IMG/VR virus record: IMGVR_UViG_3300020200_000004
Source of the DNA: a virus
Lineage: Duplodnaviria; Heunggongvirae; Uroviricota; Caudoviricetes
Direction: 5' to 3' (one strand)
Length of the DNA stretch: 47,954 bases
The position numbers were made by a program, and so were the translations under genes. The notes below the pieces were generated by a model. The model saw only the letters and a list, made by a program, of their open reading frames with translations, was not told the origin of the DNA and made no database searches. Of this stretch, positions 1 to 47,954 are shown piece after piece (position 1 is the stretch's first letter; each line of letters starts with the position of its first letter).

Positions 1-264
1 AAGGGATCAATTGGAATGATTATAACAGGCATTTCAAGAGGGGGACTTTTGTTCAAAGACGAAAAGTAATTAAAAAGTTTTCGGCTATGGATATTGAAGC
101 TTTGCCCCCAATGCATGAAGCTAGACTTAATCCAAATTTAATGGTAGAAAGAAGTGAAATTCAAGAACTTGATATGCCGCCTTTTATTAAAGTGACCAAC
201 AAGGCAGATGTAATTTTTAACGGTGCTGAACCTTTGACAGAATTTAATTGTACCAAGGAAAGCC

Positions 265-594
265 ATGAAAACTAAAAAAGCAAAAAAAGCTTTCCTTGAT
301 GGCTATAAAACCTATTCCCCAGAGAAGGAAGGCTATGGTTCTCCCTCTGATTGGGTAGAGAATTTCCGTTCTAGGATGGGTTTAAATGAAGCCAAAGAGG
401 TTCTAGGAGACAATGATCCCTTTAACATCCTTGGACTGCCTAAAGGGGCAAGCTGGGGCGAAATTAAGTCAGCCTACCGTAAACTGGCCATGCAAACTCA
501 TCCTGACCGCAACCCAGGTGATGAGGAAGCTGCTATTAAATTTAAGAAAGTCCAAGCTGCGTATGAAATTCTAGAGGCAAGATATAAGGAGTAA
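265..594 (+). CDS. J-domain (DnaJ-type) co-chaperone
   Basis: C-terminal [33 protein letters not shown] with the HPD motif; preceded by motif B. Confidence 0.9.
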
Positions 595-660
595 ATTAAA
601 GATAAAATTTTCCAGAAAGTTTTCTTTGACAAAAAGTAGCAAATTTGTTATTGAAGTTAT

Positions 661-696
661 GTGCCGTTCTATTCTTACGGGGATAGAAGGATGCAC
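661..696 (+). repeat. 36-nt hairpin repeat A, copy 1
   Basis: GTGCCGTTCTATTCTTACGGGGATAGAAGGATGCAC; a degenerate partial copy follows at about 706-730. Confidence 0.92.
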
Positions 697-725
697 ACCC
701 ATTTAGCATTCTTACGGAGATAAAA

Positions 726-962
726 ATGCATGATGAAGGGCATTGGCGTTTAAAAGTAGATGAAGAGGGGTATTGTCCTTGGCATTTAACAGAAAAAATC
801 GCTGTTAAATGTCATGAAGAAGGTATATCAGCAAAGGATGGATTTGGTCTAATCTATAAAATTGAAGGTGATGATCGTCCCAAATATGTTCGCTGGATAA
901 TATCTGACATACAATATAAAATAAATAGGTTAATCAATGCATTCTCAAAAACTAAAAATTGA
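726..962 (+). CDS. hypothetical protein
   Basis: 78-aa ORF whose ATG lies at the end of the degenerate repeat A copy. Confidence 0.6.
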   Translation: MHDEGHWRLKVDEEGYCPWHLTEKIAVKCHEEGISAKDGFGLIYKIEGDDRPKYVRWIISDIQYKINRLINAFSKTKN

Positions 963-1022
963 AAGTTTACCGATTGAATTGCAAAATATTTATGATAAAT
1001 TGCATTGGTCAAAAGTATTGGA

Positions 1023-1058
1023 GTGCCGTTCTATTCTTACGGGGATAGAAGGATGCAC
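1023..1058 (+). repeat. 36-nt hairpin repeat A, copy 2
   Basis: Identical to copy 1. Confidence 0.92.
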
Positions 1059-1118
1059 AGTGTATTCCTTTAGACTCCGAACCAATACATATTTGTGGCA
1101 TGAATTGATTGTAATTTA

Positions 1119-1406
1119 TCATATAGGTCGATATTGTCTCGTAACAACTTCAATATTCTCTAATTCTTGTGGTAATGGCGGACTGTAAGCTGTATCATTA
1201 GGGTTTTCTTTTTGTATACTTCTGGCATTGTCAATAATTTGTCTTGCTTGAATAGGATTAATGATTTCTTCAGACGGTGCATATGGGTTTTTAGTTGGTC
1301 TGCCTAATTGTAATGCTTGATATGCAGCCAGAAAGCGGCCTCTACGGTATTGATGCCTTGGATTAGGGATAAATTCGTCACCCATGAATTCTCTGAAAGT
1401 AACCAT
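1119..1406 (-). CDS. hypothetical protein with MxxFxEFxxxE-type N-terminus
   Basis: 95-aa ORF (MVTFREFMGDE), inverted relative to its neighbours and bracketed by repeat A copies; ATAGATA upstream. Confidence 0.65.
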   Translation of the reverse strand: MVTFREFMGDEFIPNPRHQYRRGRFLAAYQALQLGRPTKNPYAPSEEIINPIQARQIIDNARSIQKENPNDTAYSPPLPQELENIEVVTRQYRPI

Positions 1407-1423
1407 GATAATTATCTATTCAA

Positions 1424-1460
1424 GTATCGTTCTATTCTTACGGGAATACGAAGGATGTAC
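1424..1460 (+). repeat. hairpin repeat A, copy 3
   Basis: GTATCGTTCTATTCTTACGGGAATACGAAGGATGTAC. Confidence 0.85.
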
Positions 1461-1516
1461 TCTAATCAACTTCAAGCAATTTTAATTGTACCAAGGAGAA
1501 ATAAAAAAGGAAAAAA

Positions 1517-1768
1517 ATGGCTAACCAATTACAAGTCCTGCGAATCCCTGTAAAAGATGCTCTGCCCGATAACGATCAATGGACGAATCGCTTCGAAATT
1601 CGTAGTCAAACCAGTAATCGTGTGTATATTGTGGCTCAGAATAAGGCTAAACGGCACTTCGGGTGCAGTTGCCCGGCGTACCGTGTTCACCGTCATTGCA
1701 AGCATCTGAAGGCTTTGGCCCTTCCTTGCTATGAAAAGCCTCATGAAGTTCAAGTTACTAAGGGGTAA
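1517..1768 (+). CDS. SWIM-type zinc finger protein
   Basis: CSCPAYRVHRHCKH (CxC..CxH) preceded by a Y-x-V beta segment; follows motif B at 1481. Confidence 0.75.
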   Translation: MANQLQVLRIPVKDALPDNDQWTNRFEIRSQTSNRVYIVAQNKAKRHFGCSCPAYRVHRHCKHLKALALPCYEKPHEVQVTKG

Positions 1769-1976
1769 ATTATGAAAAACCCTTTTGACCAATTAAGTTG
1801 GATAGGATTGTTGTTTTTGCTAGAACGCACAGACTTTAATGAACCTTAGATGGGTTTGGATTTGCTTCAACTATGAGACAAGAGTTGTTAGAGGCAGCGA
1901 ATCGCAAAGTTCAAGCAAATAATAATGATCCAATTATGATGGGAGTTCTTCAACAAATTCGCAAAAGATTAAATTA

Positions 1977-2246
1977 ATGGAAAAATATAACGGTCAAACA
2001 CTTGGATGGGGACCGTGGCGTAAGGATTGGTATAGTATCTGTTCCGCACACAGAAACTACGATTCTGAATGCCATTTGTGTGCCGCTGGCCATTATTGCA
2101 ATAAATGGAAGTTGTTTTTGTGGCATATCGTTTTTAAAATTTCCCCTAAGTTGTGGCAATGGTGGGCAAATCAGCCAAACAGAAAGTCTAGAAAATTCAT
2201 TGAAGAGGTTTTCCCTAATCTAAGGCACGAAGATAACATCCAGTAA
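1977..2246 (+). CDS. hypothetical protein (Cys/His/Trp-rich)
   Basis: 89-aa co-oriented ORF. Confidence 0.6.
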   Translation: MEKYNGQTLGWGPWRKDWYSICSAHRNYDSECHLCAAGHYCNKWKLFLWHIVFKISPKLWQWWANQPNRKSRKFIEEVFPNLRHEDNIQ

Positions 2247-2255
2247 AAACCAAAA

Positions 2256-2291
2256 GTACCGTTCTGTTCTTACGGGAATAGAAGGATGTAC
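2256..2291 (+). repeat. hairpin repeat A, copy 4
   Basis: GTACCGTTCTGTTCTTACGGGAATAGAAGGATGTAC. Confidence 0.9.
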
Positions 2292-2335
2292 TACGCATAG
2301 ACAGAAACTAAAATTTTGGATATAATATTGATACC

Positions 2336-2371
2336 GTGCCGTTTTATCCTCAAGGGGACAAAAGGATGCAC
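2336..2371 (+). repeat. hairpin repeat A, copy 5
   Basis: GTGCCGTTTTATCCTCAAGGGGACAAAAGGATGCAC. Confidence 0.88.
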
Positions 2372-2650
2372 ACATTACCAGATTTTGAATATAAAGGCTG
2401 GGAACTCAATGATGCCTTGAATGCCATTTATGCATATGATAAAGGTTTTACAGATTCAGGCGTCAGTGATCCAATCATGATGCAGGCTGTAAGTGATTAT
2501 TTTGGTAAACTGGATAGAAATCAAACTGAATTAGTTGTATCAAATTATCTGTTTAAATATTGTTTATCACCAGAGGCTATTATGGCTGGTTATGGTGTCG
2601 CTGATGCACAAGAATTCATTAAATGGTGGGAAGAAAATTTTTATTTATAG
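2366..2650 (+). CDS. hypothetical protein
   Basis: Start reassigned to the ATG inside the 3' end of repeat A (MHTLPDFEY...). Confidence 0.65.
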   Translation: MHTLPDFEYKGWELNDALNAIYAYDKGFTDSGVSDPIMMQAVSDYFGKLDRNQTELVVSNYLFKYCLSPEAIMAGYGVADAQEFIKWWEENFYL

Positions 2651-2664
2651 AAGGGAGTAACTAA

Positions 2665-3051
2665 TTGAAACCAACTACTCGCAATATTATCGTTGACATT
2701 ATTATCAGCGATCATCAAACTAAAGGCAATGCTTATCTGCCTCATCAAGATAAAGTTGAATTAACGAATTACTTAGTTCACGTTTTAGTTAATCCAGCGA
2801 CATTAAAAAGGCATTTGCAATTCTTAGCTGATATGAATGTTAAACCTAATTGCGCAGTAGATAGCGAAACGGCCAATTTGATGCTTCATGAAGGTTTAGA
2901 TAATATTAATAAGTCGGCAATTGCTAAACTGGCTATTGATAAAATTGCTTTGATTTTTCTTCATAGGCAAATCGACAAATTAACTCCTGAAAAGTGGATA
3001 AAGGCGATTGAAGCTGAAGGTGTTAAGAAGCTAGTACCTCAAGAGAAATGA
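2665..3051 (+). CDS. hypothetical protein
   Basis: 128-aa co-oriented ORF with GGGAG upstream. Confidence 0.6.
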   Translation: MKPTTRNIIVDIIISDHQTKGNAYLPHQDKVELTNYLVHVLVNPATLKRHLQFLADMNVKPNCAVDSETANLMLHEGLDNINKSAIAKLAIDKIALIFLHRQIDKLTPEKWIKAIEAEGVKKLVPQEK

Positions 3052-3052
3052 A

Positions 3053-3325
3053 ATGAAATATTTTCTTATTGTTTTATGTTTGTTCATTTGTGGATGCAGA
3101 AAACAAAATAATAAAGCTGTAGAAGCTGTGTCTGTCCGACCCGTTTTTGCAAGCCAAGAAGATTTTTTATCTCAATTTCCAACAGATTCAAAAAACATCA
3201 AAGATATTGGCAATGGCTGGTTTACATTTGATTGTGTAGTTTCGGGAAAAAACAGAACCTTTTTGCTGGGGCGATATAGAACCTACGGCAGCTATATCTC
3301 AGGGACAATTACGGAGTTAAAGTGA
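3053..3325 (+). CDS. putative lipoprotein
   Basis: MK + hydrophobic stretch + ICGC lipobox-like sequence. Confidence 0.5.
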   Translation: MKYFLIVLCLFICGCRKQNNKAVEAVSVRPVFASQEDFLSQFPTDSKNIKDIGNGWFTFDCVVSGKNRTFLLGRYRTYGSYISGTITELK

Positions 3326-3479
3326 TAAAGTGATGACTATGACCAAAGAAGATTTAAAGGATTGCGATGAAACACCCACTTTAATTCTAAGTTTACCTGA
3401 ACATGGTTTAATTGTAAATGTAGTTGATCTTGTAGCAAATAGAGAAGATAATTCAGTTAGAGTAATAGTAAGAATTTAA

Positions 3480-3845
3480 ATGGAAGGGAAAGTGATGGAC
3501 CAAAAAACATGGCAGGAATTCTATTGCAATAAATGTCCAGGCGGCAACTACATCATGGTCAAACTCAATATAGGGCTTGACTATACTGTAGCTGTTGTTT
3601 GCCCTATGTGTGGCGCTAAACATGAACGCACAATTGAAAAGGGGCAAATCTTTGATAGAGGCAAAAAAAATAATTATATAGAAGAAATCTGCCCACCTAA
3701 ATCTGCTTGTAGTAAAGAAGCAAGACATTCTAAAATTAAACCTGGAGCAAGAGATGGTGCTATAGTTAAAACAGATAAAGATTTAGTCAGAGATAGCATC
3801 ATGCGTGAACTTTGGTTAAGCTATCATGGTGGCGAGCAAGATTAA
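3480..3845 (+). CDS. hypothetical zinc-ribbon protein
   Basis: CNKC...CPMC pairs. Confidence 0.6.
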   Translation: MEGKVMDQKTWQEFYCNKCPGGNYIMVKLNIGLDYTVAVVCPMCGAKHERTIEKGQIFDRGKKNNYIEEICPPKSACSKEARHSKIKPGARDGAIVKTDKDLVRDSIMRELWLSYHGGEQD

Positions 3846-4122
3846 TGGTATTGAACTTTTAAATAAAAAGCATCTCGGTTGGAAAGAAAAGATTGATAAA
3901 GATAAGATCAAGATGGAATGGGGAAATCCTGAACCCTTTACCGGCTGCGGTTGTATTTTGACACAGATTTATGGGCTATATGCTAAAGGTTTGTTAGAAG
4001 TGTGCCCAGATTATAAAGAAAAAGGCGGCTATCGTGGTTCTGCTGTTTACTATGGTTTTACGATAGCTGAATCAGATACCTATTTCAATGAATTAACAGA
4101 AGAATGGAAAAAACAATTATAA
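3826..4122 (+). CDS. hypothetical protein
   Basis: 98-aa ORF; stop directly precedes repeat A copy 6. Confidence 0.55.
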   Translation: MVASKINGIELLNKKHLGWKEKIDKDKIKMEWGNPEPFTGCGCILTQIYGLYAKGLLEVCPDYKEKGGYRGSAVYYGFTIAESDTYFNELTEEWKKQL

Positions 4123-4123
4123 T

Positions 4124-4159
4124 GTGCCGTTTTATTCTCAAGGGAATAAAAGGATGCAC
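4124..4159 (+). repeat. hairpin repeat A, copy 6
   Basis: GTGCCGTTTTATTCTCAAGGGAATAAAAGGATGCAC. Confidence 0.9.
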
Positions 4160-4182
4160 GAAAAAACAACTAGAGACTGAAA

Positions 4183-5025
4183 ATGCGTAGAGGCAATAAT
4201 AATTCCTGGTTAATGCTGTCCAATTTAGTCCCCGAAACCAAAAATGATGTTCTACTTGGCATCAATTTAGGCGCTGACTACACTGCGGAGCATGAATGGG
4301 GAATTGATGGTCTTAAACAATCATTCAAGATCAAGGATGAAGGTTTAGGTATTGAAAAGAGACGTATAGAAGATTGCTCAAAAGTTGAATACAGCGAAAA
4401 AGTTAAAACTGTAAAGAAAACAAAGACAAAAGAAGCAGTCTTATTTGTTAATCGCTATGGTTTGCCAAATTTCGCTGATAGGATTTGTGAAGATGGCGAA
4501 CTAAATTGGCCTTGTTATTTTAATCCTACTATTCCAAAGGATTTAGTAACAGCTTGGAGCGAAGATGATTTTGGCATTCGTGTAAGAAACGAAGAAGTTG
4601 CCAAACTTAATGAACTTTATCAAGAATTTAAGAAAAAGAATGTCGCTGTTTGGGTAGGTGGTGGCCATGTTTTCCAAAACGGTGGTCTTATTTTTGGAAT
4701 TATTGATAGGATTCCAGAACAATATAAACAACAAATGTATGATAGCGACCTGGACAGGCAGAACTTAAATGAAGCTGCTGAAAAGACAGGTATTAAAAAG
4801 AAATTGGAAGATGCAGATAAAGGTAAAAGATGGGAACTTAAGGAGTTTGGCTTTTATGCATTAAGTCCACGATGGGCCAAAGAACGAAAAGAAATTGAAA
4901 CACAATACCCTGTAATTTTCTGGCTTAACCCTAACCATCAAGATAGGTTTAAAGCTGGGTATTTTAGTGTGGAAAATTTGAAAGATTGGATGCTGAATAA
5001 GGGTCCGATTATCAAAAAGTCATGA
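4183..5025 (+). CDS. hypothetical protein (280 aa)
   Basis: Long ORF with phage-like AT-rich codon usage. Confidence 0.8.
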   Translation: MRRGNNNSWLMLSNLVPETKNDVLLGINLGADYTAEHEWGIDGLKQSFKIKDEGLGIEKRRIEDCSKVEYSEKVKTVKKTKTKEAVLFVNRYGLPNFADRICEDGELNWPCYFNPTIPKDLVTAWSEDDFGIRVRNEEVAKLNELYQEFKKKNVAVWVGGGHVFQNGGLIFGIIDRIPEQYKQQMYDSDLDRQNLNEAAEKTGIKKKLEDADKGKRWELKEFGFYALSPRWAKERKEIETQYPVIFWLNPNHQDRFKAGYFSVENLKDWMLNKGPIIKKS

Positions 5026-5539
5026 GTTACAAAGATCACGCCAAGATTAGTCAATTACGCTATACCGATCCGAAACTTTCAAAAACCGGCTTTGAATTTA
5101 AAGTTGACCGCTGGTTTACGCCAGTAATCGACCCTGATAACTTGGCTTATTATTCTTTATTTAAGCCATTTAATCTGTCATATTATCTAAGCCCACGTCT
5201 GCCTATTGACATGGGTTTGACTGACTTTGAGACAATATTTGGGAAAGTGCCTAATGTATTGAGAATGCCCATTAAGTTTCCCAATACTGAATACAGAATC
5301 CCAAAGGAATTTGCTAGACTTCAACCATTCTTTCAAAGATTAGCTGGATATGAGGCTTGGATTAATGAACAGCATGATAGTTCTTTCGCTCATATGGCAT
5401 TACCCAACAGTTTATTTGAGAAGCGGGTGTCGGTCAACGGGACTTTGAATATCATATTCTTTAATTTTTCCGAGTTATCTGTGAAGGATTCATTGATCCA
5501 GAGTTTGAAGTTTCGCATGAAATAGTTATAGATATGGTT

Positions 5540-6022
5540 ATGAAATTTAAAGAGTGGTTTAGATTAGATGAAGGATTGCAGATCATACACATTGATCCAG
5601 AAGAGGATTGGGAGTATGGGGAGCAGGCTTATCAGATAGCTAAGATGGTAAATATTCGTCCATCACGGAACAAGAATCCTACGATAATTGCCTTAAACGA
5701 CAAATCGGAGGTAATTGGTGCGGCATTTACGTCATGGGAGGACGATCATGATGCTACGCAAGAGGCAGGGGAGCCGATAGCTCATTATGATTTTGATGTT
5801 GTGGTACATCCATCGTGGCAGGGATATGAGATGGTGGGGATGAAGTTGATACGTCAGGCGGAATTAGAGCGTAAGAATTTAGAATCACAATATGGTCAGA
5901 AGGCATATACACGAACTTGGGTAGTGAATCCGAAGTTAGCTAGGGTATTACAGACGCCACGCTATGGATACGAGGCAGATTCCGAGTATTCTGATGGTTC
6001 TGCTCATTTGAGGAAGTGGTAA
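5540..6022 (+). CDS. GNAT-family acetyltransferase-like protein
   Basis: EVIGAA beta strand and DVVVHPSWQGYEMVGMKLIRQAE (motif A-like); N-terminus MKFKEW..DE; TATAGATA upstream. Confidence 0.6.
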   Translation: MKFKEWFRLDEGLQIIHIDPEEDWEYGEQAYQIAKMVNIRPSRNKNPTIIALNDKSEVIGAAFTSWEDDHDATQEAGEPIAHYDFDVVVHPSWQGYEMVGMKLIRQAELERKNLESQYGQKAYTRTWVVNPKLARVLQTPRYGYEADSEYSDGSAHLRKW

Positions 6023-6225
6023 TGTTTAAAAAATGGTTAGAGAATGAGGAATTAGTGCAATAAAAACGAAATGCACGAAATGTCACTCATTCAATTGTCT
6101 TTATTTGAAGATGGTCGTCTATTTGCATGACGGTCATCATCGTGTTGTATCGACGTTTCTGGCGGGGCGGAAAGAACTCGATCCATCCGAATATCATGTC
6201 ACCAATTGGACCTATTCGGTAGGCA
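6022..6225 (+). pseudogene. Disrupted ParB/sulfiredoxin-like gene fragment
   Basis: YLHDGHHR motif; broken frame after MFKKWLENEE; truncated at the GC-rich junction. Confidence 0.45.
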
Positions 6226-6235
6226 TTAAGGCTCC

Positions 6236-6664
6236 TTATAGGCCACGGACGATTTGGCGGAAGTGGTCCACGTCTTCACGGCTGTCCTGGATTTGTCCTT
6301 CAAGGAAAATCTCAAGCCACTGCCCATCAACGCCTCCTAACTCGTCAGAGTCACGCATACGCTTGACGTAGTTGGTGACTACCTCTTCTTCCATCGTCAA
6401 GGCATACCGAAGTATATCCTTCGGGTCCGTCATGAGGGGGAAACTATTGCTTTCTTCCGTGGCTTTTCCACCCAGGCCCACGATCACGTCCGAGAAGGCC
6501 GTAACGTGAAGCATCTCGCCAGCGGCTTCTTTGAGGAATAATTCCTTGTATTCCTCGCAGTGGAGGCCCTGGACGGCGCTGGCGTGATACAGGTAGAAGC
6601 GAAGATGCTTCCACTCGTTCTTGAGATCGTCGTTCAGCAAGTCAATCATCTGTTGCTTGTTCAT
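6236..6664 (-). CDS. Ferritin/bacterioferritin-like protein
   Basis: 142 aa from MNKQQ; ferroxidase-like ligands NE..EEY..EAAGEMLH..MEEEV..EDVDH; GC-rich codons. Confidence 0.85.
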   Translation of the reverse strand: MNKQQMIDLLNDDLKNEWKHLRFYLYHASAVQGLHCEEYKELFLKEAAGEMLHVTAFSDVIVGLGGKATEESNSFPLMTDPKDILRYALTMEEEVVTNYVKRMRDSDELGGVDGQWLEIFLEGQIQDSREDVDHFRQIVRGL

Positions 6665-6672
6665 TCTTTTCT

Positions 6673-6855
6673 TTACTTTCCAAAGGGCGTCGTGCCGTGG
6701 TCGTGGGAGTATTCCATTTCCTTGAAACCGCCGTAGTTGAACGACGGCCTTTCGTTGGATTGGGCGACTTGCCAAGCCAACTCAAAAGCGTAGCACGCCA
6801 CGCTTTGAATGCCCGCCATGTTGATCCGGTCAACCGTGTCGCTAGGCGTATGGTA
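6673..6855 (-). pseudogene. C-terminal fragment of an M28-family peptidase
   Basis: YHTPSDTVDRIN motif at the insert edge; no N-terminal part present. Confidence 0.6.
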
Positions 6856-7622
6856 GGCACTGATGCATCTGAAATTGAACCAGATCATTACCATCGTTTC
6901 CCCGGATTTCATGGCGATGGCATTCAAGGGACTAAATTAACTCCAAAGGTAAATGTTGAGCATTCTTATATTGTAACGACTGCTCCAGCTACAGAGTTTT
7001 GCTTGCAACCATTCTTCCTTAAACATTTGGATGAAGCAAAGCATAATTTCTTTTTGGAATTTGACAAGCAAGCCAAAAAAGATAACATTTATACATCTTT
7101 ACCGGGGCATTTGTATCTGATTGATCCTTATATGGTTCATAGGACACCTAAGATTACTAAAAAGTGCAGAAGGGTATTCGTCAGGATTACATATGCATTT
7201 ACTGAATTGCAACATCCTAAAAATACTGTGAACCCTATGTTTGAAGGGCAGCAATATGAAAAAAGGGTGGATATCAGAGAAAATCTAACACCTTTTGAAT
7301 TTGCTGTGCCTTATCATCTGTATGGAATTAATTGTACCAAGAAAGCGTAGATAAGGCTTGACTTTAGAGAATCACATTTGTAGGATAAGTGATTCTCTGG
7401 TTTTTACAATTTCAAAAAGGACAAGGAAAATGTCGAAAACGGAGTATTTGCTAAGAAGTGTGTTGCGGAATGTGAATCAGATTCAAGCAGATGATGAATT
7501 CACAAAAAATAGGCTATCCGATATATCCTATTTTACCAAAGCAGCTATAATTGCCCAAGAATTCCATGAACAATATACTGCTGATGACCAAAGGGGCCGG
7601 GATAAACTACGTGATAGGAGCA

Positions 7623-7794
7623 ATTATTTTTTGAAGACCATTGACCATTAGTTGCCAACCACCTGTGCCGGTTTTTGTTTGTGCATATTGGTCAATTAGT
7701 TGTTTTATTTGTAATTGGATTGGTCCGGTTGAACTCGGCGTGTTGTCAAGTTGTTGGGCGGCTGTTTTATTGGTATTGATAGACTTGTGGAGCA
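7623..7794. mobile_element. 172-bp insert flanked by GGAGCA direct repeats
   Basis: GGAGCA at 7617-7622 and 7789-7794; carries an antisense coding fragment. Confidence 0.6.
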
Positions 7795-8020
7795 TTTTTA
7801 TGAAGCAAAAATTCAGTGTAGCGGAAGACACGACAGGCGACAAAGTGCATAAAATCATGGTGGAAAACTGCCCTACTTCTGGGCTTCAACGAACAGAACA
7901 AATAGGTATGTATTTTTGGAATAGAATTTGGCTAATGCGTCCATGTACTTTAAGTGAGATAGAACATATAGTTAAAGTTGTCAAAGACTTAGAAGACCAA
8001 CTTTGGGGTGTGGGAGAAAC

Positions 8021-8183
8021 GTGCTGCAAGTAGAGCGTCACCATCACAAAGGCAACGATCAGATCGTCGCCCTCTGCAAGACCAGCAAGGAGTTGTACAA
8101 GCAAGTAGTTATCACGCCCAAGACCTTCGGGTTCGTGATTGACGTGCAGTACGAAGTACCCGATCAGCCAAAAGGTGAGAAAC
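8021..8183. mobile_element. 163-bp GC-rich insert flanked by GAGAAAC direct repeats
   Basis: GAGAAAC at 8014-8020 and 8177-8183; C/G-ending codons unlike the flanks. Confidence 0.65.
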
Positions 8184-8409
8184 ATAAAGGTGTTTGTGCC
8201 ATAGGCAGGAAAGTAATCAGGGACGAGGATGTTTCAAGGAACGGTTTGTTTCCGTCATCGTCCAATAGGAGAATTGCCAGTAATTAATGAATGTGTAATA
8301 TGTAGAGAACCATTTTACATGTGGCTTTGTTCAGATATCGTATGGCATGGACTCCCAAAAAAACTATGGAAAAAAACAATCTGTGAAAACTGTTTTGTGA
8401 GTAAAATCA

Positions 8410-8658
8410 ATGGCTGTAAAACTAAAAAAGCGTGTCGTTAGAGAAACAAATGAAGTTGATAGCAGAACCGGCAAACCCCTTATCATCATGTTGGCAGAGG
8501 GTGGGAAGCTAGTTCGCATTAAAGTTAAGAATGAACGTACTTGGTATACCGTTTCAATTAAAGAAATATATGTAATGGGTGGCAGAAATAAGGCTGATGA
8601 TATAAAAAGGGAGAAATTGGCTCGAAAAGAGGAAAGAAAACGGTTAAAACTAGTATAG
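8410..8658 (+). CDS. hypothetical basic protein
   Basis: 82-aa Lys/Arg-rich ORF. Confidence 0.7.
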   Translation: MAVKLKKRVVRETNEVDSRTGKPLIIMLAEGGKLVRIKVKNERTWYTVSIKEIYVMGGRNKADDIKREKLARKEERKRLKLV

Positions 8659-8665
8659 ATAGTGT

Positions 8666-9649
8666 ATGTCATGTTTATGTGCAAGTTGCTGTCAATGTTC
8701 TGATTGGTTAGTCCCAGGAACATTCGTATACTCTTCTAGCTCTGATTGGACAGTGACAGGAGTTTCTTGCCAGCCGGTAGCAAATTTGGTCAATGGAGGG
8801 GCTGATTTATATAAACTTACTGATTTCTGTGAATGGACAGCATTTAAAGCGCCAGATTTTTTCAATTGGGTATTTTTTGATCTGACAAGAAGCGGCACTA
8901 CATTTACATTAACTATAAAAGCTTCATGTGTAGATTACTCTACATCATTATTAACATATACCACAACCACAAGTGAATGTTGTGATCCTACTATTACTCT
9001 TGAATTGCAATCTTATTCTGGGGCAATGTTTTCAGTGTATCCAGTCTCCATCACATTAACAAGTGGAGACTGCGCAGCTTGTTTAGGCGATCCTCATTTT
9101 ACAGGTTTCAGAAAACAAAAATTTGACTGCCACGGAACACCAAACCAAATTTATAACTTAATCTCCGATGCAAATGTGCAATATAATGCCAGTTTTATTC
9201 CTTGCATTCAACCAGGAGCAACCCATATAGACCATGTTGGGCTTAAATTAAATAAAAAGCATATATTTTTCCACAAAACAGCTAAGCCTACATTAAATAA
9301 TCAAGAAATTCCTGTCAACCAATTGATTGAATTTCCTTCCGGTTTGCATGACATTAAGGCAAATTTGTTGTATAATGGTAGCAAGCTGACCGTTTTTACT
9401 GGAAAATACGTTATCAGCATGTGGCCTGGAATGGAATGGTATGAACCTCTTGTAAATCAGGAATTTAAATTAGCCGGTCATGGCATATTAGCTGACGGTG
9501 TAATTCCTAATGGTATTATCGGCATGACAGTTAAAGGCGATTTCGATGGCAACCATGAACAATTTAAGATGAAGTCTCTTTGGTCAGAATGTGATCTAAA
9601 TTCCTCTGTTAACCCAATCAAAGGTATTCTAAATATTAGAATGCTATAA
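8666..9649 (+). CDS. Cys-rich protein with C-terminal von Willebrand type D / root-cap-like domain
   Basis: CLGDPHFTGFRKQKFDCHG...YNLISD..VQYNASF signature; TATAGATA upstream. Confidence 0.6.
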   Translation: MSCLCASCCQCSDWLVPGTFVYSSSSDWTVTGVSCQPVANLVNGGADLYKLTDFCEWTAFKAPDFFNWVFFDLTRSGTTFTLTIKASCVDYSTSLLTYTTTTSECCDPTITLELQSYSGAMFSVYPVSITLTSGDCAACLGDPHFTGFRKQKFDCHGTPNQIYNLISDANVQYNASFIPCIQPGATHIDHVGLKLNKKHIFFHKTAKPTLNNQEIPVNQLIEFPSGLHDIKANLLYNGSKLTVFTGKYVISMWPGMEWYEPLVNQEFKLAGHGILADGVIPNGIIGMTVKGDFDGNHEQFKMKSLWSECDLNSSVNPIKGILNIRML

Positions 9650-9650
9650 G

Positions 9651-10097
9651 ATGTTTATTTACAAAAAAGTTAAGCGGTTTGACGAAATAACCGGCAAGCC
9701 TAAATTTGAAAAAGCTTATGCTGAAGTTAGATGCGATTTTACAGGTGTTGTATTAAGTTATGATGACAAATATTGCTGCTATCCATTAGATTATGGAAGT
9801 GTTGACCCTTGCTTTGGGGCAGGTGATGACGAAGAATATGCATTTGGGCAAAAGTATGATATAGATATGCATTGTTTCTTAAGTCCAGACTATCACTTTG
9901 CTTCAAACGGTGGTGGAATAGATCGTAAAGACTGTGCTGAAGCAATGATGATGCGAGAAGCCCTTGCTGGTGCTAAAAAGAAGAATGAATGGTATTGTTG
10001 TTTTACTTTTGACTCAATGTGCCGTCATGCTAGAATCAGAACTGCAACAAAATTAATTGAATCAGGTGAAATCAAACCACATGATCTTATCCAATAA
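9651..10097 (+). CDS. hypothetical protein
   Basis: 148-aa co-oriented ORF. Confidence 0.7.
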   Translation: MFIYKKVKRFDEITGKPKFEKAYAEVRCDFTGVVLSYDDKYCCYPLDYGSVDPCFGAGDDEEYAFGQKYDIDMHCFLSPDYHFASNGGGIDRKDCAEAMMMREALAGAKKKNEWYCCFTFDSMCRHARIRTATKLIESGEIKPHDLIQ

Positions 10098-10128
10098 AAA
10101 ATAAATTGAGAGTATACGCAGATTATTA

Positions 10129-10161
10129 TTGTAGTCATACTATTTTAGTGAATGACTGCAA
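10129..10161 (+). promoter_or_regulatory. Start-codon-sequestering hairpin of the LAGLIDADG gene
   Basis: TTGTAGTCAT / ATGACTGCAA stem; TACTAT spans the stem-loop junction. Confidence 0.65.
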
Positions 10162-10976
10162 GAACATACAATGATTCTGACATATTGGCATTTTATGAAG
10201 AATATAAAAATACTGAAAATTGGCCGCTCGTAAAATTCGCCCAAAAAAACAATCTAAAAATTTATGGTTTAAGGAATGGATTTAAGAGATTAGATTTAAA
10301 AGTTTTCTCTCAAGAAATCACTAAAAGAAAATATCGCATAAATGATAATTTTTTCCAGGATATAGATACAGAAGAAAAAGCGTATTTTTTAGGATTTATT
10401 TTTGCAGATGGTTGTAATTGTAAAAGAAGATTAGAGGTTTCACTGGCTAAACAAGATATAGATATATTAGAAAAGTTATCGAAAACTCTATTGTTTGGAG
10501 TTAACAATATAAAGGAGTATAAAACTAAAAAAGAAGGGTGTCAAGATAAAATTGGCTTATATATTGTTAGTGAAAAATTGACTGATGATTTAAAGAGATG
10601 GGGGTGCGTGCCTTGTAAAACTTTTGTTTTGAATTTTCCTAAAGTTCCAAAACATTTAATCAATCATTTTGTTCGTGGATATTTTGATGGGGATGGCTCG
10701 TTAACATTTGGTGAAAGGAAAAAAACTAAATATTGTGATGTTTATTTTTCTATTGTTTCCACTTACCAAATGTTGACCGCAATAGGATCGAACATTAATC
10801 TTTTAGGTGTTAACTGGTACATAAATAAACGACACAAAGAAAGAAAGAATAATAATTACACTCTTAGGGTGCATGGTAAAAAGCAGATAAGAAAAGTTTG
10901 TGATTGGCTTTATTCAAATGCCACTATCTTTCTTAATCGCAAATTTGAGGCTTATCAAAGATTAGTAAATTTATGA
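10152..10976 (+). CDS. LAGLIDADG (DOD-type) homing endonuclease
   Basis: AYFLGFIFADG and HFVRGYFDGDG motifs. Confidence 0.88.
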   Translation: MTARTYNDSDILAFYEEYKNTENWPLVKFAQKNNLKIYGLRNGFKRLDLKVFSQEITKRKYRINDNFFQDIDTEEKAYFLGFIFADGCNCKRRLEVSLAKQDIDILEKLSKTLLFGVNNIKEYKTKKEGCQDKIGLYIVSEKLTDDLKRWGCVPCKTFVLNFPKVPKHLINHFVRGYFDGDGSLTFGERKKTKYCDVYFSIVSTYQMLTAIGSNINLLGVNWYINKRHKERKNNNYTLRVHGKKQIRKVCDWLYSNATIFLNRKFEAYQRLVNL

Positions 10977-11974
10977 AGAATAAAATTAAAGGAATGATGC
11001 TAGGTGTTGGCATTGGTGACGCTCTTGGAATCCCATTAGAAAATATGTCTTATAAAGATATACAATCAGCTTATGGTATAGTCACCGATTATCTATATAA
11101 ACCTTTTCTTTCAGACGATACTTCTCTCACTATCGCTGTAGCGGAAGCATTATTAGAAGATAGAACCCTTGGGGCACAAACTCAAACCCTTGAATCACAA
11201 GCAAAACACCATATTGCAGCCTATAATGAATCAACTTATGGCTGGGGATCAACAACTCGCTTAGCTGTGCAAAAATTAAAAGATGGGGTACATTGGTCTG
11301 TCTCTGGTACTAAAGGTGGCAAAATTACAGGGCTAGGCAATGGCTGTGCAATGAAAATAGCTCCTGTTGCCGTGGTGCTAATTGCCGATGAATTTAAATT
11401 TTTTAGTTCATTAGTTCAATTCCAAGGTGTAAATTTCATTGCTGACTTATGTGCTATGACTCATCAAACCAGTCTTGCTATTTCTTCTGGACTGGCCCAA
11501 GCAGCAGCAATAAAATATTGTCTCCAGCAAAAACCAAGTAGTTTTAATGCAAATGAATTTTTAGATGCAGTTATAAATGCGAGCGAGTTTGGGAAGAGAT
11601 ATTTTCCAGATACTTTTGTCCAAGACCTTTCTTTGCGGCTTGCTGAGTGCTATAATTACAAGAACTGGCCTGTTGAAAGGTGTGTAGAGGAACTAAAGGG
11701 GACGTGTTATGTGTACAATAGTCTACCTTTTTCCTACATGTTTTTCTTGCGCAATCCAAACAGCATTGATTCATTGTACCAAGTAGTATCAGCCGGTGGC
11801 GACACTGACTCAAACGCTTCAATGGTTGGCGCTTTATTGGGCGCTTTAAATGGAAAAGATATATTCCCTTCTCACCTAGCGGAGAAACCTATATTTAACA
11901 AATTAAACAACGTTGCTGAAAGATTAGCTGAAAGATTTACTCTATTAATGCATGAAAATTGCAGCATTAAATGA
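10973..11974 (+). CDS. ADP-ribosylglycohydrolase (DraG/ARH family)
   Basis: GMMLGVGIGDALG, SDDT, GNGCAM and GGDTDSNASMVGALLGA motifs. Confidence 0.92.
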   Translation: MKNKIKGMMLGVGIGDALGIPLENMSYKDIQSAYGIVTDYLYKPFLSDDTSLTIAVAEALLEDRTLGAQTQTLESQAKHHIAAYNESTYGWGSTTRLAVQKLKDGVHWSVSGTKGGKITGLGNGCAMKIAPVAVVLIADEFKFFSSLVQFQGVNFIADLCAMTHQTSLAISSGLAQAAAIKYCLQQKPSSFNANEFLDAVINASEFGKRYFPDTFVQDLSLRLAECYNYKNWPVERCVEELKGTCYVYNSLPFSYMFFLRNPNSIDSLYQVVSAGGDTDSNASMVGALLGALNGKDIFPSHLAEKPIFNKLNNVAERLAERFTLLMHENCSIK

Positions 11975-12847
11975 GATTAAATTTACAAAGTTACATCCAC
12001 ATACAAAATCAAAACCTGGAAATAAATACGGTAAATTAACTTTTATTGATAAGCGAGAAGGATCGTTAAATAAAGGATTTATATGGCAATGTGATTGCGG
12101 AACACTTTGCGAATTACCTTCTAATTATGTTCGTTATGGGAATACTACTTCTTGTGGATGTTTTCGAAAAAGTGGAGAGGCTTGTAGAAAGCACAAATGC
12201 CCTGACAGCCTAACTGCACAACAATTAAGTGTAATTACTGGATCAATGTTGGGAGATGGCTGGATCGACAAAACACTAGGGAACCATAGATTTAAAAAAG
12301 CACAAATTCATTATGAATCTATAAATTGGATATGTGAGATATTGAAGCCATTTACAGAAAAGGTATATGAGAAATACACTAAACAAAAAATAGTTAACAA
12401 AGTTAATGGTGAAAAATGCAAGCCATTTTGCATACCATGTGAAAAGCGGTTGACTCATTATTACACAAGGACATGCAATCATCCAATATTTAGCGAGTTA
12501 GAGACAAAATGGTACAAAAGAGACGGAAATGGAATTTATATTAAGGATTCAAAAGGCTGGAGAATTAAAACAATACCGGATGATTTGAAGCTCACTCCAG
12601 AAATATTGATGATGGCAGTGTAAAACATAAAGCAAAACAAAGTTATTTATGTACAAATGGCTTTTCGATTGAAGACAATGAAATTTTAAAATATAAATTG
12701 AAATTTGATTTGGGCTTAAATTGTTCTATCACTAAAGATAACCGGCTATATTTCGGCGCAAATAATCACTTGGAATTACATAAAATTATTGCACCATTCG
12801 CAAATACATGGGAGTGTTTTAAATACAAATTTAATTATGTTTGCTGA
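11952..12847 (+). pseudogene. Frameshifted LAGLIDADG (I-SceI-like) homing endonuclease
   Basis: GSMLGDG in the first frame; second motif DDGS..LCTNGFS continues in another frame from 12608 to TGA at 12845-12847; N-terminal KYGKLT..WQCDCG. Confidence 0.75.
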
Positions 12848-13562
12848 TAAAATTAATGGTAAATGCGTTTCCATTGCTGATACACATGGAGATTTATCAA
12901 AAGTCAAAAATATGCTAGGGTTTTTATGTAAAGAAAAAATAATTGATGATGATACGTGGCTTGTGTTTCTTGGGGACCACGTTGATATTGGACCTGATAC
13001 AGCAGGAACTATAAATTTACTAATTAATTTCCATAAATATCATCCAAAGACAACGTTCCTTTGTGGCAATCATGATTTAAACTTAATTAAGGGCTTAAAT
13101 CTAATTGACAATCCTGACCATGAATTTTATTTAAACAGGATTCCAAATAGATGTTCAGCCACACTTAAGTCTTATAAAGCTGCTAATGCCAAAGAATTAA
13201 ATGAAAAGATGCCAGACAGCCATAAAGAATTCTTTAAGAAGTTGGTTTGGCATTGTGAGCATCCTGATTTCTTCTTTGTACATGCTGGTTTAGACTCAAC
13301 AGAACCATATGATTCACAGTTGAAGAAGTTACAGGCAAGGGATATTAACCAGTATAAGCCTAAGTGGTTATATGAAGATAGTTTGGGAATGCATATGCCG
13401 CCTGTAGATACTAATAAATGTGTAGTTTCTGGTCATTGCATTCGATCTTATATTTTAATGGATGAAAACAAAAAGAGGATTGGGCTTGATACTGGTTGCG
13501 GTTATAATGGGCCTTTGTCGGCTGTAGCTTTGCCAGAATTCAAGTTCTATCAAGCAAAATAG
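12837..13562 (+). CDS. Metallophosphoesterase (PPP/ApaH-like)
   Basis: DTHG, LGDHVDIG, GNHD, HAG and GH motifs. Confidence 0.9.
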   Translation: MFADKINGKCVSIADTHGDLSKVKNMLGFLCKEKIIDDDTWLVFLGDHVDIGPDTAGTINLLINFHKYHPKTTFLCGNHDLNLIKGLNLIDNPDHEFYLNRIPNRCSATLKSYKAANAKELNEKMPDSHKEFFKKLVWHCEHPDFFFVHAGLDSTEPYDSQLKKLQARDINQYKPKWLYEDSLGMHMPPVDTNKCVVSGHCIRSYILMDENKKRIGLDTGCGYNGPLSAVALPEFKFYQAK

Positions 13563-13597
13563 TGCCGTTCTATTCTTAAGGGGGTAGAAAGATGCAC
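13562..13597 (+). repeat. hairpin repeat A, copy 7
   Basis: GTGCCGTTCTATTCTTAAGGGGGTAGAAAGATGCAC; first G is the last base of the upstream TAG. Confidence 0.88.
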
Positions 13598-13759
13598 TGG
13601 CAACCTGAACACGCATCATCAGAAATTGAAGAAGCAATGGAATCATGCAAATTAACAGAACATGATCGTGATGAAGTTCGTAGGTTTGCTGAATTCTTGA
13701 AACGATTAAAGGATCATAAAGAAAATAAAAAGCTTGAACCTGTTCCAAATGGCATTTGA
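13592..13759 (+). CDS. hypothetical protein (55 aa) starting inside repeat A
   Basis: MHWQPEHASSEIEEAM..., below the ORF track cut-off. Confidence 0.55.
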   Translation: MHWQPEHASSEIEEAMESCKLTEHDRDEVRRFAEFLKRLKDHKENKKLEPVPNGI

Positions 13760-13986
13760 TTTATGATTTCAACATCGAAACAGAAAGTGGCTTTTGTTCA
13801 TTGACGCACTGTTTGACTGTTCCTACAGAGACTAAAGAACAAATTGAAGCTTATTTCAGGAATTGGGGCACTCCTGAAATGGCTAGATATTGCGAATCGG
13901 CAGGATATAACTTCCATAAATGTCCTCTTGTGTTAGGTTTAATGGCTGGCGAAGAAGTTTTCAACCCAGATGGGACACTTATATGA
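13756..13986 (+). CDS. hypothetical protein
   Basis: 76-aa ORF coupled to its neighbours. Confidence 0.55.
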   Translation: MIYDFNIETESGFCSLTHCLTVPTETKEQIEAYFRNWGTPEMARYCESAGYNFHKCPLVLGLMAGEEVFNPDGTLI

Positions 13987-14154
13987 GTTTAACATTTCAA
14001 GATTTAAGAATTTGTGCTGATACTCTTTATGATGCAATCCACAATAAAGTTAATACATGGGATAGTGAAATTCTGGACGAAGTTTTAACCAAAATTGAAA
14101 ACATGCTAGATGGTATTTGTTTAATGGAAATTTTGCCAGATGATAAAATGGCAT

Positions 14155-14322
14155 TTAATAGCCAGTTAAAAGCCATTCAAATCCATCTGGAGAGCTAAAA
14201 GCTGCATATATTCCATCTGTTCTTACATTAACAGAAGTATAACCATTTGGCACTTGAGTTGGCCTATTAAATATCTTGTTCAAAAAACCTTCAGATATAA
14301 GGAATTTTTTAAAATCTGTCAT
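14155..14322 (-). CDS. hypothetical protein (55 aa, MTDFKKFLISE)
   Basis: ATG overlaps the kinase stop codon. Confidence 0.5.
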   Translation of the reverse strand: MTDFKKFLISEGFLNKIFNRPTQVPNGYTSVNVRTDGIYAAFSSPDGFEWLLTGY

Positions 14323-14930
14323 TTATTTATGATTTCCTCCATAACCTTTTTAACGCTTTCTAGATTATTTCCATCTACAACGAAGAAATTGTTTCCAAAT
14401 AATCCTTGAACGCCTGGCCCTTTTTCTCCTGAAAATACGTTGCCAAGCACTTGCTGATGAACCTTTCTTAGTTCATTTGGGTCACTTAGGCTACGTTCTG
14501 GCCTGTTTTGATTTCTTTTCAAGGCAACTTCGGGGTCTGTGTTAACGTAAACGGCAAAACACTGGTAGCCGCCTTTTTCGCTAAGGGCTTTCAGTTGAGC
14601 AATTGTCCTGAAGTTTTGACCAGTTTTTTCAGTAACTATAGGATAGCCTTGTTTTAAATAATGATCAATTCTCTTGTCATTTTGCACAGATGCCCAGACG
14701 TGATGTTGCTTTTGTTGAGGGTCATTTAAACTTACATTAACTTTTTGCTGATTTTGTATTTTACGCATCATAGCTTCGAAATATTGGTCAATAATAGCCA
14801 TTCTGAAGCCATTTGCAGCAAACATTTTGGCAATATAGGTTTTTCCTGCCCCTGGTCCACCTAACACTATGACCAACTTAGGGTTATATTCTTTTACATA
14901 TCCTTCCAAAAATTGCGCAAAAGTAATCAT
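14319..14930 (-). CDS. P-loop kinase (AAA_33 / zeta-toxin-like)
   Basis: IVLGGPGAGKT Walker A; LKRNQNRPER lid-like segment. Confidence 0.8.
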   Translation of the reverse strand: MITFAQFLEGYVKEYNPKLVIVLGGPGAGKTYIAKMFAANGFRMAIIDQYFEAMMRKIQNQQKVNVSLNDPQQKQHHVWASVQNDKRIDHYLKQGYPIVTEKTGQNFRTIAQLKALSEKGGYQCFAVYVNTDPEVALKRNQNRPERSLSDPNELRKVHQQVLGNVFSGEKGPGVQGLFGNNFFVVDGNNLESVKKVMEEIINK

Positions 14931-14980
14931 TCATTTTATTTACTTTTAAAAATGGTATTTTAATTGTACCAAACGAAAAA

Positions 14981-15013
14981 AAGTAGGGGAGCGGTCGGTC
15001 CACTCCCCTACTA
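14981..15013 (-). terminator. Hairpin with adjacent A-run (minus-strand intrinsic terminator-like)
   Basis: GTAGGGGAG / CTCCCCTAC stem preceded by an A-run. Confidence 0.5.
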
Positions 15014-15274
15014 CCACAGTACAAAGGTGATTCCGTCACCCAATAAAATTGTACAGATTTTTGCTGGATTGTCAAGCGATAAAAAAATCTGTCTTTTTTC
15101 AAAAATTACGATAGAATGGAGAATGGTTTATGGCTACTCCGTGGCGTTGTCCTAGTTGTGGGTATGATCCTCCTTTGCCGCCTGTTGGGGGAGCATGCCC
15201 AAATTGTTCAGCTGTTGTACCAGTAAGCGGTTGCGGTCTATTCCTTGTTATACTGGCTTTTTGTATAGTATTTT

Positions 15275-15610
15275 TTGGGGGATGTTGATTTGAATGGTTA
15301 TTTAGGTACAATTGACGTTGAATCCCTTGATGGTACAGAATTTGAAGGATATGGGCCTGCTGAATGGGGTCTATATTTTATTATGATGTATGGTGGGATT
15401 GACGGGGATCATCATAAAACTTGGGTATTAGATCAAGTTGCAAGATGCTTATTAGGTACTCCCGTTAAAGTTAAATTAGCACGATGGGAGAATGGTCAAC
15501 AGGAATATCGGTGCAGCACTCAAAAGCCGCCTTCTGATAAGTATTTAAAATGGGTCGAAGATATATGTGAAGGCGGCGAATATAGTTATGATGAAGGCAT
15601 TGCTCCTTAA
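15275..15610 (+). CDS. hypothetical protein
   Basis: Stop codon is the TAA of motif B at 15608. Confidence 0.7.
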   Translation: MGDVDLNGYLGTIDVESLDGTEFEGYGPAEWGLYFIMMYGGIDGDHHKTWVLDQVARCLLGTPVKVKLARWENGQQEYRCSTQKPPSDKYLKWVEDICEGGEYSYDEGIAP

Positions 15611-15627
15611 TTGTACCAAGAAATCAC

Positions 15628-16067
15628 ATGAAAATCAAAAATGTAATTGACAAGGCGAATGATCGTATTAACCAAATAGATGAAAAGTTAAAGGAAATGA
15701 GGGGTTACTTTCCTCCCCATGATTATGAACAGGACATATGGTGGCTAGAAGGTCAAAGGCAAGCTTTTAACGAAATCATTGGTTATCTGATTAACATTGA
15801 CGAAACGGCAAATTAATGAAAGCTGATAATAGAAATCTTGGGGTTGGTCTTACTTTGAGGCAAGTCAGGGACTATCTTAATTCTTTGGATGAGAAAACTC
15901 TAAACAAAGCTTTCACAGTTCAAGGTTTAAAAGATGGCTATGACTTTCTTAGCTATATTGGCCCTGCCGAAGAACAACTGTTAATTGGCCCGAATTGGTT
16001 TCATCATGATGTATTAGTGGAAATTGGCGAACCCATAGCTATTCTTCAAGATGAGTCTATCACATGA
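15628..16067 (+). other. Two small coupled hypothetical ORFs (15628-15816, 15816-16067)
   Basis: First follows motif B; stop/start overlap. Confidence 0.6.
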
Positions 16068-16214
16068 AATGTGAACGGTGCCAGAAAAATTATGATTTTC
16101 TGCTTGACTATTGTGCAATTTGTCTTAGAAATCTATGTAATAAATGCATGGAAGAAGGGCATTGTAATAACAAACCTGCTTTAAGTGGTATGGAAGCAGA
16201 TTATGGAGAAGAAG

Positions 16215-16769
16215 ATGAAGATACATCTGACGAAATTCGTTCAAAGACAAACTCCTGATAGTCAATATTCCCATTGGTTTTCTAATGATGACTTGCTTGA
16301 ACAAGTTAACGCCAATTTTGATAAACACAAGCCTGGATATAGGGATGGAGTTATTTTAGTCCCTATATCTCCAGAAGGTGTATGTAGTGGCGTTGTTCAG
16401 TTATATAGCGGAGACAAGTTAACTGGAGTATTTAGGGAACGTAAGGAAGGTGAAGAACCCAGAAAGTCTATTTGGGCAGCACATAGCAGTAAAGTTCCAG
16501 CTAAAAGTGCTTATGTTGTTCTTTATCGGCATGATGTATTAGTTGAGACTGGCGAAAATGAAACGGATGCTGATTGGGAGATTATTTCAGTAAATGCTAG
16601 TCCCACTGAAGATGATCCGCCTATTATGCCTGATGTATTAATTGCTAACCATTTTCAACTAAGTGGTGGAACGGCTACTAATATGACGAATGAAGAATTT
16701 GTAAAGCAGCTTAAGGAATCTGTATTTTATTGGAAGGATAAGGCTTTAGCTACTCCGATTGGAACGTAA
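16215..16769 (+). CDS. DUF3228-like protein
   Basis: VVLYRHDVL..E....DADWEIISVNA..PPIMP....NHF...GGT resembles that family (from memory). Confidence 0.45.
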   Translation: MKIHLTKFVQRQTPDSQYSHWFSNDDLLEQVNANFDKHKPGYRDGVILVPISPEGVCSGVVQLYSGDKLTGVFRERKEGEEPRKSIWAAHSSKVPAKSAYVVLYRHDVLVETGENETDADWEIISVNASPTEDDPPIMPDVLIANHFQLSGGTATNMTNEEFVKQLKESVFYWKDKALATPIGT

Positions 16770-17366
16770 AATGGATAATGATAGAAAGCTTATGCTGCTT
16801 CAGAAGGCTTTAGACCAGTTGCTTTATGATGCAGAACGAGTAAATAATAAGTTTGGTCATGACGAAAATGATATTCCTTCAGATTGGTCCGAATGGGTAG
16901 ATTTACGGCGATCAATCATGGAAGTTAGACATGCTTATAAAAGGATTTGGTAGGTATTTTTAAATAAAGGACTATAATAAAGAAGCACAAGAAAGGAATC
17001 TTAAAATGAAGGAATTAAAGCAAATTATTCTATTATCTGATCTTATTTTTGAAGAGGAAGAACAACAAGAACAATACATGCCATTTTGGGATTTGCAAAC
17101 AAAAACCAAACCCAAAGACGGCGATGAAGAAGCCGCATGAAATAGAAGTGACAACCGCCAAGACGGACGCTGCTGGTTGAAGCATTAATTAGTCCCAATG
17201 GCTGACTATCAGGAAAGACTGGTTGATATGGTGGATAAAGAAGGATTGCATGTTCCTACTCCACTCTGGGGGCATGCGTATGAAGGGGGCGTTACATATA
17301 ATTATGGCCGAAATCCCGCTATCCCTTCCACTGGCGGGATTTTTAATTGTACCAAGGAAAAAATCT

Positions 17367-17702
17367 ATGATACACAGTAAGATTAAACTACCAACGAATT
17401 GTTTTATTGGCCAATCGGATGAAACTGAAAAGTTATACAAATTAGAAAAAAACCGTTCAATCGCTATTAATGCGGCGGCAGAGGAATTAAAGAAAGTTTT
17501 AAATAAAGTGGATTATTGGCACGAAGCTATGCCCGCTGCGTTATTTGCTGTTCTTGAAAGCTATACAACTGATATTAGTGTTGCTGCCGCTATTGCTTTC
17601 CTTAACAAGTATGGATTTAAGATCGAAGGGGAAGGTAAACGCCTTGACTTTACTTACAAGGTAGAAGGCGATGAATTAGTAACTCACTGGAACGGACAAT
17701 GA
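17367..17702 (+). CDS. hypothetical protein
   Basis: Start reassigned to the ATG after motif B at 17342. Confidence 0.65.
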   Translation: MIHSKIKLPTNCFIGQSDETEKLYKLEKNRSIAINAAAEELKKVLNKVDYWHEAMPAALFAVLESYTTDISVAAAIAFLNKYGFKIEGEGKRLDFTYKVEGDELVTHWNGQ

Positions 17703-17977
17703 AAGAAAAACAAAAGAAAATATCGGTTGAATTAGTTTCTTTAGATAAAACAAGTGTAAAAGTTCCGTCAGAATACGTAGATGGGTGGGGAAGAGAAAGC
17801 CAAAGAATTACTGTTTCTGGAGAAATTGCCCAAATTGAGGTTAGAAAAGGCGATAAAGCACAATTCGGCATTAGAATTCTGGAAGATGGGTCTATTATTT
17901 TAACAAGCTATGATTCTATGTTTTCGCAAGATGTTGATCGTAATTTAAGGCTTAAAAATGAACAACCGTGGAAGTGA
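17699..17977 (+). CDS. hypothetical protein
   Basis: 92-aa coupled ORF. Confidence 0.6.
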   Translation: MKEKQKKISVELVSLDKTSVKVPSEYVDGWGRESQRITVSGEIAQIEVRKGDKAQFGIRILEDGSIILTSYDSMFSQDVDRNLRLKNEQPWK

Positions 17978-18248
17978 AATTAAAGTTGGGCAATGGGTTA
18001 AAAGAACTTTAAAATCTAAAAGCAAGCACATGGGCGATTTTACTTGAAAACCTCATTCCTTTGGGCAGGTTGCTCAAATTCGCTCTAGCATTTTGGGGAT
18101 AAAGGTTTGTGATGTTGATATATTTTGTCCGTGTATGATTCCGACAGCAGACGAAGGTGGAGTTGACAACTATATGCAACGTGTATGGGCAGAAGATGAA
18201 TGTATACGTATAAAAAAACCTAGAAAACACATTTGCCCGAAAGATTAA
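17958..18248 (+). pseudogene. Hypothetical gene with internal TGA
   Basis: Open frame broken by TGA at 18045-18047; ends at the TAA of motif B. Confidence 0.5.
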
Positions 18249-18263
18249 TTGTACCAAGCTAAA

Positions 18264-18291
18264 TTGACAAAACTTCTTGCTGGTCTAGGAT
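18264..18291 (+). promoter_or_regulatory. sigma70-like promoter
   Basis: TTGACA-16 nt-TAGGAT. Confidence 0.55.
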
Positions 18292-18382
18292 GATGCTGCA
18301 AGCTCTAAGCTATGGGCAGATAAGTCCGAAAAATGAGGTGGGTGGAGACTGGCGTTGAACCACATTAAATCAAGGAAATAAA

Positions 18383-19306
18383 ATGGGTCTTACCGTACAT
18401 TATCGCCTTAAATCTAATCAAACTGAAGTCAAGGAAACAGTTGCCAAGATGCGTCAGTTGGCCCTTGATCTGCCATTTGAACAAGTCAGCGAAATCTTTG
18501 AATTAAGTGGTGACGAATGCAATTATGAAAATTATCGTATAGAAAATGAAGAAAACGAAATGCTGCGATGGATGCTAATTCAAGCTGAAGAAAGCGTTAC
18601 TTGTCCTTGGAATAAGAATTGCAGTCGGCGTGTTGGTCCTACTAAAGTTATTGCTTTTAGTGCATGGCCTGGAAATGGGAGTGAACCGGCTAACATCGGT
18701 CTTTGCAAATTCCCAGAAAGCATAGAATGGGAATATAAGCCAAAAGATGATAGGCATTTTTGTTCCCCTACGGTTGATGGTTGGCATAGGTTTGATTATG
18801 ATAAATGGGTTAAATTGCGGGACAAGCCTACTAAGTGGTTTACTCCTGGCTTTATTCCTGATAATTGCCATAAAACTTATAATATTTCAACTAAATTGAA
18901 GGGTTGGGAATGGTCGTCCTTCTGTAAAACTCAATATGCTAGCTCGCCAGAATGCGGTGGGGTTCCTAATTTTCTACGTTGCCATATTAGCCTTATCACT
19001 TTGCTTGAAAGGATTGAGAAACTACCTGGGGTAAAAGTTAAGATTTCTGATGAAGGTAGTTATGGTGGTCCTGAAGGCAAACATAGTCCATCAGAATTGG
19101 CTAAGGAAGTTGGTGATTGGAATGGTATGATTGCTGCTTTTGCTGGAGTATTAAAGGATTCTATGGGGGATAATTTAATTGTTTCTCCTATCCATGAATT
19201 CTCTAACTTTGAACAATTGGAATTCGCTGGAAGCAAAGCGGCTAATGTTGATAATTTCTTAAAGGCAATGAAGGAAATTGCAAAGAAAACTACGGTGGCA
19301 GAATGA
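18383..19306 (+). CDS. hypothetical protein (307 aa)
   Basis: Long ORF with AAGGA RBS; FCKTQYAS..GGVPNFLRCH segment. Confidence 0.8.
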   Translation: MGLTVHYRLKSNQTEVKETVAKMRQLALDLPFEQVSEIFELSGDECNYENYRIENEENEMLRWMLIQAEESVTCPWNKNCSRRVGPTKVIAFSAWPGNGSEPANIGLCKFPESIEWEYKPKDDRHFCSPTVDGWHRFDYDKWVKLRDKPTKWFTPGFIPDNCHKTYNISTKLKGWEWSSFCKTQYASSPECGGVPNFLRCHISLITLLERIEKLPGVKVKISDEGSYGGPEGKHSPSELAKEVGDWNGMIAAFAGVLKDSMGDNLIVSPIHEFSNFEQLEFAGSKAANVDNFLKAMKEIAKKTTVAE

Positions 19307-19599
19307 AAAAGCAAAAAGAAGTAACAATTCTTTTCAGTAATCGGCTTATGACAAGATTCATGCAAGATGCCGATATGTTTGAAAAGTTTAAAGTTATGAT
19401 TTGTCCACCCGTTAAAGCCAAAGTTGTTCCTGGCTTTGGTAAAAAAAATATTAAAGCTATTGAAAAGCAATGCCAAGATAGCGAATATGATCTTGTAGCA
19501 GTTTATGATGAAAATACTGTCTATTATCGTAATCCTGGTGTAAAAGTGGTCAGTACAGGCACTAATTGGAGTTTGCTGGACGACTACATGCAACTTTAA
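19303..19599 (+). CDS. hypothetical protein
   Basis: Stop is the TAA of motif B. Confidence 0.65.
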   Translation: MKKQKEVTILFSNRLMTRFMQDADMFEKFKVMICPPVKAKVVPGFGKKNIKAIEKQCQDSEYDLVAVYDENTVYYRNPGVKVVSTGTNWSLLDDYMQL

Positions 19600-19616
19600 T
19601 TGTACCAAGCAACCTT

Positions 19617-19879
19617 ATGAAAGAAACACGAATTGCCGATCAAGTTAGGAAATATCCAAATTTACCTAACAACTTGAAGTGCGCCAAATTAACAACGAGG
19701 AATTTCATGATTGGATTATGTAAAATTACTTTGAGGATGCTGAAAAATTCTTTTATGCAATGAAATGGCCAGAAGGCTTGCATTATTGCTTTAAGAGTAG
19801 AGGTTATACTATTAAGACAGCTTATCCAATGTTGGAAAGAAATGTCTATAACTGGCCAACTATTTTGCTTGATGTTTAA
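19617..19879 (+). pseudogene. Decayed cassette gene
   Basis: Starts after motif B; frameshift plus internal TAA; second frame ends at the next motif TAA. Confidence 0.45.
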
Positions 19880-19905
19880 TTGTACCAAGGAAACTAAAAA
19901 GGAGA

Positions 19906-20754
19906 ATGAAAATGAGTGATCTGTTGAAGCAACTGAACAAGACTGCTAAGAATACCAAGTCTGCCCCGAAGAATGAACGTCCTACTATGGAAGTTCCGCC
20001 AGAGGCGTTGGAAGCTTTTAAGCGGCTTGTTGGTGCTAATTCTGTTTTGGATGTGTGTGAGGCCCGTAAGGAAGTTGAGGCAACTTACGTCAATGGCATT
20101 ATGCTTGATGCCTTTTCGGAAAGTGTTTTCAAGAATGGGACTCAGCCTGCTAACCCCCGTTTTGAGGTTAGTGTGAATGGTAAGCCTGACATGAGTGGGC
20201 TTTTCCAGGTCCAAACTCGTTTCAAAATTAATATCGAAGAGGGCTTGGATGAAGTTCAGAACAGGCTTATACTGGCCTTGAGGCTTGCTGGCTTGGATGA
20301 GGAACATGCCAAGGCTCTTGTGGAAAATGAAATTGATGTTGAGCCTGTTACTACTCTGCGTCCTTTTGATGAGTTAGTGAATGGCCATTATCAAGGAATG
20401 GGCAAGAATCGCACTTTCGTTGAGGCTACGGAAAAAGAAAAGGCTGTTGGCACAAAGCTTTTGAGTTTCGTTTTGGGTCAACCGGCTGAACCTTTTACGG
20501 ATGACGAAAGGGAAGTTGCTGTAGTTTCTAAGGAAAACATCAAGCCTAAGCCTGGATTCATGCAGCGGATTTGCAATTATGCTTCCAGTGTTGATGAAAT
20601 TAAGGCGATCTTCATGGTGATTAGTCCTACTCACTTTGTCAGTCATATGAAGTTTGCAATTTCTGATACTCCTGAACAACGGCAGACTCGCTTGATTGAA
20701 GAGGCTGCAAGGATTCTTGGAAGTGGCGAGTTTACTGCTAAGGAAGTTGCCTAA
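19906..20754 (+). CDS. hypothetical protein (282 aa)
   Basis: Motif B plus GGAG RBS upstream. Confidence 0.85.
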   Translation: MKMSDLLKQLNKTAKNTKSAPKNERPTMEVPPEALEAFKRLVGANSVLDVCEARKEVEATYVNGIMLDAFSESVFKNGTQPANPRFEVSVNGKPDMSGLFQVQTRFKINIEEGLDEVQNRLILALRLAGLDEEHAKALVENEIDVEPVTTLRPFDELVNGHYQGMGKNRTFVEATEKEKAVGTKLLSFVLGQPAEPFTDDEREVAVVSKENIKPKPGFMQRICNYASSVDEIKAIFMVISPTHFVSHMKFAISDTPEQRQTRLIEEAARILGSGEFTAKEVA

Positions 20755-21032
20755 TGGAATGGTATCACTGGTTAATGATTGTCGCAGGTATTCTATGGAC
20801 TATCTGCGCAATCATTAACTATTACATTCTTAAAAAGATGGGCATGGATGTAGTTTTAAGGGGTGAAGGTGGTCACTTTTGGCTATTCTTTGCCCCTTAT
20901 TGGGTAATTCCTAACATTCAAATGTATCGTTGGTGGAAAGAGGATGAGCCGCCTGATCTTAGCGATTTAATTACCAATGCAGAAGAATACTTGTCGAAGC
21001 ATAAACCAAATCATTTAAAAGAAAATGAATGA
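20754..21032 (+). CDS. putative membrane protein
   Basis: Hydrophobic N-terminal helix. Confidence 0.55.
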   Translation: MEWYHWLMIVAGILWTICAIINYYILKKMGMDVVLRGEGGHFWLFFAPYWVIPNIQMYRWWKEDEPPDLSDLITNAEEYLSKHKPNHLKENE

Positions 21033-21060
21033 AGTAAAACCAGAATTAAAGGATTGATCC

Positions 21061-21465
21061 ATGCTTGATTCAGCCGTTAGTAAATTAGAAGCTACAATTG
21101 GTAAGTTAAGCGATGCGGCTAAAGAAATAGATACCATTCTAGCTGTCAATAAGCTTGATGTGGAAGATTTTTCTGTAAAATTTAAGAAAATCTCCCCTCA
21201 AACTCAAGACTACATTGATGCTTATAAGAAATTAGGATTAAAGCGGCATAGCGACGAATTAACGTTTGAGGCTAAGTGTGAACAAGCCAAGGAAGCTGGT
21301 TTGGTGCAATTATCTGAAGAGGAAATTGTCAGAATGCTTTATCCAAAAACTAATATATTTAAAGCTGGGTCACGCACGGAAACTTGTTCATCTCAATTCT
21401 ACGATCCTTTCTTTGAACGCACATACGCTATAGAAGAATGGAAGATAAGAACTTTCGATTTTTAA
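21061..21465 (+). CDS. hypothetical protein
   Basis: 134-aa ORF. Confidence 0.6.
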   Translation: MLDSAVSKLEATIGKLSDAAKEIDTILAVNKLDVEDFSVKFKKISPQTQDYIDAYKKLGLKRHSDELTFEAKCEQAKEAGLVQLSEEEIVRMLYPKTNIFKAGSRTETCSSQFYDPFFERTYAIEEWKIRTFDF

Positions 21466-21586
21466 GTTTTGCATCTGCCGGAAAAGAGCCAGTTTGTTTG
21501 ACCGCTGCATTAACTCATGGGCATTATTTTTCTGGTCGTGATTTGTGGCAAAATAAAATTAAATTTGCACATTTTTTCGTAGGTAA

Positions 21587-22033
21587 ATGGTAGTGAATAA
21601 ATGGCGGTTTGTTAGATATATTGATGATGGACATAATTCCTTTCAATGCCTCAAGTGCAAGGAATTCTTTACTGCTGCATCTGGGCCTGAAAACCCTAAA
21701 TGGTTATACTGTCCTATGTGCGGCAGTAAATGGGCAGGCAAGCATGAATGCAAAGAACAGCATGATAGAATCTATGCGTCATCTGTTCCTTCTAGTCGCT
21801 ATTGGGTGATTGAATGTAGAACTATTTGGGGTGGCGTTCCGCAAGAATGGAAGCAAGAAAGAGCATTGCCTTTAAGCTGGCCTGCTAAGCAAGTTTATGA
21901 TATGCTTAAGGAAATGAGGGATGTTGAACCCGATGATGTAGATTGGGGGAGAACATTAAGGTTTGAATATCGTGTGAGAATTGTTAGTGAAGTTTATTCC
22001 AAGTGGTCCGAATACCATACAAGACAATGGTGA
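21587..22033 (+). CDS. zinc-ribbon-containing hypothetical protein
   Basis: CLKC...CPMC pairs. Confidence 0.65.
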   Translation: MVVNKWRFVRYIDDGHNSFQCLKCKEFFTAASGPENPKWLYCPMCGSKWAGKHECKEQHDRIYASSVPSSRYWVIECRTIWGGVPQEWKQERALPLSWPAKQVYDMLKEMRDVEPDDVDWGRTLRFEYRVRIVSEVYSKWSEYHTRQW

Positions 22034-22036
22034 AAA

Positions 22037-22420
22037 ATGAATGTTAATTTGAATGAAGAAGAATACAATTTGATTAAAAAAATGAGGAAAGATAAAGCAG
22101 AAAATGAATGGAAACCTAGAACATTAAGTGAAATATCAGTGAGTGAAAGACTTGAGCAATTTAACAAACTATATCAAATGGCCTTGGATGAATATAAGTA
22201 TGTTTTGGAGAATGGTTGTCAATCGAAAGACATTGATAATTATATGTTTGAAGCCGTGATGCAGTTGCTAGATAAAGACATTTGGGAACACGATAAACAA
22301 AACCATAGCAAACTGTCTATGCGTATTATCGCCAAGCCTGAAATAAAATTAACTACGCAAACTGTTAGTGCTGCTTGGCCTGCTGATGTCTCAAAAGTCA
22401 ATTGTACCAAGCAAATTTAA
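22037..22420 (+). CDS. hypothetical protein
   Basis: 127-aa ORF reading through a motif B variant (NCTK). Confidence 0.55.
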   Translation: MNVNLNEEEYNLIKKMRKDKAENEWKPRTLSEISVSERLEQFNKLYQMALDEYKYVLENGCQSKDIDNYMFEAVMQLLDKDIWEHDKQNHSKLSMRIIAKPEIKLTTQTVSAAWPADVSKVNCTKQI

Positions 22421-22502
22421 CTATTGACCAATTACAAAGCAAATCAAAGAAGAAATGGCAGTACGAAAGAGATTATCTGCCATATGATGAGGATGATAGA
22501 AG

Positions 22503-23633
22503 ATGAACGAAATTGGTATTGGCCATGCAAGCACAATGACGATTGAGAAAACTACCCATAAAACCGAAGTGGTCAGGGTGGATGAACTCATTAAAGTTGC
22601 AAATTCTGACCGGCTTTCTACAGTTAAAGTTTATGATTATGCCAGTGTCGTTTTAACTAATGAATGGCAACCTGGCGATCTTGCTGCCTGGATTCAACCT
22701 GATAGCGTTGTTGACGTTACTAGGCCAGAATTCGCTTTTCTTGCTCCTAAAGCTACTGATAATAAGGTCCGCATTCGTACTACCCGTTTGCGTGGCGTTC
22801 TTTCCTATGGTTTGCTAGTTAAAGCGCCTGTTGGTTCAAAGATTGGTGATGACGTTTCTGAAGCTTTGGGCGTTGTTCATTGGGAACCTGATGAAACCCC
22901 TGGATTCTCTGTGCATGGTGGAGAAAACGCAAAATCTCCAAGTGGTGTTTTTCCTACTTATGACGTTGATGCTTATCTTAAGTTTGGCCGTTTAGTATTT
23001 GTGCCAGGTGAGCCTGTTTTTATTACAGAGAAAATCCAAGGCGCAAATGGCAAATGCGTTTTTAAAGACGGTCAACAATATTGCGGCACAAGGACTCAAT
23101 GGAAAAAGGAATTTCCGAGTAAGCCTACACAAACTTACGAAGAAATCCTTGCGCAATTTGAAAATGATGAAGCTAAGGCTAAATCTGCATGGAGAAAGAT
23201 TGAGAATTGGAAACCCAAGCGTAGTCGATGGTGGTCAGCTTTTCATAATTCTCCAGGGATTAGTGAGTTTTGCAAAGCTAATCCAGGCTATGCCCTTTAT
23301 GGAGAAGTTTATGGTCAAGTGGGTGGCTATCATTATGGTATTGAAAATGGAGAAAGTAAATTTTTCGCTTTTGACATTCTAACTCCAGATGGCCAATGGC
23401 TTGATTTCCCTAATTTTCTAGATAAAATTAATGAATTCGGTATACCTCATGTGCCGATTCTTCATCAAGCGTTTCCTTTTGATTTCGATGCAATAAGTGA
23501 AATGGCTAATGGACATAGCTTAGTCCCAAATGCCGAGAACATCAGGGAAGGTGTTGTAGTTGGCACAGTGAAGGAACGTTGGGATGAAAGACTTGGCCGA
23601 GTTAAACTTAAAGTAATTAACCCGGATTATTGA
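22503..23633 (+). CDS. RNA ligase, DRB0094/Rnl2-like family
   Basis: N-terminal ANSDRL..WQPGD..PDSVV module; TEKIQG (motif I), YGEVYG, FAFDI, REGVVV and KLKVINPDY. Confidence 0.88.
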   Translation: MNEIGIGHASTMTIEKTTHKTEVVRVDELIKVANSDRLSTVKVYDYASVVLTNEWQPGDLAAWIQPDSVVDVTRPEFAFLAPKATDNKVRIRTTRLRGVLSYGLLVKAPVGSKIGDDVSEALGVVHWEPDETPGFSVHGGENAKSPSGVFPTYDVDAYLKFGRLVFVPGEPVFITEKIQGANGKCVFKDGQQYCGTRTQWKKEFPSKPTQTYEEILAQFENDEAKAKSAWRKIENWKPKRSRWWSAFHNSPGISEFCKANPGYALYGEVYGQVGGYHYGIENGESKFFAFDILTPDGQWLDFPNFLDKINEFGIPHVPILHQAFPFDFDAISEMANGHSLVPNAENIREGVVVGTVKERWDERLGRVKLKVINPDY

Positions 23634-23660
23634 TGTTTGGCAACCAGTTTTAGGTGAAGA

Positions 23661-26000
23661 ATGTCCATGATGAATGCCGATGGGCCTGTGCGCTGCCCTA
23701 GCTGTAAACCACATAAGAATAAAAAAGGTAAGATTATAGGCCCAAATCTTACATTATCGGAAAGTAATTATTCCGGTTATGGCGTGGATATGGCTAATTG
23801 TCCAGAATGCGGCAAAGGATTTCAAATTAGCTTTAAAATTGACAAAATTGAGCGAGCGCCTTCCTGGGATGTTGATCTTGTAGCCGAAGAAGAAGCCAAT
23901 AAAGAATACAGGAAAAAAAACATTGAACGGTTAGAAGAAGAATTAAGAAAAGCAAAGGAAAGTGTGTTATAAATGCAAAAAATTTATGCAGCTATGTGCG
24001 ATTTTAATGGATTGGTTGGTTATGACCTAACTGAAGGCAAAGGCGGAATGGTAGTCATTGGTTATTTTCTTAATCAAGCTGATGCCCTTTACGCTACAAA
24101 AGGTTGGGGTGTAATGGGTTACGGCGATGGAGAAGTAAAAGAACTAAACCTTTATAGTTCAGTAGAAGATTGGGAAAAGCACGAAAAACTTAAATTAAAG
24201 GCAAGTGCATTAGCTAAATTGACTCTAGAAGAACGTAAAGCTTTGGGATTTTAATTGTACCAAGTGAAGCCATGAACTACACAGTAAACTATTTGCGAAG
24301 TCTTGGTTTTGAAGCCAAGTGGGCTAAGATTGGTGGTCGGCCTATTCTTATGGCACGTAACCCATTAGCAAAACACCTTCATCAACGAACAACTTGGTGG
24401 GTTATTGATAATCAAATGTGGGAAATGGCTAAAGAAATTGGCTTTCCCGCTGCTTTTGATAACTCTACTTTGCTTGGCGATCTATTCAATATGCCAGCTT
24501 GAGGATTAAATGAAGTTCAAGAATGGTGATGTTGTTGTTTTTGAACCTAAGAACTTCAACAAGAAATATTGGGCTGAGCTTTCAGAAAAGGATAGAATTA
24601 GGTATTATGGCCCTTTAGGTTATGGCCGCAAGAAACCAAAGCTATTCATCTATATGACAAATATTAATGCAATGGAAAATGGCAAGAGATATGACACATG
24701 CCATTGCGTTTTGTTGGATATGGATGATGGACATTTGGAGTATAATGATTGATACTTGCTTTTGATGGGGTTGACACGTATCCTTGAAACCAAAATTCCT
24801 CCAAGCTGTTAAGGAATAAATTATGTCATTTGATACTAAAGGAACTATTGGCAAGAAACCATGCGAAATTTCATTAAATGCAATATTGGCCGAGCAAAAG
24901 AATGGCAAATTAAGCGGCAATTTACTTAGCCTTTTGCAAAAATTCAAGAAAATATTGCTTTTTCTAGGGACTGCTGATTCACCTTATACTAAATTTCTGG
25001 CAGATTTGGCTAGGCAACATTCAGAAAAAAGGTTATCGGACATTACTGGAGTTAAGCTTAAAGGCGTCCCGATAACAAATAAAGTTGCTTCTCATGCATT
25101 AAGTTGTATGAGGGCTTATTATAGAGAATTTCTAACAAGCAAGAGGAAGTTTAAATGATTTGTTGTTATTGCGAACAAAGAAAGAAAGCATCTAAGAAAG
25201 ACCCGGAATTTTGCCAAGAATGTTATAACGACATTGAAAATCGGCGTAAGAACGTAATGAAACATGCCGATGCCGTTGTAGGACTTTCTAGGCATACCAA
25301 TATGACTCGCAAGGAAAATGTAGCCGCATTTCTTGGCGTTTTCCATCCAGAAATGAATCAGCGTAGGGTTCATAAAATTCTTAGCTTAGTTAAGGGATAA
25401 CATGCCTGAAACTATCCAATATGGTTTAATGACTCTAGATGGCGAGTTGGCAAGATTTAGCTACCACGGATATCATGATGGGTATTATACTTTAAGTGAT
25501 AATAAAAATGATCCTGTTTGGCTAGTAAGTAATCCAGAATATGTATCTGACACTTTATATGAAAACGTCCCGTATTATAATAGTAACTATAATAGACCAT
25601 CCTGGGGACCATTTAAGAGAAACGAATTGCTGCCAGCTAAATTAACTTCCATATTGGCAGATGCATCCGAAGTTAATTTGCATTTGAATGTTTCTACGTT
25701 AAACTATAGAGACTTATTGCCTAATGTACTTAAAATGTATACTAAGACTGTAGAAACTACCAATACTTATTTTGTTGGTGTTTTGTCTGAGCAAACTGTA
25801 GAAGAATTAAAGCCTTATATTGGCAAGATTGTATGTTTTGATTCATTGCACAATAAACGTAAAGTATTGGATGTTATAGAAGTGCCAGATGAATATCCAA
25901 GGGAAGTTATTTGTGAGGCAATTTAATTGTACTAAGGGAAACATGGTTAATGATCGTCTTTGGAAAATTAAAAAATGGCGGAAGTATTGGGAAAATAAAT
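23661..26000 (+). other. Run of small hypothetical ORFs (23661-23972, 23973-24254, 24272-24502, 24510-24752, 24823-25158, 25155-25400, 25402-25926)
   Basis: Co-oriented and tightly packed; two end at motif B TAA. Confidence 0.6.
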
Positions 26001-26166
26001 GACTGTAAATTTACCTATTAGAATTGCGGCAGAAGTAACACGGTTTCTTACATTGAATTGTAGGAAATTCACTTGCATTTATAAACCTTCTGCAACTTCT
26101 GATATTACTGTAAGCGAAGAAGATAAAGACTTTTTGGAAGAACTAATTAATTCAATTCATCTATAA

Positions 26167-27294
26167 ATGTTAAAAGTTCAAGAATATTTAGCTTCCAATT
26201 CTATTGAAAAGCTAATTGAAGAATTCCATATCATCGTCACCAAGGATGATACGTCTCCGTTGATTATCCTTAACTATGATCAAATCGAATCAAGTCCTAA
26301 GAACCATCCTGTCATTAGGGAATGTCGTGGGTTAGTATTAGATTCTACGGATTATTCATTAGTAGCTCGCAGCTTTTTACGGTTTTTTAATTGGGGAGAA
26401 CAAGCTGACGAAATGCCCTTATTCAACTTCAATAAATTCTATGTAAATGAAAAAGTCGATGGAAGTTTAGTAATCGTTTTCAACTACAAAGGCCAGTGGT
26501 TTGCTAATACCAGAGGTTCATTTGGTCGCAACTTGATGCAATTTACTGATTTCACTTGGCAAGATGCTTTTTGTCAGGCATTAGGGATCAATACGCTTCA
26601 AGAACTAAAACTTGACCCTGCATATACTTATGTTTGTGAATATTGCTCGCCTTTCAATAAGATTGTTCGTCATTATTCCAAACCAGTAATGTATTTGTTG
26701 ACGATGTTCAAGGGAGAGCAAGAATTAACTCAAGATGAAGTAGATCAGGTAGGTTTCTTACGTCCTGAACGTTTTGCATTTACTAATATTGACGATATTT
26801 TAACCTTTTTGGTGGATAAATCGTCAGTTGATCCTACGTTTGAAGGAATTGTTAAGTGCGATGATGCTTTCAGGCGTTGGAAAGTGAAATCTAAGACTTA
26901 TGTTTCCCTTCACCATATGCGGGGGAACAATGGAGAAAATCTATATAATCCGAAATACTTGCTGCCGTTCATTCTGGCTGGAGAAACGGATGAAGTCACG
27001 AATTACTTTGAAGAAACTAAGGAAGTAATTGCCGATTATAAGAATCAAGTTGACATTCATTTTGCCAACATGATGAAAGTTTGGGAAGCGGCTAAAGATA
27101 TTACTGTCCAAAAGGATTTCGCTTTAGCTATTGTTGGCAAAACTCCGTTTACTGGTTTTTTGTTTGAAGCTAGAAAGAAAGGTGTTAATCCTTCTCTTTT
27201 GTGGCGTAGTGGAGAAGATGCTATCCTTAAACATTTAAAAACACCTAGCTTTGTCAAGGCAAAACTAGAGGCAATGGAGAACCAAAATGTCTAA
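26167..27294 (+). CDS. RNA ligase, T4 Rnl1-like
   Basis: IILNY..RECRGLVL, NEKVDGS (motif I), CEY, FEGIV and KVKSKTY. Confidence 0.88.
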   Translation: MLKVQEYLASNSIEKLIEEFHIIVTKDDTSPLIILNYDQIESSPKNHPVIRECRGLVLDSTDYSLVARSFLRFFNWGEQADEMPLFNFNKFYVNEKVDGSLVIVFNYKGQWFANTRGSFGRNLMQFTDFTWQDAFCQALGINTLQELKLDPAYTYVCEYCSPFNKIVRHYSKPVMYLLTMFKGEQELTQDEVDQVGFLRPERFAFTNIDDILTFLVDKSSVDPTFEGIVKCDDAFRRWKVKSKTYVSLHHMRGNNGENLYNPKYLLPFILAGETDEVTNYFEETKEVIADYKNQVDIHFANMMKVWEAAKDITVQKDFALAIVGKTPFTGFLFEARKKGVNPSLLWRSGEDAILKHLKTPSFVKAKLEAMENQNV

Positions 27295-28685
27295 TGTTGT
27301 AAGGATTGAAACTGGACAAGTTGAGGCTGAGGATATTGGTGGTGCATTGGATGCCATTAGACATTCTGAATGGCTGGACAACGATTTTAAGGGATTTTAC
27401 AATATTGTCGAACATACTTGTGCTGGCATATATGATACTAGCTGCGAAGCTTGTAATTTGGAGAAACCATGAAAATTTATATTGAAAATAACGGCGATAG
27501 TTCGGTTGGAATCTGGCCCGATACAGTTACCGTTGACTGGAATATTGATATTTCAAATTTCGATAAGGAAGAACGAGAGGAATTCCGCAAGTCTTTAAAG
27601 GAATTCTGGAATAATTGGCTTGCTTTTCCAGTTAATATGATTTATTTTGAGGATGAATGGCCTATTTGCGGCAGCGACTATGAATTAAAAGAAGTTTGCC
27701 CTGGTTGTAATGCTAGGCCCGGCGATGGTTATACGGAAAGTTGCAATGACCCACAAGGATGTGGTTTTTGGCGAAATGAACAAACAAACAGGTGATACAA
27801 TGCCGACTAAGAAAAAAATAATTGAAAAAGTGAAAATTCCTAGTTTAAAGGAATTTAAAAAGCGATATAATCAAATGAGCCTCTATTTCCAAGAGGAATT
27901 CAATGAGCAAATGAGCAAGATTCAAAATGTCCTTGATGATCTGAATGACCTAGAAAGTGAAATTTCAGATTACAACGATGAATTGAATGATCTTTATAAT
28001 GAAGTTATGGATGAACCAAAACATCAAGTATTGCTCAAGGAAATTAGTAAAAATGAACCTAGCAATGCTTTGTATACTCTGCAAGATACCTGCGAATCCA
28101 TTGAAAGAAATGCATCAGTTATAGCAAAAAAGAACTTTGTTATGGACTATGTTTAAAATAAATGTTGTTTTTAGGAAGTGGCCTCAATAACCATTTGAAC
28201 AGGAAGGATTTTGAAATGAAGATGACTGTGAAAGCATTGGCGGAAAGTCATGGCGTAGATTATGCAGCGGCACAAGGATTTGTTAAGTTTTTGCAAACTA
28301 AAAACTTGGCAACCGAAGCTGGAATGGAAAAAGCGCCGAGTGGCAAGGGTAAAGGCAGCGTTTTGTGGGATTTGCCTGATGAAGTGCAATTGACCCTTAA
28401 CGTCAAGGCTGTTGAAAAAACCGAACAATTGCCAGAAGTTAAGGCAGACAAGGATACTGCCCCGGAAGTTTAATTATCATGTCAATTACAACAAACGTTC
28501 AGGTGGATAAAACAATTGTTATTCACCTGAACGTTTCATCTTTTGAGGCTATCATTCATTCTTTAATTGGGAATAAAGTTCCTAAAGAAATTCGTGAAAA
28601 ATTAGCCAAAGACCTTCTATACCAAGCAAATAATGATTTAGCGTTAAAATTACATGAATGGAAATCCGTTGAAGATAATCTTTAA
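27287..28685 (+). other. Run of small hypothetical ORFs (27287-27472, 27469-27795, 27800-28156, 28216-28473, 28479-28685)
   Basis: Co-oriented; last stop is in a motif B variant. Confidence 0.6.
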
Positions 28686-28782
28686 TTGTACGCAAATACC
28701 AAAGTCCCTAATAATTTAGAAATTTAATTGTACCAAGCTCTCTTGTAACGAAATTTAACCCCTTAAACTAGGAGATTTTACT

Positions 28783-29628
28783 ATGTCTATCCGTTTGAAT
28801 GCTGGCGATGTGACCCGTTCCGATTTGTTCCTTATTGACCCTGAGAATATCATTGTTGACTATTCCCAAAATGGTCGCAAGTATGAAGTTTCTGATGCTG
28901 ATGTAATGGATTTGGTTGCTGGTTTTAAGAGTGAAGGCCAGCATACTCCCGTTCAAGTGCGGCGTGTTGCTGGTAAGAAGGTCCAGCTTGTATTCGGTTA
29001 TCGCCGCCACCATGCCGCAACTGTTTATAATCAGCTTAACCCAGATAATAAGATGCAGCTTAAGTGCATTGTGGCAAACGTCAATGAGGAAGATGCCCTT
29101 AAGCGTAATGCCAGTGAGAATATTGACCGTAAGCAATGTACTCCGGTTGACGTTGCCCATACTCAGCAAATTTTCCGTGAACGTCATGGCTGGACTGATA
29201 CTAAGATTGCTGAATTCTATCATTGCACCCCAGCTTATGTTGGTTTTCTTTCCAAGTTGATGCGTCTTGATAGTGAAACCCAACTTAAGGTTCATGAAGG
29301 TGTTTTGTCGGCAAAGGCGGCTGTTGATCTTTCTGATTTGCCTGAAAACGAGCAAAAGGAAGTTATGGCTACTCCTGTTGAACCTGGCGAGACTCTTAGC
29401 AATACCGTTACCAAGCGTGTTCGTGAAAAGAAGATTGAGGCGGGTGGACGGCAAGCCCGCAATATGAAGGAAGTTAAGGCATTCTTGGAGAGTTTGACTG
29501 GCCCGGCTGAAGATGCTAAGATAAAGTCCCTGGCTTTGACTATGCTTAAGTTTTGTCAGGGTTACTATAGCGATAAGGATATGGAAAATCGCTTGCGTGA
29601 AATTTTTGGTCTTTCTAAGGCAGCGTAA
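28783..29628 (+). CDS. ParB/Spo0J-like protein
   Basis: GQHTPVQVRR..LVFGYRRHHA, NASENIDRKQ..PVDVA, then an HTH-like TKIAEFY segment. Confidence 0.85.
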   Translation: MSIRLNAGDVTRSDLFLIDPENIIVDYSQNGRKYEVSDADVMDLVAGFKSEGQHTPVQVRRVAGKKVQLVFGYRRHHAATVYNQLNPDNKMQLKCIVANVNEEDALKRNASENIDRKQCTPVDVAHTQQIFRERHGWTDTKIAEFYHCTPAYVGFLSKLMRLDSETQLKVHEGVLSAKAAVDLSDLPENEQKEVMATPVEPGETLSNTVTKRVREKKIEAGGRQARNMKEVKAFLESLTGPAEDAKIKSLALTMLKFCQGYYSDKDMENRLREIFGLSKAA

Positions 29629-29638
29629 GTTTAAGGGG

Positions 29639-29673
29639 AAGCAAAGGGGATTCGTCCATCCCTTTTGCTTTTT
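29639..29673 (+). terminator. Intrinsic terminator
   Basis: AAGCAAAGGGGAT / ATCCCTTTTGCTT stem plus T-run. Confidence 0.8.
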
Positions 29674-29862
29674 AATTATGAACAAACTACCTAAACCTTC
29701 TGATCTGCGTTCTTTAACTAATGCTGCTATTAAACGTGGTGAGGAAAAGGAGCTATTGTGTGGGAACATTTAGCACAAGCAGATTTGAATGTATCTGTTG
29801 AAGAATGGCATGATGGCGGTGGCAAACGGCGGCAACCAGATTAATTGTACCAAAAGGCTGAT

Positions 29863-30552
29863 ATGGAAATCTACCGTGGACGCAGTATGATTGATGGCAG
29901 TAACATTGTCTCAATCGCTACTAAGACTGATAACCGTAAAACCGGCGATGTTATTCAAATTTGGATTCTGCCAGCAAGCATGAATCCATTAGAAGCAATT
30001 AAAAATAACGTTGACCGTGGCGTATGTGGTGATTGCAAACATCGTGGCTCAACTTGCTATGTCCCAACATTCCAAGCACCATTGCAGATTTATCGTGCAT
30101 GGCTAAAAGGTAATTATCCTATTGGTATGATTGCTGATAATCAAATTGTTAGGCTAGGTGCATATGGCGACCCCTGCGCACTACCTTTTAATTTTGTAAA
30201 AGAAATTGCGCAAAAGGCAAAGGGATACACTGGATATACCCATCAGTGGAAAATGCCTCATGTTCAACCCTATAAGCAATTTTTGATGGCTTCTGTAGAT
30301 TCTCTTAAAGAATACCAACAAGCAAAGGCAATGGGATGGCGGACCTACAGAATCAAGAATGCTTTTGAAAATAAGCTAAATCAAGAAATTGTTTGCCCTG
30401 CATCTGAGGAAGCTGGCAAGAAGTCTACTTGTGAGAAATGTTGTCTTTGCTCCGGTTTGAATGGAAAAGGCAAAAAGGATATTGTAATTAATATTCATGG
30501 CTTGCCCTATAAACAAGAACGATTCAAGCGATTGTCTCTAAATTTGGTATAA
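29863..30552 (+). CDS. Cys-rich conserved-looking phage protein (possible Fe-S protein)
   Basis: CGDCKH..CY, VRLGAYGDP, TGYTHQW, CPAS..TCEKCCLC; starts after motif B. Confidence 0.6.
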   Translation: MEIYRGRSMIDGSNIVSIATKTDNRKTGDVIQIWILPASMNPLEAIKNNVDRGVCGDCKHRGSTCYVPTFQAPLQIYRAWLKGNYPIGMIADNQIVRLGAYGDPCALPFNFVKEIAQKAKGYTGYTHQWKMPHVQPYKQFLMASVDSLKEYQQAKAMGWRTYRIKNAFENKLNQEIVCPASEEAGKKSTCEKCCLCSGLNGKGKKDIVINIHGLPYKQERFKRLSLNLV

Positions 30553-31169
30553 AACATGAAATATGCAATTAAAGCTGATGATGGGTGGTATCTTCGCTGG
30601 CCGGGTGAAAATGGTTCGGCTCAGGCATTTGATTATGGTTGGAATTCTTACTTGAAAATGCTGACCTGTTTTCGGATAAGAAAACAGCTGAATATCGCCT
30701 TCAAGAATTTTCAGATTTTGGCAAATGGGCAACAGCAAAGATTGTTCCAGTAACAGTGGTAGAATGTGAAAATGAACCTGAATTCTGTGGGGATCATAAC
30801 CAACATCCTTATATATTCAACAAAGAATGCGGTTGTTATGTTTGTGAAAAGTGCGGCGATCATAAAGGTTTAGCACGTTGTTATTGTGGATGGGCAGCAA
30901 GTGGTGGAAATGGCATTGAAGAATTGGAAGCTTTAGGCGAAACAATTGATCCAGATTATTAATTGTACCAAGAGATAATATGAAATACATTCGCAAACAT
31001 TTTGATACGCTAGAGGAAGCTGAACAATATCAAGATAAGTTATATGAAAAATATGACCGTGTATATCTTGTAAGTTGCCCCTTGTTTGAGGAATATGGGG
31101 TATATTCGTGGCAAGTGGAAGGGGGGACACCCCCTGAAACCCCTGATGAATAATTGTACCAAGCAAACC

Positions 31170-31421
31170 ATGAATACGAGTAAATTCCTCTGGAATTCTA
31201 AAACTAGAACATTTACCGCTGAAATTAGTTCATTGCGTGAAGAAAAGATTGATGAAATCCGCCTCCAGTCTGCAACTACAGGCAGGATAGTCACTTACAA
31301 ACTTAAATTTACAAAACGTGATGAAGGCGATATAATATATTGGGAACTTGAACCAATCCCAGAAAGTGTAGTAAATATACCAGAATGCAAGGACACAAAA
31401 ATCATTATCTTCAACGACTAA
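31170..31421 (+). CDS. hypothetical protein
   Basis: Start reassigned to the ATG after motif B at 31149. Confidence 0.65.
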   Translation: MNTSKFLWNSKTRTFTAEISSLREEKIDEIRLQSATTGRIVTYKLKFTKRDEGDIIYWELEPIPESVVNIPECKDTKIIIFND

Positions 31422-31648
31422 AACCCGGTGATGTGCTGATAACGCACACTGGACAAATAGCCACTTTTACGAGACTTGGTTATTCAGATGGCTTCAATGA
31501 TCTAATTGACGAAATTATTGTTGAAGTTGGTAACAAAACTTATTCACTGTCTCCGCATGAAATAAAAGGTTTGTATTGTCTAGAAACACCTAAAGGTTTT
31601 ATTCCTTTATCTTACTTGGCAACATTGAGAGATTTAATAAATAGAAAT

Positions 31649-31787
31649 GGGCCGGATATGGCTTCGATTGTGTAACCGAATAGTAGTCTAAGGCGTGGTA
31701 GCCTAAAACGGGAAAAGATGCGCTTTGTTGAAGTACCGTGATTGCTAATAGTTACGCAAGACCTGGGATCGTTCCCCAGCCGGTCCA
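31649..31787 (+). ncRNA. Minimal tmRNA-like RNA (139 nt)
   Basis: Acceptor GGGCCGG/CCGGTCC with G3.U70 and discriminator A; GGCTTCGA 5' loop; GAC then T-arm CTGGG/CCCAG; P2 helices TTGTGTAAC/GTTACGCAA and TAGTAGTC/GATTGCTA. Confidence 0.75.
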
Positions 31788-31789
31788 CT

Positions 31790-32020
31790 ATGAAATACGC
31801 TGTTTATATTAAATTAGACTGGCATTTTGGATGGCAATTATATCGTTTCTTTAATTCAGAAAAAGAAGCGAATGATGAAATTGCCTACTTCAAAGCTAAT
31901 GCCTGCAAAGCTAGTATTGCCTTATTAGAAAAAGGTAATACATTATGGCCAATTAAATTTTACTTATTCTGGCCTAAAACCGCTAAACTCCTAGTCAAAT
32001 GCAGACTTGATAAATGTTAA
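31790..32020 (+). CDS. hypothetical protein
   Basis: ATG immediately after the tmRNA-like 3' end; stop in motif B. Confidence 0.6.
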   Translation: MKYAVYIKLDWHFGWQLYRFFNSEKEANDEIAYFKANACKASIALLEKGNTLWPIKFYLFWPKTAKLLVKCRLDKC

Positions 32021-32169
32021 TTGTACCAAGGAAACTATGTTCGCAACACTAACATTCTTTGAATACCTTTTAGCTACAATTATTGGTAATTTACTTGGTG
32101 GTACTTTAGGTGTCTTAGTAGCAATTTATTTGATGGAAGGATGGGACGGCGTTAAATCTTTCCTGGCCT

Positions 32170-32661
32170 TTGTCTTTAAGCGTAATTGACATGCACCTTA
32201 TATTTAATTCGCCTTATGAATTCTATGAACTTCCCGAAGAGGAACGTATCAAGCTAATTGGCCGAATCTACAAGGCAAGAAACTGGAGAGTTAAAAAGGG
32301 TAAAAAGGAACTTACTTATACTGACGTTCAGCCTACCATTTATATTCCTATTGGCCTTCACCCAGAAGAATTTAATTATGGAATTCAACAAGGCGTATTG
32401 TGTATTCCAGAAGTTAGAGAAATCCCCGGTAATGAAAGTCATGATAAATGGTTTAAGGTAGGGGCATTCTCACCTGATGACCTTGATCGTGATTTAGAAT
32501 TTACTTTAGAAGATATTAAGAATACAGATTCTCTTGGTATTAATCACTTGAGACAGGAAATTATTGAATTCATCAAGGGACCAATGCATAAAGTCAACCG
32601 GCGATATAAAGAAGTTTTAGAACAAATCCAAAAACACTTTAATGCTGGTAAACTTTATTGA
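32170..32661 (+). CDS. hypothetical protein
   Basis: 163-aa ORF; stop TGA lies in a motif B variant. Confidence 0.65.
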   Translation: MSLSVIDMHLIFNSPYEFYELPEEERIKLIGRIYKARNWRVKKGKKELTYTDVQPTIYIPIGLHPEEFNYGIQQGVLCIPEVREIPGNESHDKWFKVGAFSPDDLDRDLEFTLEDIKNTDSLGINHLRQEIIEFIKGPMHKVNRRYKEVLEQIQKHFNAGKLY

Positions 32662-32672
32662 TTGTACCAAAT

Positions 32673-33131
32673 ATGAAAACAATAAATATTCATAATGTCC
32701 ATGCTTATGCAAGAAAATTGATGGACAAATATGGCCTGTTTTCTTGGACTTTTAAGTTAGATAGAGCTAAGAAACGTGCCGGATTATGCCGGTTTAGACC
32801 ACAAATTATTTCTCTTAGCCATTATTTCGTCACCTTAAATGAAGATGATGAAATAATAGATGTAATATTACACGAAATTGCTCATGTGATAGCTGGCCCC
32901 AACGAAAACCACGGTTTCAGATGGAAACATGCTTGTGGCTTAGTTGGTGCAAAAGTCAGACGATGCGCACTTAATGCCATTATGCCTAATGGAAAATATA
33001 CAGCTTATTGCTTAAATTGTAACAAAAAACACTATAGACACAGAATGCCAAAATTGCTCCCTGAAGAATATATGCATTGTATAGCATGTGGAAGCGAGAA
33101 AGGCAAATTAACTTTTTCTCTTGAAAATTAA
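32673..33131 (+). CDS. SprT-like zinc metalloprotease, paralog 1
   Basis: RAGLC, ILHEIAH..HG..WK, C-terminal CxxC pairs. Confidence 0.9.
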   Translation: MKTINIHNVHAYARKLMDKYGLFSWTFKLDRAKKRAGLCRFRPQIISLSHYFVTLNEDDEIIDVILHEIAHVIAGPNENHGFRWKHACGLVGAKVRRCALNAIMPNGKYTAYCLNCNKKHYRHRMPKLLPEEYMHCIACGSEKGKLTFSLEN

Positions 33132-33148
33132 TTGTACCAAAGAAAACT

Positions 33149-33622
33149 ATGAAAATAATTAATCTACATAACATTCATGATTATGCTTGTCAACTAATGG
33201 CTAAGCATAATTTGCATTATCCGTGGGTGTTTAAGCTGGATAGGGCAAAGCGTAGAGCAGGTCGATGCACCCATTATAAGAAAGTAATTTCCCTCAGTTA
33301 TCACCATGTTATATTGAATAATGATGAGGAAATTACAGATACCATTCTCCATGAAATCGCTCATGCATTAGCTGGTCCTGGCGTTCATCATGGGCCTAAA
33401 TGGAAAGCAATTGCTCGGCAAATTGGGGCAAGACCTGAACGCTGTTACGATGCAGATAAAGTCACAATGCCCAAAGGAAAGTATGAAGCGACTTGCCCAA
33501 CATGCAAAAAAACTTTCCACAAACATCGTAGACCTAAAGCCGGACGAATCCGCTATTGCGCCAAATGCGGTTCAGATAAAGGTAGGCTAACTTTCAGTAT
33601 TGCATCATGTTTGGTTTTTTAA
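33149..33622 (+). CDS. SprT-like zinc metalloprotease, paralog 2
   Basis: RAGRC, ILHEIAH..HGPKWK, C-terminal CxxC pairs. Confidence 0.9.
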   Translation: MKIINLHNIHDYACQLMAKHNLHYPWVFKLDRAKRRAGRCTHYKKVISLSYHHVILNNDEEITDTILHEIAHALAGPGVHHGPKWKAIARQIGARPERCYDADKVTMPKGKYEATCPTCKKTFHKHRRPKAGRIRYCAKCGSDKGRLTFSIASCLVF

Positions 33623-33638
33623 CTGTACCAAGAAAACT

Positions 33639-36144
33639 ATGTTCACATACAATATGAAAGCCTGTATAACTCAAAAAGATGTTCCTACTTGTAAACACTA
33701 TGGTATTGTAACTTTTGGCAAAATTGCAATTCCAGGTGATGAACGTAGTAGGACTAATCCAGGCCACGGTTATCCTGAACATACTGAACATACAGCTACT
33801 TATTCTGCTTACGATAAAGAAGCATGGAAAAATGAAATTATACGGATGACAGAACGCAAACATTACGATTTTGTCGCATTTGTTGCCTATCCAGCTAAAG
33901 TTAAAACTATTTCAACTATAGAAATTGAAAATGAATGAATCTGATACAGAATTGCTTGCCCGCTATAATCATGTAAAAAAAGAACATGATAAAGTTGTGA
34001 AAAGCATGGAGAAAATGAAATTAGGTAGCCCCGCACGAACAAAAAAAGCACAATGGGGTGGTTGCCTATGTTTTACGCTCCTGCAAATAATCAGTGAAAT
34101 TGAAGAACGTGGATTAACAATTTAACTGTACCAAGGAAAACCATGAAAATTAATATGACTCCTTTAACTCAGCAAGAAAAAGAAGAACGGATGTTGAAGA
34201 TTCTGCAAGATAACCCGAAATTGGCGGACGAATTGTGGATAAGGCTTAATGATCCTAATGACCCAATTTTCGGCACTAAAGCTCAAATAGAAAAAAAAGC
34301 TGCGCAAAGTCTTACTGTAGGTGAATTAGAAACAGTATTATCTAAAATTAAAAATAAAGATGCACTTGTATTAGTTTGTGATTCTGATCCTAGCCCAGAC
34401 TTTGATAATGCGGTGCGTGAATTTGATGGTCCTTGGGTTACTTTCATCTTGAAGGCAAAGCGTACTGGTATGATGGGTTTGCATCCACTTACTTGCGGTT
34501 GCCTAGTAAGTTTTAATTGTACCAAAACAATACAGGATTCCCTCTAGCCCTTTCTCAACCTGAAAGTTGGGATGGCGATGATGGCGATACTGGAATCTAT
34601 TATATTCAAGTGAAGGGAATTGAAGATAGCTTTTATAATTTGGAATGAAGGTGTACCATGATTGCTAAACTTCACACAACTGATGTAATTAAAATTGTTT
34701 GGCAAGGTTTAGTGTGGCGATGCTCATTATGGAACGAAAATCTAGTCCGCATAAGCCGAACTAATGAAAACAAAATCTGTTTCATGAATGTAAATGCCTT
34801 CGGCACTCTTGTAAATAATAAAGACATAACCGAATATGAAGAATCTTAACTATTCTCCTGATGCTATTCGTGCCGGAAATAAATGGCGTTACGAAACTCT
34901 TTATAGACGCTGGCTCAACCGATACCACGATTTACTTAAAACTGGTATATCGGCAAAAGAGGCAAGCGAAAAAGCATTCCAACAAGCCAGAAACTCAAAG
35001 TAAATTAATTGTACCAAGTGAAATCATGGCTATCATCCACCTGCATACTAAGAACTTTCAAATTGACGAGGAAGTTGATGTAACTATATGCAAAAATGTC
35101 TACAAAGCATATAGATTCCATTTTCAGCCTCAAGACCTGAACCTGCTGTTTGCTTATCAACTTAAAAATAATTTACTTTTTATTGAAGCCAATGTAATCT
35201 TCAAGCCGCCGCAAGTTTTAGTCAATAAAGAAGTTGCCGCTGATTTTATGGAGTTTTGCGACACTGAACTTGGCATTACTATTTACGATGCAAAGCAAGT
35301 TGAAATGCTGGTGAAACACAATCAGCAAGAAGCGAAATCATGATTGCAAAAGTAGTTAAACCCGTTACAAAAGAAATGTTGAGATATTGGAAAACCACCT
35401 ATAATATAAATACTTGCAATATTTAACTGTACCAAATAGAACCATGACATTAAAATCAGCTAATTTACTGAAACAAGCCGCCGATAAAGTTGGCTTGGAC
35501 CTCACCATCCGAGACAATTATTCGGGGCGTGGAATGTATGGCAGAGAAACTACTGCTGTTATTTTAGATAGCATTCTTCTACTCACTCCGATTCATGGAC
35601 AAGCCTATATCGACCTTGCTAAAGCTGGCGATATAGATGGAATGGAAGAATTGTTAGATGACCTGACTGCCATTCATTATGATAACATGGGAAGGGATAT
35701 TGTCGTTTATTAACTGTACCAAGTGAAATCATGATTACTAAAGTAGTTAAAACTGTTACAGAAGAAATGTTGGGATATTGGAAAACTACCTACAATATCA
35801 ATAACGGTGGATGCGCTGAATGGGCGAATAAAGTCTTTGATATGCTAAAAGATACCCATCACCTTGTAGAAATCTGGGCAACCTTGCATGACTTTGCTGA
35901 TACCTATCATGTTTTTCTTCGCATTGATGGTAAGTTTTATGATGCCGAATGCCTTAATGGATGCGAAGATCATATGGAATTACCTATTTTTGCAAAGGGC
36001 TTCAAGAAATTAAATCGTCGGCAACCTGTATGGCTTGAAGATATCAACCAATGTCTTGACAAAATAGAGAATCGCCGGGATGTTACGGATGAAATGATAA
36101 GGGAATACGATGAAATTAATGGTACTTGCAATAGTAAAATTTAA
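33639..36144 (+). other. Motif-B-delimited small ORFs (33639-33938, 33925-34125, 34143-34547, 35026-35343, 35340-35426, 35444-35713, 35731-36144)
   Basis: Most begin 7-13 nt after motif B and/or end at its TAA. Confidence 0.65.
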
Positions 36145-36161
36145 CTGTACCAAGTGAAATC

Positions 36162-36689
36162 ATGAAGATTAAAGCAATAACCGATGCCCTTGGATTTGAG
36201 ACAACCTTAGAACATATCCAAATTGCCCAAAAAGCATATCAGGGATGGCCGCTTGATTTGCTAAAAAATACATGCCAAGAACTTATAAATGAACTAAACC
36301 GAGTTAACCCAGATGGCGGCGCAGCTTGGAGTTTTGTACATTCTATGAAAATTGCTATTGCTCTCCGTGAAAATTATCCTTCCTTAAAATGGGTCAAGAG
36401 CAATTTGCGCAATAACCTGCAAGCTAGAGTTAAATATAAAATTCTAGATGCTTGTGTAATCGGCAGCGAAGCGAAAGGTACTGCCAAACCTGATAGCGAC
36501 CTTGATATTGCTGTTATCATTCCTCCAGTTAGGGGCAAAACCGCATTAAAGGTTTCAGAAAATTATCATGCAAAGTTTACTAATGAAAAATGGAAACCGC
36601 AATGGAATGGCCGCATTGTTGACTTCCAGTTTTTCTACCCCAATGATCCAGAATTAACTAATTACAATAAAATTAATTGTACCAAATAG
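36162..36689 (+). CDS. Pol-beta-superfamily (MNT-like) nucleotidyltransferase
   Basis: VIGSEAKGTAKPDSDLDIAV (GS..DxD) and VDF third acidic residue. Confidence 0.8.
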   Translation: MKIKAITDALGFETTLEHIQIAQKAYQGWPLDLLKNTCQELINELNRVNPDGGAAWSFVHSMKIAIALRENYPSLKWVKSNLRNNLQARVKYKILDACVIGSEAKGTAKPDSDLDIAVIIPPVRGKTALKVSENYHAKFTNEKWKPQWNGRIVDFQFFYPNDPELTNYNKINCTK

Positions 36690-36781
36690 AACTAAGGCAA
36701 AAGCGATAACGAAATAAAAACGGACCATGAATGGATTTTTATTCCAGCGTGGCCACGAAATTAATTGTACCAAGGAATAAC

Positions 36782-37350
36782 ATGAATTTTACAGAAGCAC
36801 TTAATGAATTTCGTAAGGTCGAAAGGCTCAATTCTACAGAAGGCAGCAGGGGTGTTAAGAATCTCTGCCGTATTTGTAGAGCTATCGGCTATAAGGATGA
36901 CCAATATTTCGGCCAGTTTGACTCAAAAGCAAGCTATGGCGATTTAATTGAATTCCTCCAAGATAATTCCGGCGCTGTTGATGCTATCCTTGATTGGATG
37001 TGCGAAAATGGCGAATACTGGACTGAAAATCTCATTGACGAACTCCCCGAAGAAGTTTTAGCTAAATACGAAGAAGATGAATGAATCCCTGGAAGCTATC
37101 GTTAATTGTACCAAGTGAAACTATGATCCCACTAACCAAAGAACAACTTGATGAAATTCGCCCAAAGATGATTAAAAACGGTGTTCCTGTACGATTCATG
37201 TATCAAGGACAAGCCTGTAATATCACGACTGGCGAAATGCAAAAGAAACATATTAATGTAATCTACCAATTGCATTACTGGCATTTTGACAAAGATACTA
37301 GCAAAACTATCGCCAAACTTACAAACACTATCCCTATTTTCAGTGAATAA
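36782..37350 (+). other. Two motif-B-led hypothetical ORFs (36782-37084, 37123-37350)
   Basis: ATG 7-8 nt after the motif. Confidence 0.65.
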
Positions 37351-37643
37351 AATGGACGAACAACAAGCCACTGATAAACTGGAATCACTTGTAGGCAGCG
37401 TAGATAAATGCTTCCGACTTATGCGATTGTACCGTAGTTGTTGTCAGGCTACTTCCGGCAATCGACTGTTTGAGTATAAGCCAATTTCAACGGATGACCT
37501 TTTTCGCCAACGTGCAAAACAAGACGGCTATTCCCCAGCTGCCATTAACCATTACCTAAATTATATAAGGTAAATATGAACCTTCAAGAAATGTTTGAAC
37601 TTCACCAGATACCTATTATAGTTAATTGTACCAAGGAAAACCT

Positions 37644-37948
37644 ATGATTACATTAAACCAGGCTTTTTCCGCAACGGTATCATGGGCTATGACTTCCTTA
37701 AAGATAATAACATCCTCCCTGACCCAAATAATTTACAAAATACCCATGTCCTTTTGGGCGAAATAAAAGTCAATAACCCAGAAGATGCCTTTAATAAACT
37801 CCAAGGCGAAAACTGGTCCCCATATGGTGAAGCTAGAGCCTTTATTCAAAATCTACAACTAAAACATACATCCATGTCCGTTGGCGATATCATTACAACC
37901 CCAGATGATACCCTACTCTGCGATGTCTTAGGCTTTATTAAACTTTAA
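37644..37948 (+). pseudogene. YodL-like protein, frameshifted near its start
   Basis: HTSMSVGDII signature; the motif-linked ATG at 37644 is out of frame with the body. Confidence 0.5.
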
Positions 37949-38291
37949 TTGTTCAATGGTTTCCCCCTTATTAACATCGACACTGGCGGCGGTTACTACT
38001 CAACCAACCTTCGTCCTACCATCGAAATTAACCTAAATAATGTTATGATCCACGATATGTTTGATGAAAATGATCCCAGATGGAAAGAATACGCCAATAC
38101 TTCATCTGACCGTTCCTCTATTTAACTGTACCAAAAACATTATGTATTTGATATCCCAGAATATACCTATACTGACCCCGTTGAAGCACAAACATATAAA
38201 GCTATGACGAAGAAACTGTTACCCTACAATTCGCCATAGAACGTATGAAAGTCGATATTCAATACGATTCTTAACTGTACCAAGGAATAAC

Positions 38292-39083
38292 ATGAAACTC
38301 AATAAAGTCTATGTCTGGGTTCCTACTAAGGGCTGGAAGAAAATCTATAAATCCTATTCTCGCTCCCTTGCCCAAAAATTCGCCCAATCCCTTCAACCCC
38401 TAGAAGTTAAACTAATTAGGGATGACGGCGAAACCTTCTACGGCGGACGTTTATGCGAAGTTAATTACAATGTCCCAGAAGGTATTGGTTTTGCCAAAGT
38501 AATTTAATTGTATCAAATAAAAAGTACCTAAAATCAAACTTCTAATTTAACTGTACCAAAGAATAACATGGAAATTATTAACGTCAATTTCATGCGACAT
38601 GGCGATAACAAACAAGTCTATATCTAACTTAACTGTACCAAGGAATAACATGAATTACAAATATATCAAAATCCCTGTGAAATTCCGTGGCGTCGTTAAT
38701 GTCTGCGTCCCTGATAATATTGACCATACCACACAATATACACAAGAAGTCTCTGGTTGCTGGGAAATCAATATTTAACTGTACCAAATAAAACCATGAA
38801 AGAAATCATCGTAAACGAAACCCTGGACTTTCTTGACCTGTATCAACTCGAAGGTAATATCCAAAAAACCATCGAAATGCTACAAGACCTGCAAAAGCGC
38901 TATCCAGGCGAACTATCCCTTGAACTAAAACGAAAAGACTATAACGACGATCAAGAATATGCTGTCATCACCAAACGCCCCGAAAATGAAAAAGAAAAAG
39001 CCAAAAGACTAGAACAAGAATATCAACGAAAAGCATATAGAAAAGCCGAATACGAACGACTAAAGAAAGAATTTGAACCATGA
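38292..39083 (+). other. Motif-B-led small ORFs (38292-38507, 38796-39083) and micro-cassettes
   Basis: Motifs at 38270, 38503, 38546, 38628 and 38774. Confidence 0.6.
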
Positions 39084-39489
39084 CCTCTGAACAAGTTAAC
39101 AAAATTATCGACCTGCTCAAAGAACTTGCAGCTATCAAAGATAATATCCTTTATGCCACCTATTTCGAATATCTTGAATGGTATGAAACTTACCTTAATC
39201 TTTAACTGTACCAAATAACCATGACCGAACATAAAGACGATATCCTGCAAGCTGCCGATATTCCGTATCCTCCAGGTATTATCTCCGCTCATGGCGACAA
39301 ATGCTATAGCTATGAAGATGCCTTCAAGGAAATTAATATTACTTTTAATCAAGGTGTAGTTTCCCGGCATTGATCGGAATAAGGTCGGCAATAGGTAAGC
39401 AGATAGATAGCTAAAAATGGCTGGGTTTATCCTATTGATTGGATTAAACAAAACTATAAACAATTCATTCACCTATTGCCTTAATTGTA

Positions 39490-40080
39490 CCAAGAAAAGT
39501 TATAAAAATTGAAATTAAAGGATTATTAAATGTATCTGGTGGGAGAAAATGGAGCTAAATGGATGGAAATGGGTTAAAAATGAGGCTAAAGGGTTCTAAC
39601 TTCCTTGCCATTTTGACACCTTTTAATTAAAAAAAGTTCCGCAAAAAGCGGTTTTTAATTAAATAAACCCGTTTTTTAATGGATTAAAGGCATTTTTAAC
39701 TGTACCAAATGGGATTAAATGGTTAAAAACTGGCCATATAGCCCATAAACTGCATTAAATGGCCTATAACGAAGTCTACCTATATAATTGATTAGGACTT
39801 CATTTTAGCTAATAGAATCAATTATAATTAAATCTGGACGCATTAGAGGGGTATTTAGAAGATTCTTTTAATTTCATCTTCGCCTACATCATTATTAGGT
39901 TGGCCTGGACCTTTGGCATGGTATAGGGGTTTCCAATAACCGGACTTTCGCATTTCGTCTTTTACAGTTTTTGTACATTTGCCGCAAAATTGTGGTTAAT
40001 GGGTGATAATACGGCAGATCATCGTTGACACTGGCGTTTTCCTTCTAGAAATTGGATAAAAGTTTGTATAATTGGTATGT
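39490..40080. other. Putative replication origin region
   Basis: Non-coding and AT-rich, with GGATTAAA-like repeats and inverted repeats; + strand changes from C/A-rich to G/T-rich here. Confidence 0.55.
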
Positions 40081-40252
40081 AGGGTTGGGATATTTAATTG
40101 TACCAAGGGTATATCATGAGCTCCCCGAAGATGTGGCGATGGAGTTTTGGTGAGTATTTTCAGGAAGTGATGCATTATTTGGTGATGAATCATAAGTGGG
40201 ATGATCCATATGCGTCGATAACACCTATGTTTGATCCAGAGGGACGATGGTT

Positions 40253-40428
40253 AAATAGGGTATTTGATGCCTATAATGAATGTACTGATACAAAATTGGT
40301 AGCTTTTTTGATTCATTGTGAGAGATTTGGGGAAGATGATAAATAGGGTATTTGATGCCTATAATGAATGTACTGATACAAAATTGGTAGCTTTTTTGAT
40401 TCATTGTGAGAGATTTGGGGAAGATGAT
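40253..40428 (+). repeat. 88-bp perfect tandem duplication
   Basis: 40253-40340 equals 40341-40428. Confidence 0.95.
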
Positions 40429-40898
40429 TAATTGTACCAAGTGAGTTCGTGTAAAATTAACTCAAAGGGGAATAAAATGAACATTCAGAAGGTAAATTTC
40501 TTGCGGGTTCGTCGTCCATTGTCTTTTCAGCGTCAGAATGTGGTGAATGGGGTGGATATAAGTGGAAGTTGGATGACAGTTGAGTTGGAAACACCGCTTT
40601 ATAGTGAGGAAGTGGATAAGTTTATGTGTGAGGAGTTGCCTGGGTGGGAGTTGCAGGGTTGTAGTGTGACGAATCCAGGTCCAGATTTCAGTAAGGCTGC
40701 ATAGCGCTGGGAAATTTTCTCTTTTTTTCTCAAATTTGGTAGTTTAACATAAGTTTAATTGTACCAAAGGGTTGTGACGCAGGAAAATTTCTTGTTTTTT
40801 TCCTAGGGGGTTAAAATGTTTGTGATAGCTATTGGTGATGCATTTGATGCTAACGGTGTAGAATGGCATATAGTTGAGGTTAAGACGCTACAAGGTAG

Positions 40899-40966
40899 TG
40901 AGTACGATTCTTAATTCAAAGGTGTAAAATGATGAGTACGATTCTTAATTCAAAGGTGTAAAATGA
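40899..40966 (+). repeat. 34-bp tandem duplication
   Basis: TGAGTACGATTCTTAATTCAAAGGTGTAAAATGA twice. Confidence 0.9.
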
Positions 40967-41349
40967 GAAGTATTGCTGATAAGTTGTGGTTAAAGAAAGT
41001 AGATAACTTTAAGGTACGGCAAGCCTTAATGGTAATTGGATTGGATAAGAATATACGTTGGTGGCTAAGGGAAAATGACCCAATGGCGTTAAAGCAAGTC
41101 GAAGAGGCGTTGCACGATGGATGATGAGGTTAGGAAGGAATTGAGTTTAATTTAATTGTACCAAGAGGGATTATGACATACAGACAGATAAAGCGGTATG
41201 GTGATGCGGAGTTTTTCCAGATTGATGCTTTGACGTTGGCAATGAATCCAGATGTTGAGGCGGCTGCTAGTGATGTACAACCGATCATATTGTTTACTGA
41301 GTAGATAAGTTTAGTGATGATTTTTCTGTAAAATAAATTTATTTTTTGA

Positions 41350-41377
41350 TTTACAGAAAAGAAAAATGGGATAGAAT
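41350..41377 (+). promoter_or_regulatory. sigma70-like promoter overlapping an inverted repeat
   Basis: TTTACA-16 nt-TAGAAT; TTTTCTGTAAA (41322) / TTTACAGAAAA (41350); motif B follows directly. Confidence 0.5.
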
Positions 41378-41437
41378 TTTAACTGTACCAAGTGAAAACG
41401 TAGGGTAAAACAAAACTTTTTAAAGGGAGAATGGACA

Positions 41438-42385
41438 ATGGCTCACATGGTTGAAACGATGGCATTTGTTGGACAGACGCCTTGGCATGGATTGGGGACG
41501 GAGTGTGAGGAGTCGGATCAGTTTGACATGAAGGCTTTTCAAGTCAAGTCTGGATTGGATTGGGAAGCGGAGTTGGTTCCGTTGGTTACGCAGGATAGTT
41601 TGCAGTTAGTTGACCATCGTGCGGTGCGTCGTAAGACTGATGGCAGGGTGCTCGGAATAGTGGGGGATCGTTATCGGGTTGTTCAGAATAGTGAGGCTTT
41701 TGATTGGTTTAGTCCGTTCCTTGAGGCGCAGGAAGCGTGTTTGCATACGGCGGGTGCGCTTTGTGAGGGGAGTCGGATTTGGGTTTTGGCAAAGTTGAAT
41801 AAAGACCCGATGGAGATTGCTCCGAACGATGTTGTTTCTAAGTATCTTTTGCTTAGTCATTCGCATGATGGCACGTTGGCTGTTCGTGTTGGTTTCTGTC
41901 CAATCAGGGTCTTGTGTGCGAATACAATGGCAATGGCGCATCGTGATAAGGCGAGCAAGTTGATTCGTGTTAAGCATACAAAGGATGTTCTTGTGAATAT
42001 GGAGAACATTCGGGATACGATGAATCTTGCGAATCAGGAGTTTGAGGCAACGGCGGCGCAATACCGTTTGTTGGCAAAGAAGGACATTAACCAGAAGGAT
42101 TTGGAGAAATACTTTAAGCTGGTTTTGGATGTCAAGGATGAGGAGAAGGTATCGACCCGTACTAAGAATATGATTGGTGAATTGACCAATTATTTTGAGG
42201 CGGGAAGGGGCAATACGCTGCCTGGGGTGAAGGGAACGTATTGGGCGGCTTATAATGCGGTGACTGAATGGTTGTCGCATGAGCGTGGACGTTCTCAGTC
42301 GAGTCGGCTTAATGCTTTGTGGTATGGTGTAGGGGCAACTACTAATCAGTCTGCTCTTGACTATGCTTTGAGCATGGCAGTTTGA
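41438..42385 (+). CDS. DUF932 / TIGR03299-family phage-plasmid protein
   Basis: MAHMVETMAFVGQTPWHGLG, HTAGAL..GSRIW, SHDGT, PIRVLCANT, GTYWAAYNAVTE. Confidence 0.92.
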   Translation: MAHMVETMAFVGQTPWHGLGTECEESDQFDMKAFQVKSGLDWEAELVPLVTQDSLQLVDHRAVRRKTDGRVLGIVGDRYRVVQNSEAFDWFSPFLEAQEACLHTAGALCEGSRIWVLAKLNKDPMEIAPNDVVSKYLLLSHSHDGTLAVRVGFCPIRVLCANTMAMAHRDKASKLIRVKHTKDVLVNMENIRDTMNLANQEFEATAAQYRLLAKKDINQKDLEKYFKLVLDVKDEEKVSTRTKNMIGELTNYFEAGRGNTLPGVKGTYWAAYNAVTEWLSHERGRSQSSRLNALWYGVGATTNQSALDYALSMAV

Positions 42386-42399
42386 TGTGTCTTTGTATC

Positions 42400-42430
42400 T
42401 GTAGTCATGCTATAATACGGCATGACTACA
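42400..42430 (+). promoter_or_regulatory. Start-codon-sequestering hairpin carrying an extended -10 element
   Basis: TGTAGTCATGC-TATAATACG-GCATGACTACA; TGnTATAAT; ATG at 42422 lies in the stem. Confidence 0.75.
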
Positions 42431-43072
42431 GATACTTTATTTCTTAAATGTTGGGTATGTAAAGAGACAAAATTTGCAAATGATTTCTGGAAAGATAAAA
42501 CTAAAAAATCAGGCTATCAGTCAGCTTGCAAATTTTGTCAGAAAGAACAAGCTAAACGGTTTAAGTTAAGTAATCCAGAATATTTTATAATTAAAGGAAG
42601 AGAGAAATATGCAGCGATAGAGGATAAAGAGGCATACAATAAAAAACGATATTCTGATAAAAAAGAAGAATATTTGGCGAGACGGTTTGCATATTGGAAA
42701 AGTATTCGGGGCCGATTTAAGGAATTGCTTTGTTCAGCGAAAGGCAGAGCGAATAATAAAAATATTGAATTTAATTTAACATATGAATGGATATTAGACT
42801 TATATGACAAACAAGGTTGTGTATGTTCGCTAACGGGAATAGCATTTGATTTTGACAATAAACCTAAAGTTAAAAGATCATACAATCCTTATTCTCCATC
42901 CCTTGACCGCATAGACACTTCTAAGGGATATACACAAGACAATGTAAGATTGGTATTAACTGCAATCAATATAGCGTTAAATGATTTTGGTGAAGAGACA
43001 TATAGGATAATTGCTGATTCGTACTTGAATTTTAATTGTACCAAGAAAACCAGCGAAGATTACCAAATTTGA
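42422..43072 (+). CDS. HNH-like endonuclease (probable homing endonuclease)
   Basis: N-terminal CWVC..CKFC; CSLTGI; SPSLDRIDTSKGYTQDNVRLV..IN. Confidence 0.75.
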   Translation: MTTDTLFLKCWVCKETKFANDFWKDKTKKSGYQSACKFCQKEQAKRFKLSNPEYFIIKGREKYAAIEDKEAYNKKRYSDKKEEYLARRFAYWKSIRGRFKELLCSAKGRANNKNIEFNLTYEWILDLYDKQGCVCSLTGIAFDFDNKPKVKRSYNPYSPSLDRIDTSKGYTQDNVRLVLTAINIALNDFGEETYRIIADSYLNFNCTKKTSEDYQI

Positions 43073-43367
43073 GGTTGATATGTTGTATAGCTTGATGCGT
43101 CGGAATGAGGTTTACTTGACGGATACTTACAAGAAGTGTATGGCAAGGAAGCGGTAATTGGAAGTAAGTCAGCGTAATCAGGGTGGTGCTGGATATGTGA
43201 TAGTGGAAGCGGGAGATAATGTAAAGTATCGTCGTCCGCCAGCGATGAATTTTGATCCTAGTGGGGATGCTGGCAGTAGGAAGTATTTGAAGCGTAAGGC
43301 GGCATCAAAGCGTATTAGGCAGAAGAATCCACGTTAATTGTACCAAGATGGGATATGGATTAGTTTT

Positions 43368-43441
43368 GGCCTCGAAACATTTAATTGGATGATGACCAGC
43401 CTTTTAAGCTGGAGAATTCGGCTCGATTCCGAACGGGGCTA
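43368..43441 (+). tRNA. tRNA-Lys(UUU), atypical
   Basis: Acceptor GGCCTCG/CGGGGCT; anticodon arm CCAGC-CTTTTAA-GCTGG; T-arm TTCGG-CTCGATT-CCGAA; irregular D arm; no encoded CCA. Confidence 0.75.
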
Positions 43442-43445
43442 CTTT

Positions 43446-43497
43446 GGCTAACTGGTATCTATATAGCAACGGATTAAATCCCGTATACCAGTTAGTC
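43446..43497 (+). ncRNA. Candidate three-way-junction RNA
   Basis: 13-bp stem GGCTAACTGGTAT/ATACCAGTTAGTC enclosing two small hairpins. Confidence 0.45.
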
Positions 43498-43604
43498 GTT
43501 CTTAATTGTACCAAGGGAATATCATGAAGGCTTATCCTGATCCAGATAGGTTAAACAGAGATTAATTGTACCAAGGAAGGTATAACTTTTAATTGGAGAA
43601 GCAA

Positions 43605-44066
43605 ATGGGCATGTTGGAAGCTAAGGTTGAGGCGGTGAATAAGGCCAATGAGTATGCTGCTAAGTTGCATACTCAGTTGACTGGTGTGTTTAATGATTTA
43701 GTAGGCAAGAAGGTATTGAAGGCAGATGGGATAGTGTTAGAGAAGTATAAGAAGGTAATGCCAGAGTTGCCTAATACTCCTGGCTTGCGGGTTTACGCAA
43801 GACCGGATAAGGCTCGATATAGTTTGGCCTGGAATGTGAATGTTTATGTCTTTCATGACCGTGGTAGTAGTTATCATGAGACTACTGTATATGTGGGATC
43901 ATTGAAGGATGGTGTTTTGACTGAGTTGACGCCATTTGGGGAAGGTTATAGGACGGATTATACGGCGGAAGAGGTAAGGAAGTTGCGAGAGACGTATAAG
44001 GAAGCGAAAAAGGCATCTGATGAGGCGTATAGCAAACTTTACTATTTTGGGGAGTATGATCGTTGA
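43605..44066 (+). CDS. hypothetical protein
   Basis: GGAG RBS; follows motif B at 43561. Confidence 0.75.
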   Translation: MGMLEAKVEAVNKANEYAAKLHTQLTGVFNDLVGKKVLKADGIVLEKYKKVMPELPNTPGLRVYARPDKARYSLAWNVNVYVFHDRGSSYHETTVYVGSLKDGVLTELTPFGEGYRTDYTAEEVRKLRETYKEAKKASDEAYSKLYYFGEYDR

Positions 44067-45370
44067 ATAATTTAATTAATGCTGCTAGGTGTGCGTTGGC
44101 TGATTTGGCAGGTCGATGGGAAGATGGCACGATGCAAGATTGGGAGTGTCAGACTTTCATTGATTTGTATACAAGTTTGGAAGAGGTAGGGCAAGATGTA
44201 TCTGATTACAAAGAAGATTTAGGATATATTTTGACGCATCAACAAGTTGTGGATAGTTATAGTTAATTGTACCAAGTGATGATGGGGAAGTCGATAATGG
44301 TCGCTGGCTAATCAACCATTACAAACTAACAGAGTCAGCCTTCCCTTTAACTTTAATTTTGGAGAAAGAATGATTTTGGTTCTTGAAGGTTTTAACGGTA
44401 TTGAGGGTGATCTTCGCAATGAGTTTACTGTTACTGAGAAGGCAACGGCGATGGGTATTGCGGAGTTGTGGAATGTGAAGGGATGGAAGCCTGTTCTTTA
44501 CAGTAAAACGTATGATGGCCGTTTTCATACTATTTACAATTACAAGAGTCGTCAGCGTAAGGCAGCGTAAGCAATTTGTCGGTAGGGGGCTAAGAAAGTT
44601 AGGTGTACTCTTCAGCAACCGATAAGTCCTGTAACACCAATTTTAATTGTACCAAAGCAAGTTATGAAATACTACTATGCAAAAGATTACTGTGTAGAAG
44701 TAGTTTGCCCTGATGGTCTTTACGAAGCTACATTCAATTGGAAAGATGAATTGGATAGTGGCAAGGATTTTGAGATACCTTTAATTGGTATTGGATGTAA
44801 TGAGAAGGAAGCAATAGGTGATTTAGTTATCAGGATGCATGAACAGCATTTGATAGACCAACAGGATTCTAATTATCAGGATGCATGAACAGCATTTGAT
44901 AGACCAACAGGATTCTAATTGTACCAAGGGAAGTCATGGAAAACTACAAATGGCAGGATGATGACTTCGATTACGTTGAACCTGAGTATGATTATTCTGA
45001 CATGCTTGAGGTTGGGTGTAATTGGGTTGGTGTAGAGTGTGACATTCCTGAAACTGAGATTCCTTTCTAGGGGATTGCAATGAGTGTTTATGATGATGCT
45101 TTGAAGCGGTTGAAGTCGCATGCGGAATTGGACCATGTAAATCATCCTCAGTATAAGGGACATTACGACAATCATCAGCTTGGATTGATTCTGAAGAATA
45201 GTGGACGGTTTAAGTCTGGTTCTTATTTCATGAAGCATGATTGGGTTTTGTTTAAGTATTGCAGTTTTGATAACTCTCAAGACATTTCAATGGTTAATAG
45301 GGTTGAGGTTTATTGTCCGCAAACTGGCGTCAATTGTATTTTGGGTGCTGATTACGTCAAGCCTCTTTAA
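44063..45370 (+). other. Small hypothetical ORFs (44063-44266, 44370-44570, 44664-44888, 44936-45070, 45080-45370)
   Basis: Delimited by motif B copies. Confidence 0.55.
44827..44918 (+). repeat. 46-bp tandem duplication
   Basis: 44827-44872 equals 44873-44918 and runs into motif B. Confidence 0.92.
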
Positions 45371-45584
45371 TTGTACCAAGACATTCTAAAGGATTACGAG
45401 AACAATCCAGAGGAATTGCGGGAATTGGTAGAGAATTTAGCTAAAGTTTAATTGTACGAAGGGAGAATATGAAATACAATCTTCGAGCAAAGTCGAGTAA
45501 TCCGAATGGGTCAATCACTAAAAAGCTTAGCTTAGTACAATTAAAGTACCCCCCTATACCGCCATATTGAATTTTAATTGTACT

Positions 45585-45665
45585 AAGTTGATAAGTGGCT
45601 GATAACTCGGTTAATCACGATAGGGTTTAATGGGAAGATTCGGTTAAGCCCACCACTTATCACTT
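45585..45665 (+). ncRNA. Candidate three-way-junction RNA
   Basis: GATAAGTGG/CCACTTATC closing stem with inner GGGTTTAA/TTAAGCCC and TGATAAC/GTTAATCA stems. Confidence 0.45.
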
Positions 45666-45681
45666 AAAACAAAGGAACGTC

Positions 45682-46603
45682 ATGGACCTTGTTGCTCGCA
45701 TTTCTGACCTTTGCAAGCGGGCTGATGAAATTACGGCAGAGCATTGGCAGAAGATGAATTTTACGTTTTCTCCACCCCCTATTCATCGTGCTGAGTTCAG
45801 TGAAAATTGGTGCAAGATTATCACACAAGAGGAACGCAATGGGCAATGGAAAGATAGTTATATCTATGCCTTTGTTGCTCTCAAGGATAATTTCACGAAG
45901 AATTTAGGGCAGATTATGGCGGGTGACATTCATAAGCCTGCAAGTTATAAAGCACCTGCCAAGCATCGTCGAGGAAGTGTGTTTTCATCTGATTTTAACA
46001 ATTGTCTAACTCCGCATGGCATTGTATACATGAAGTAAATTTAACTGTACCAAGGAAAGTCATGACTACTCAACAGATTTTCAAGTTGGCTGAGTTGAAT
46101 CCTTCTTGGCTGATGTGTGACAGGGCTGCGCCGCATTTTTGTGTTGCGGTGCGTGAATTTGATGGACCTTGGGTTACTTTTATCTTGACCAATTGTTTTG
46201 ATGGCATGATTACTGGATATGAAGCCATTAAAGTGCTGTTCAAGGGACATAAGGTTGACATTGTTGTTGAGTTGTTGACGCCAGAGGAAGATGGGTTTGC
46301 ATCCACTTACTTGCGGTTGCCTAGCAAATTTTAATTGTACCAAAACAGTTACCTCTAACACAAAGGGCTAACATGGTTGCTCGTATTCTTGGTTACAAAG
46401 CACGTTTTTGCAATTCTGGTTGTGCTGAATCTTTCAAGGCTGATCGTGAATGTGGTCTTAATTATGGACTACATCGTATTAATGGCGTTTTCTGTTTGCA
46501 TCGTGAAGAATGGTCATTGGCGGCTTGTGCCTGTGCTTACTGTGGTGAAGAAGTGGCTGGCAAGGTTCCCGAACAATTGAAAGAGAAGTTTTCGTTATGT
46601 TAG
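45682..46603 (+). other. Hypothetical ORFs 45682-46038, 46062-46334, 46373-46603
   Basis: Co-oriented; motif B at 46040 and 46330. Confidence 0.65.
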
Positions 46604-46701
46604 TTAAGGGTATTTCGCAAAAGGGCAAGAATCGAATCAGGGAACATGGTAATGATTGGGATATTGTTTCCGAAATGGATGAAGTTTGTTGAAGGAATGA
46701 T

Positions 46702-46784
46702 GGCCGTATGGTGGAATGGTAGACACGCTTCTCTTAAAAGGAAGTTTCCGAAAGGGAGTGCTGGTTCGACTCCAGTTGCGGCTA
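46702..46784 (+). tRNA. tRNA-Leu(UAA)
   Basis: GGCCGTA/TGCGGCT acceptor; AATGGTAGAC D loop; CTTCT-CTTAAAA-GGAAG anticodon arm; long variable arm; GCTGG-TTCGACT-CCAGT T arm. Confidence 0.93.
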
Positions 46785-46810
46785 CTAACTCTTTTTAGAA
46801 AAGGAAACCA

Positions 46811-47029
46811 ATGCTTAATACAGTAAATGTTATCGAATGGTTCAGCGATACGATACAACGCATTACTTCTTTTGCCGATGATAAGAAAGGCAATGAACAA
46901 GCGGAAAAGTTATTCACTGATTTAGCAGAAGAAAATGGATTCAGTATTGATGACGTAGATAAAGGTTTGGAGGATGGACATTTAGAAAGAGACGATTATG
47001 AATTGTTTTTAGTTCATTCTACTAATTAA
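46811..47029 (+). CDS. acidic hypothetical protein
   Basis: AAGGA RBS; followed by a terminator. Confidence 0.65.
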   Translation: MLNTVNVIEWFSDTIQRITSFADDKKGNEQAEKLFTDLAEENGFSIDDVDKGLEDGHLERDDYELFLVHSTN

Positions 47030-47032
47030 ATT

Positions 47033-47070
47033 AAAAAGACAGGCTAACAACCTGTCTTTTTTTTTGTTTT
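47033..47070 (+). terminator. Intrinsic terminator
   Basis: AAAAGACAGG / CCTGTCTTTT stem plus long T-run. Confidence 0.8.
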
Positions 47071-47125
47071 TATTCTGTAGGTATTTTAATTGTACTAAGT
47101 TAAAATATCTAACAGGAGCAAAACA

Positions 47126-47422
47126 ATGATGACTGCAATTCTGGTGCTGGCGTTCATGCAACCACAAGCCGCTGAGATTGATTTGAGGATTGATGCAAGT
47201 AAACATTCAGTCTATGCCGTCATAATGAATGGGAATGAAGTGGGACCGGGTGTTTATCGTAGCACTCCCTTTCGTGGCGAACAGACTGTAAAGATAATTT
47301 TCGTTGTCCAGCAAGGGGAGAATCTTTATATGAGGGAACTGCAATATAAAATCAAAGCTGGCGAACGAAAGACTATCATGCTTGAGATTCCAAGAGTTTA
47401 TCCTACTGTTGTGCAAATTTAA
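47126..47422 (+). CDS. putative secreted small protein
   Basis: Signal-peptide-like N-terminus; stop in motif B. Confidence 0.6.
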   Translation: MMTAILVLAFMQPQAAEIDLRIDASKHSVYAVIMNGNEVGPGVYRSTPFRGEQTVKIIFVVQQGENLYMRELQYKIKAGERKTIMLEIPRVYPTVVQI

Positions 47423-47439
47423 TTGTACCAAAGAGAGTA

Positions 47440-47655
<216 letters not shown>

Positions 47656-47954
47656 TTAAAATTCTGAACCAAAAAACGGGCAGGATTGTCTTTGTAGGAA
47701 GGTTTGCAAATGCCTGGAAACATGCGTGTAGTTATGTCCAGGTAAGTCAAGACAAATACGTTTTAATGCCCGTTGCTGCTTAATTGTACCAAATAAAGCT
47801 ATGGAACGCAACTAGTAGAGTTTGAACCGATTTTGGTAATCAACAAGGAGATATCATAATGAACCCGTATGTAATTCAAAATCAAAATGGTACTGAGTAT
47901 TGGTCAAATGATGATGGATGGGTTGACATAAAATCGGCCACTCGTTTTAGTGAA

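Follow-up and report, generated by a model that had tools for sequence, protein, structure and literature searches.

A repeated 36-nt hairpin at gene junctions of a very large lake phage: a likely new cassette for translational or RNA-level control

Introduction

What does a phage gain from one and the same 36-nt hairpin, set down seven times at the junctions of its small early-type genes and carrying a start codon? The question is raised by a 47,954-nt stretch of viral DNA (IMGVR_UViG_3300020200_000004), referred to below at its full length as the window. The initial annotation described the hairpin as a link between a stop codon and a start codon, and considered both a translational-control or RNA-processing element and a REP/MITE-like element spread by an HUH-type or other nuclease. 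The evidence compiled here makes a new cassette for translational or RNA-level control the most likely identity of the element in this very large lake phage, of whose genome the window is a fragment.

The repeat unit

The seven copies, all on the + strand, begin at positions 661, 1023, 1424, 2256, 2336, 4124 and 13562, and are numbered 1 to 7 in this order. Six of them (661, 1023, 2256, 2336, 4124 and 13562) were recovered by a repeat finder together with a degenerate-pattern search, the latter giving 0 matches in 100 shuffles, such that no copy is expected by chance; the copy at 1424-1460 is 37 nt long owing to a 1-nt insertion. A covariance model, the search proposed at the outset, was run over the window with filters off and returned these seven copies only, with scores of 55.9-63.6 bits against 15 bits for the next best site, and no further copy. 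The seven copies claimed on the + strand are thus confirmed as real. If they are aligned with 60-nt flanks, conservation ends exactly at the stem base, which defines a discrete 36-mer with the ends GTGCC.../...ATGCAC and a mean column identity of 89% among the seven copies. The degenerate copy that had been proposed near 706 holds up only as a partial relic: it has an exact 10-mer and the sequence ATGCA in common with the unit, but it was missed by the model at E ≤ 10, and its fold is weak (-4.7 kcal/mol).

No relatives of the repeat were found in any database searched. Pattern searches of IMG/VR, JGI metagenomes and GTDB genomes did not return it, two distant huge-phage relatives lack it, and an Rfam search gave no covariance-model match of any family at the hairpins.

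Fold, strand preference and covariation

A common fold is adopted by all seven copies, with a basal stem of 4-5 bp, an internal loop, a 9-bp upper stem and a YAMG loop. The + strand free energies calculated with ViennaRNA range from -9.5 to -13.6 kcal/mol, and the fold described earlier was reproduced with one additional pair, C5-G30. The hairpin, or at least its upper stem, persists in the minimum free energy structure of every 116-146-nt context. The ATG near the 3' end, which had been described as buried in the stem, is so only in part: its G is paired, but its A and U sit in the internal loop.

Of the cells, 98.8% are paired, the observed score being reached by 4 of 500 shuffles. The covariation noted earlier was confirmed by this figure and by two compensatory double changes, GC to AU at pair 3/34 (copies 1424 and 2256) and CG to UA at pair 9/26 (copies 2336 and 4124), which are independent and branch-specific. 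On the + strand, 11 G·U cells are found versus 1 A·C cell, and this strand is ≈ 2-7 kcal/mol more stable than the - strand in six of the seven copies (five of the six folded, the identical copy 2 being counted with copy 1); the exception is copy 5, the - strand of which folds better by 1.5 kcal/mol. The excess of G·U over A·C cells and the stabler + strand folds point to the sense (mRNA) strand, where 104 of the 107 predicted genes of the window lie. Selection on a single-stranded structure, as had been suggested, is therefore supported by folds and compensatory changes for the + (sense) strand. On the other hand, the compensatory signal consists of two events only, among copies that are closely related given their column identity, and quasi-palindrome template switching could yield compensatory changes without selection.

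The hairpin might also act as DNA, namely as a signal for a phage RNA polymerase, either an N4-like extruded promoter or a factor-dependent terminator, and so represent a transcription class alternative to motif B. Its distribution does complement that of motif B, with six of the seven hairpins lying within 0.6-4.2 kb, while almost all of the 61 motif-B sites lie beyond 14.9 kb (earlier only 244, 1482 and 7328, plus a near-match at 11770). In LR756511.1 the motif-B counterpart is promoter-like, with terminators before and SD and ATG after it, which implies that the clade uses transcription signals of its own. Nevertheless, a polymerase signal appears very unlikely. N4-type promoters use a template-strand hairpin, whereas here it is the non-template (+) strand that folds stably, and A·C mismatches would be expected in a template-strand hairpin; moreover, a U/T tract follows none of the copies, and the distance to gene starts varies from 0 to 56 nt. 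An N4-type hairpin promoter was rejected, the template (-) strand being weaker in five of the six folded copies, with + strand G·U pairs turning into A·C on the - strand, and so was an intrinsic terminator, as the terminator scan of positions 1-15000 lists no copy and the 12 nt after each contain no T-run.

Position of the copies relative to stop and start codons

The hairpins are intergenic and sit at cistron junctions. Copy 1 (661..696, +), identical to copy 2, is located 66 nt past the stop of a DnaJ-domain gene, and its ATG at 691 opens a mini-ORF of 10 codons (+ strand, stop at 721-723). The relic (698..731, +) follows 1-2 nt downstream, with the shared 10-mer at 708-717 besides ATGCA, and its ATG at 726 starts ORF 726-962. 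Copy 2 (1023..1058, +) lies 60 nt past the stop of this ORF and ahead of the 3' end of a convergent ORF, 1119-1406 on the minus strand. Copy 3 (1424..1460, +), with its 37 nt, 1-nt bulge and GUAU/GUAC base, is found 18 nt beyond the start of the same minus-strand ORF and 21 nt upstream of the motif-B site at 1482, itself ahead of a SWIM-type gene (ATG 1517). Copy 4 (2256..2291, +), with a GUAC/GUAC base, trails the stop of ORF 1977-2246 by 9 nt, and its ATG opens an ORF of 4 codons. The 44-nt gap between copies 4 and 5 is occupied by a sigma-70-like site, TAGACA-17-TATAAT (2298..2326, +), the best in the first 15 kb as judged by consensus match only; transcripts from this predicted promoter would begin at, or close to, the base of copy 5. 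The ATG of copy 5 (2336..2371, +), at 2366, starts a 94-aa ORF (2366-2650). Copy 6 (4124..4159, +) starts 1 nt past the stop of ORF 3826-4122, and its ATG at 4154 opens a mini-ORF of 8 codons, the stop of which (4178-4180) lies 2 nt before ATG 4183 of a 280-aa gene; the mini-ORFs of copies 1 and 6 share the ending stop-AA-ATG, that is, 2 nt before the ATG of the next gene. The TAG stop of a metallophosphatase gene (12789-13562) ends in the G with which copy 7 (13562..13597, +) begins, and the ATG of this copy, at 13592, starts a 55-aa ORF (13592-13759).

The stop codons said to adjoin the copies are thus in place: 4120-4122 ends 1 nt before copy 6, 13560-13562 shares its last G with copy 7, so that stops overlap or abut the stem base at these two, and 2244-2246 ends 9 nt before copy 4. 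The proposed link from stop to start applies to only two or three of the seven copies and hence does not characterise the element as a whole. An upstream stop within 10 nt is present in only 3/7. The use of the unit's ATG as an apparent start, claimed for the ORFs at 2366 and 13592 and, by way of the relic, at 726, was upheld by codon-usage scores that are positive from the first codons. Codon usage is gene-like from codon 2 onward, scoring 0.34-0.37 bits per codon over the first 13-15 codons and 0.36-0.43 overall, and no alternative in-frame ATG occurs for at least 15 codons. Public gene calls give identical starts for 726 and 13592, and either ATG 2366 or GTG 2336 for the third ORF; the starts at the unit's ATG coincide with deposited gene calls on up to 7 contigs.

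A different function of the same RNA structure has to be weighed here: it may mark mRNA ends or protect them, as an exonuclease barrier on the 3' side of upstream genes, a cap-like hairpin at the 5' end of downstream messages or a site for a host or phage endoribonuclease, the ATG having been co-opted only incidentally. A + strand gene precedes five of the seven copies at a distance of -1 to 66 nt. Copy 2 stands between convergent genes, and one of the three minus-strand genes of the window, the only one in this region, is enclosed by copies 2 and 3 as if by insulators. The region's best sigma-70-like site ends 9 nt before copy 5, which would hence be 5'-terminal, and the sense-strand fold with its compensatory changes fits equally well. 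This function is nonetheless rather unlikely: it leaves unexplained the conserved AAGGATG and the three ORFs that start exactly at the ATG, the helix of at most 14 bp is interrupted and too short for a classical RNase III site, with no pairing added by the flanks, and an RNase gene was not recognised in the window.

Spread of the repeat

The six clustered copies form three sister pairs, each of which is also a pair of genomic neighbours, which speaks for local duplication or gene conversion and against an enzyme that scatters the copies in trans. The neighbourhood of sister copies would likewise be expected of a DNA module of the PeSL, REP or MITE type, that is, a patch of homology or a target of a nuclease by which ORFan cassettes move, the RNA fold being secondary. 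Along these lines, the conserved DnaJ-domain and SWIM-type genes are separated in the window by 923 nt that contain three hairpins and two ORFans (one inverted); in LR756511.1 the interval measures 360 nt, is free of hairpins and holds two small ORFs unrelated to these. Neither 5.8 billion protein clusters nor 50,697 phage records contain a homologue of the flanked ORFs, and both the close spacing of copies 4 and 5 (44 nt) and the relic 1-2 nt behind copy 1 resemble recombination scars. We consider such a module unlikely all the same. Neither transposase, integrase nor HUH enzyme was detected among ≈ 107 ORFs, target-site duplications and conserved flanks are missing, all copies have a single orientation, 36 nt is short for efficient homologous recombination, and double-stranded homology has no need of one-strand G·U tolerance or compensatory changes. 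The earlier suggestion of a REP/MITE-like element spread by an HUH nuclease was not supported, since the ≈ 107 predicted ORFs of the window match no Y1/HUH transposase, integrase or nuclease family (the recommended search for Y1/RAYT transposases among them gave none) and inverted pairs of the REPIN kind do not occur.

Known systems of intergenic repeats offer partial parallels. The PeSL elements of T4-type phages are short, repeated intergenic stem-loop motifs in one orientation and plausible substrates of cassette shuffling (PMC2839356, PMC4122927), and, as with PeSL, the present copies cluster in a plastic, ORFan-rich region, flanking genes that differ between relatives, as seen in the DnaJ-SWIM interval compared with LR756511.1. 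PeSL consist of a strong sigma-70-like promoter, an AT-rich upstream region and a G/C-tract stem-loop shown to terminate transcription (PMC2839356, PMC4122927), whereas the repeat described here has no conserved promoter in or beside the unit and no terminator tail, and carries an SD-like run and an ATG inside the helix. A PeSL-type promoter cassette was accordingly rejected, the flanks being unconserved and a strong promoter-like site lying upstream of copy 5 only. Bacterial REP/REPIN elements are similar in being imperfect palindromes of ≈ 35 nt, intergenic, often just past stop codons and tolerant of G·U; REP elements are also transcribed within operons, as the hairpins here presumably are. 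REP/REPIN, however, number hundreds of copies, commonly in inverted pairs and with a genomic RAYT, as opposed to seven co-oriented copies related by neighbour pairs and no Y1/HUH gene in the window. Integron attC sites were rejected as well, the unit having 36 nt versus 55-141 nt and ends other than the RYYYAAC/GTTRRRY cores, with no integrase domain in the window.

Resemblance to CRISPR repeats

The architecture of the unit invites one more comparison. It has 36 nt, GT...AC ends with complementary termini, and a 22-nt stem-loop followed by a tail of exactly 8 nt. A stem-loop and tail of this size with such termini is the geometry of Cas6-processed class 1 repeats, and copies 4 and 5 could be taken for repeat, 44-nt spacer and repeat. 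The units might accordingly imitate a host or phage CRISPR repeat, either as Racr-like RNA decoys in early transcripts or as sites cut at the 3' base of the upper stem to give nearly leaderless GG-AUG messages. Solitary viral repeats are documented as RNA anti-CRISPRs (PMC10651486), and such solitary repeat units (SRUs) have in common with the present element that they are structured 36-nt units in intergenic phage DNA without cas genes (PMC10651486). What makes a sequence an SRU, however, is its resemblance to a known CRISPR repeat, in most cases the host's, and SRUs mostly occur singly behind a promoter of their own (PMC10651486); here, no matching repeat was found, and seven units lie inside coding operons. 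Two of these units are only 44 nt apart, and a promoter-like site is located upstream of one copy only.

We consider such mimicry quite improbable. Neither the CRISPR-DR families nor any other Rfam family matched, even at E ≤ 10. A 23-position repeat pattern was unmatched in GTDB species genomes, JGI metagenomes and IMG/VR, although the sensitivity is limited, as a host repeat with ≈ 85% identity would escape it; relaxed patterns gave nothing in IMG/VR, and a relaxed array pattern met only unrelated arrays among the matches listed for bacterial genomes. Furthermore, the window holds no cas gene, Cas6 included, and the 44-nt 'spacer' holds the promoter-like site.

A possible translation-initiation and coupling cassette

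The branch of the initial annotation that foresaw translational control or an RNA element is favoured by the sense-strand fold, the position at junctions and the use of the ATG, while the branch of REP/MITE spread by an HUH nuclease is not. Within it, the reading that we prefer, tentatively and at somewhat less than even chances, is a structured translation-initiation and coupling cassette in the mRNA, spread locally together with ORFan cassettes. To judge from the sequence, the hairpin would act in cis in + strand mRNA at cistron junctions, in a part of the genome with few motif-B promoter-like sites, and each 36-nt unit would be a self-contained, self-closing translation-initiation region. 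A purine run, GGGGA, lies 7 nt upstream of the unit's AUG. With this AUG and the adjacent AAGGA held in a hairpin of -9.5 to -13.6 kcal/mol, the start may be nearly silent, and a start site closed by so stable a fold implies that initiation would require helix opening. The most economical opener would be a ribosome terminating on the upstream gene, by termination-reinitiation coupling; in copies 6 and 7 the stop of this gene lies right against the stem base. Alternatively, the helix may be opened by a trans factor, or by loss of the 5' arm through a transcript or processing event. The opened AUG could then start the downstream gene directly (2366, 13592 and, for the relic, 726), or start a mini-ORF of 8-10 codons that ends 2 nt before the AUG of the next gene (copies 1 and 6). 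The family is probably recent, duplication or recombination having multiplied it locally along with the small ORFan genes that it flanks.

Several observations weigh against such a cassette. Only two copies, plus the relic, feed a long ORF, and only two more a coupled mini-ORF; copies 2 and 4 open ORFs of merely 6 and 4 codons, and the frame of copy 3 runs past the start of the next gene. In a tightly packed genome any intergenic element will be near a stop and a start, and neither relatives carrying the element nor a candidate binding protein came to light.

Precedents for a cassette at translation starts are available. Start-occluding hairpins occur in the e, soc and I-TevI messages of phage T4 and in the MS2 replicase operator, where release is temporal or coupled: the occluded AUG and SD region requires a transcript without the 5' arm, a ribosome coming from upstream or a protein that binds. 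The present hairpin likewise sequesters an AUG and SD region in a stable local structure, but in contrast to these single, gene-specific cases one sequence family is reused at seven junctions. The SAS/ESAS of Cluster K mycobacteriophages are similar in that they are phage-specific, asymmetric repeats in one orientation at the translation starts of some non-structural genes (PMC3203893). An SAS motif spans 13 bp, contains an SD and is placed 3-8 bp ahead of the start; roughly half of them have potentially folding inverted repeats, those of ESAS lying upstream with a variable spacer. The function is presumed to be translational, and both elements are conserved at orthologous genes across the cluster (PMC3203893). 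The repeat described here differs in having the start codon itself inside a single, fixed 36-nt hairpin and in being absent from the available relatives. In the relic behind copy 1, the pairing has been lost and a better SD gained, GGGG having given way to GGAG at good spacing from ATG 726.

The hairpin unit and its limits

Repeat A, a stem-loop unit of 36 nt with the consensus GTGCCGTTCTATTCTTACGGGGATAGAAGGATGCAC, occurs in seven co-oriented copies on the + strand of the window, which start at 661, 1023, 1424 (37 nt in this case), 2256, 2336, 4124 and 13562, are numbered 1–7 in that order, and were located by repeat finding (family D11) and a pattern search. The count of seven made in the initial annotation was confirmed: none was expected by chance in 100 shuffles, and every copy scored 55.9–63.6 bits with model R1, the covariance model built from them. 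Run over the window with filters off (48 kb), this model recovered the seven known copies and none further; the next best site reached 15 bits only, so that the 48 kb hold no hidden copies. In an alignment of the seven copies with 60-nt flanks, similarity ends at the first and the last base of the stem, and the unit is therefore discrete. A degenerate copy had also been reported near 706; the sequence at 698–731 does have an exact 10-mer (708–717) and ATGCA in common with the unit, but amounts to a partial relic only, undetected by model R1 and with a weak fold (−4.7 kcal/mol, z −0.85).

Several known classes of element were considered and rejected. No T-run (U tract) follows any of the copies, as opposed to an intrinsic terminator, and repeat A comes without the conserved promoter that is part of the definition of PeSL elements (PMC2839356). 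A uniform sigma-70 promoter ahead of every copy was dismissed, a strong site being present at copy 5 only. For an attC site both size and cores are wrong, for an N4-like (N4-type) template-strand promoter hairpin the strand is wrong, and for an RNase III site the flanks are unpaired and the helix is too short. The Rfam search assigned repeat A to no known family.

Fold, covariation and strand

The minimum-energy RNA structure is identical for each copy (−9.5 to −13.6 kcal/mol), with a base of 4–5 bp and an upper stem of 9 bp, which are separated by an asymmetric internal loop, and a terminal loop of 4 nt; in contexts of 116–146 nt the upper stem was always kept, and usually the entire hairpin. 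Standard pairs make up 98.8% of the pair cells of the alignment, compared with 38–68% when the partners are slid. Changes on both sides were found at three pairs, and the observed covariation was reached by 4 of 500 column shuffles. The change from GC to AU at pair 3/34 is common to the copies at 1424 and 2256, that from CG to UA at pair 9/26 to those at 2336 and 4124; they are two independent double events. Both the compensatory changes noticed early on and the tolerance of G·T wobbles (11 G·U cells vs one A·C) are thus borne out, although with only seven close copies compensation could be mimicked by quasi-palindrome template switching. The − strand folds 2–7 kcal/mol weaker in five of the six copies folded, the exception being copy 5; as copies 1 and 2 are identical, these five weaker folds represent six of the seven copies. 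The wobble excess and the weaker − strand folds identify the + strand as the folded one; of the 107 ORFs whose codon usage is gene-like, 104 have + as their sense strand. That such a hairpin acts by forming or stabilising RNA ends is a rather unlikely alternative to the role in translation proposed below.

Gene junctions and the start codon of the unit

ORFs were judged by codon-usage scoring. Those at 726–962, 2366–2650 and 13592–13759 are coding-like (0.35–0.43 bits per codon, positive from codon 2). ORF 937–1188, which would place copy 2 inside a gene, was rejected as noncoding, with a score of −0.75 bits per codon beyond that hairpin. By this scoring, all copies of repeat A are intergenic. 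The ATG of the unit (nt 31–33) plays three different roles. The genes at 2366 and 13592 begin at it, and the 726 gene begins at the ATG of the relic; these starts, proposed at the outset, are supported by codon usage and by the public gene calls of as many as seven contigs, which agree at 726 and 13592 and place the third at ATG 2366 or GTG 2336. In copies 1 and 6 the ATG opens mini-ORFs of 10 and 8 codons, respectively, both ending in stop-AA-ATG, 2 nt ahead of the start of the next gene. Finally, the ATG of copies 2, 3 and 4 yields no useful reading frame. The upstream stop codon overlaps the stem base at copy 7, abuts it at copy 6 and lies 9 nt off at copy 4, so that the adjacency originally described holds there, but not at copies 1 and 2, where the gap is 60–66 nt.

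Identical proteins occur on contigs of up to 111,954 nt. The products of the three coding-like ORFs have no homologue except themselves, the same is true of hairpin-fed or hairpin-flanked ORFs in general, and the ESM Atlas offered no usable lead. The minus-strand ORF 1119–1406 (95 aa, coding-like, Atlas model with pLDDT 0.75, without homologue) is probably real; two direct hairpin copies bracket it (window 1023–1460), and the only other minus-strand genes of the window are two at 14155–14930. Among the hairpins there are small Cys/His-rich, zinc-finger-like ORFs (1517–1768, 1977–2246 and 3480–3845), all of them candidate nucleic-acid binders; one of the three, the SWIM-type ORF, is conserved at 65% identity in the distant huge-phage relative LR756511.1.

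A proposed self-closing initiation cassette and competing readings

The leading reading, held tentatively and a little short of an even chance, is that repeat A serves in mRNA as a translation-initiation cassette that closes itself. The AUG and, 7 nt upstream of it, a purine run would both lie inside a helix strong enough to shut the site. Ribosomes that terminate at the stem base would open this site, as would a factor, or a transcript or cut that takes away the 5′ arm, and the freed AUG would then start the next gene directly or via a short ORF that provides coupling. In the relic at 698–731 the pairing is lost and the SD (GGAG) has become a better one, as would be expected once initiation had become constitutive; in this respect the relic fits the cassette reading.

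A CRISPR-like site seems improbable. The architecture, 36 nt with complementary ends and an 8-nt tail behind the stem-loop, speaks for it; identity with a known CRISPR repeat, on the other hand, found no support, with 0 matches in GTDB genomes, JGI metagenomes and IMG/VR in a search insensitive to a repeat of ~85% identity. When bacterial genomes were scanned with a relaxed pattern of two repeats in array, the matches listed were taken up by arrays of Micromonospora and Anaerolineae and by a tandem repeat of 87 nt, none of them related to the unit. In a specific form of the CRISPR-like reading, to which we give still less weight, the units would be CRISPR-repeat-like RNA sites within early polycistronic messages, cut by a Cas6-type endoribonuclease. 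This enzyme, from the host or from elsewhere in the huge phage, would bind the 22-nt stem-loop; cleavage 8 nt from the 3′ end of the unit would titrate it, making a multi-copy RNA anti-CRISPR, while downstream cistrons would be freed as nearly leaderless GG-AUG messages and the protected 3′ hairpin would cap the upstream message. If true, this would be natural CRISPR-type RNA processing serving phage gene expression, and RNA anti-CRISPRs would extend to multi-copy, mRNA-embedded forms.

The setting of the question is the regulation of hundreds of small genes in huge phages. Should translation be gated or coupled by the hairpin, as in the cassette reading, huge phages would have in it a reusable "plug-in" initiation module, one that places newly acquired ORFan genes under a single common control; this would help to explain how they domesticate new genes. 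Repeat A is also a compact RNA part of 36 nt with natural compensatory variants in hand.

Relatives and spread

The six copies of the cluster group as three sister pairs, which are also genomic neighbours and differ by 0, 3 and 3 positions. In the window, 923 nt separate the DnaJ-domain gene from the SWIM-type gene, an interval that includes three hairpins, one ORFan and one inverted ORFan; the corresponding interval of LR756511.1 is 360 nt long, contains two small, unrelated ORFs and lacks a hairpin. The neighbouring sister pairs and the changed interval fit local duplication, recombination or gene conversion that carried gene cassettes along, rather than transposase-driven dispersal. Spread by an HUH-type or Y1/RAYT enzyme, one of the initial suggestions, is accordingly disfavoured: among the ~107 ORFs of the window no HUH/Y1 transposase was recognised, and no integrase, Cas6 or RNase family either. 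That repeat A itself works as a recombination module at the DNA level is considered unlikely.

The strict repeat A pattern had 0 matches in IMG/VR, JGI metagenomes and GTDB genomes, and relaxed patterns had 0 in IMG/VR. The search of related phages recommended at the start was carried out on 162 kb with model R1, with nothing credible, and on two whole records by pattern, with 0 matches in LR756511.1 (595 kb) and in a 527-kb IMG/VR genome. Megablast of window bases 1–20000 against phage records gave no match.

Genome setting and a second junction signal

The window appears to belong to a very large phage. It encodes two RNA ligases, an ADP-ribosylglycohydrolase with LAGLIDADG endonucleases on either side, a metallophosphatase, ParB-like and DUF932 proteins and a tRNA. 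The closest record is the uncultured phage LR756511.1 (~53% amino-acid identity), the 527-kb genome being more distant. Motif B, a second, promoter-like repeat (TTAAYTGTACCAA), has 61 sites in the window (244–47792), nearly all past 14.9 kb; the + strand carries 60 of these. Its counterpart in LR756511.1 (scanned 1–21968) is sequence-shifted, TAAAGCTGTAC or more fully TAAAGCTGTAC[T/G/A]WAA, with canonical terminators (GC hairpin + T-run) before it and AAGGAG + ATG 20–30 nt after it; that in the 527-kb genome (G001, 1–20000) is GAAATTGTACG. These counterparts suggest that motif B behaves like a clade-wide promoter signal with a common TGTAC core, one that probably serves a phage-encoded RNA polymerase. 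In IMG/VR, motif B gave only chance single matches inside coding sequence of unrelated phages. Repeat A sits where motif B is rare; that the hairpin is itself a polymerase signal is very doubtful. The fragment shows two separate lineage-specific junction codes: the promoter-like TGTAC motif, its core common to two distant huge-phage relatives, and a younger hairpin family that carries its own start codon.

Further features of the window deserve mention. The ADP-ribosylglycohydrolase (10973–11974) lies between LAGLIDADG-type ORFs at 10152–10976 and 11952–12623, with overlaps of a few bases. The two RNA ligases are unlike, one of Rnl2-like/PHA02142 type and one of T4 Rnl1 type (22503–23633 and 26167–27294); together with the metallophosphatase (12789–13562) and a zeta-toxin/AAA_33 kinase-like ORF (14319–14930, −) they are reminiscent of tRNA or RNA repair. 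A clear tRNA-Leu(TAA) is present at 46702–46785, and a marginal second tRNA at 43369–43440 (Rfam, 29.6 bits vs a gathering score of 29) is absent from the ARAGORN output. An exact 88-nt tandem duplication (40252–40427, two copies 100% identical) falls in a region of strong GC-skew change. Two adjacent paralogous ORFs for SprT-like metallopeptidases (32658–33131 and 33149–33622) each have motif B ahead of them.

Follow-up and report, generated by a model that had tools for sequence, protein, structure and literature searches.

A stop-containing motif repeated at the starts of small phage genes: a candidate promoter and boundary of gene turnover

The window, a stretch of 47,954 nucleotides of viral DNA, contains an array of small co-oriented genes, many of which end within a short motif that also precedes the next gene. 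Does this motif delimit integron-like cassettes that are moved by a recombination system of their own, as the original prediction suggested, or is it a gene-start signal that supplies a stop codon and incidental homology?

Sequence and placement of the motif

Scanning the window for TAATTGTACC with at most one mismatch returned 66 matches versus 4.2 ± 2.1 expected. A tighter pattern defines 59 copies, all 59 on the + strand and all 59 at gene boundaries, with none deep within an ORF. The conserved block comprises 14 nt, T-TAA-Y-TGTAC-CAA-R, with an information content of approximately 24 bits. The motif contains no palindrome, the block itself being non-palindromic, and it fits no known promoter consensus; no conserved RNA fold was found around it, Rfam returned no matches, and searches of the literature for the motif strings or LR756511 found nothing relevant. 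Copies occur once per 150–1500 bp, with the highest density from 28 to 48 kb.

14961..47794, + strand: array of about 55 co-oriented motif copies at the boundaries between small + strand ORFs
245, 1483, 7329 and 11771: four further motif copies, the last a variant
39482..41393, + strand: gene-poor stretch with seven motif copies located 20 to about 58 nt 5' of short ORFs that have their own Shine-Dalgarno (SD) sequence

In 33 of the 59 copies an ATG lies 19–21 nt past the TAA, and the stop, an SD-like AAGGA and the ATG have a set arrangement inside 23 nt, the same signal recurring at a fixed distance from the ATG across units. The remaining copies are followed by leaders of 30–60 nt bearing their own SD, indicating a signal upstream of translation initiation. 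The variable distance between motif and ATG in the gene-poor stretch shows that the motif cannot be the ribosome-binding site itself, a role ruled out by the long-leader copies having their own SD. A polar motif of the Chi/KOPS type was rejected because the copies are confined to gene boundaries, and minus-strand CAATTGTACC at 15305 was dismissed as a functional copy since no ATG lies downstream.

Two copies directly follow, or closely follow, a terminator-like structure:

17318..17357, + strand: terminator-then-motif pair, a GC-rich hairpin and T-run (AAATCCCGC...GCGGGATTTT) with the motif directly after it at 17344
47033..47130, + strand: terminator-then-motif pair with a long leader, comprising an intrinsic-terminator-like hairpin (47033–47061), a T-run and the motif at 47087

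The leader after the motif at 47087 comprises 40 nt with an SD (AGGAG), followed by an ATG at 47128. An upstream terminator is absent from most copies in the window, being present at 17344, 47087 and perhaps 31151. Folding of the 45 nt preceding the motif is no more stable than background (mean −4.8 vs −5.4 kcal/mol), in agreement with the earlier statement that long attC hairpins are lacking. The window shows no enrichment of sigma70-like sites, and the motif does not resemble a sigma70 promoter: no conserved −35 element accompanies it, and the block differs from TTGACA/TATAAT. A canonical TTGACA-16-TACAAT promoter is associated with the single inverted foreign gene.

The stop codon within the motif

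According to the original prediction, the TAA of the motif is the in-frame stop of at least 17 ORFs. All of the ends named for it (15610, 19599, 24254, 25926, 28685, 30962, 32020, 33131, 33622, 34125, 35713, 36144, 38507, 44266, 45370, 46334 and 47422) were found in a mechanically produced ORF list, and up to seven more candidate motif stops were identified at 18248, 19879, 31153, 38125, 38778, 43337 and 47783. The variant reported at 32658 indeed retains TGA as a stop, the ORF end 32661 being present in the same list.

15608..15621, + strand: first motif copy of the earlier list; TAA at 15608–15610 ends the ORF 15275–15610, and the next ATG is at 15628 (+20)
32659..32672, + strand: variant copy TGATTGTACCAAA; TGA ends the ORF 32170–32661, and the ATG at 32673 opens the first SprT-like paralogue
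36674..36689, + strand: read-through example, in which the NTP_transf_2 gene (36162–36689), in frame +1, stops 13 nt later

Where an open frame of 50 codons or more adjoins a motif copy, it is the frame of the TAA in 25 cases, frame +1 in six and frame +2 in three, a departure from the expected one third (binomial p = 1.9e-6) that bears out the proposed bias. A second count, of frames of at least 40 codons spanning position −25, gave 24 stops inside the motif versus 6 read-throughs.

The proposed unit, motif–RBS–ORF–stop–motif, is correct as an architecture, but the "almost no spacer" attached to it describes only some 40% of copies. The remainder have spacers or long leaders, or an upstream ORF that runs through the motif. 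The upstream ORF extends 4–12 codons past the motif in six to nine genes; besides the NTP_transf_2 example listed above, read-through occurs at 245, 7329, 34514 and 43033. More than half of the copies lack an in-frame ORF upstream. No copy lacks the TAA, even where it does not act as a stop, which indicates that it is part of the recognised motif and not merely a terminator codon.

Related lineages and gene turnover

The window comes from a lake phage whose population is near-clonal and which has the 595-kb huge phage LR756511.1 as a relative. Its relatives were retrieved with the following gene product as a marker:

46373..46603, + strand: 76-aa Cys-rich protein, 68–80% identical among relatives

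This protein is the only gene product common to every related motif array. LR756511.1 and four other relatives contain cognate motifs in similar arrays of tiny ORFs; the relatives also carry T4-like genes (gp32, UvsX, rIIB, RnlA, td and frd). In all lineages the cognate motif consists of a stop triplet followed by YGTAC, the triplet being kept in every variant: TAAAGCTGTACW in LR756511.1, TTAGCTGTACW in contigs L070/L071, CTAACCGTACCAA in L072/L073, and TTAACTGTACCAAG in L074/L075 and L077/L078. Homologous genes bear the variant of the phage in which they reside, as would follow from co-evolution of the motif with a reader that the phage encodes. When the related lineages are pooled, the built-in stop ends the upstream gene in 83 cases versus 38 (p = 3e-15), a ratio of 2:1 towards the motif stop instead of the expected 1:2. 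This bias reappears in up to five related lineages, most of those tested, and in one of them the built-in stop is TAG.

In the complete LR756511.1 genome, all 39 forward-strand matches lie between 2.7 and 19 kb, which suggests a single temporal or regulatory class. GC-rich hairpins with T-runs significantly precede the cognate motif in this genome (p = 0.001). It encodes three ORFs with sigma70 region 2 (sigma70_r2); no matches to PF00940 (T7-type RNA polymerase) or PF00562 (multisubunit beta-subunit) were obtained there, the PF00940 control being negative as well, so that this absence carries little weight. The window itself contains no candidate cognate polymerase or sigma factor/activator.

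The phage collection yielded no close DNA relatives in a near (megablast) search within the first 24 kb or in a distant search of 28000–35900. No IMG/VR contig contains multiple motif copies, all matches being single and attributable to chance. Peptide-pattern scans for the RNA ligase in metagenome contigs and for the 76-aa marker protein in IMG/VR returned no matches. Two further groups were discarded: DUF932 relatives (63–66% identity) sit in bacterial integrative elements and not in related phages, and were uninformative, and RNA-ligase relatives (L054–L056) have replication-gene neighbourhoods with no repeated motif.

Gene content has turned over extensively around the motif. The six genes that the window and LR756511.1 have in common have had their order scrambled; between lineages, the arrays have almost no gene content in common while the motif is conserved. 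Finer detail comes from one pair of short metagenomic contigs, of a lineage other than that of the window: the sisters L072 and L073 are 99.7% identical (6 SNPs in 2297 nt) and differ by two indels. One is an exact motif-to-motif one-gene unit of 253 nt flanked by an 18-nt repeat of stop plus motif; an exact-protein look-up of the extra gene of L072 returned only its own contig. The other, of 459 nt, comprises two units, and its 125-nt repeat begins exactly at the motif. The indel at the 125-nt repeat may have arisen by collapse during assembly. Some of the mosaic breakpoints are 45–58 nt 5' of the motif and not inside it. The breakpoints are consistent with ordinary homologous recombination via repeats of 18–125 nt. 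The proposal that a crossover in the motif moves a whole gene agrees with the 253-nt unit, but not with the breakpoints located off the motif.

Possible traces of such events in the window include the following:

32673–33131 and 33149–33622, + strand: tandem SprT-like paralogues with 51% amino acid identity
34469..34530, + strand: first copy of a 62-nt shared block, comprising the last ~15 codons of a gene, the motif and the start of the leader
46287..46372, + strand: second copy, with the motif at 46332 and the matching part at 46287–46348

Each SprT-like paralogue represents one motif-to-motif unit (motifs at 32659, 33129 and 33620), and an old unequal crossover between motif copies would leave such a pair. 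Apart from the 62-nt block at their ends, the two genes concerned are unrelated. The leader after the motif at 46332, TTACCTCTAACACAAAGG, is near-identical to leaders behind the cognate motif in LR756511.1.

Across strains, one exact and one partial motif-bounded case separate the sisters, and gene order is scrambled relative to LR756511.1; the window's own population, in more than ten lake samples, has a stable gene order with no motif-bounded or cassette-level variation. Four runs of the native population (contig-level data, 28000–47954) contained no excised or rearranged forms and no motif-bounded joints. In run X12, a single contig connects the two block copies (34471>46290) and skips 11.8 kb; this joint crosses a 35-nt repeat beside the motif and may be a chimera. 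The joints 30985>46038 and 35803>40052, with 21–28 nt on one side, are probably cross-matches between motif copies.

Promoter, RNA signal or cassette boundary

The preferred explanation, to which we assign a probability of about 0.55, is a promoter-type gene-start motif of the phage, with stop-to-stop units turned over by recombination between its copies. The fixed ATG distance, the terminator-then-motif pairs and the lineage-specific variants indicate a promoter-type gene-start signal as the primary function, and the position, orientation, variable leaders and 19-kb confinement in LR756511.1 point to a phage-specific promoter. Like phage promoters as a class, the motif is strand- and position-specific upstream of genes, is associated with one gene class and has lineage variants. 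It would be read by a phage-encoded factor, for example a sigma-like protein steering the host RNA polymerase, and the genes driven by the array would be small ones of accessory or early type, with transcripts beginning at GTAC or immediately beyond it. The 3' portion of the motif (CCAAGGAAA) could also act as a weak SD, the ATG being 15 nt past the G in GTAC. The stop triplet lies in the AT-rich 5' portion, and in a very compact genome it may have become the preferred stop of the upstream gene. Approximately 60 near-identical direct copies of 14–20 nt would provide passive homology for ordinary recombination, and through crossovers in or beside the motif, entire stop-to-stop gene units could be lost, duplicated or brought in. 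A gene with its stop inside the motif would stay intact through such moves, reinforcing the frame bias. We infer transcription initiation at the motif, the identity of its reader and recombination, rather than assembly error, as the cause of the indels.

The motif could also be a promoter only, the in-frame TAA reflecting genome compaction, the copies having no role in turnover and the L072/L073 indels being artefact or coincidence. A free stop would spare the upstream genes C-terminal tails and translation across the next SD and ATG. The clonal window population with its stable gene order, the restriction of indels to one sister pair, the ability of short-read assembly to collapse a 125-nt repeat and the breakpoints off the motif all speak for this account. 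It is unlikely, however, as the 253-nt indel is exact, involves a repeat of just 18 nt and occurs in contigs with real SNPs, the shared genes are scrambled and almost no content is common while the motif is conserved, and pure compaction predicts a frame bias weaker than 83:38. A signal acting in RNA, either the site at which a phage or host endoribonuclease would cleave polycistronic RNA to give mRNAs with short leaders or a termination-reinitiation (translational coupling) element, would account for the stop, SD-like AAGGA and ATG fixed within 23 nt, and for the stop triplet kept in every lineage variant; read-through transcripts would include the motif, as most window copies have no upstream terminator. 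We rate it as improbable: more than half of the copies have no in-frame ORF before them, many have long leaders with a separate SD, terminator-then-motif pairs need re-initiation of transcription, and the motif has neither a conserved fold nor an Rfam match.

A dedicated cassette system, in which a site-specific recombinase encoded elsewhere in the genome would target the motif and move single-gene circles without attC, would fit the exact one-gene indel, the self-contained units produced by a stop inside the repeat, and extreme gene turnover with a conserved motif. Yet the prediction that no integrase is present was borne out on the scanned or precomputed ORFs of the window (1–47954), which have no Pfam match to Phage_integrase or any other recombinase; there is neither palindrome nor fold, the fixed ATG distance and the variable-leader class fit expression and not recombination, other breakpoints lie outside the motif in longer homology, and the four native-population runs contain no excised or rearranged forms. 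Homologous recombination between T4-type phage promoters is, moreover, known to yield the same pattern (PMC2839356). Such a system is scarcely credible, and the proposed integron-like, mechanistically distinct recombination was not upheld, the breakpoints fitting homologous recombination. Only marginally better is the prospect that the GTAC motif with its stop has been selected for cassette portability, serving at once as promoter and as the point of crossover for a dedicated recombination function. If this very doubtful dual-purpose reading were true, a clade of huge phages would own an integron-like gene-capture array needing no attC hairpins, with the built-in stop (TAA; TAG in one lineage) retained so that captured genes are self-contained.

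Integron cassettes resemble the units described here in being co-oriented and mostly single-gene, in a conserved boundary that can house a stop codon, and, as one sister pair here suggests, in unit presence/absence between close relatives. Here, however, there is no IntI-type recombinase, no single-strand-folding attC and probably no common Pc promoter. The window contains no adjacent IntI tyrosine recombinase with attI, and no attC imperfect inverted repeats (R''-L''/L'-R') at cassette 3' ends. Unlike integron cassettes, with one upstream Pc, each unit has its own candidate expression signal at a fixed ATG distance.

A closer parallel is provided by the promoter-early stem-loops (PeSLs) of T4-type phages, stop-to-start regulatory cassettes mediating modular shuffling (Arbiol et al., 2010, PMC2839356; Comeau et al., 2014, PMC4122927). 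By its published definition, a PeSL extends from the upstream stop codon through the promoter to the SD and start codon (PMC2839356). The elements in the window have the same span and lie among small non-essential ORFs of hyperplastic-region type. Both are repeated, gene-co-oriented cassettes between small ORFan genes of hyperplastic regions. PeSLs also delimit the indels or replacements that distinguish close relatives, as the motif seems to do in one sister pair here. PeSLs have sigma70-type −35/−10 elements, 50–70 bp and a stem-loop terminator, whereas the motif here is a single non-sigma70 block of 14 nt in which, unlike in PeSLs, the stop codon is invariant; the stem-loop is absent at most window copies and present in LR756511.1. 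Promoter activity and mini-circles were experimentally shown for PeSLs; the promoter activity of the motif here is predicted from sequence. By analogy, recombination between repeated promoters would match both the exact indel and the scrambled order; no new recombination mechanism is revealed.

Compact single-block viral promoters include T4 late TATAAATA, poxvirus late TAAATG and Mimivirus early AAAATTGA. Like the motif, they are short, AT-rich and virus-specific, with a fixed short distance to the start codon; they depend on a virus-encoded factor, and their stop triplet can overlap the end of the upstream gene. Their sequences are unrelated to the motif, and we know of no systematic in-frame use of the promoter stop triplet in any of the three. 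Dispersed intergenic repeats carrying promoters also occur in halovirus HF2 (PMC8707807), proven there and proposed here. HF2 is an archaeal virus with repeats of 29 and 58 bp, another promoter logic and no reported built-in stop.

Huge phages contain hundreds of tiny genes of unknown function whose transcription and fast turnover are little understood. The family of 11–14-nt lineage-specific gene-start motifs defined here, in a clade including a 595-kb genome, represents a candidate promoter class and a marker for early/accessory gene arrays, and allows gene starts and ends in such genomes to be corrected by a simple rule. The use of the motif stop and the exact indel extend the PeSL idea of a "mobile regulatory cassette" past sigma70-type promoters and classical T4-like phages: a candidate promoter can double as a modular gene boundary.

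Motif copies also differ regionally within the window, a clustering that favours recombination between copies:

33620..39710, + strand: sub-array in which the TAAC variant makes up 12 of 20 copies, compared with 2 of the 39 outside it (Fisher p = 7e-6)

Identical leaders repeat in this sub-array (AAGTGAAATCATG three times and AAGGAATAACATG three times), and the TAAC block reflects either separate ancestry or homogenisation among neighbouring copies.

Motif copies and gene content of the window

The pattern TAATTGTACC, with at most one mismatch, has 66 matches in the window against 4.2 expected, and a stricter pattern retains 59 copies, all 59 on the + strand, which also holds nearly all ORFs of the mechanical ORF list. 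The T at motif position -1 (57 of 59 copies), AA at positions 11–12 and R at position 13 are near-invariant, although unconstrained by the pattern, and the element is therefore described as T-TAA-Y-TGTAC-CAA-R, with about 24 bits. TAA is kept in every copy, gene-ending or not, and no copies were found deep within genes of the window. In 33 of the 59 copies the first ATG lies 19–21 nt past the T of TAA; the others have leaders of 30–60 nt with their own SD, or ORFs that are short or unclear. The copy at 43335 is followed, 34 nt downstream, by a weak tRNA-like match (43369–43440; Rfam score of 29.6 bits versus a threshold of 29, no call by ARAGORN).

The recognizable genes of the window represent typical phage accessory functions:

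RNA ligase, two copies (22503–23633 and 26167–27294)
ADP-ribosylglycohydrolase
LAGLIDADG endonuclease, two copies
EndoVII/HNH-like nuclease
ParB-like protein
SprT-like paralogues, two copies
Nucleotidyltransferase
DUF932 protein
DnaJ-domain protein
tRNA-Leu

The single inverted foreign gene, coding for a Zeta-toxin/AAA_33-like kinase (14319–15075, - strand; gene 14319–14930), is served by no motif copy. It carries a canonical sigma70-type promoter, TTGACA-16-TACAAT, at 15075–15048, has a strong bidirectional hairpin nearby (14982–15012) and resembles a moron equipped with host-type expression signals. Perfect hairpins of unusual length occur at 42395–42435 and 28493–28536 (stems of 17 and 18 bp), one in the gap between the DUF932 gene and the EndoVII-like gene, the other within ORF 28479–28685.

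At least 14 metagenome runs from lake water contain near-identical copies of the window DNA, as do several contigs from JGI, ENA, and Logan, of which the longest measures 111,954 bp. Hundreds of relatives of the RnlA-type ligase, at 50–59%, lie on contigs reaching 685 kb, together with T4-like genes (gp32, UvsX, rIIB, td, and frd among them). Among deposited genomes, that of the 595-kb uncultured huge phage LR756511.1 comes closest.

Cognate motifs and the built-in stop codon in related phages

The first 30 kb of LR756511.1 contain the sequence TAAAGCTGTAC(T/A)(A/T)A in 55 copies on the + strand and 17 copies on the - strand, invariably co-oriented with the genes, and all 39 forward matches to WAAGCTGTAC in the whole 595-kb genome fall within 2.7–19 kb. 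This block holds homologues of six window genes in scrambled order, each with the motif version of the resident phage ahead of it. The + and - strand arrays converge at about 19.1 kb (19100–19180). A few - strand copies (374, 634) and the + array point away from each other at about 700, suggestive of a region of divergent control close to where the record starts.

Other relatives were sought with a 76-aa Cys-rich protein (46373–46603), the only well-conserved gene of the array, as a marker. Only six relatives of it were found among 5.8 billion proteins, and the contigs of all six are co-oriented arrays of tiny ORFs with a motif repeated every ~300 bp. A metagenome scan yielded two further small contigs with the window-type motif.

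Cognate motifs in contigs of related lineages
L070/L071: TTAGCTGTAC(T/A)
L072/L073: CTAACCGTACCAA
L074/L075: TTAACTGTACCAAG

The family consensus comprises an AT-rich stop-bearing part followed by (Y)GTAC, and the preferred ATG is 14–15 nt past the G of GTAC across the family (18 nt in L072). The marker protein, CxxxC...CxC..CxxC, is kept in every related array with 68–80% identity; it gives weak TRASH/YHS-like leads, its neighbors in the protein atlas are labeled Verrucomicrobiota or Planctomycetota, and it is a candidate core regulator of the array. The leader TTACCTCTAAC(A/G)CAAAGG, located between the motif and ATG at 46342–46372, is shared with LR756511.1, where it occurs in many copies (e.g., 14376, 17064, 18667). 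Conceivably this is a 5'-UTR element common to both phages, in which CUCU could base-pair with GGAG in the SD.

According to the original prediction, the motif supplies the stop codon of the upstream gene. All 18 ORF ends listed there were recovered in the mechanical ORF list. The frame test on the window covered motif copies with an open frame of at least 50 codons running up to them; with TAA or TGA counted as an in-motif stop, it gave 25 in-motif stops, against 6 read-throughs in frame +1 and another 3 in +2 (p = 1.9e-6 against the 1/3 expectation). The read-through genes of the window stop 13–37 nt beyond the motif.

Stop of the abutting upstream ORF, by lineage
Window: in motif 24, read-through 6
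L070 (TAG): in motif 17, read-through 8
L072: in motif 19, read-through 6
L074: in motif 8, read-through 4
L075: in motif 4, read-through 3
LR756511.1: in motif 11, read-through 11
All lineages: in motif 83, read-through 38

The motif's own triplet is the commonest stop in all lineages but LR756511.1, where in-motif stops are level with read-throughs. The pooled ratio of 83 to 38, in which a few copies are counted twice because of a 1.5-kb overlap between L074 and L075, departs from the chance ratio of 1:2 with p = 2.6e-15. The frame bias toward the motif stop is family-wide, and the built-in stop, confirmed here beyond the window alone, is a conserved property of a huge-phage clade.

Possible promoter-type and RNA-level roles

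Several features point to a promoter-type signal for a phage-specific factor. The motif is strictly co-oriented with genes and occurs only at their boundaries, and it keeps to a single block of the one complete genome; related phages have different versions of it, with homologous genes bearing the local variant. Some copies have a minimal, fixed distance to the ATG and others a longer one with an SD of their own, so the motif acts upstream of ribosome binding. In the window, the copies at 17344 and 47087 follow intrinsic-terminator-like hairpins; in LR756511.1, GC hairpins with T-runs are significantly enriched just before the motif. A further pointer is that the window shows no enrichment of sigma70-type sites, the canonical one of the inverted foreign gene notwithstanding. 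An RNA-level role, as a processing site or in translational coupling, is also possible. As to the factor that would read a promoter, three sigma70-family ORFs are present in LR756511.1, where PF00562 (multisubunit beta-subunit domain) and PF00940 (T7-type RNA polymerase) found no match, the latter being a weak absence, as the PF00940 control also gave no match; a phage sigma redirecting the host polymerase is therefore a reasonable guess.

Motif repeats and gene turnover

The proposed analogy with integron cassettes holds for architecture and probably for the evolutionary consequence, but not for mechanism or family membership: as originally noted for the integrase and attC hairpin, no recombinase domain and no attC-like fold was found in the window. 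A further point against a dedicated system comes from the native population: contigs from four runs contained no motif-bounded joints, and the only variation consists of an 88-bp tandem repeat that differs in copy number and a small indel. Motif-bounded change was seen in one pair of short-read metagenomic contigs, the sisters L072 and L073, whose shared segments show 100% and 99.74% identity, with 6 SNPs. An additional 253-nt unit of L072 consists of a leader and a 60-aa ORF and is bounded by the 18-nt direct repeat ATAAACTAACCGTACCAA, that is, the stop and motif. L072 also has an extra two-unit segment of 459 nt, whose 125-nt flanking repeat starts exactly at the motif, although this repeat in particular could have been collapsed in assembly. 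A third difference begins 58 nt upstream of a motif.

Within the window, two unrelated genes have their last 15 codons and the motif in common (34469–34530 and 46287–46348), the SprT-like paralogues are adjacent motif-to-motif units, and the TAAC variant and identical leaders cluster at 33.6–39.7 kb. Arrays of different lineages have almost no common genes, while the motif is kept in all. Together with the L072/L073 indels, these observations argue for a passive role of the repeats in recombination.

The same behavior is known for the promoter-early stem-loops (PeSLs) of T4-type phages, in which an upstream stop codon is followed by a strong early promoter with a stem-loop and then by the SD and start codon (PMC2839356); recombination between PeSL copies produces indels, replacements, and mini-circles (PMC2839356; PMC4122927). 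The motif is best read as a new variant of such a PeSL-type mobile regulatory cassette, distinguished by being non-sigma70 and stop-containing.

Perfect tandem duplications of 88 bp (40252–40427; unduplicated in the ENA contig L058) and 34 bp (40899–40966) are not motif-bounded. The JGI contig L060 appears to lack ~45 nt at 44865–44874 relative to the window, as judged from overlapping alignment pieces, and this apparent indel lies ~45 nt before the motif at 44916. From ~39.4 kb on, contig depth approximately doubles in all four runs, and the same alternative sequence is joined just before 39435 in all four. The AT-rich region 39435–40090 holds iteron-like repeats such as TTAAATGG, and the GC skew switches sharply there from -0.09 to +0.41; an origin, a strain-mosaic boundary, or a genome terminus or boundary of a repeat would each be a possible explanation.

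Follow-up and report, generated by a model that had tools for sequence, protein, structure and literature searches.

Trans-translation is the main bacterial ribosome-rescue pathway. A phage-encoded tmRNA of reduced form has been described in mycobacteriophage DS6A, which carries a 'TLD only' (CDS-less) molecule (Hudson, Lau & Williams, 2014, PMC4131195; PMC11915505). A TLD-only molecule similar to that of DS6A is described as a strong inhibitor of tmRNA in E. coli, whether chargeable or not (Mao et al., 2009, cited in PMC4131195; PMC11915505), acting perhaps through SmpB titration. Relatives of tmRNA without a tag frame also exist as mitochondrial forms and as plastid forms of ~65 bp, and the tmRNAs of Fermentibacterota have natural tags of only 2 aa (PMC11915505). 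These forms are cellular or organellar and co-occur with SmpB, whereas no SmpB was found in the phage records searched here.

The window, that is, the whole stretch of DNA that was analysed (47,954 nt; IMG/VR record IMGVR_UViG_3300020200_000004), belongs to a large lake-water phage that is present in several lake-water metagenomes. Judged from the sequence and its relatives, positions 31649-31787 (+) are a real 139-nt RNA gene, a structurally conserved, cut-down relative of tmRNA. The element and the open reading frames (ORFs) on either side of it are laid out as follows.

31385-31675: upstream ORF, 96 aa; its last 27 nt overlap the start of the element
31649-31655 (+): acceptor stem, 5' strand, GGGCCGG; G3 of the G3.U70 pair at 31651
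Between GGGCCGG and GGCUUCGA (+): linker AUAU
31660-31667 (+): stemless D-loop analogue, GGCUUCGA (DNA GGCTTCGA)
31668-31676 (+): P2a, 5' strand, UUGUGUAAC; partner 31751-31759
Between the 5' strands of P2a and P2b (+): CGAA, joining the two
31681-31688 (+): P2b, 5' strand, UAGUAGUC; partner 31740-31747
Between the P2b 5' strand and P3 (+): UA
31691-31704 (+): hairpin P3, AGGC / loop GUGGUA / GCCU
Between P3 and P4 (+): spacer AAA
31708-31739 (+): hairpin P4, stem ACGG/CCGU, 24-nt loop GAAAAGAUGCGCUUUGUUGAAGUA
31720-31731 (+): putative tag frame GCG CTT TGT TGA (GCG CUU UGU UGA), within the P4 loop region
31740-31747 (+): P2b, 3' strand, GAUUGCUA
Between the 3' strands of P2b and P2a (+): AUA
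31751-31759 (+): P2a, 3' strand, GUUACGCAA
31760-31762 (+): GAC connector, preceding the T-arm
31763-31779 (+): T-arm, 5-bp stem, CTGGG / ATCGTTC / CCCAG (CUGGG / AUCGUUC / CCCAG)
31780-31786 (+): acceptor stem, 3' strand, CCGGTCC (CCGGUCC), pairing with 31649-31655; U70 at 31784
31787 (+): discriminator A73
31790-32020: downstream ORF, 76 aa; its ATG lies 2 nt past A73

An earlier reading of this DNA, made from its letters only (hereafter the sequence-only reading), had placed the acceptor stem with G3.U70, the D-loop analogue, the two P2 helices, GAC, the T-arm and the short frame, and all of its coordinates were right. The predicted fold of minimum free energy (-46.4 kcal/mol; z of -2.1 relative to shuffled sequences) contains all of these helices: the acceptor stem, P2a, P2b, P3, P4 and the T-arm. 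P2 amounts to 17 bp in two parts, and P2b encloses only ~51 nt, in which there are two simple hairpins. CCA is not encoded in the window (ACTA), nor is it in 26 of the 27 members of the family described below.

The tRNA-like domain and P2 of the element correspond to those of standard tmRNA (RF00023), and GGCUUCGAUUGUGUAACC in the window is similar to GGCUUCGAUUUUGUAGCC in the full-length tmRNA of the uncultured phage LR756511. The standard molecule is ~355 nt long, whereas the short form has ~140 nt and is without PK2-PK4, helix 5 and a conserved tag frame. With the DS6A RNA the element has in common that it is phage-encoded, has a G3.U70/A73 acceptor, a stemless D-loop analogue and a T-arm, and lacks both an encoded CCA and any evident tag frame. 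However, the DS6A RNA is 79 nt long and reaches barely beyond the tRNA-like domain, whereas the 139 nt of the window element include a two-part P2 and two extra covarying hairpins. The rnaC of T4 (species 1 RNA) is likewise a 139-nt small stable phage RNA with a T-arm beside an end-to-end stem. Its acceptor-like stem, in contrast, has U.U mismatches and no G3.U70, and it has no D-loop analogue. In T4 it lies at L008:2909-3047 (-), with the canonical T-arm CCGGG UUCGAAU CCCGG, a 7-bp end-to-end stem containing two U.U mismatches and a z of -4.6. Though tRNA-like, it was rejected as a homologue of the family, scoring 22 bits with the family model R1 (see below), the level of an ordinary tRNA, and lacking G3.U70.

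Relatives of the element and their covariation

A bare descriptor, in which a 7-bp acceptor with G3.U70 directly adjoins a hairpin of 5 bp and a 7-nt loop, had 4 matches on the two strands of the window, and only that at 31649-31787 has the D-loop analogue, GAC and A73 as well. Applied to part of LR756511, the same descriptor picked out a similarly built element of 133 nt, whose T-loop is canonical and which shows compensated differences in both its acceptor stem and its T-stem. In DS6A, on which Rfam and ARAGORN found nothing, it placed the TLD-only tmRNA at L010:28478-28556. Blastn against GenBank phages matched neither the element nor the surrounding 1-24 kb, and the element of the relative L011 had no match there either. 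The window element is 100% identical in 5 other contigs of the same phage from different lake-water samples, and these contigs therefore hold no covariation information. An exact 19-mer scan of IMG/VR gave one match (L001), which is GC-rich, lies in a coding region and was discarded as chance.

A first IMG/VR pattern, in which the 3' acceptor strand was left free, returned 66 loci, and a complete short element was present in only 4 of them. An IUPAC pattern that fixes only G1-C4, GGNUUCGA, the T-stem GGG/CCC and GUCCA matched 7 IMG/VR loci and 61 metagenome loci. Perfect pairing of acceptor and T-stem was then required, a filter that dropped 41 of 70 pattern matches and left 27 distinct elements of 117-139 nt, the window included; the 26 others measure 117-137 nt and come from viral and metagenome contigs. 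The carrier contigs include some of 129, 160, 341 and 373 kb, and the largest is LR756511 (595 kb). When the same pattern was run on a set of 185,579 species of bacteria and archaea, with one genome per species, it matched 48 times; a single match survives the stem filter, and that one looks different. The comparison of viral and metagenome matches with cellular ones thus indicates a family carried almost only by phages.

Covariance model R1 was built from 10 relatives, the window being left out. On the window it scored 85.8 bits over model positions 1-136 of 136 (E about 1e-18, by a rough calibration), and on the DS6A element 30.8 bits. In a model-fitted alignment of 17 distinct sequences, 98% of cells are in standard pairs and 27 of 35 pairs have changes on both sides. 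The observed values were matched by none of 500 shuffles of this alignment, and when the partners were slid by 1-3 columns as a control, 25-42% were paired. RNAalifold, applied to a plain MAFFT alignment of 10 sequences that was not fitted to the structure, found compensatory changes at 16 of 33 pairs. A homologue search with covariation had been proposed in the sequence-only reading, and the compensated pairs are its outcome. The same reading had named, as the outcome that would count against it, homologues conserving the overlapping ORF in place of the base pairs; the relatives keep the pairs, and the overlapping ORF is without homologues.

By helix, compensatory changes were found at all 7 modelled pairs of P2a, and all 8 of P2b (helices 3 and 4), all 4 of P3 and all 4 of P4 covary; the family also covaries at positions 5 and 6 of the acceptor stem and at positions 1-2 of the T-stem. 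The search pattern itself fixed G1-C4, the D-loop analogue (family consensus GGYUUCGAC), a portion of the T-stem and GUCCA, whose conservation in the family is therefore not evidence. P2a, P2b, P3 and P4 lie outside the pattern, so that their covariation is independent evidence.

These results bear directly on whether the element could resemble tmRNA by chance, or be a piece of a host tmRNA gene of the attP type. Integration at ssrA, with carriage of its 3' end, is common among phages, and ARAGORN and default-filter Rfam find nothing at the element. Yet both acceptor halves and four internal helices covary over 17 sequences, the E value of ~1e-18 is to a model built without the window, and no integrase was seen among the neighbour genes that have family matches. 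The R1 score and the covariation refute such an origin in practice, and it is considered extremely improbable.

Further reduced forms were seen beside the core family. Reduced phage tmRNAs form a size series that runs from a 76-nt TLD-only form (L024:1315-1390) up to a 117-123-nt class with a different interior (series loci L078, L080, L085, L090, L097, L127, L129, L134 and L140). In part of the 117-123-nt class there is a recurring CYUAG..AAAG motif, with frames such as ALVKT* or GLAK*. The 373-kb contig, which holds a core-family element, also holds a second, divergent tmRNA-like element of ~128 nt (L149:1501-1627, contig positions 24758-24884). This element scores 29 bits with RF00023; its acceptor, GGGGGAU/AUCCUCC, includes G3.U70, its T-arm is canonical and its interior differs.

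Detection by standard tools and the state of the window copy

ARAGORN did not call the element; its only call in the window was a tRNA-Leu elsewhere. Rfam at gathering thresholds with default filters reported nothing at 31649-31787, and RF00023 had no match to the window copy at E<=10. The sole Rfam match at E<=10 was beta_tmRNA, a local alignment of 8 bits to the T-arm and the 3' strand of the acceptor. Both checks that had been suggested for the window, ARAGORN and Infernal with the Rfam tmRNA models, thus came back negative, with no tmRNA call at the element and the RF00023 cut-off not reached.

None of the relatives was called by ARAGORN. With relaxed filters RF00023, whose gathering score is 47 bits, did match relatives from end to end, the model's interior appearing as a deletion. 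The element of L080 scored 60.1 bits, those of L079 and LR756511 50.4 bits each, that of L063 49.8 bits and that of L011 48.1 bits. The L079 element (L079:272-410) is unreported by Rfam under default filters in gathering mode, yet exceeds the cut-off when the filters are relaxed; cmscan on a 201-nt excerpt of L079 gave a truncated alignment of 20 bits. The phrase 'stripped-down phage tmRNA' used in the sequence-only reading is supported by homology to a phage-borne family whose close members reach the RF00023 gathering score with relaxed filters. Because ARAGORN and default-filter Rfam miss these genes, routine phage annotation will omit them.

The window copy departs from its relatives at several places. 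Its T-loop had been called atypical, and it is: AUCGUUC, with A54/U58 and not U54/A58, occurs in no other of the 27 members and does not conform to the canonical UUCRAnY. The relatives have UUCAAUU or UUCGAnU, and TTC[AG]A opens the loop in 24 of the 27 members. The window copy retains U55 and C56, and its difference at 54 and 58 is a reciprocal swap of U.A for A.U; the swapped pair may still form a T-loop. In the feature made up of the D-loop analogue and GAC, the window has GAU where relatives carry GAC. The family junction motifs CC..AAG and AGCAA are altered, and the R1 score is the second-lowest in the core group.

The odd T-loop and the altered junction motifs mean that the window copy could be impaired. 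It might even be a pseudogene on its way out in an otherwise functional family, as its singular T-loop, altered junctions, low R1 score and want of an RF00023 match would suggest. Its six helices are all intact, however, with many compensated differences from the relatives, U55 and C56 are retained beside a swap that is reciprocal, and the identical sequence is present in the 5 other contigs from different lake samples, albeit from one phage population. Decay of the window copy is therefore judged improbable.

The interior hairpins and the putative tag frame

The loops of P3 and P4 are conserved in sequence: GUGGUA in P3 is near-invariant in the core family, the P4 loop motifs are found in distant relatives as well, and the P4 loop of the window contains the family motifs GAAAAGAUGC and AAGUA. 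In 92% of cells GGUA of the P3 loop could pair with UGCC of the P4 loop, a figure to which covariation adds no information since both sides are invariant. The pk1-like pairing of CGT with ACG that had been proposed in the sequence-only reading was not sustained; it scores no better than slid controls, and its ACG is the 5' strand of the covarying P4 stem (ACGG/CCGU). PK1 in the short element would be vestigial at best.

The short open frame GCG CTT TGT TGA is present at 31720-31731, as the sequence-only reading had said, though it is not conserved across relatives. It invites the view that the element is a functional minimal tmRNA which, with SmpB, enters a stalled ribosome, resumes at the GCG in the P4 loop, adds Ala-Leu-Cys and ends at UGA, leaving no protease tag. 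Several observations are in keeping with this. The conserved GAAAAGAU leads into a GCN codon in every one of the 17 core members, and a stop occurs within 7 codons of the aligned GCN in 11 of them. UAGUC precedes the resume codon of E. coli tmRNA, and the conserved AAGUA is similar to it. The P4 loop sequence has been kept although P2 diverged, and the 2-aa tags of Fermentibacterota provide a natural precedent (PMC11915505).

The frame itself behaves otherwise. Read from the aligned GCN, the 17 members give 6, 7, 6, 7, 4, 1, none, none, 20, 1, 1, 13, none, 1, 3, 13 and 2 codons; the three without a count reach the 3' end without meeting a stop, and other frames, of 13-20 codons, extend over P2 and the T-arm. 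Starting from any other aligned column likewise failed to give a terminated frame in all 17 sequences. Among close relatives there are 1-nt indels within the putative frame (L063 CUCAAUUCAAGUA, L081 CUCAAUCAAGUA, L079 CUAAAAACAAAGUA). The triplet after the conserved AAGUA is GCG, CCG or GGG, following the pairing of P4 and not coding, and the P4 loop is A/U-rich, so that early stops are expected by chance. Because the frames are inconsistent, interrupted by indels and led by a triplet that tracks P4, GCG CUU UGU UGA in the window is most likely a chance frame. No tag frame is conserved in the family, which is an absence of conservation and does not amount to a demonstration of non-translation. 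The appending of (A)ALC, as proposed in the sequence-only reading, is not borne out by frames of such uneven length, and short-tag trans-translation by the element is regarded as unlikely, although some members may carry a very short tag.

Genomic setting and proposed role

Among GenBank phages the nearest record to the window is the uncultured 595-kb LR756511.1, with 45% amino-acid identity in Rnl1. The window encodes Rnl1-type and Rnl2-type RNA ligases, a metallophosphatase, a P-loop kinase and a small nucleotidyltransferase. These RNA-repair-type genes are spread over 12789-14930, 22503-27294 and 36162-36689; the kinase is of the zeta/AAA_33 type and on the minus strand, the nucleotidyltransferase is NTP_transf_2 and the ligases are Rnl2-like and Rnl1-like. 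Also encoded in the window are an ADP-ribosylglycohydrolase, ParB, DUF932, two SprT-like proteins and LAGLIDADG endonucleases.

The 96-aa ORF upstream of the element has no obvious ribosome-binding site. Neither it nor the 76-aa downstream ORF has a homologue other than itself among 5.8 billion proteins, and a search for related loci with the upstream ORF found nothing; the flanking ORFs are orphans, and synteny therefore cannot be used. If the RNA is excised from a polycistronic transcript, the message of the upstream ORF would lose its stop codon. Such a loss of the stop codon on RNA excision has been noted for smpB/ssrA in Carsonella (PMC4131195). An eye-read promoter, TTGGCA-16-TAAATA, which ends 5 nt before G31649, fails the criteria of the promoter scanner and was rejected. 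The one strong promoter-like site, at 31308-31336, lies before the 96-aa ORF, and no terminator-like site was found.

In the relative L011 the element lies within a non-coding stretch of ~400 nt, downstream of a terminator-like hairpin and a promoter-like site. Between that promoter-like site and the element, 14 nt upstream of the latter, is a foldable RNA of ~130 nt (L011:4176-4310 (-); -52 kcal/mol, z only -1.2), and the RNA cluster of L011 is flanked by a TTGCRATTGTACCA motif. In L063 (2860-3080), CTTAGCTGTACCAAG stands after the mini-tmRNA and again after a tRNA-Sec-like RNA at 2968-3051 (Rfam 25 bits), and is a candidate promoter or processing signal of the phage. A further ARAGORN call in L063 is an odd tRNA at 3502-3595, its anticodon undetermined. 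In the window, 43369-43440 (+) matches the Rfam tRNA model at 29.6 bits (cut-off 29) and was not called by ARAGORN; this is perhaps a phage tRNA gene that has diverged, or a tRNA-like one.

This setting raises the question of whether the element is a tRNA-like RNA acting outside trans-translation, as a decoy or substrate for tRNA-targeting nucleases of the host or for RNA-repair enzymes of the phage itself, or as a processing or stability element for neighbouring mRNAs. The ligases, metallophosphatase, kinase and nucleotidyltransferase of the window would suit such a role. So would the tRNA genes that L002, L011 and L063 carry no more than a few kb from the element, the ORFs that adjoin it on both sides in the window, and the conserved P3 and P4 loops, which have no assigned role in tmRNA. 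But the anticodon arm on which anticodon nucleases act is absent, the features that have been kept are the tmRNA tRNA-like domain and P2, and relatives exceed the RF00023 cut-off. A role outside trans-translation is consequently held to be quite unlikely.

No SmpB was found among the 30 larger ORFs of the window that were scanned, nor was SmpB (PF01668) found in 5 carrier records, among them a contig of 373 kb that is 98% complete and the complete genome of 595 kb. Full-length tmRNA and the short element are present together in the complete LR756511 genome, the former at 341278-341632 (L142:1503-1855 (-); 122 bits, tag ANPEFAMAA), and likewise in the 341-kb contig, classed as a provirus in IMG/VR (full-length tmRNA at L144:1503-1859 (-), tag ATPYEYALAA). 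The short element is thus a separate gene and not the remnant of a sole tmRNA. In LR756511 the full and short copies hardly differ in the T-arm and the trailing ACUU.

Taken together, the element is best explained as a reduced tmRNA homologue of a phage family, most probably a tag-less mimic that uses host AlaRS and SmpB; this reading is given a probability of roughly 0.6. The RNA would be excised from its transcript and CCA added by host enzymes, after which it would be recognised by host AlaRS, through G3.U70 and A73, and by host SmpB. The host protein is proposed as the partner because no phage SmpB was found. The mimic would then compete with host tmRNA for SmpB or for stalled ribosomes, as a TLD-only molecule similar to that of DS6A did when expressed in E. 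coli; alternatively, it would take up the stalled peptide without adding a degradation tag. Either way, the effect of the phage would be to weaken tagging and degradation while it infects the cell. An SmpB decoy had been offered in the sequence-only reading as the alternative to tagging and, with the DS6A precedent (PMC4131195; PMC11915505), appears the more likely of the two.

TLD-only forms of 76-80 nt would suffice as a sponge, so the interior of the ~135-nt RNAs probably does something more, and the conserved loops of P3 and P4 probably point to an added function beyond that of an SmpB sponge. A bolder proposal is that the ~135-nt class is the smallest working trans-translation RNA, in which AAGUA and the conserved P3 loop, perhaps paired with UGCC as a vestigial PK1, would place a template of 1-7 codons from the P4 loop into the A site; this is considered unlikely. 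If it were true, phages of 129-595 kb, some of them with a full-length tmRNA as well, could turn 'rescue and degrade' in the infected cell into 'rescue and keep'.

No published description of the ~135-nt size class was found in the literature searched. What is new is the architecture and covariation of this class, the finding that it occurs alongside full-length phage tmRNA, and a divergent member overlooked by standard tools; standard Rfam annotation runs may miss RNAs of this class. The DS6A molecule is the one known phage RNA that probably blocks trans-translation, and the window element adds a second, larger and more elaborate reduced form of tmRNA. The short RNA also provides a natural minimal scaffold for asking which parts of tmRNA serve SmpB binding, ribosome entry and template loading. 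Compensatory conservation, occurrence on phage contigs of up to 595 kb, the full-length tmRNA sometimes found alongside and the failure to find a phage SmpB together point to a deliberate re-tuning of host rescue and tagging during infection.
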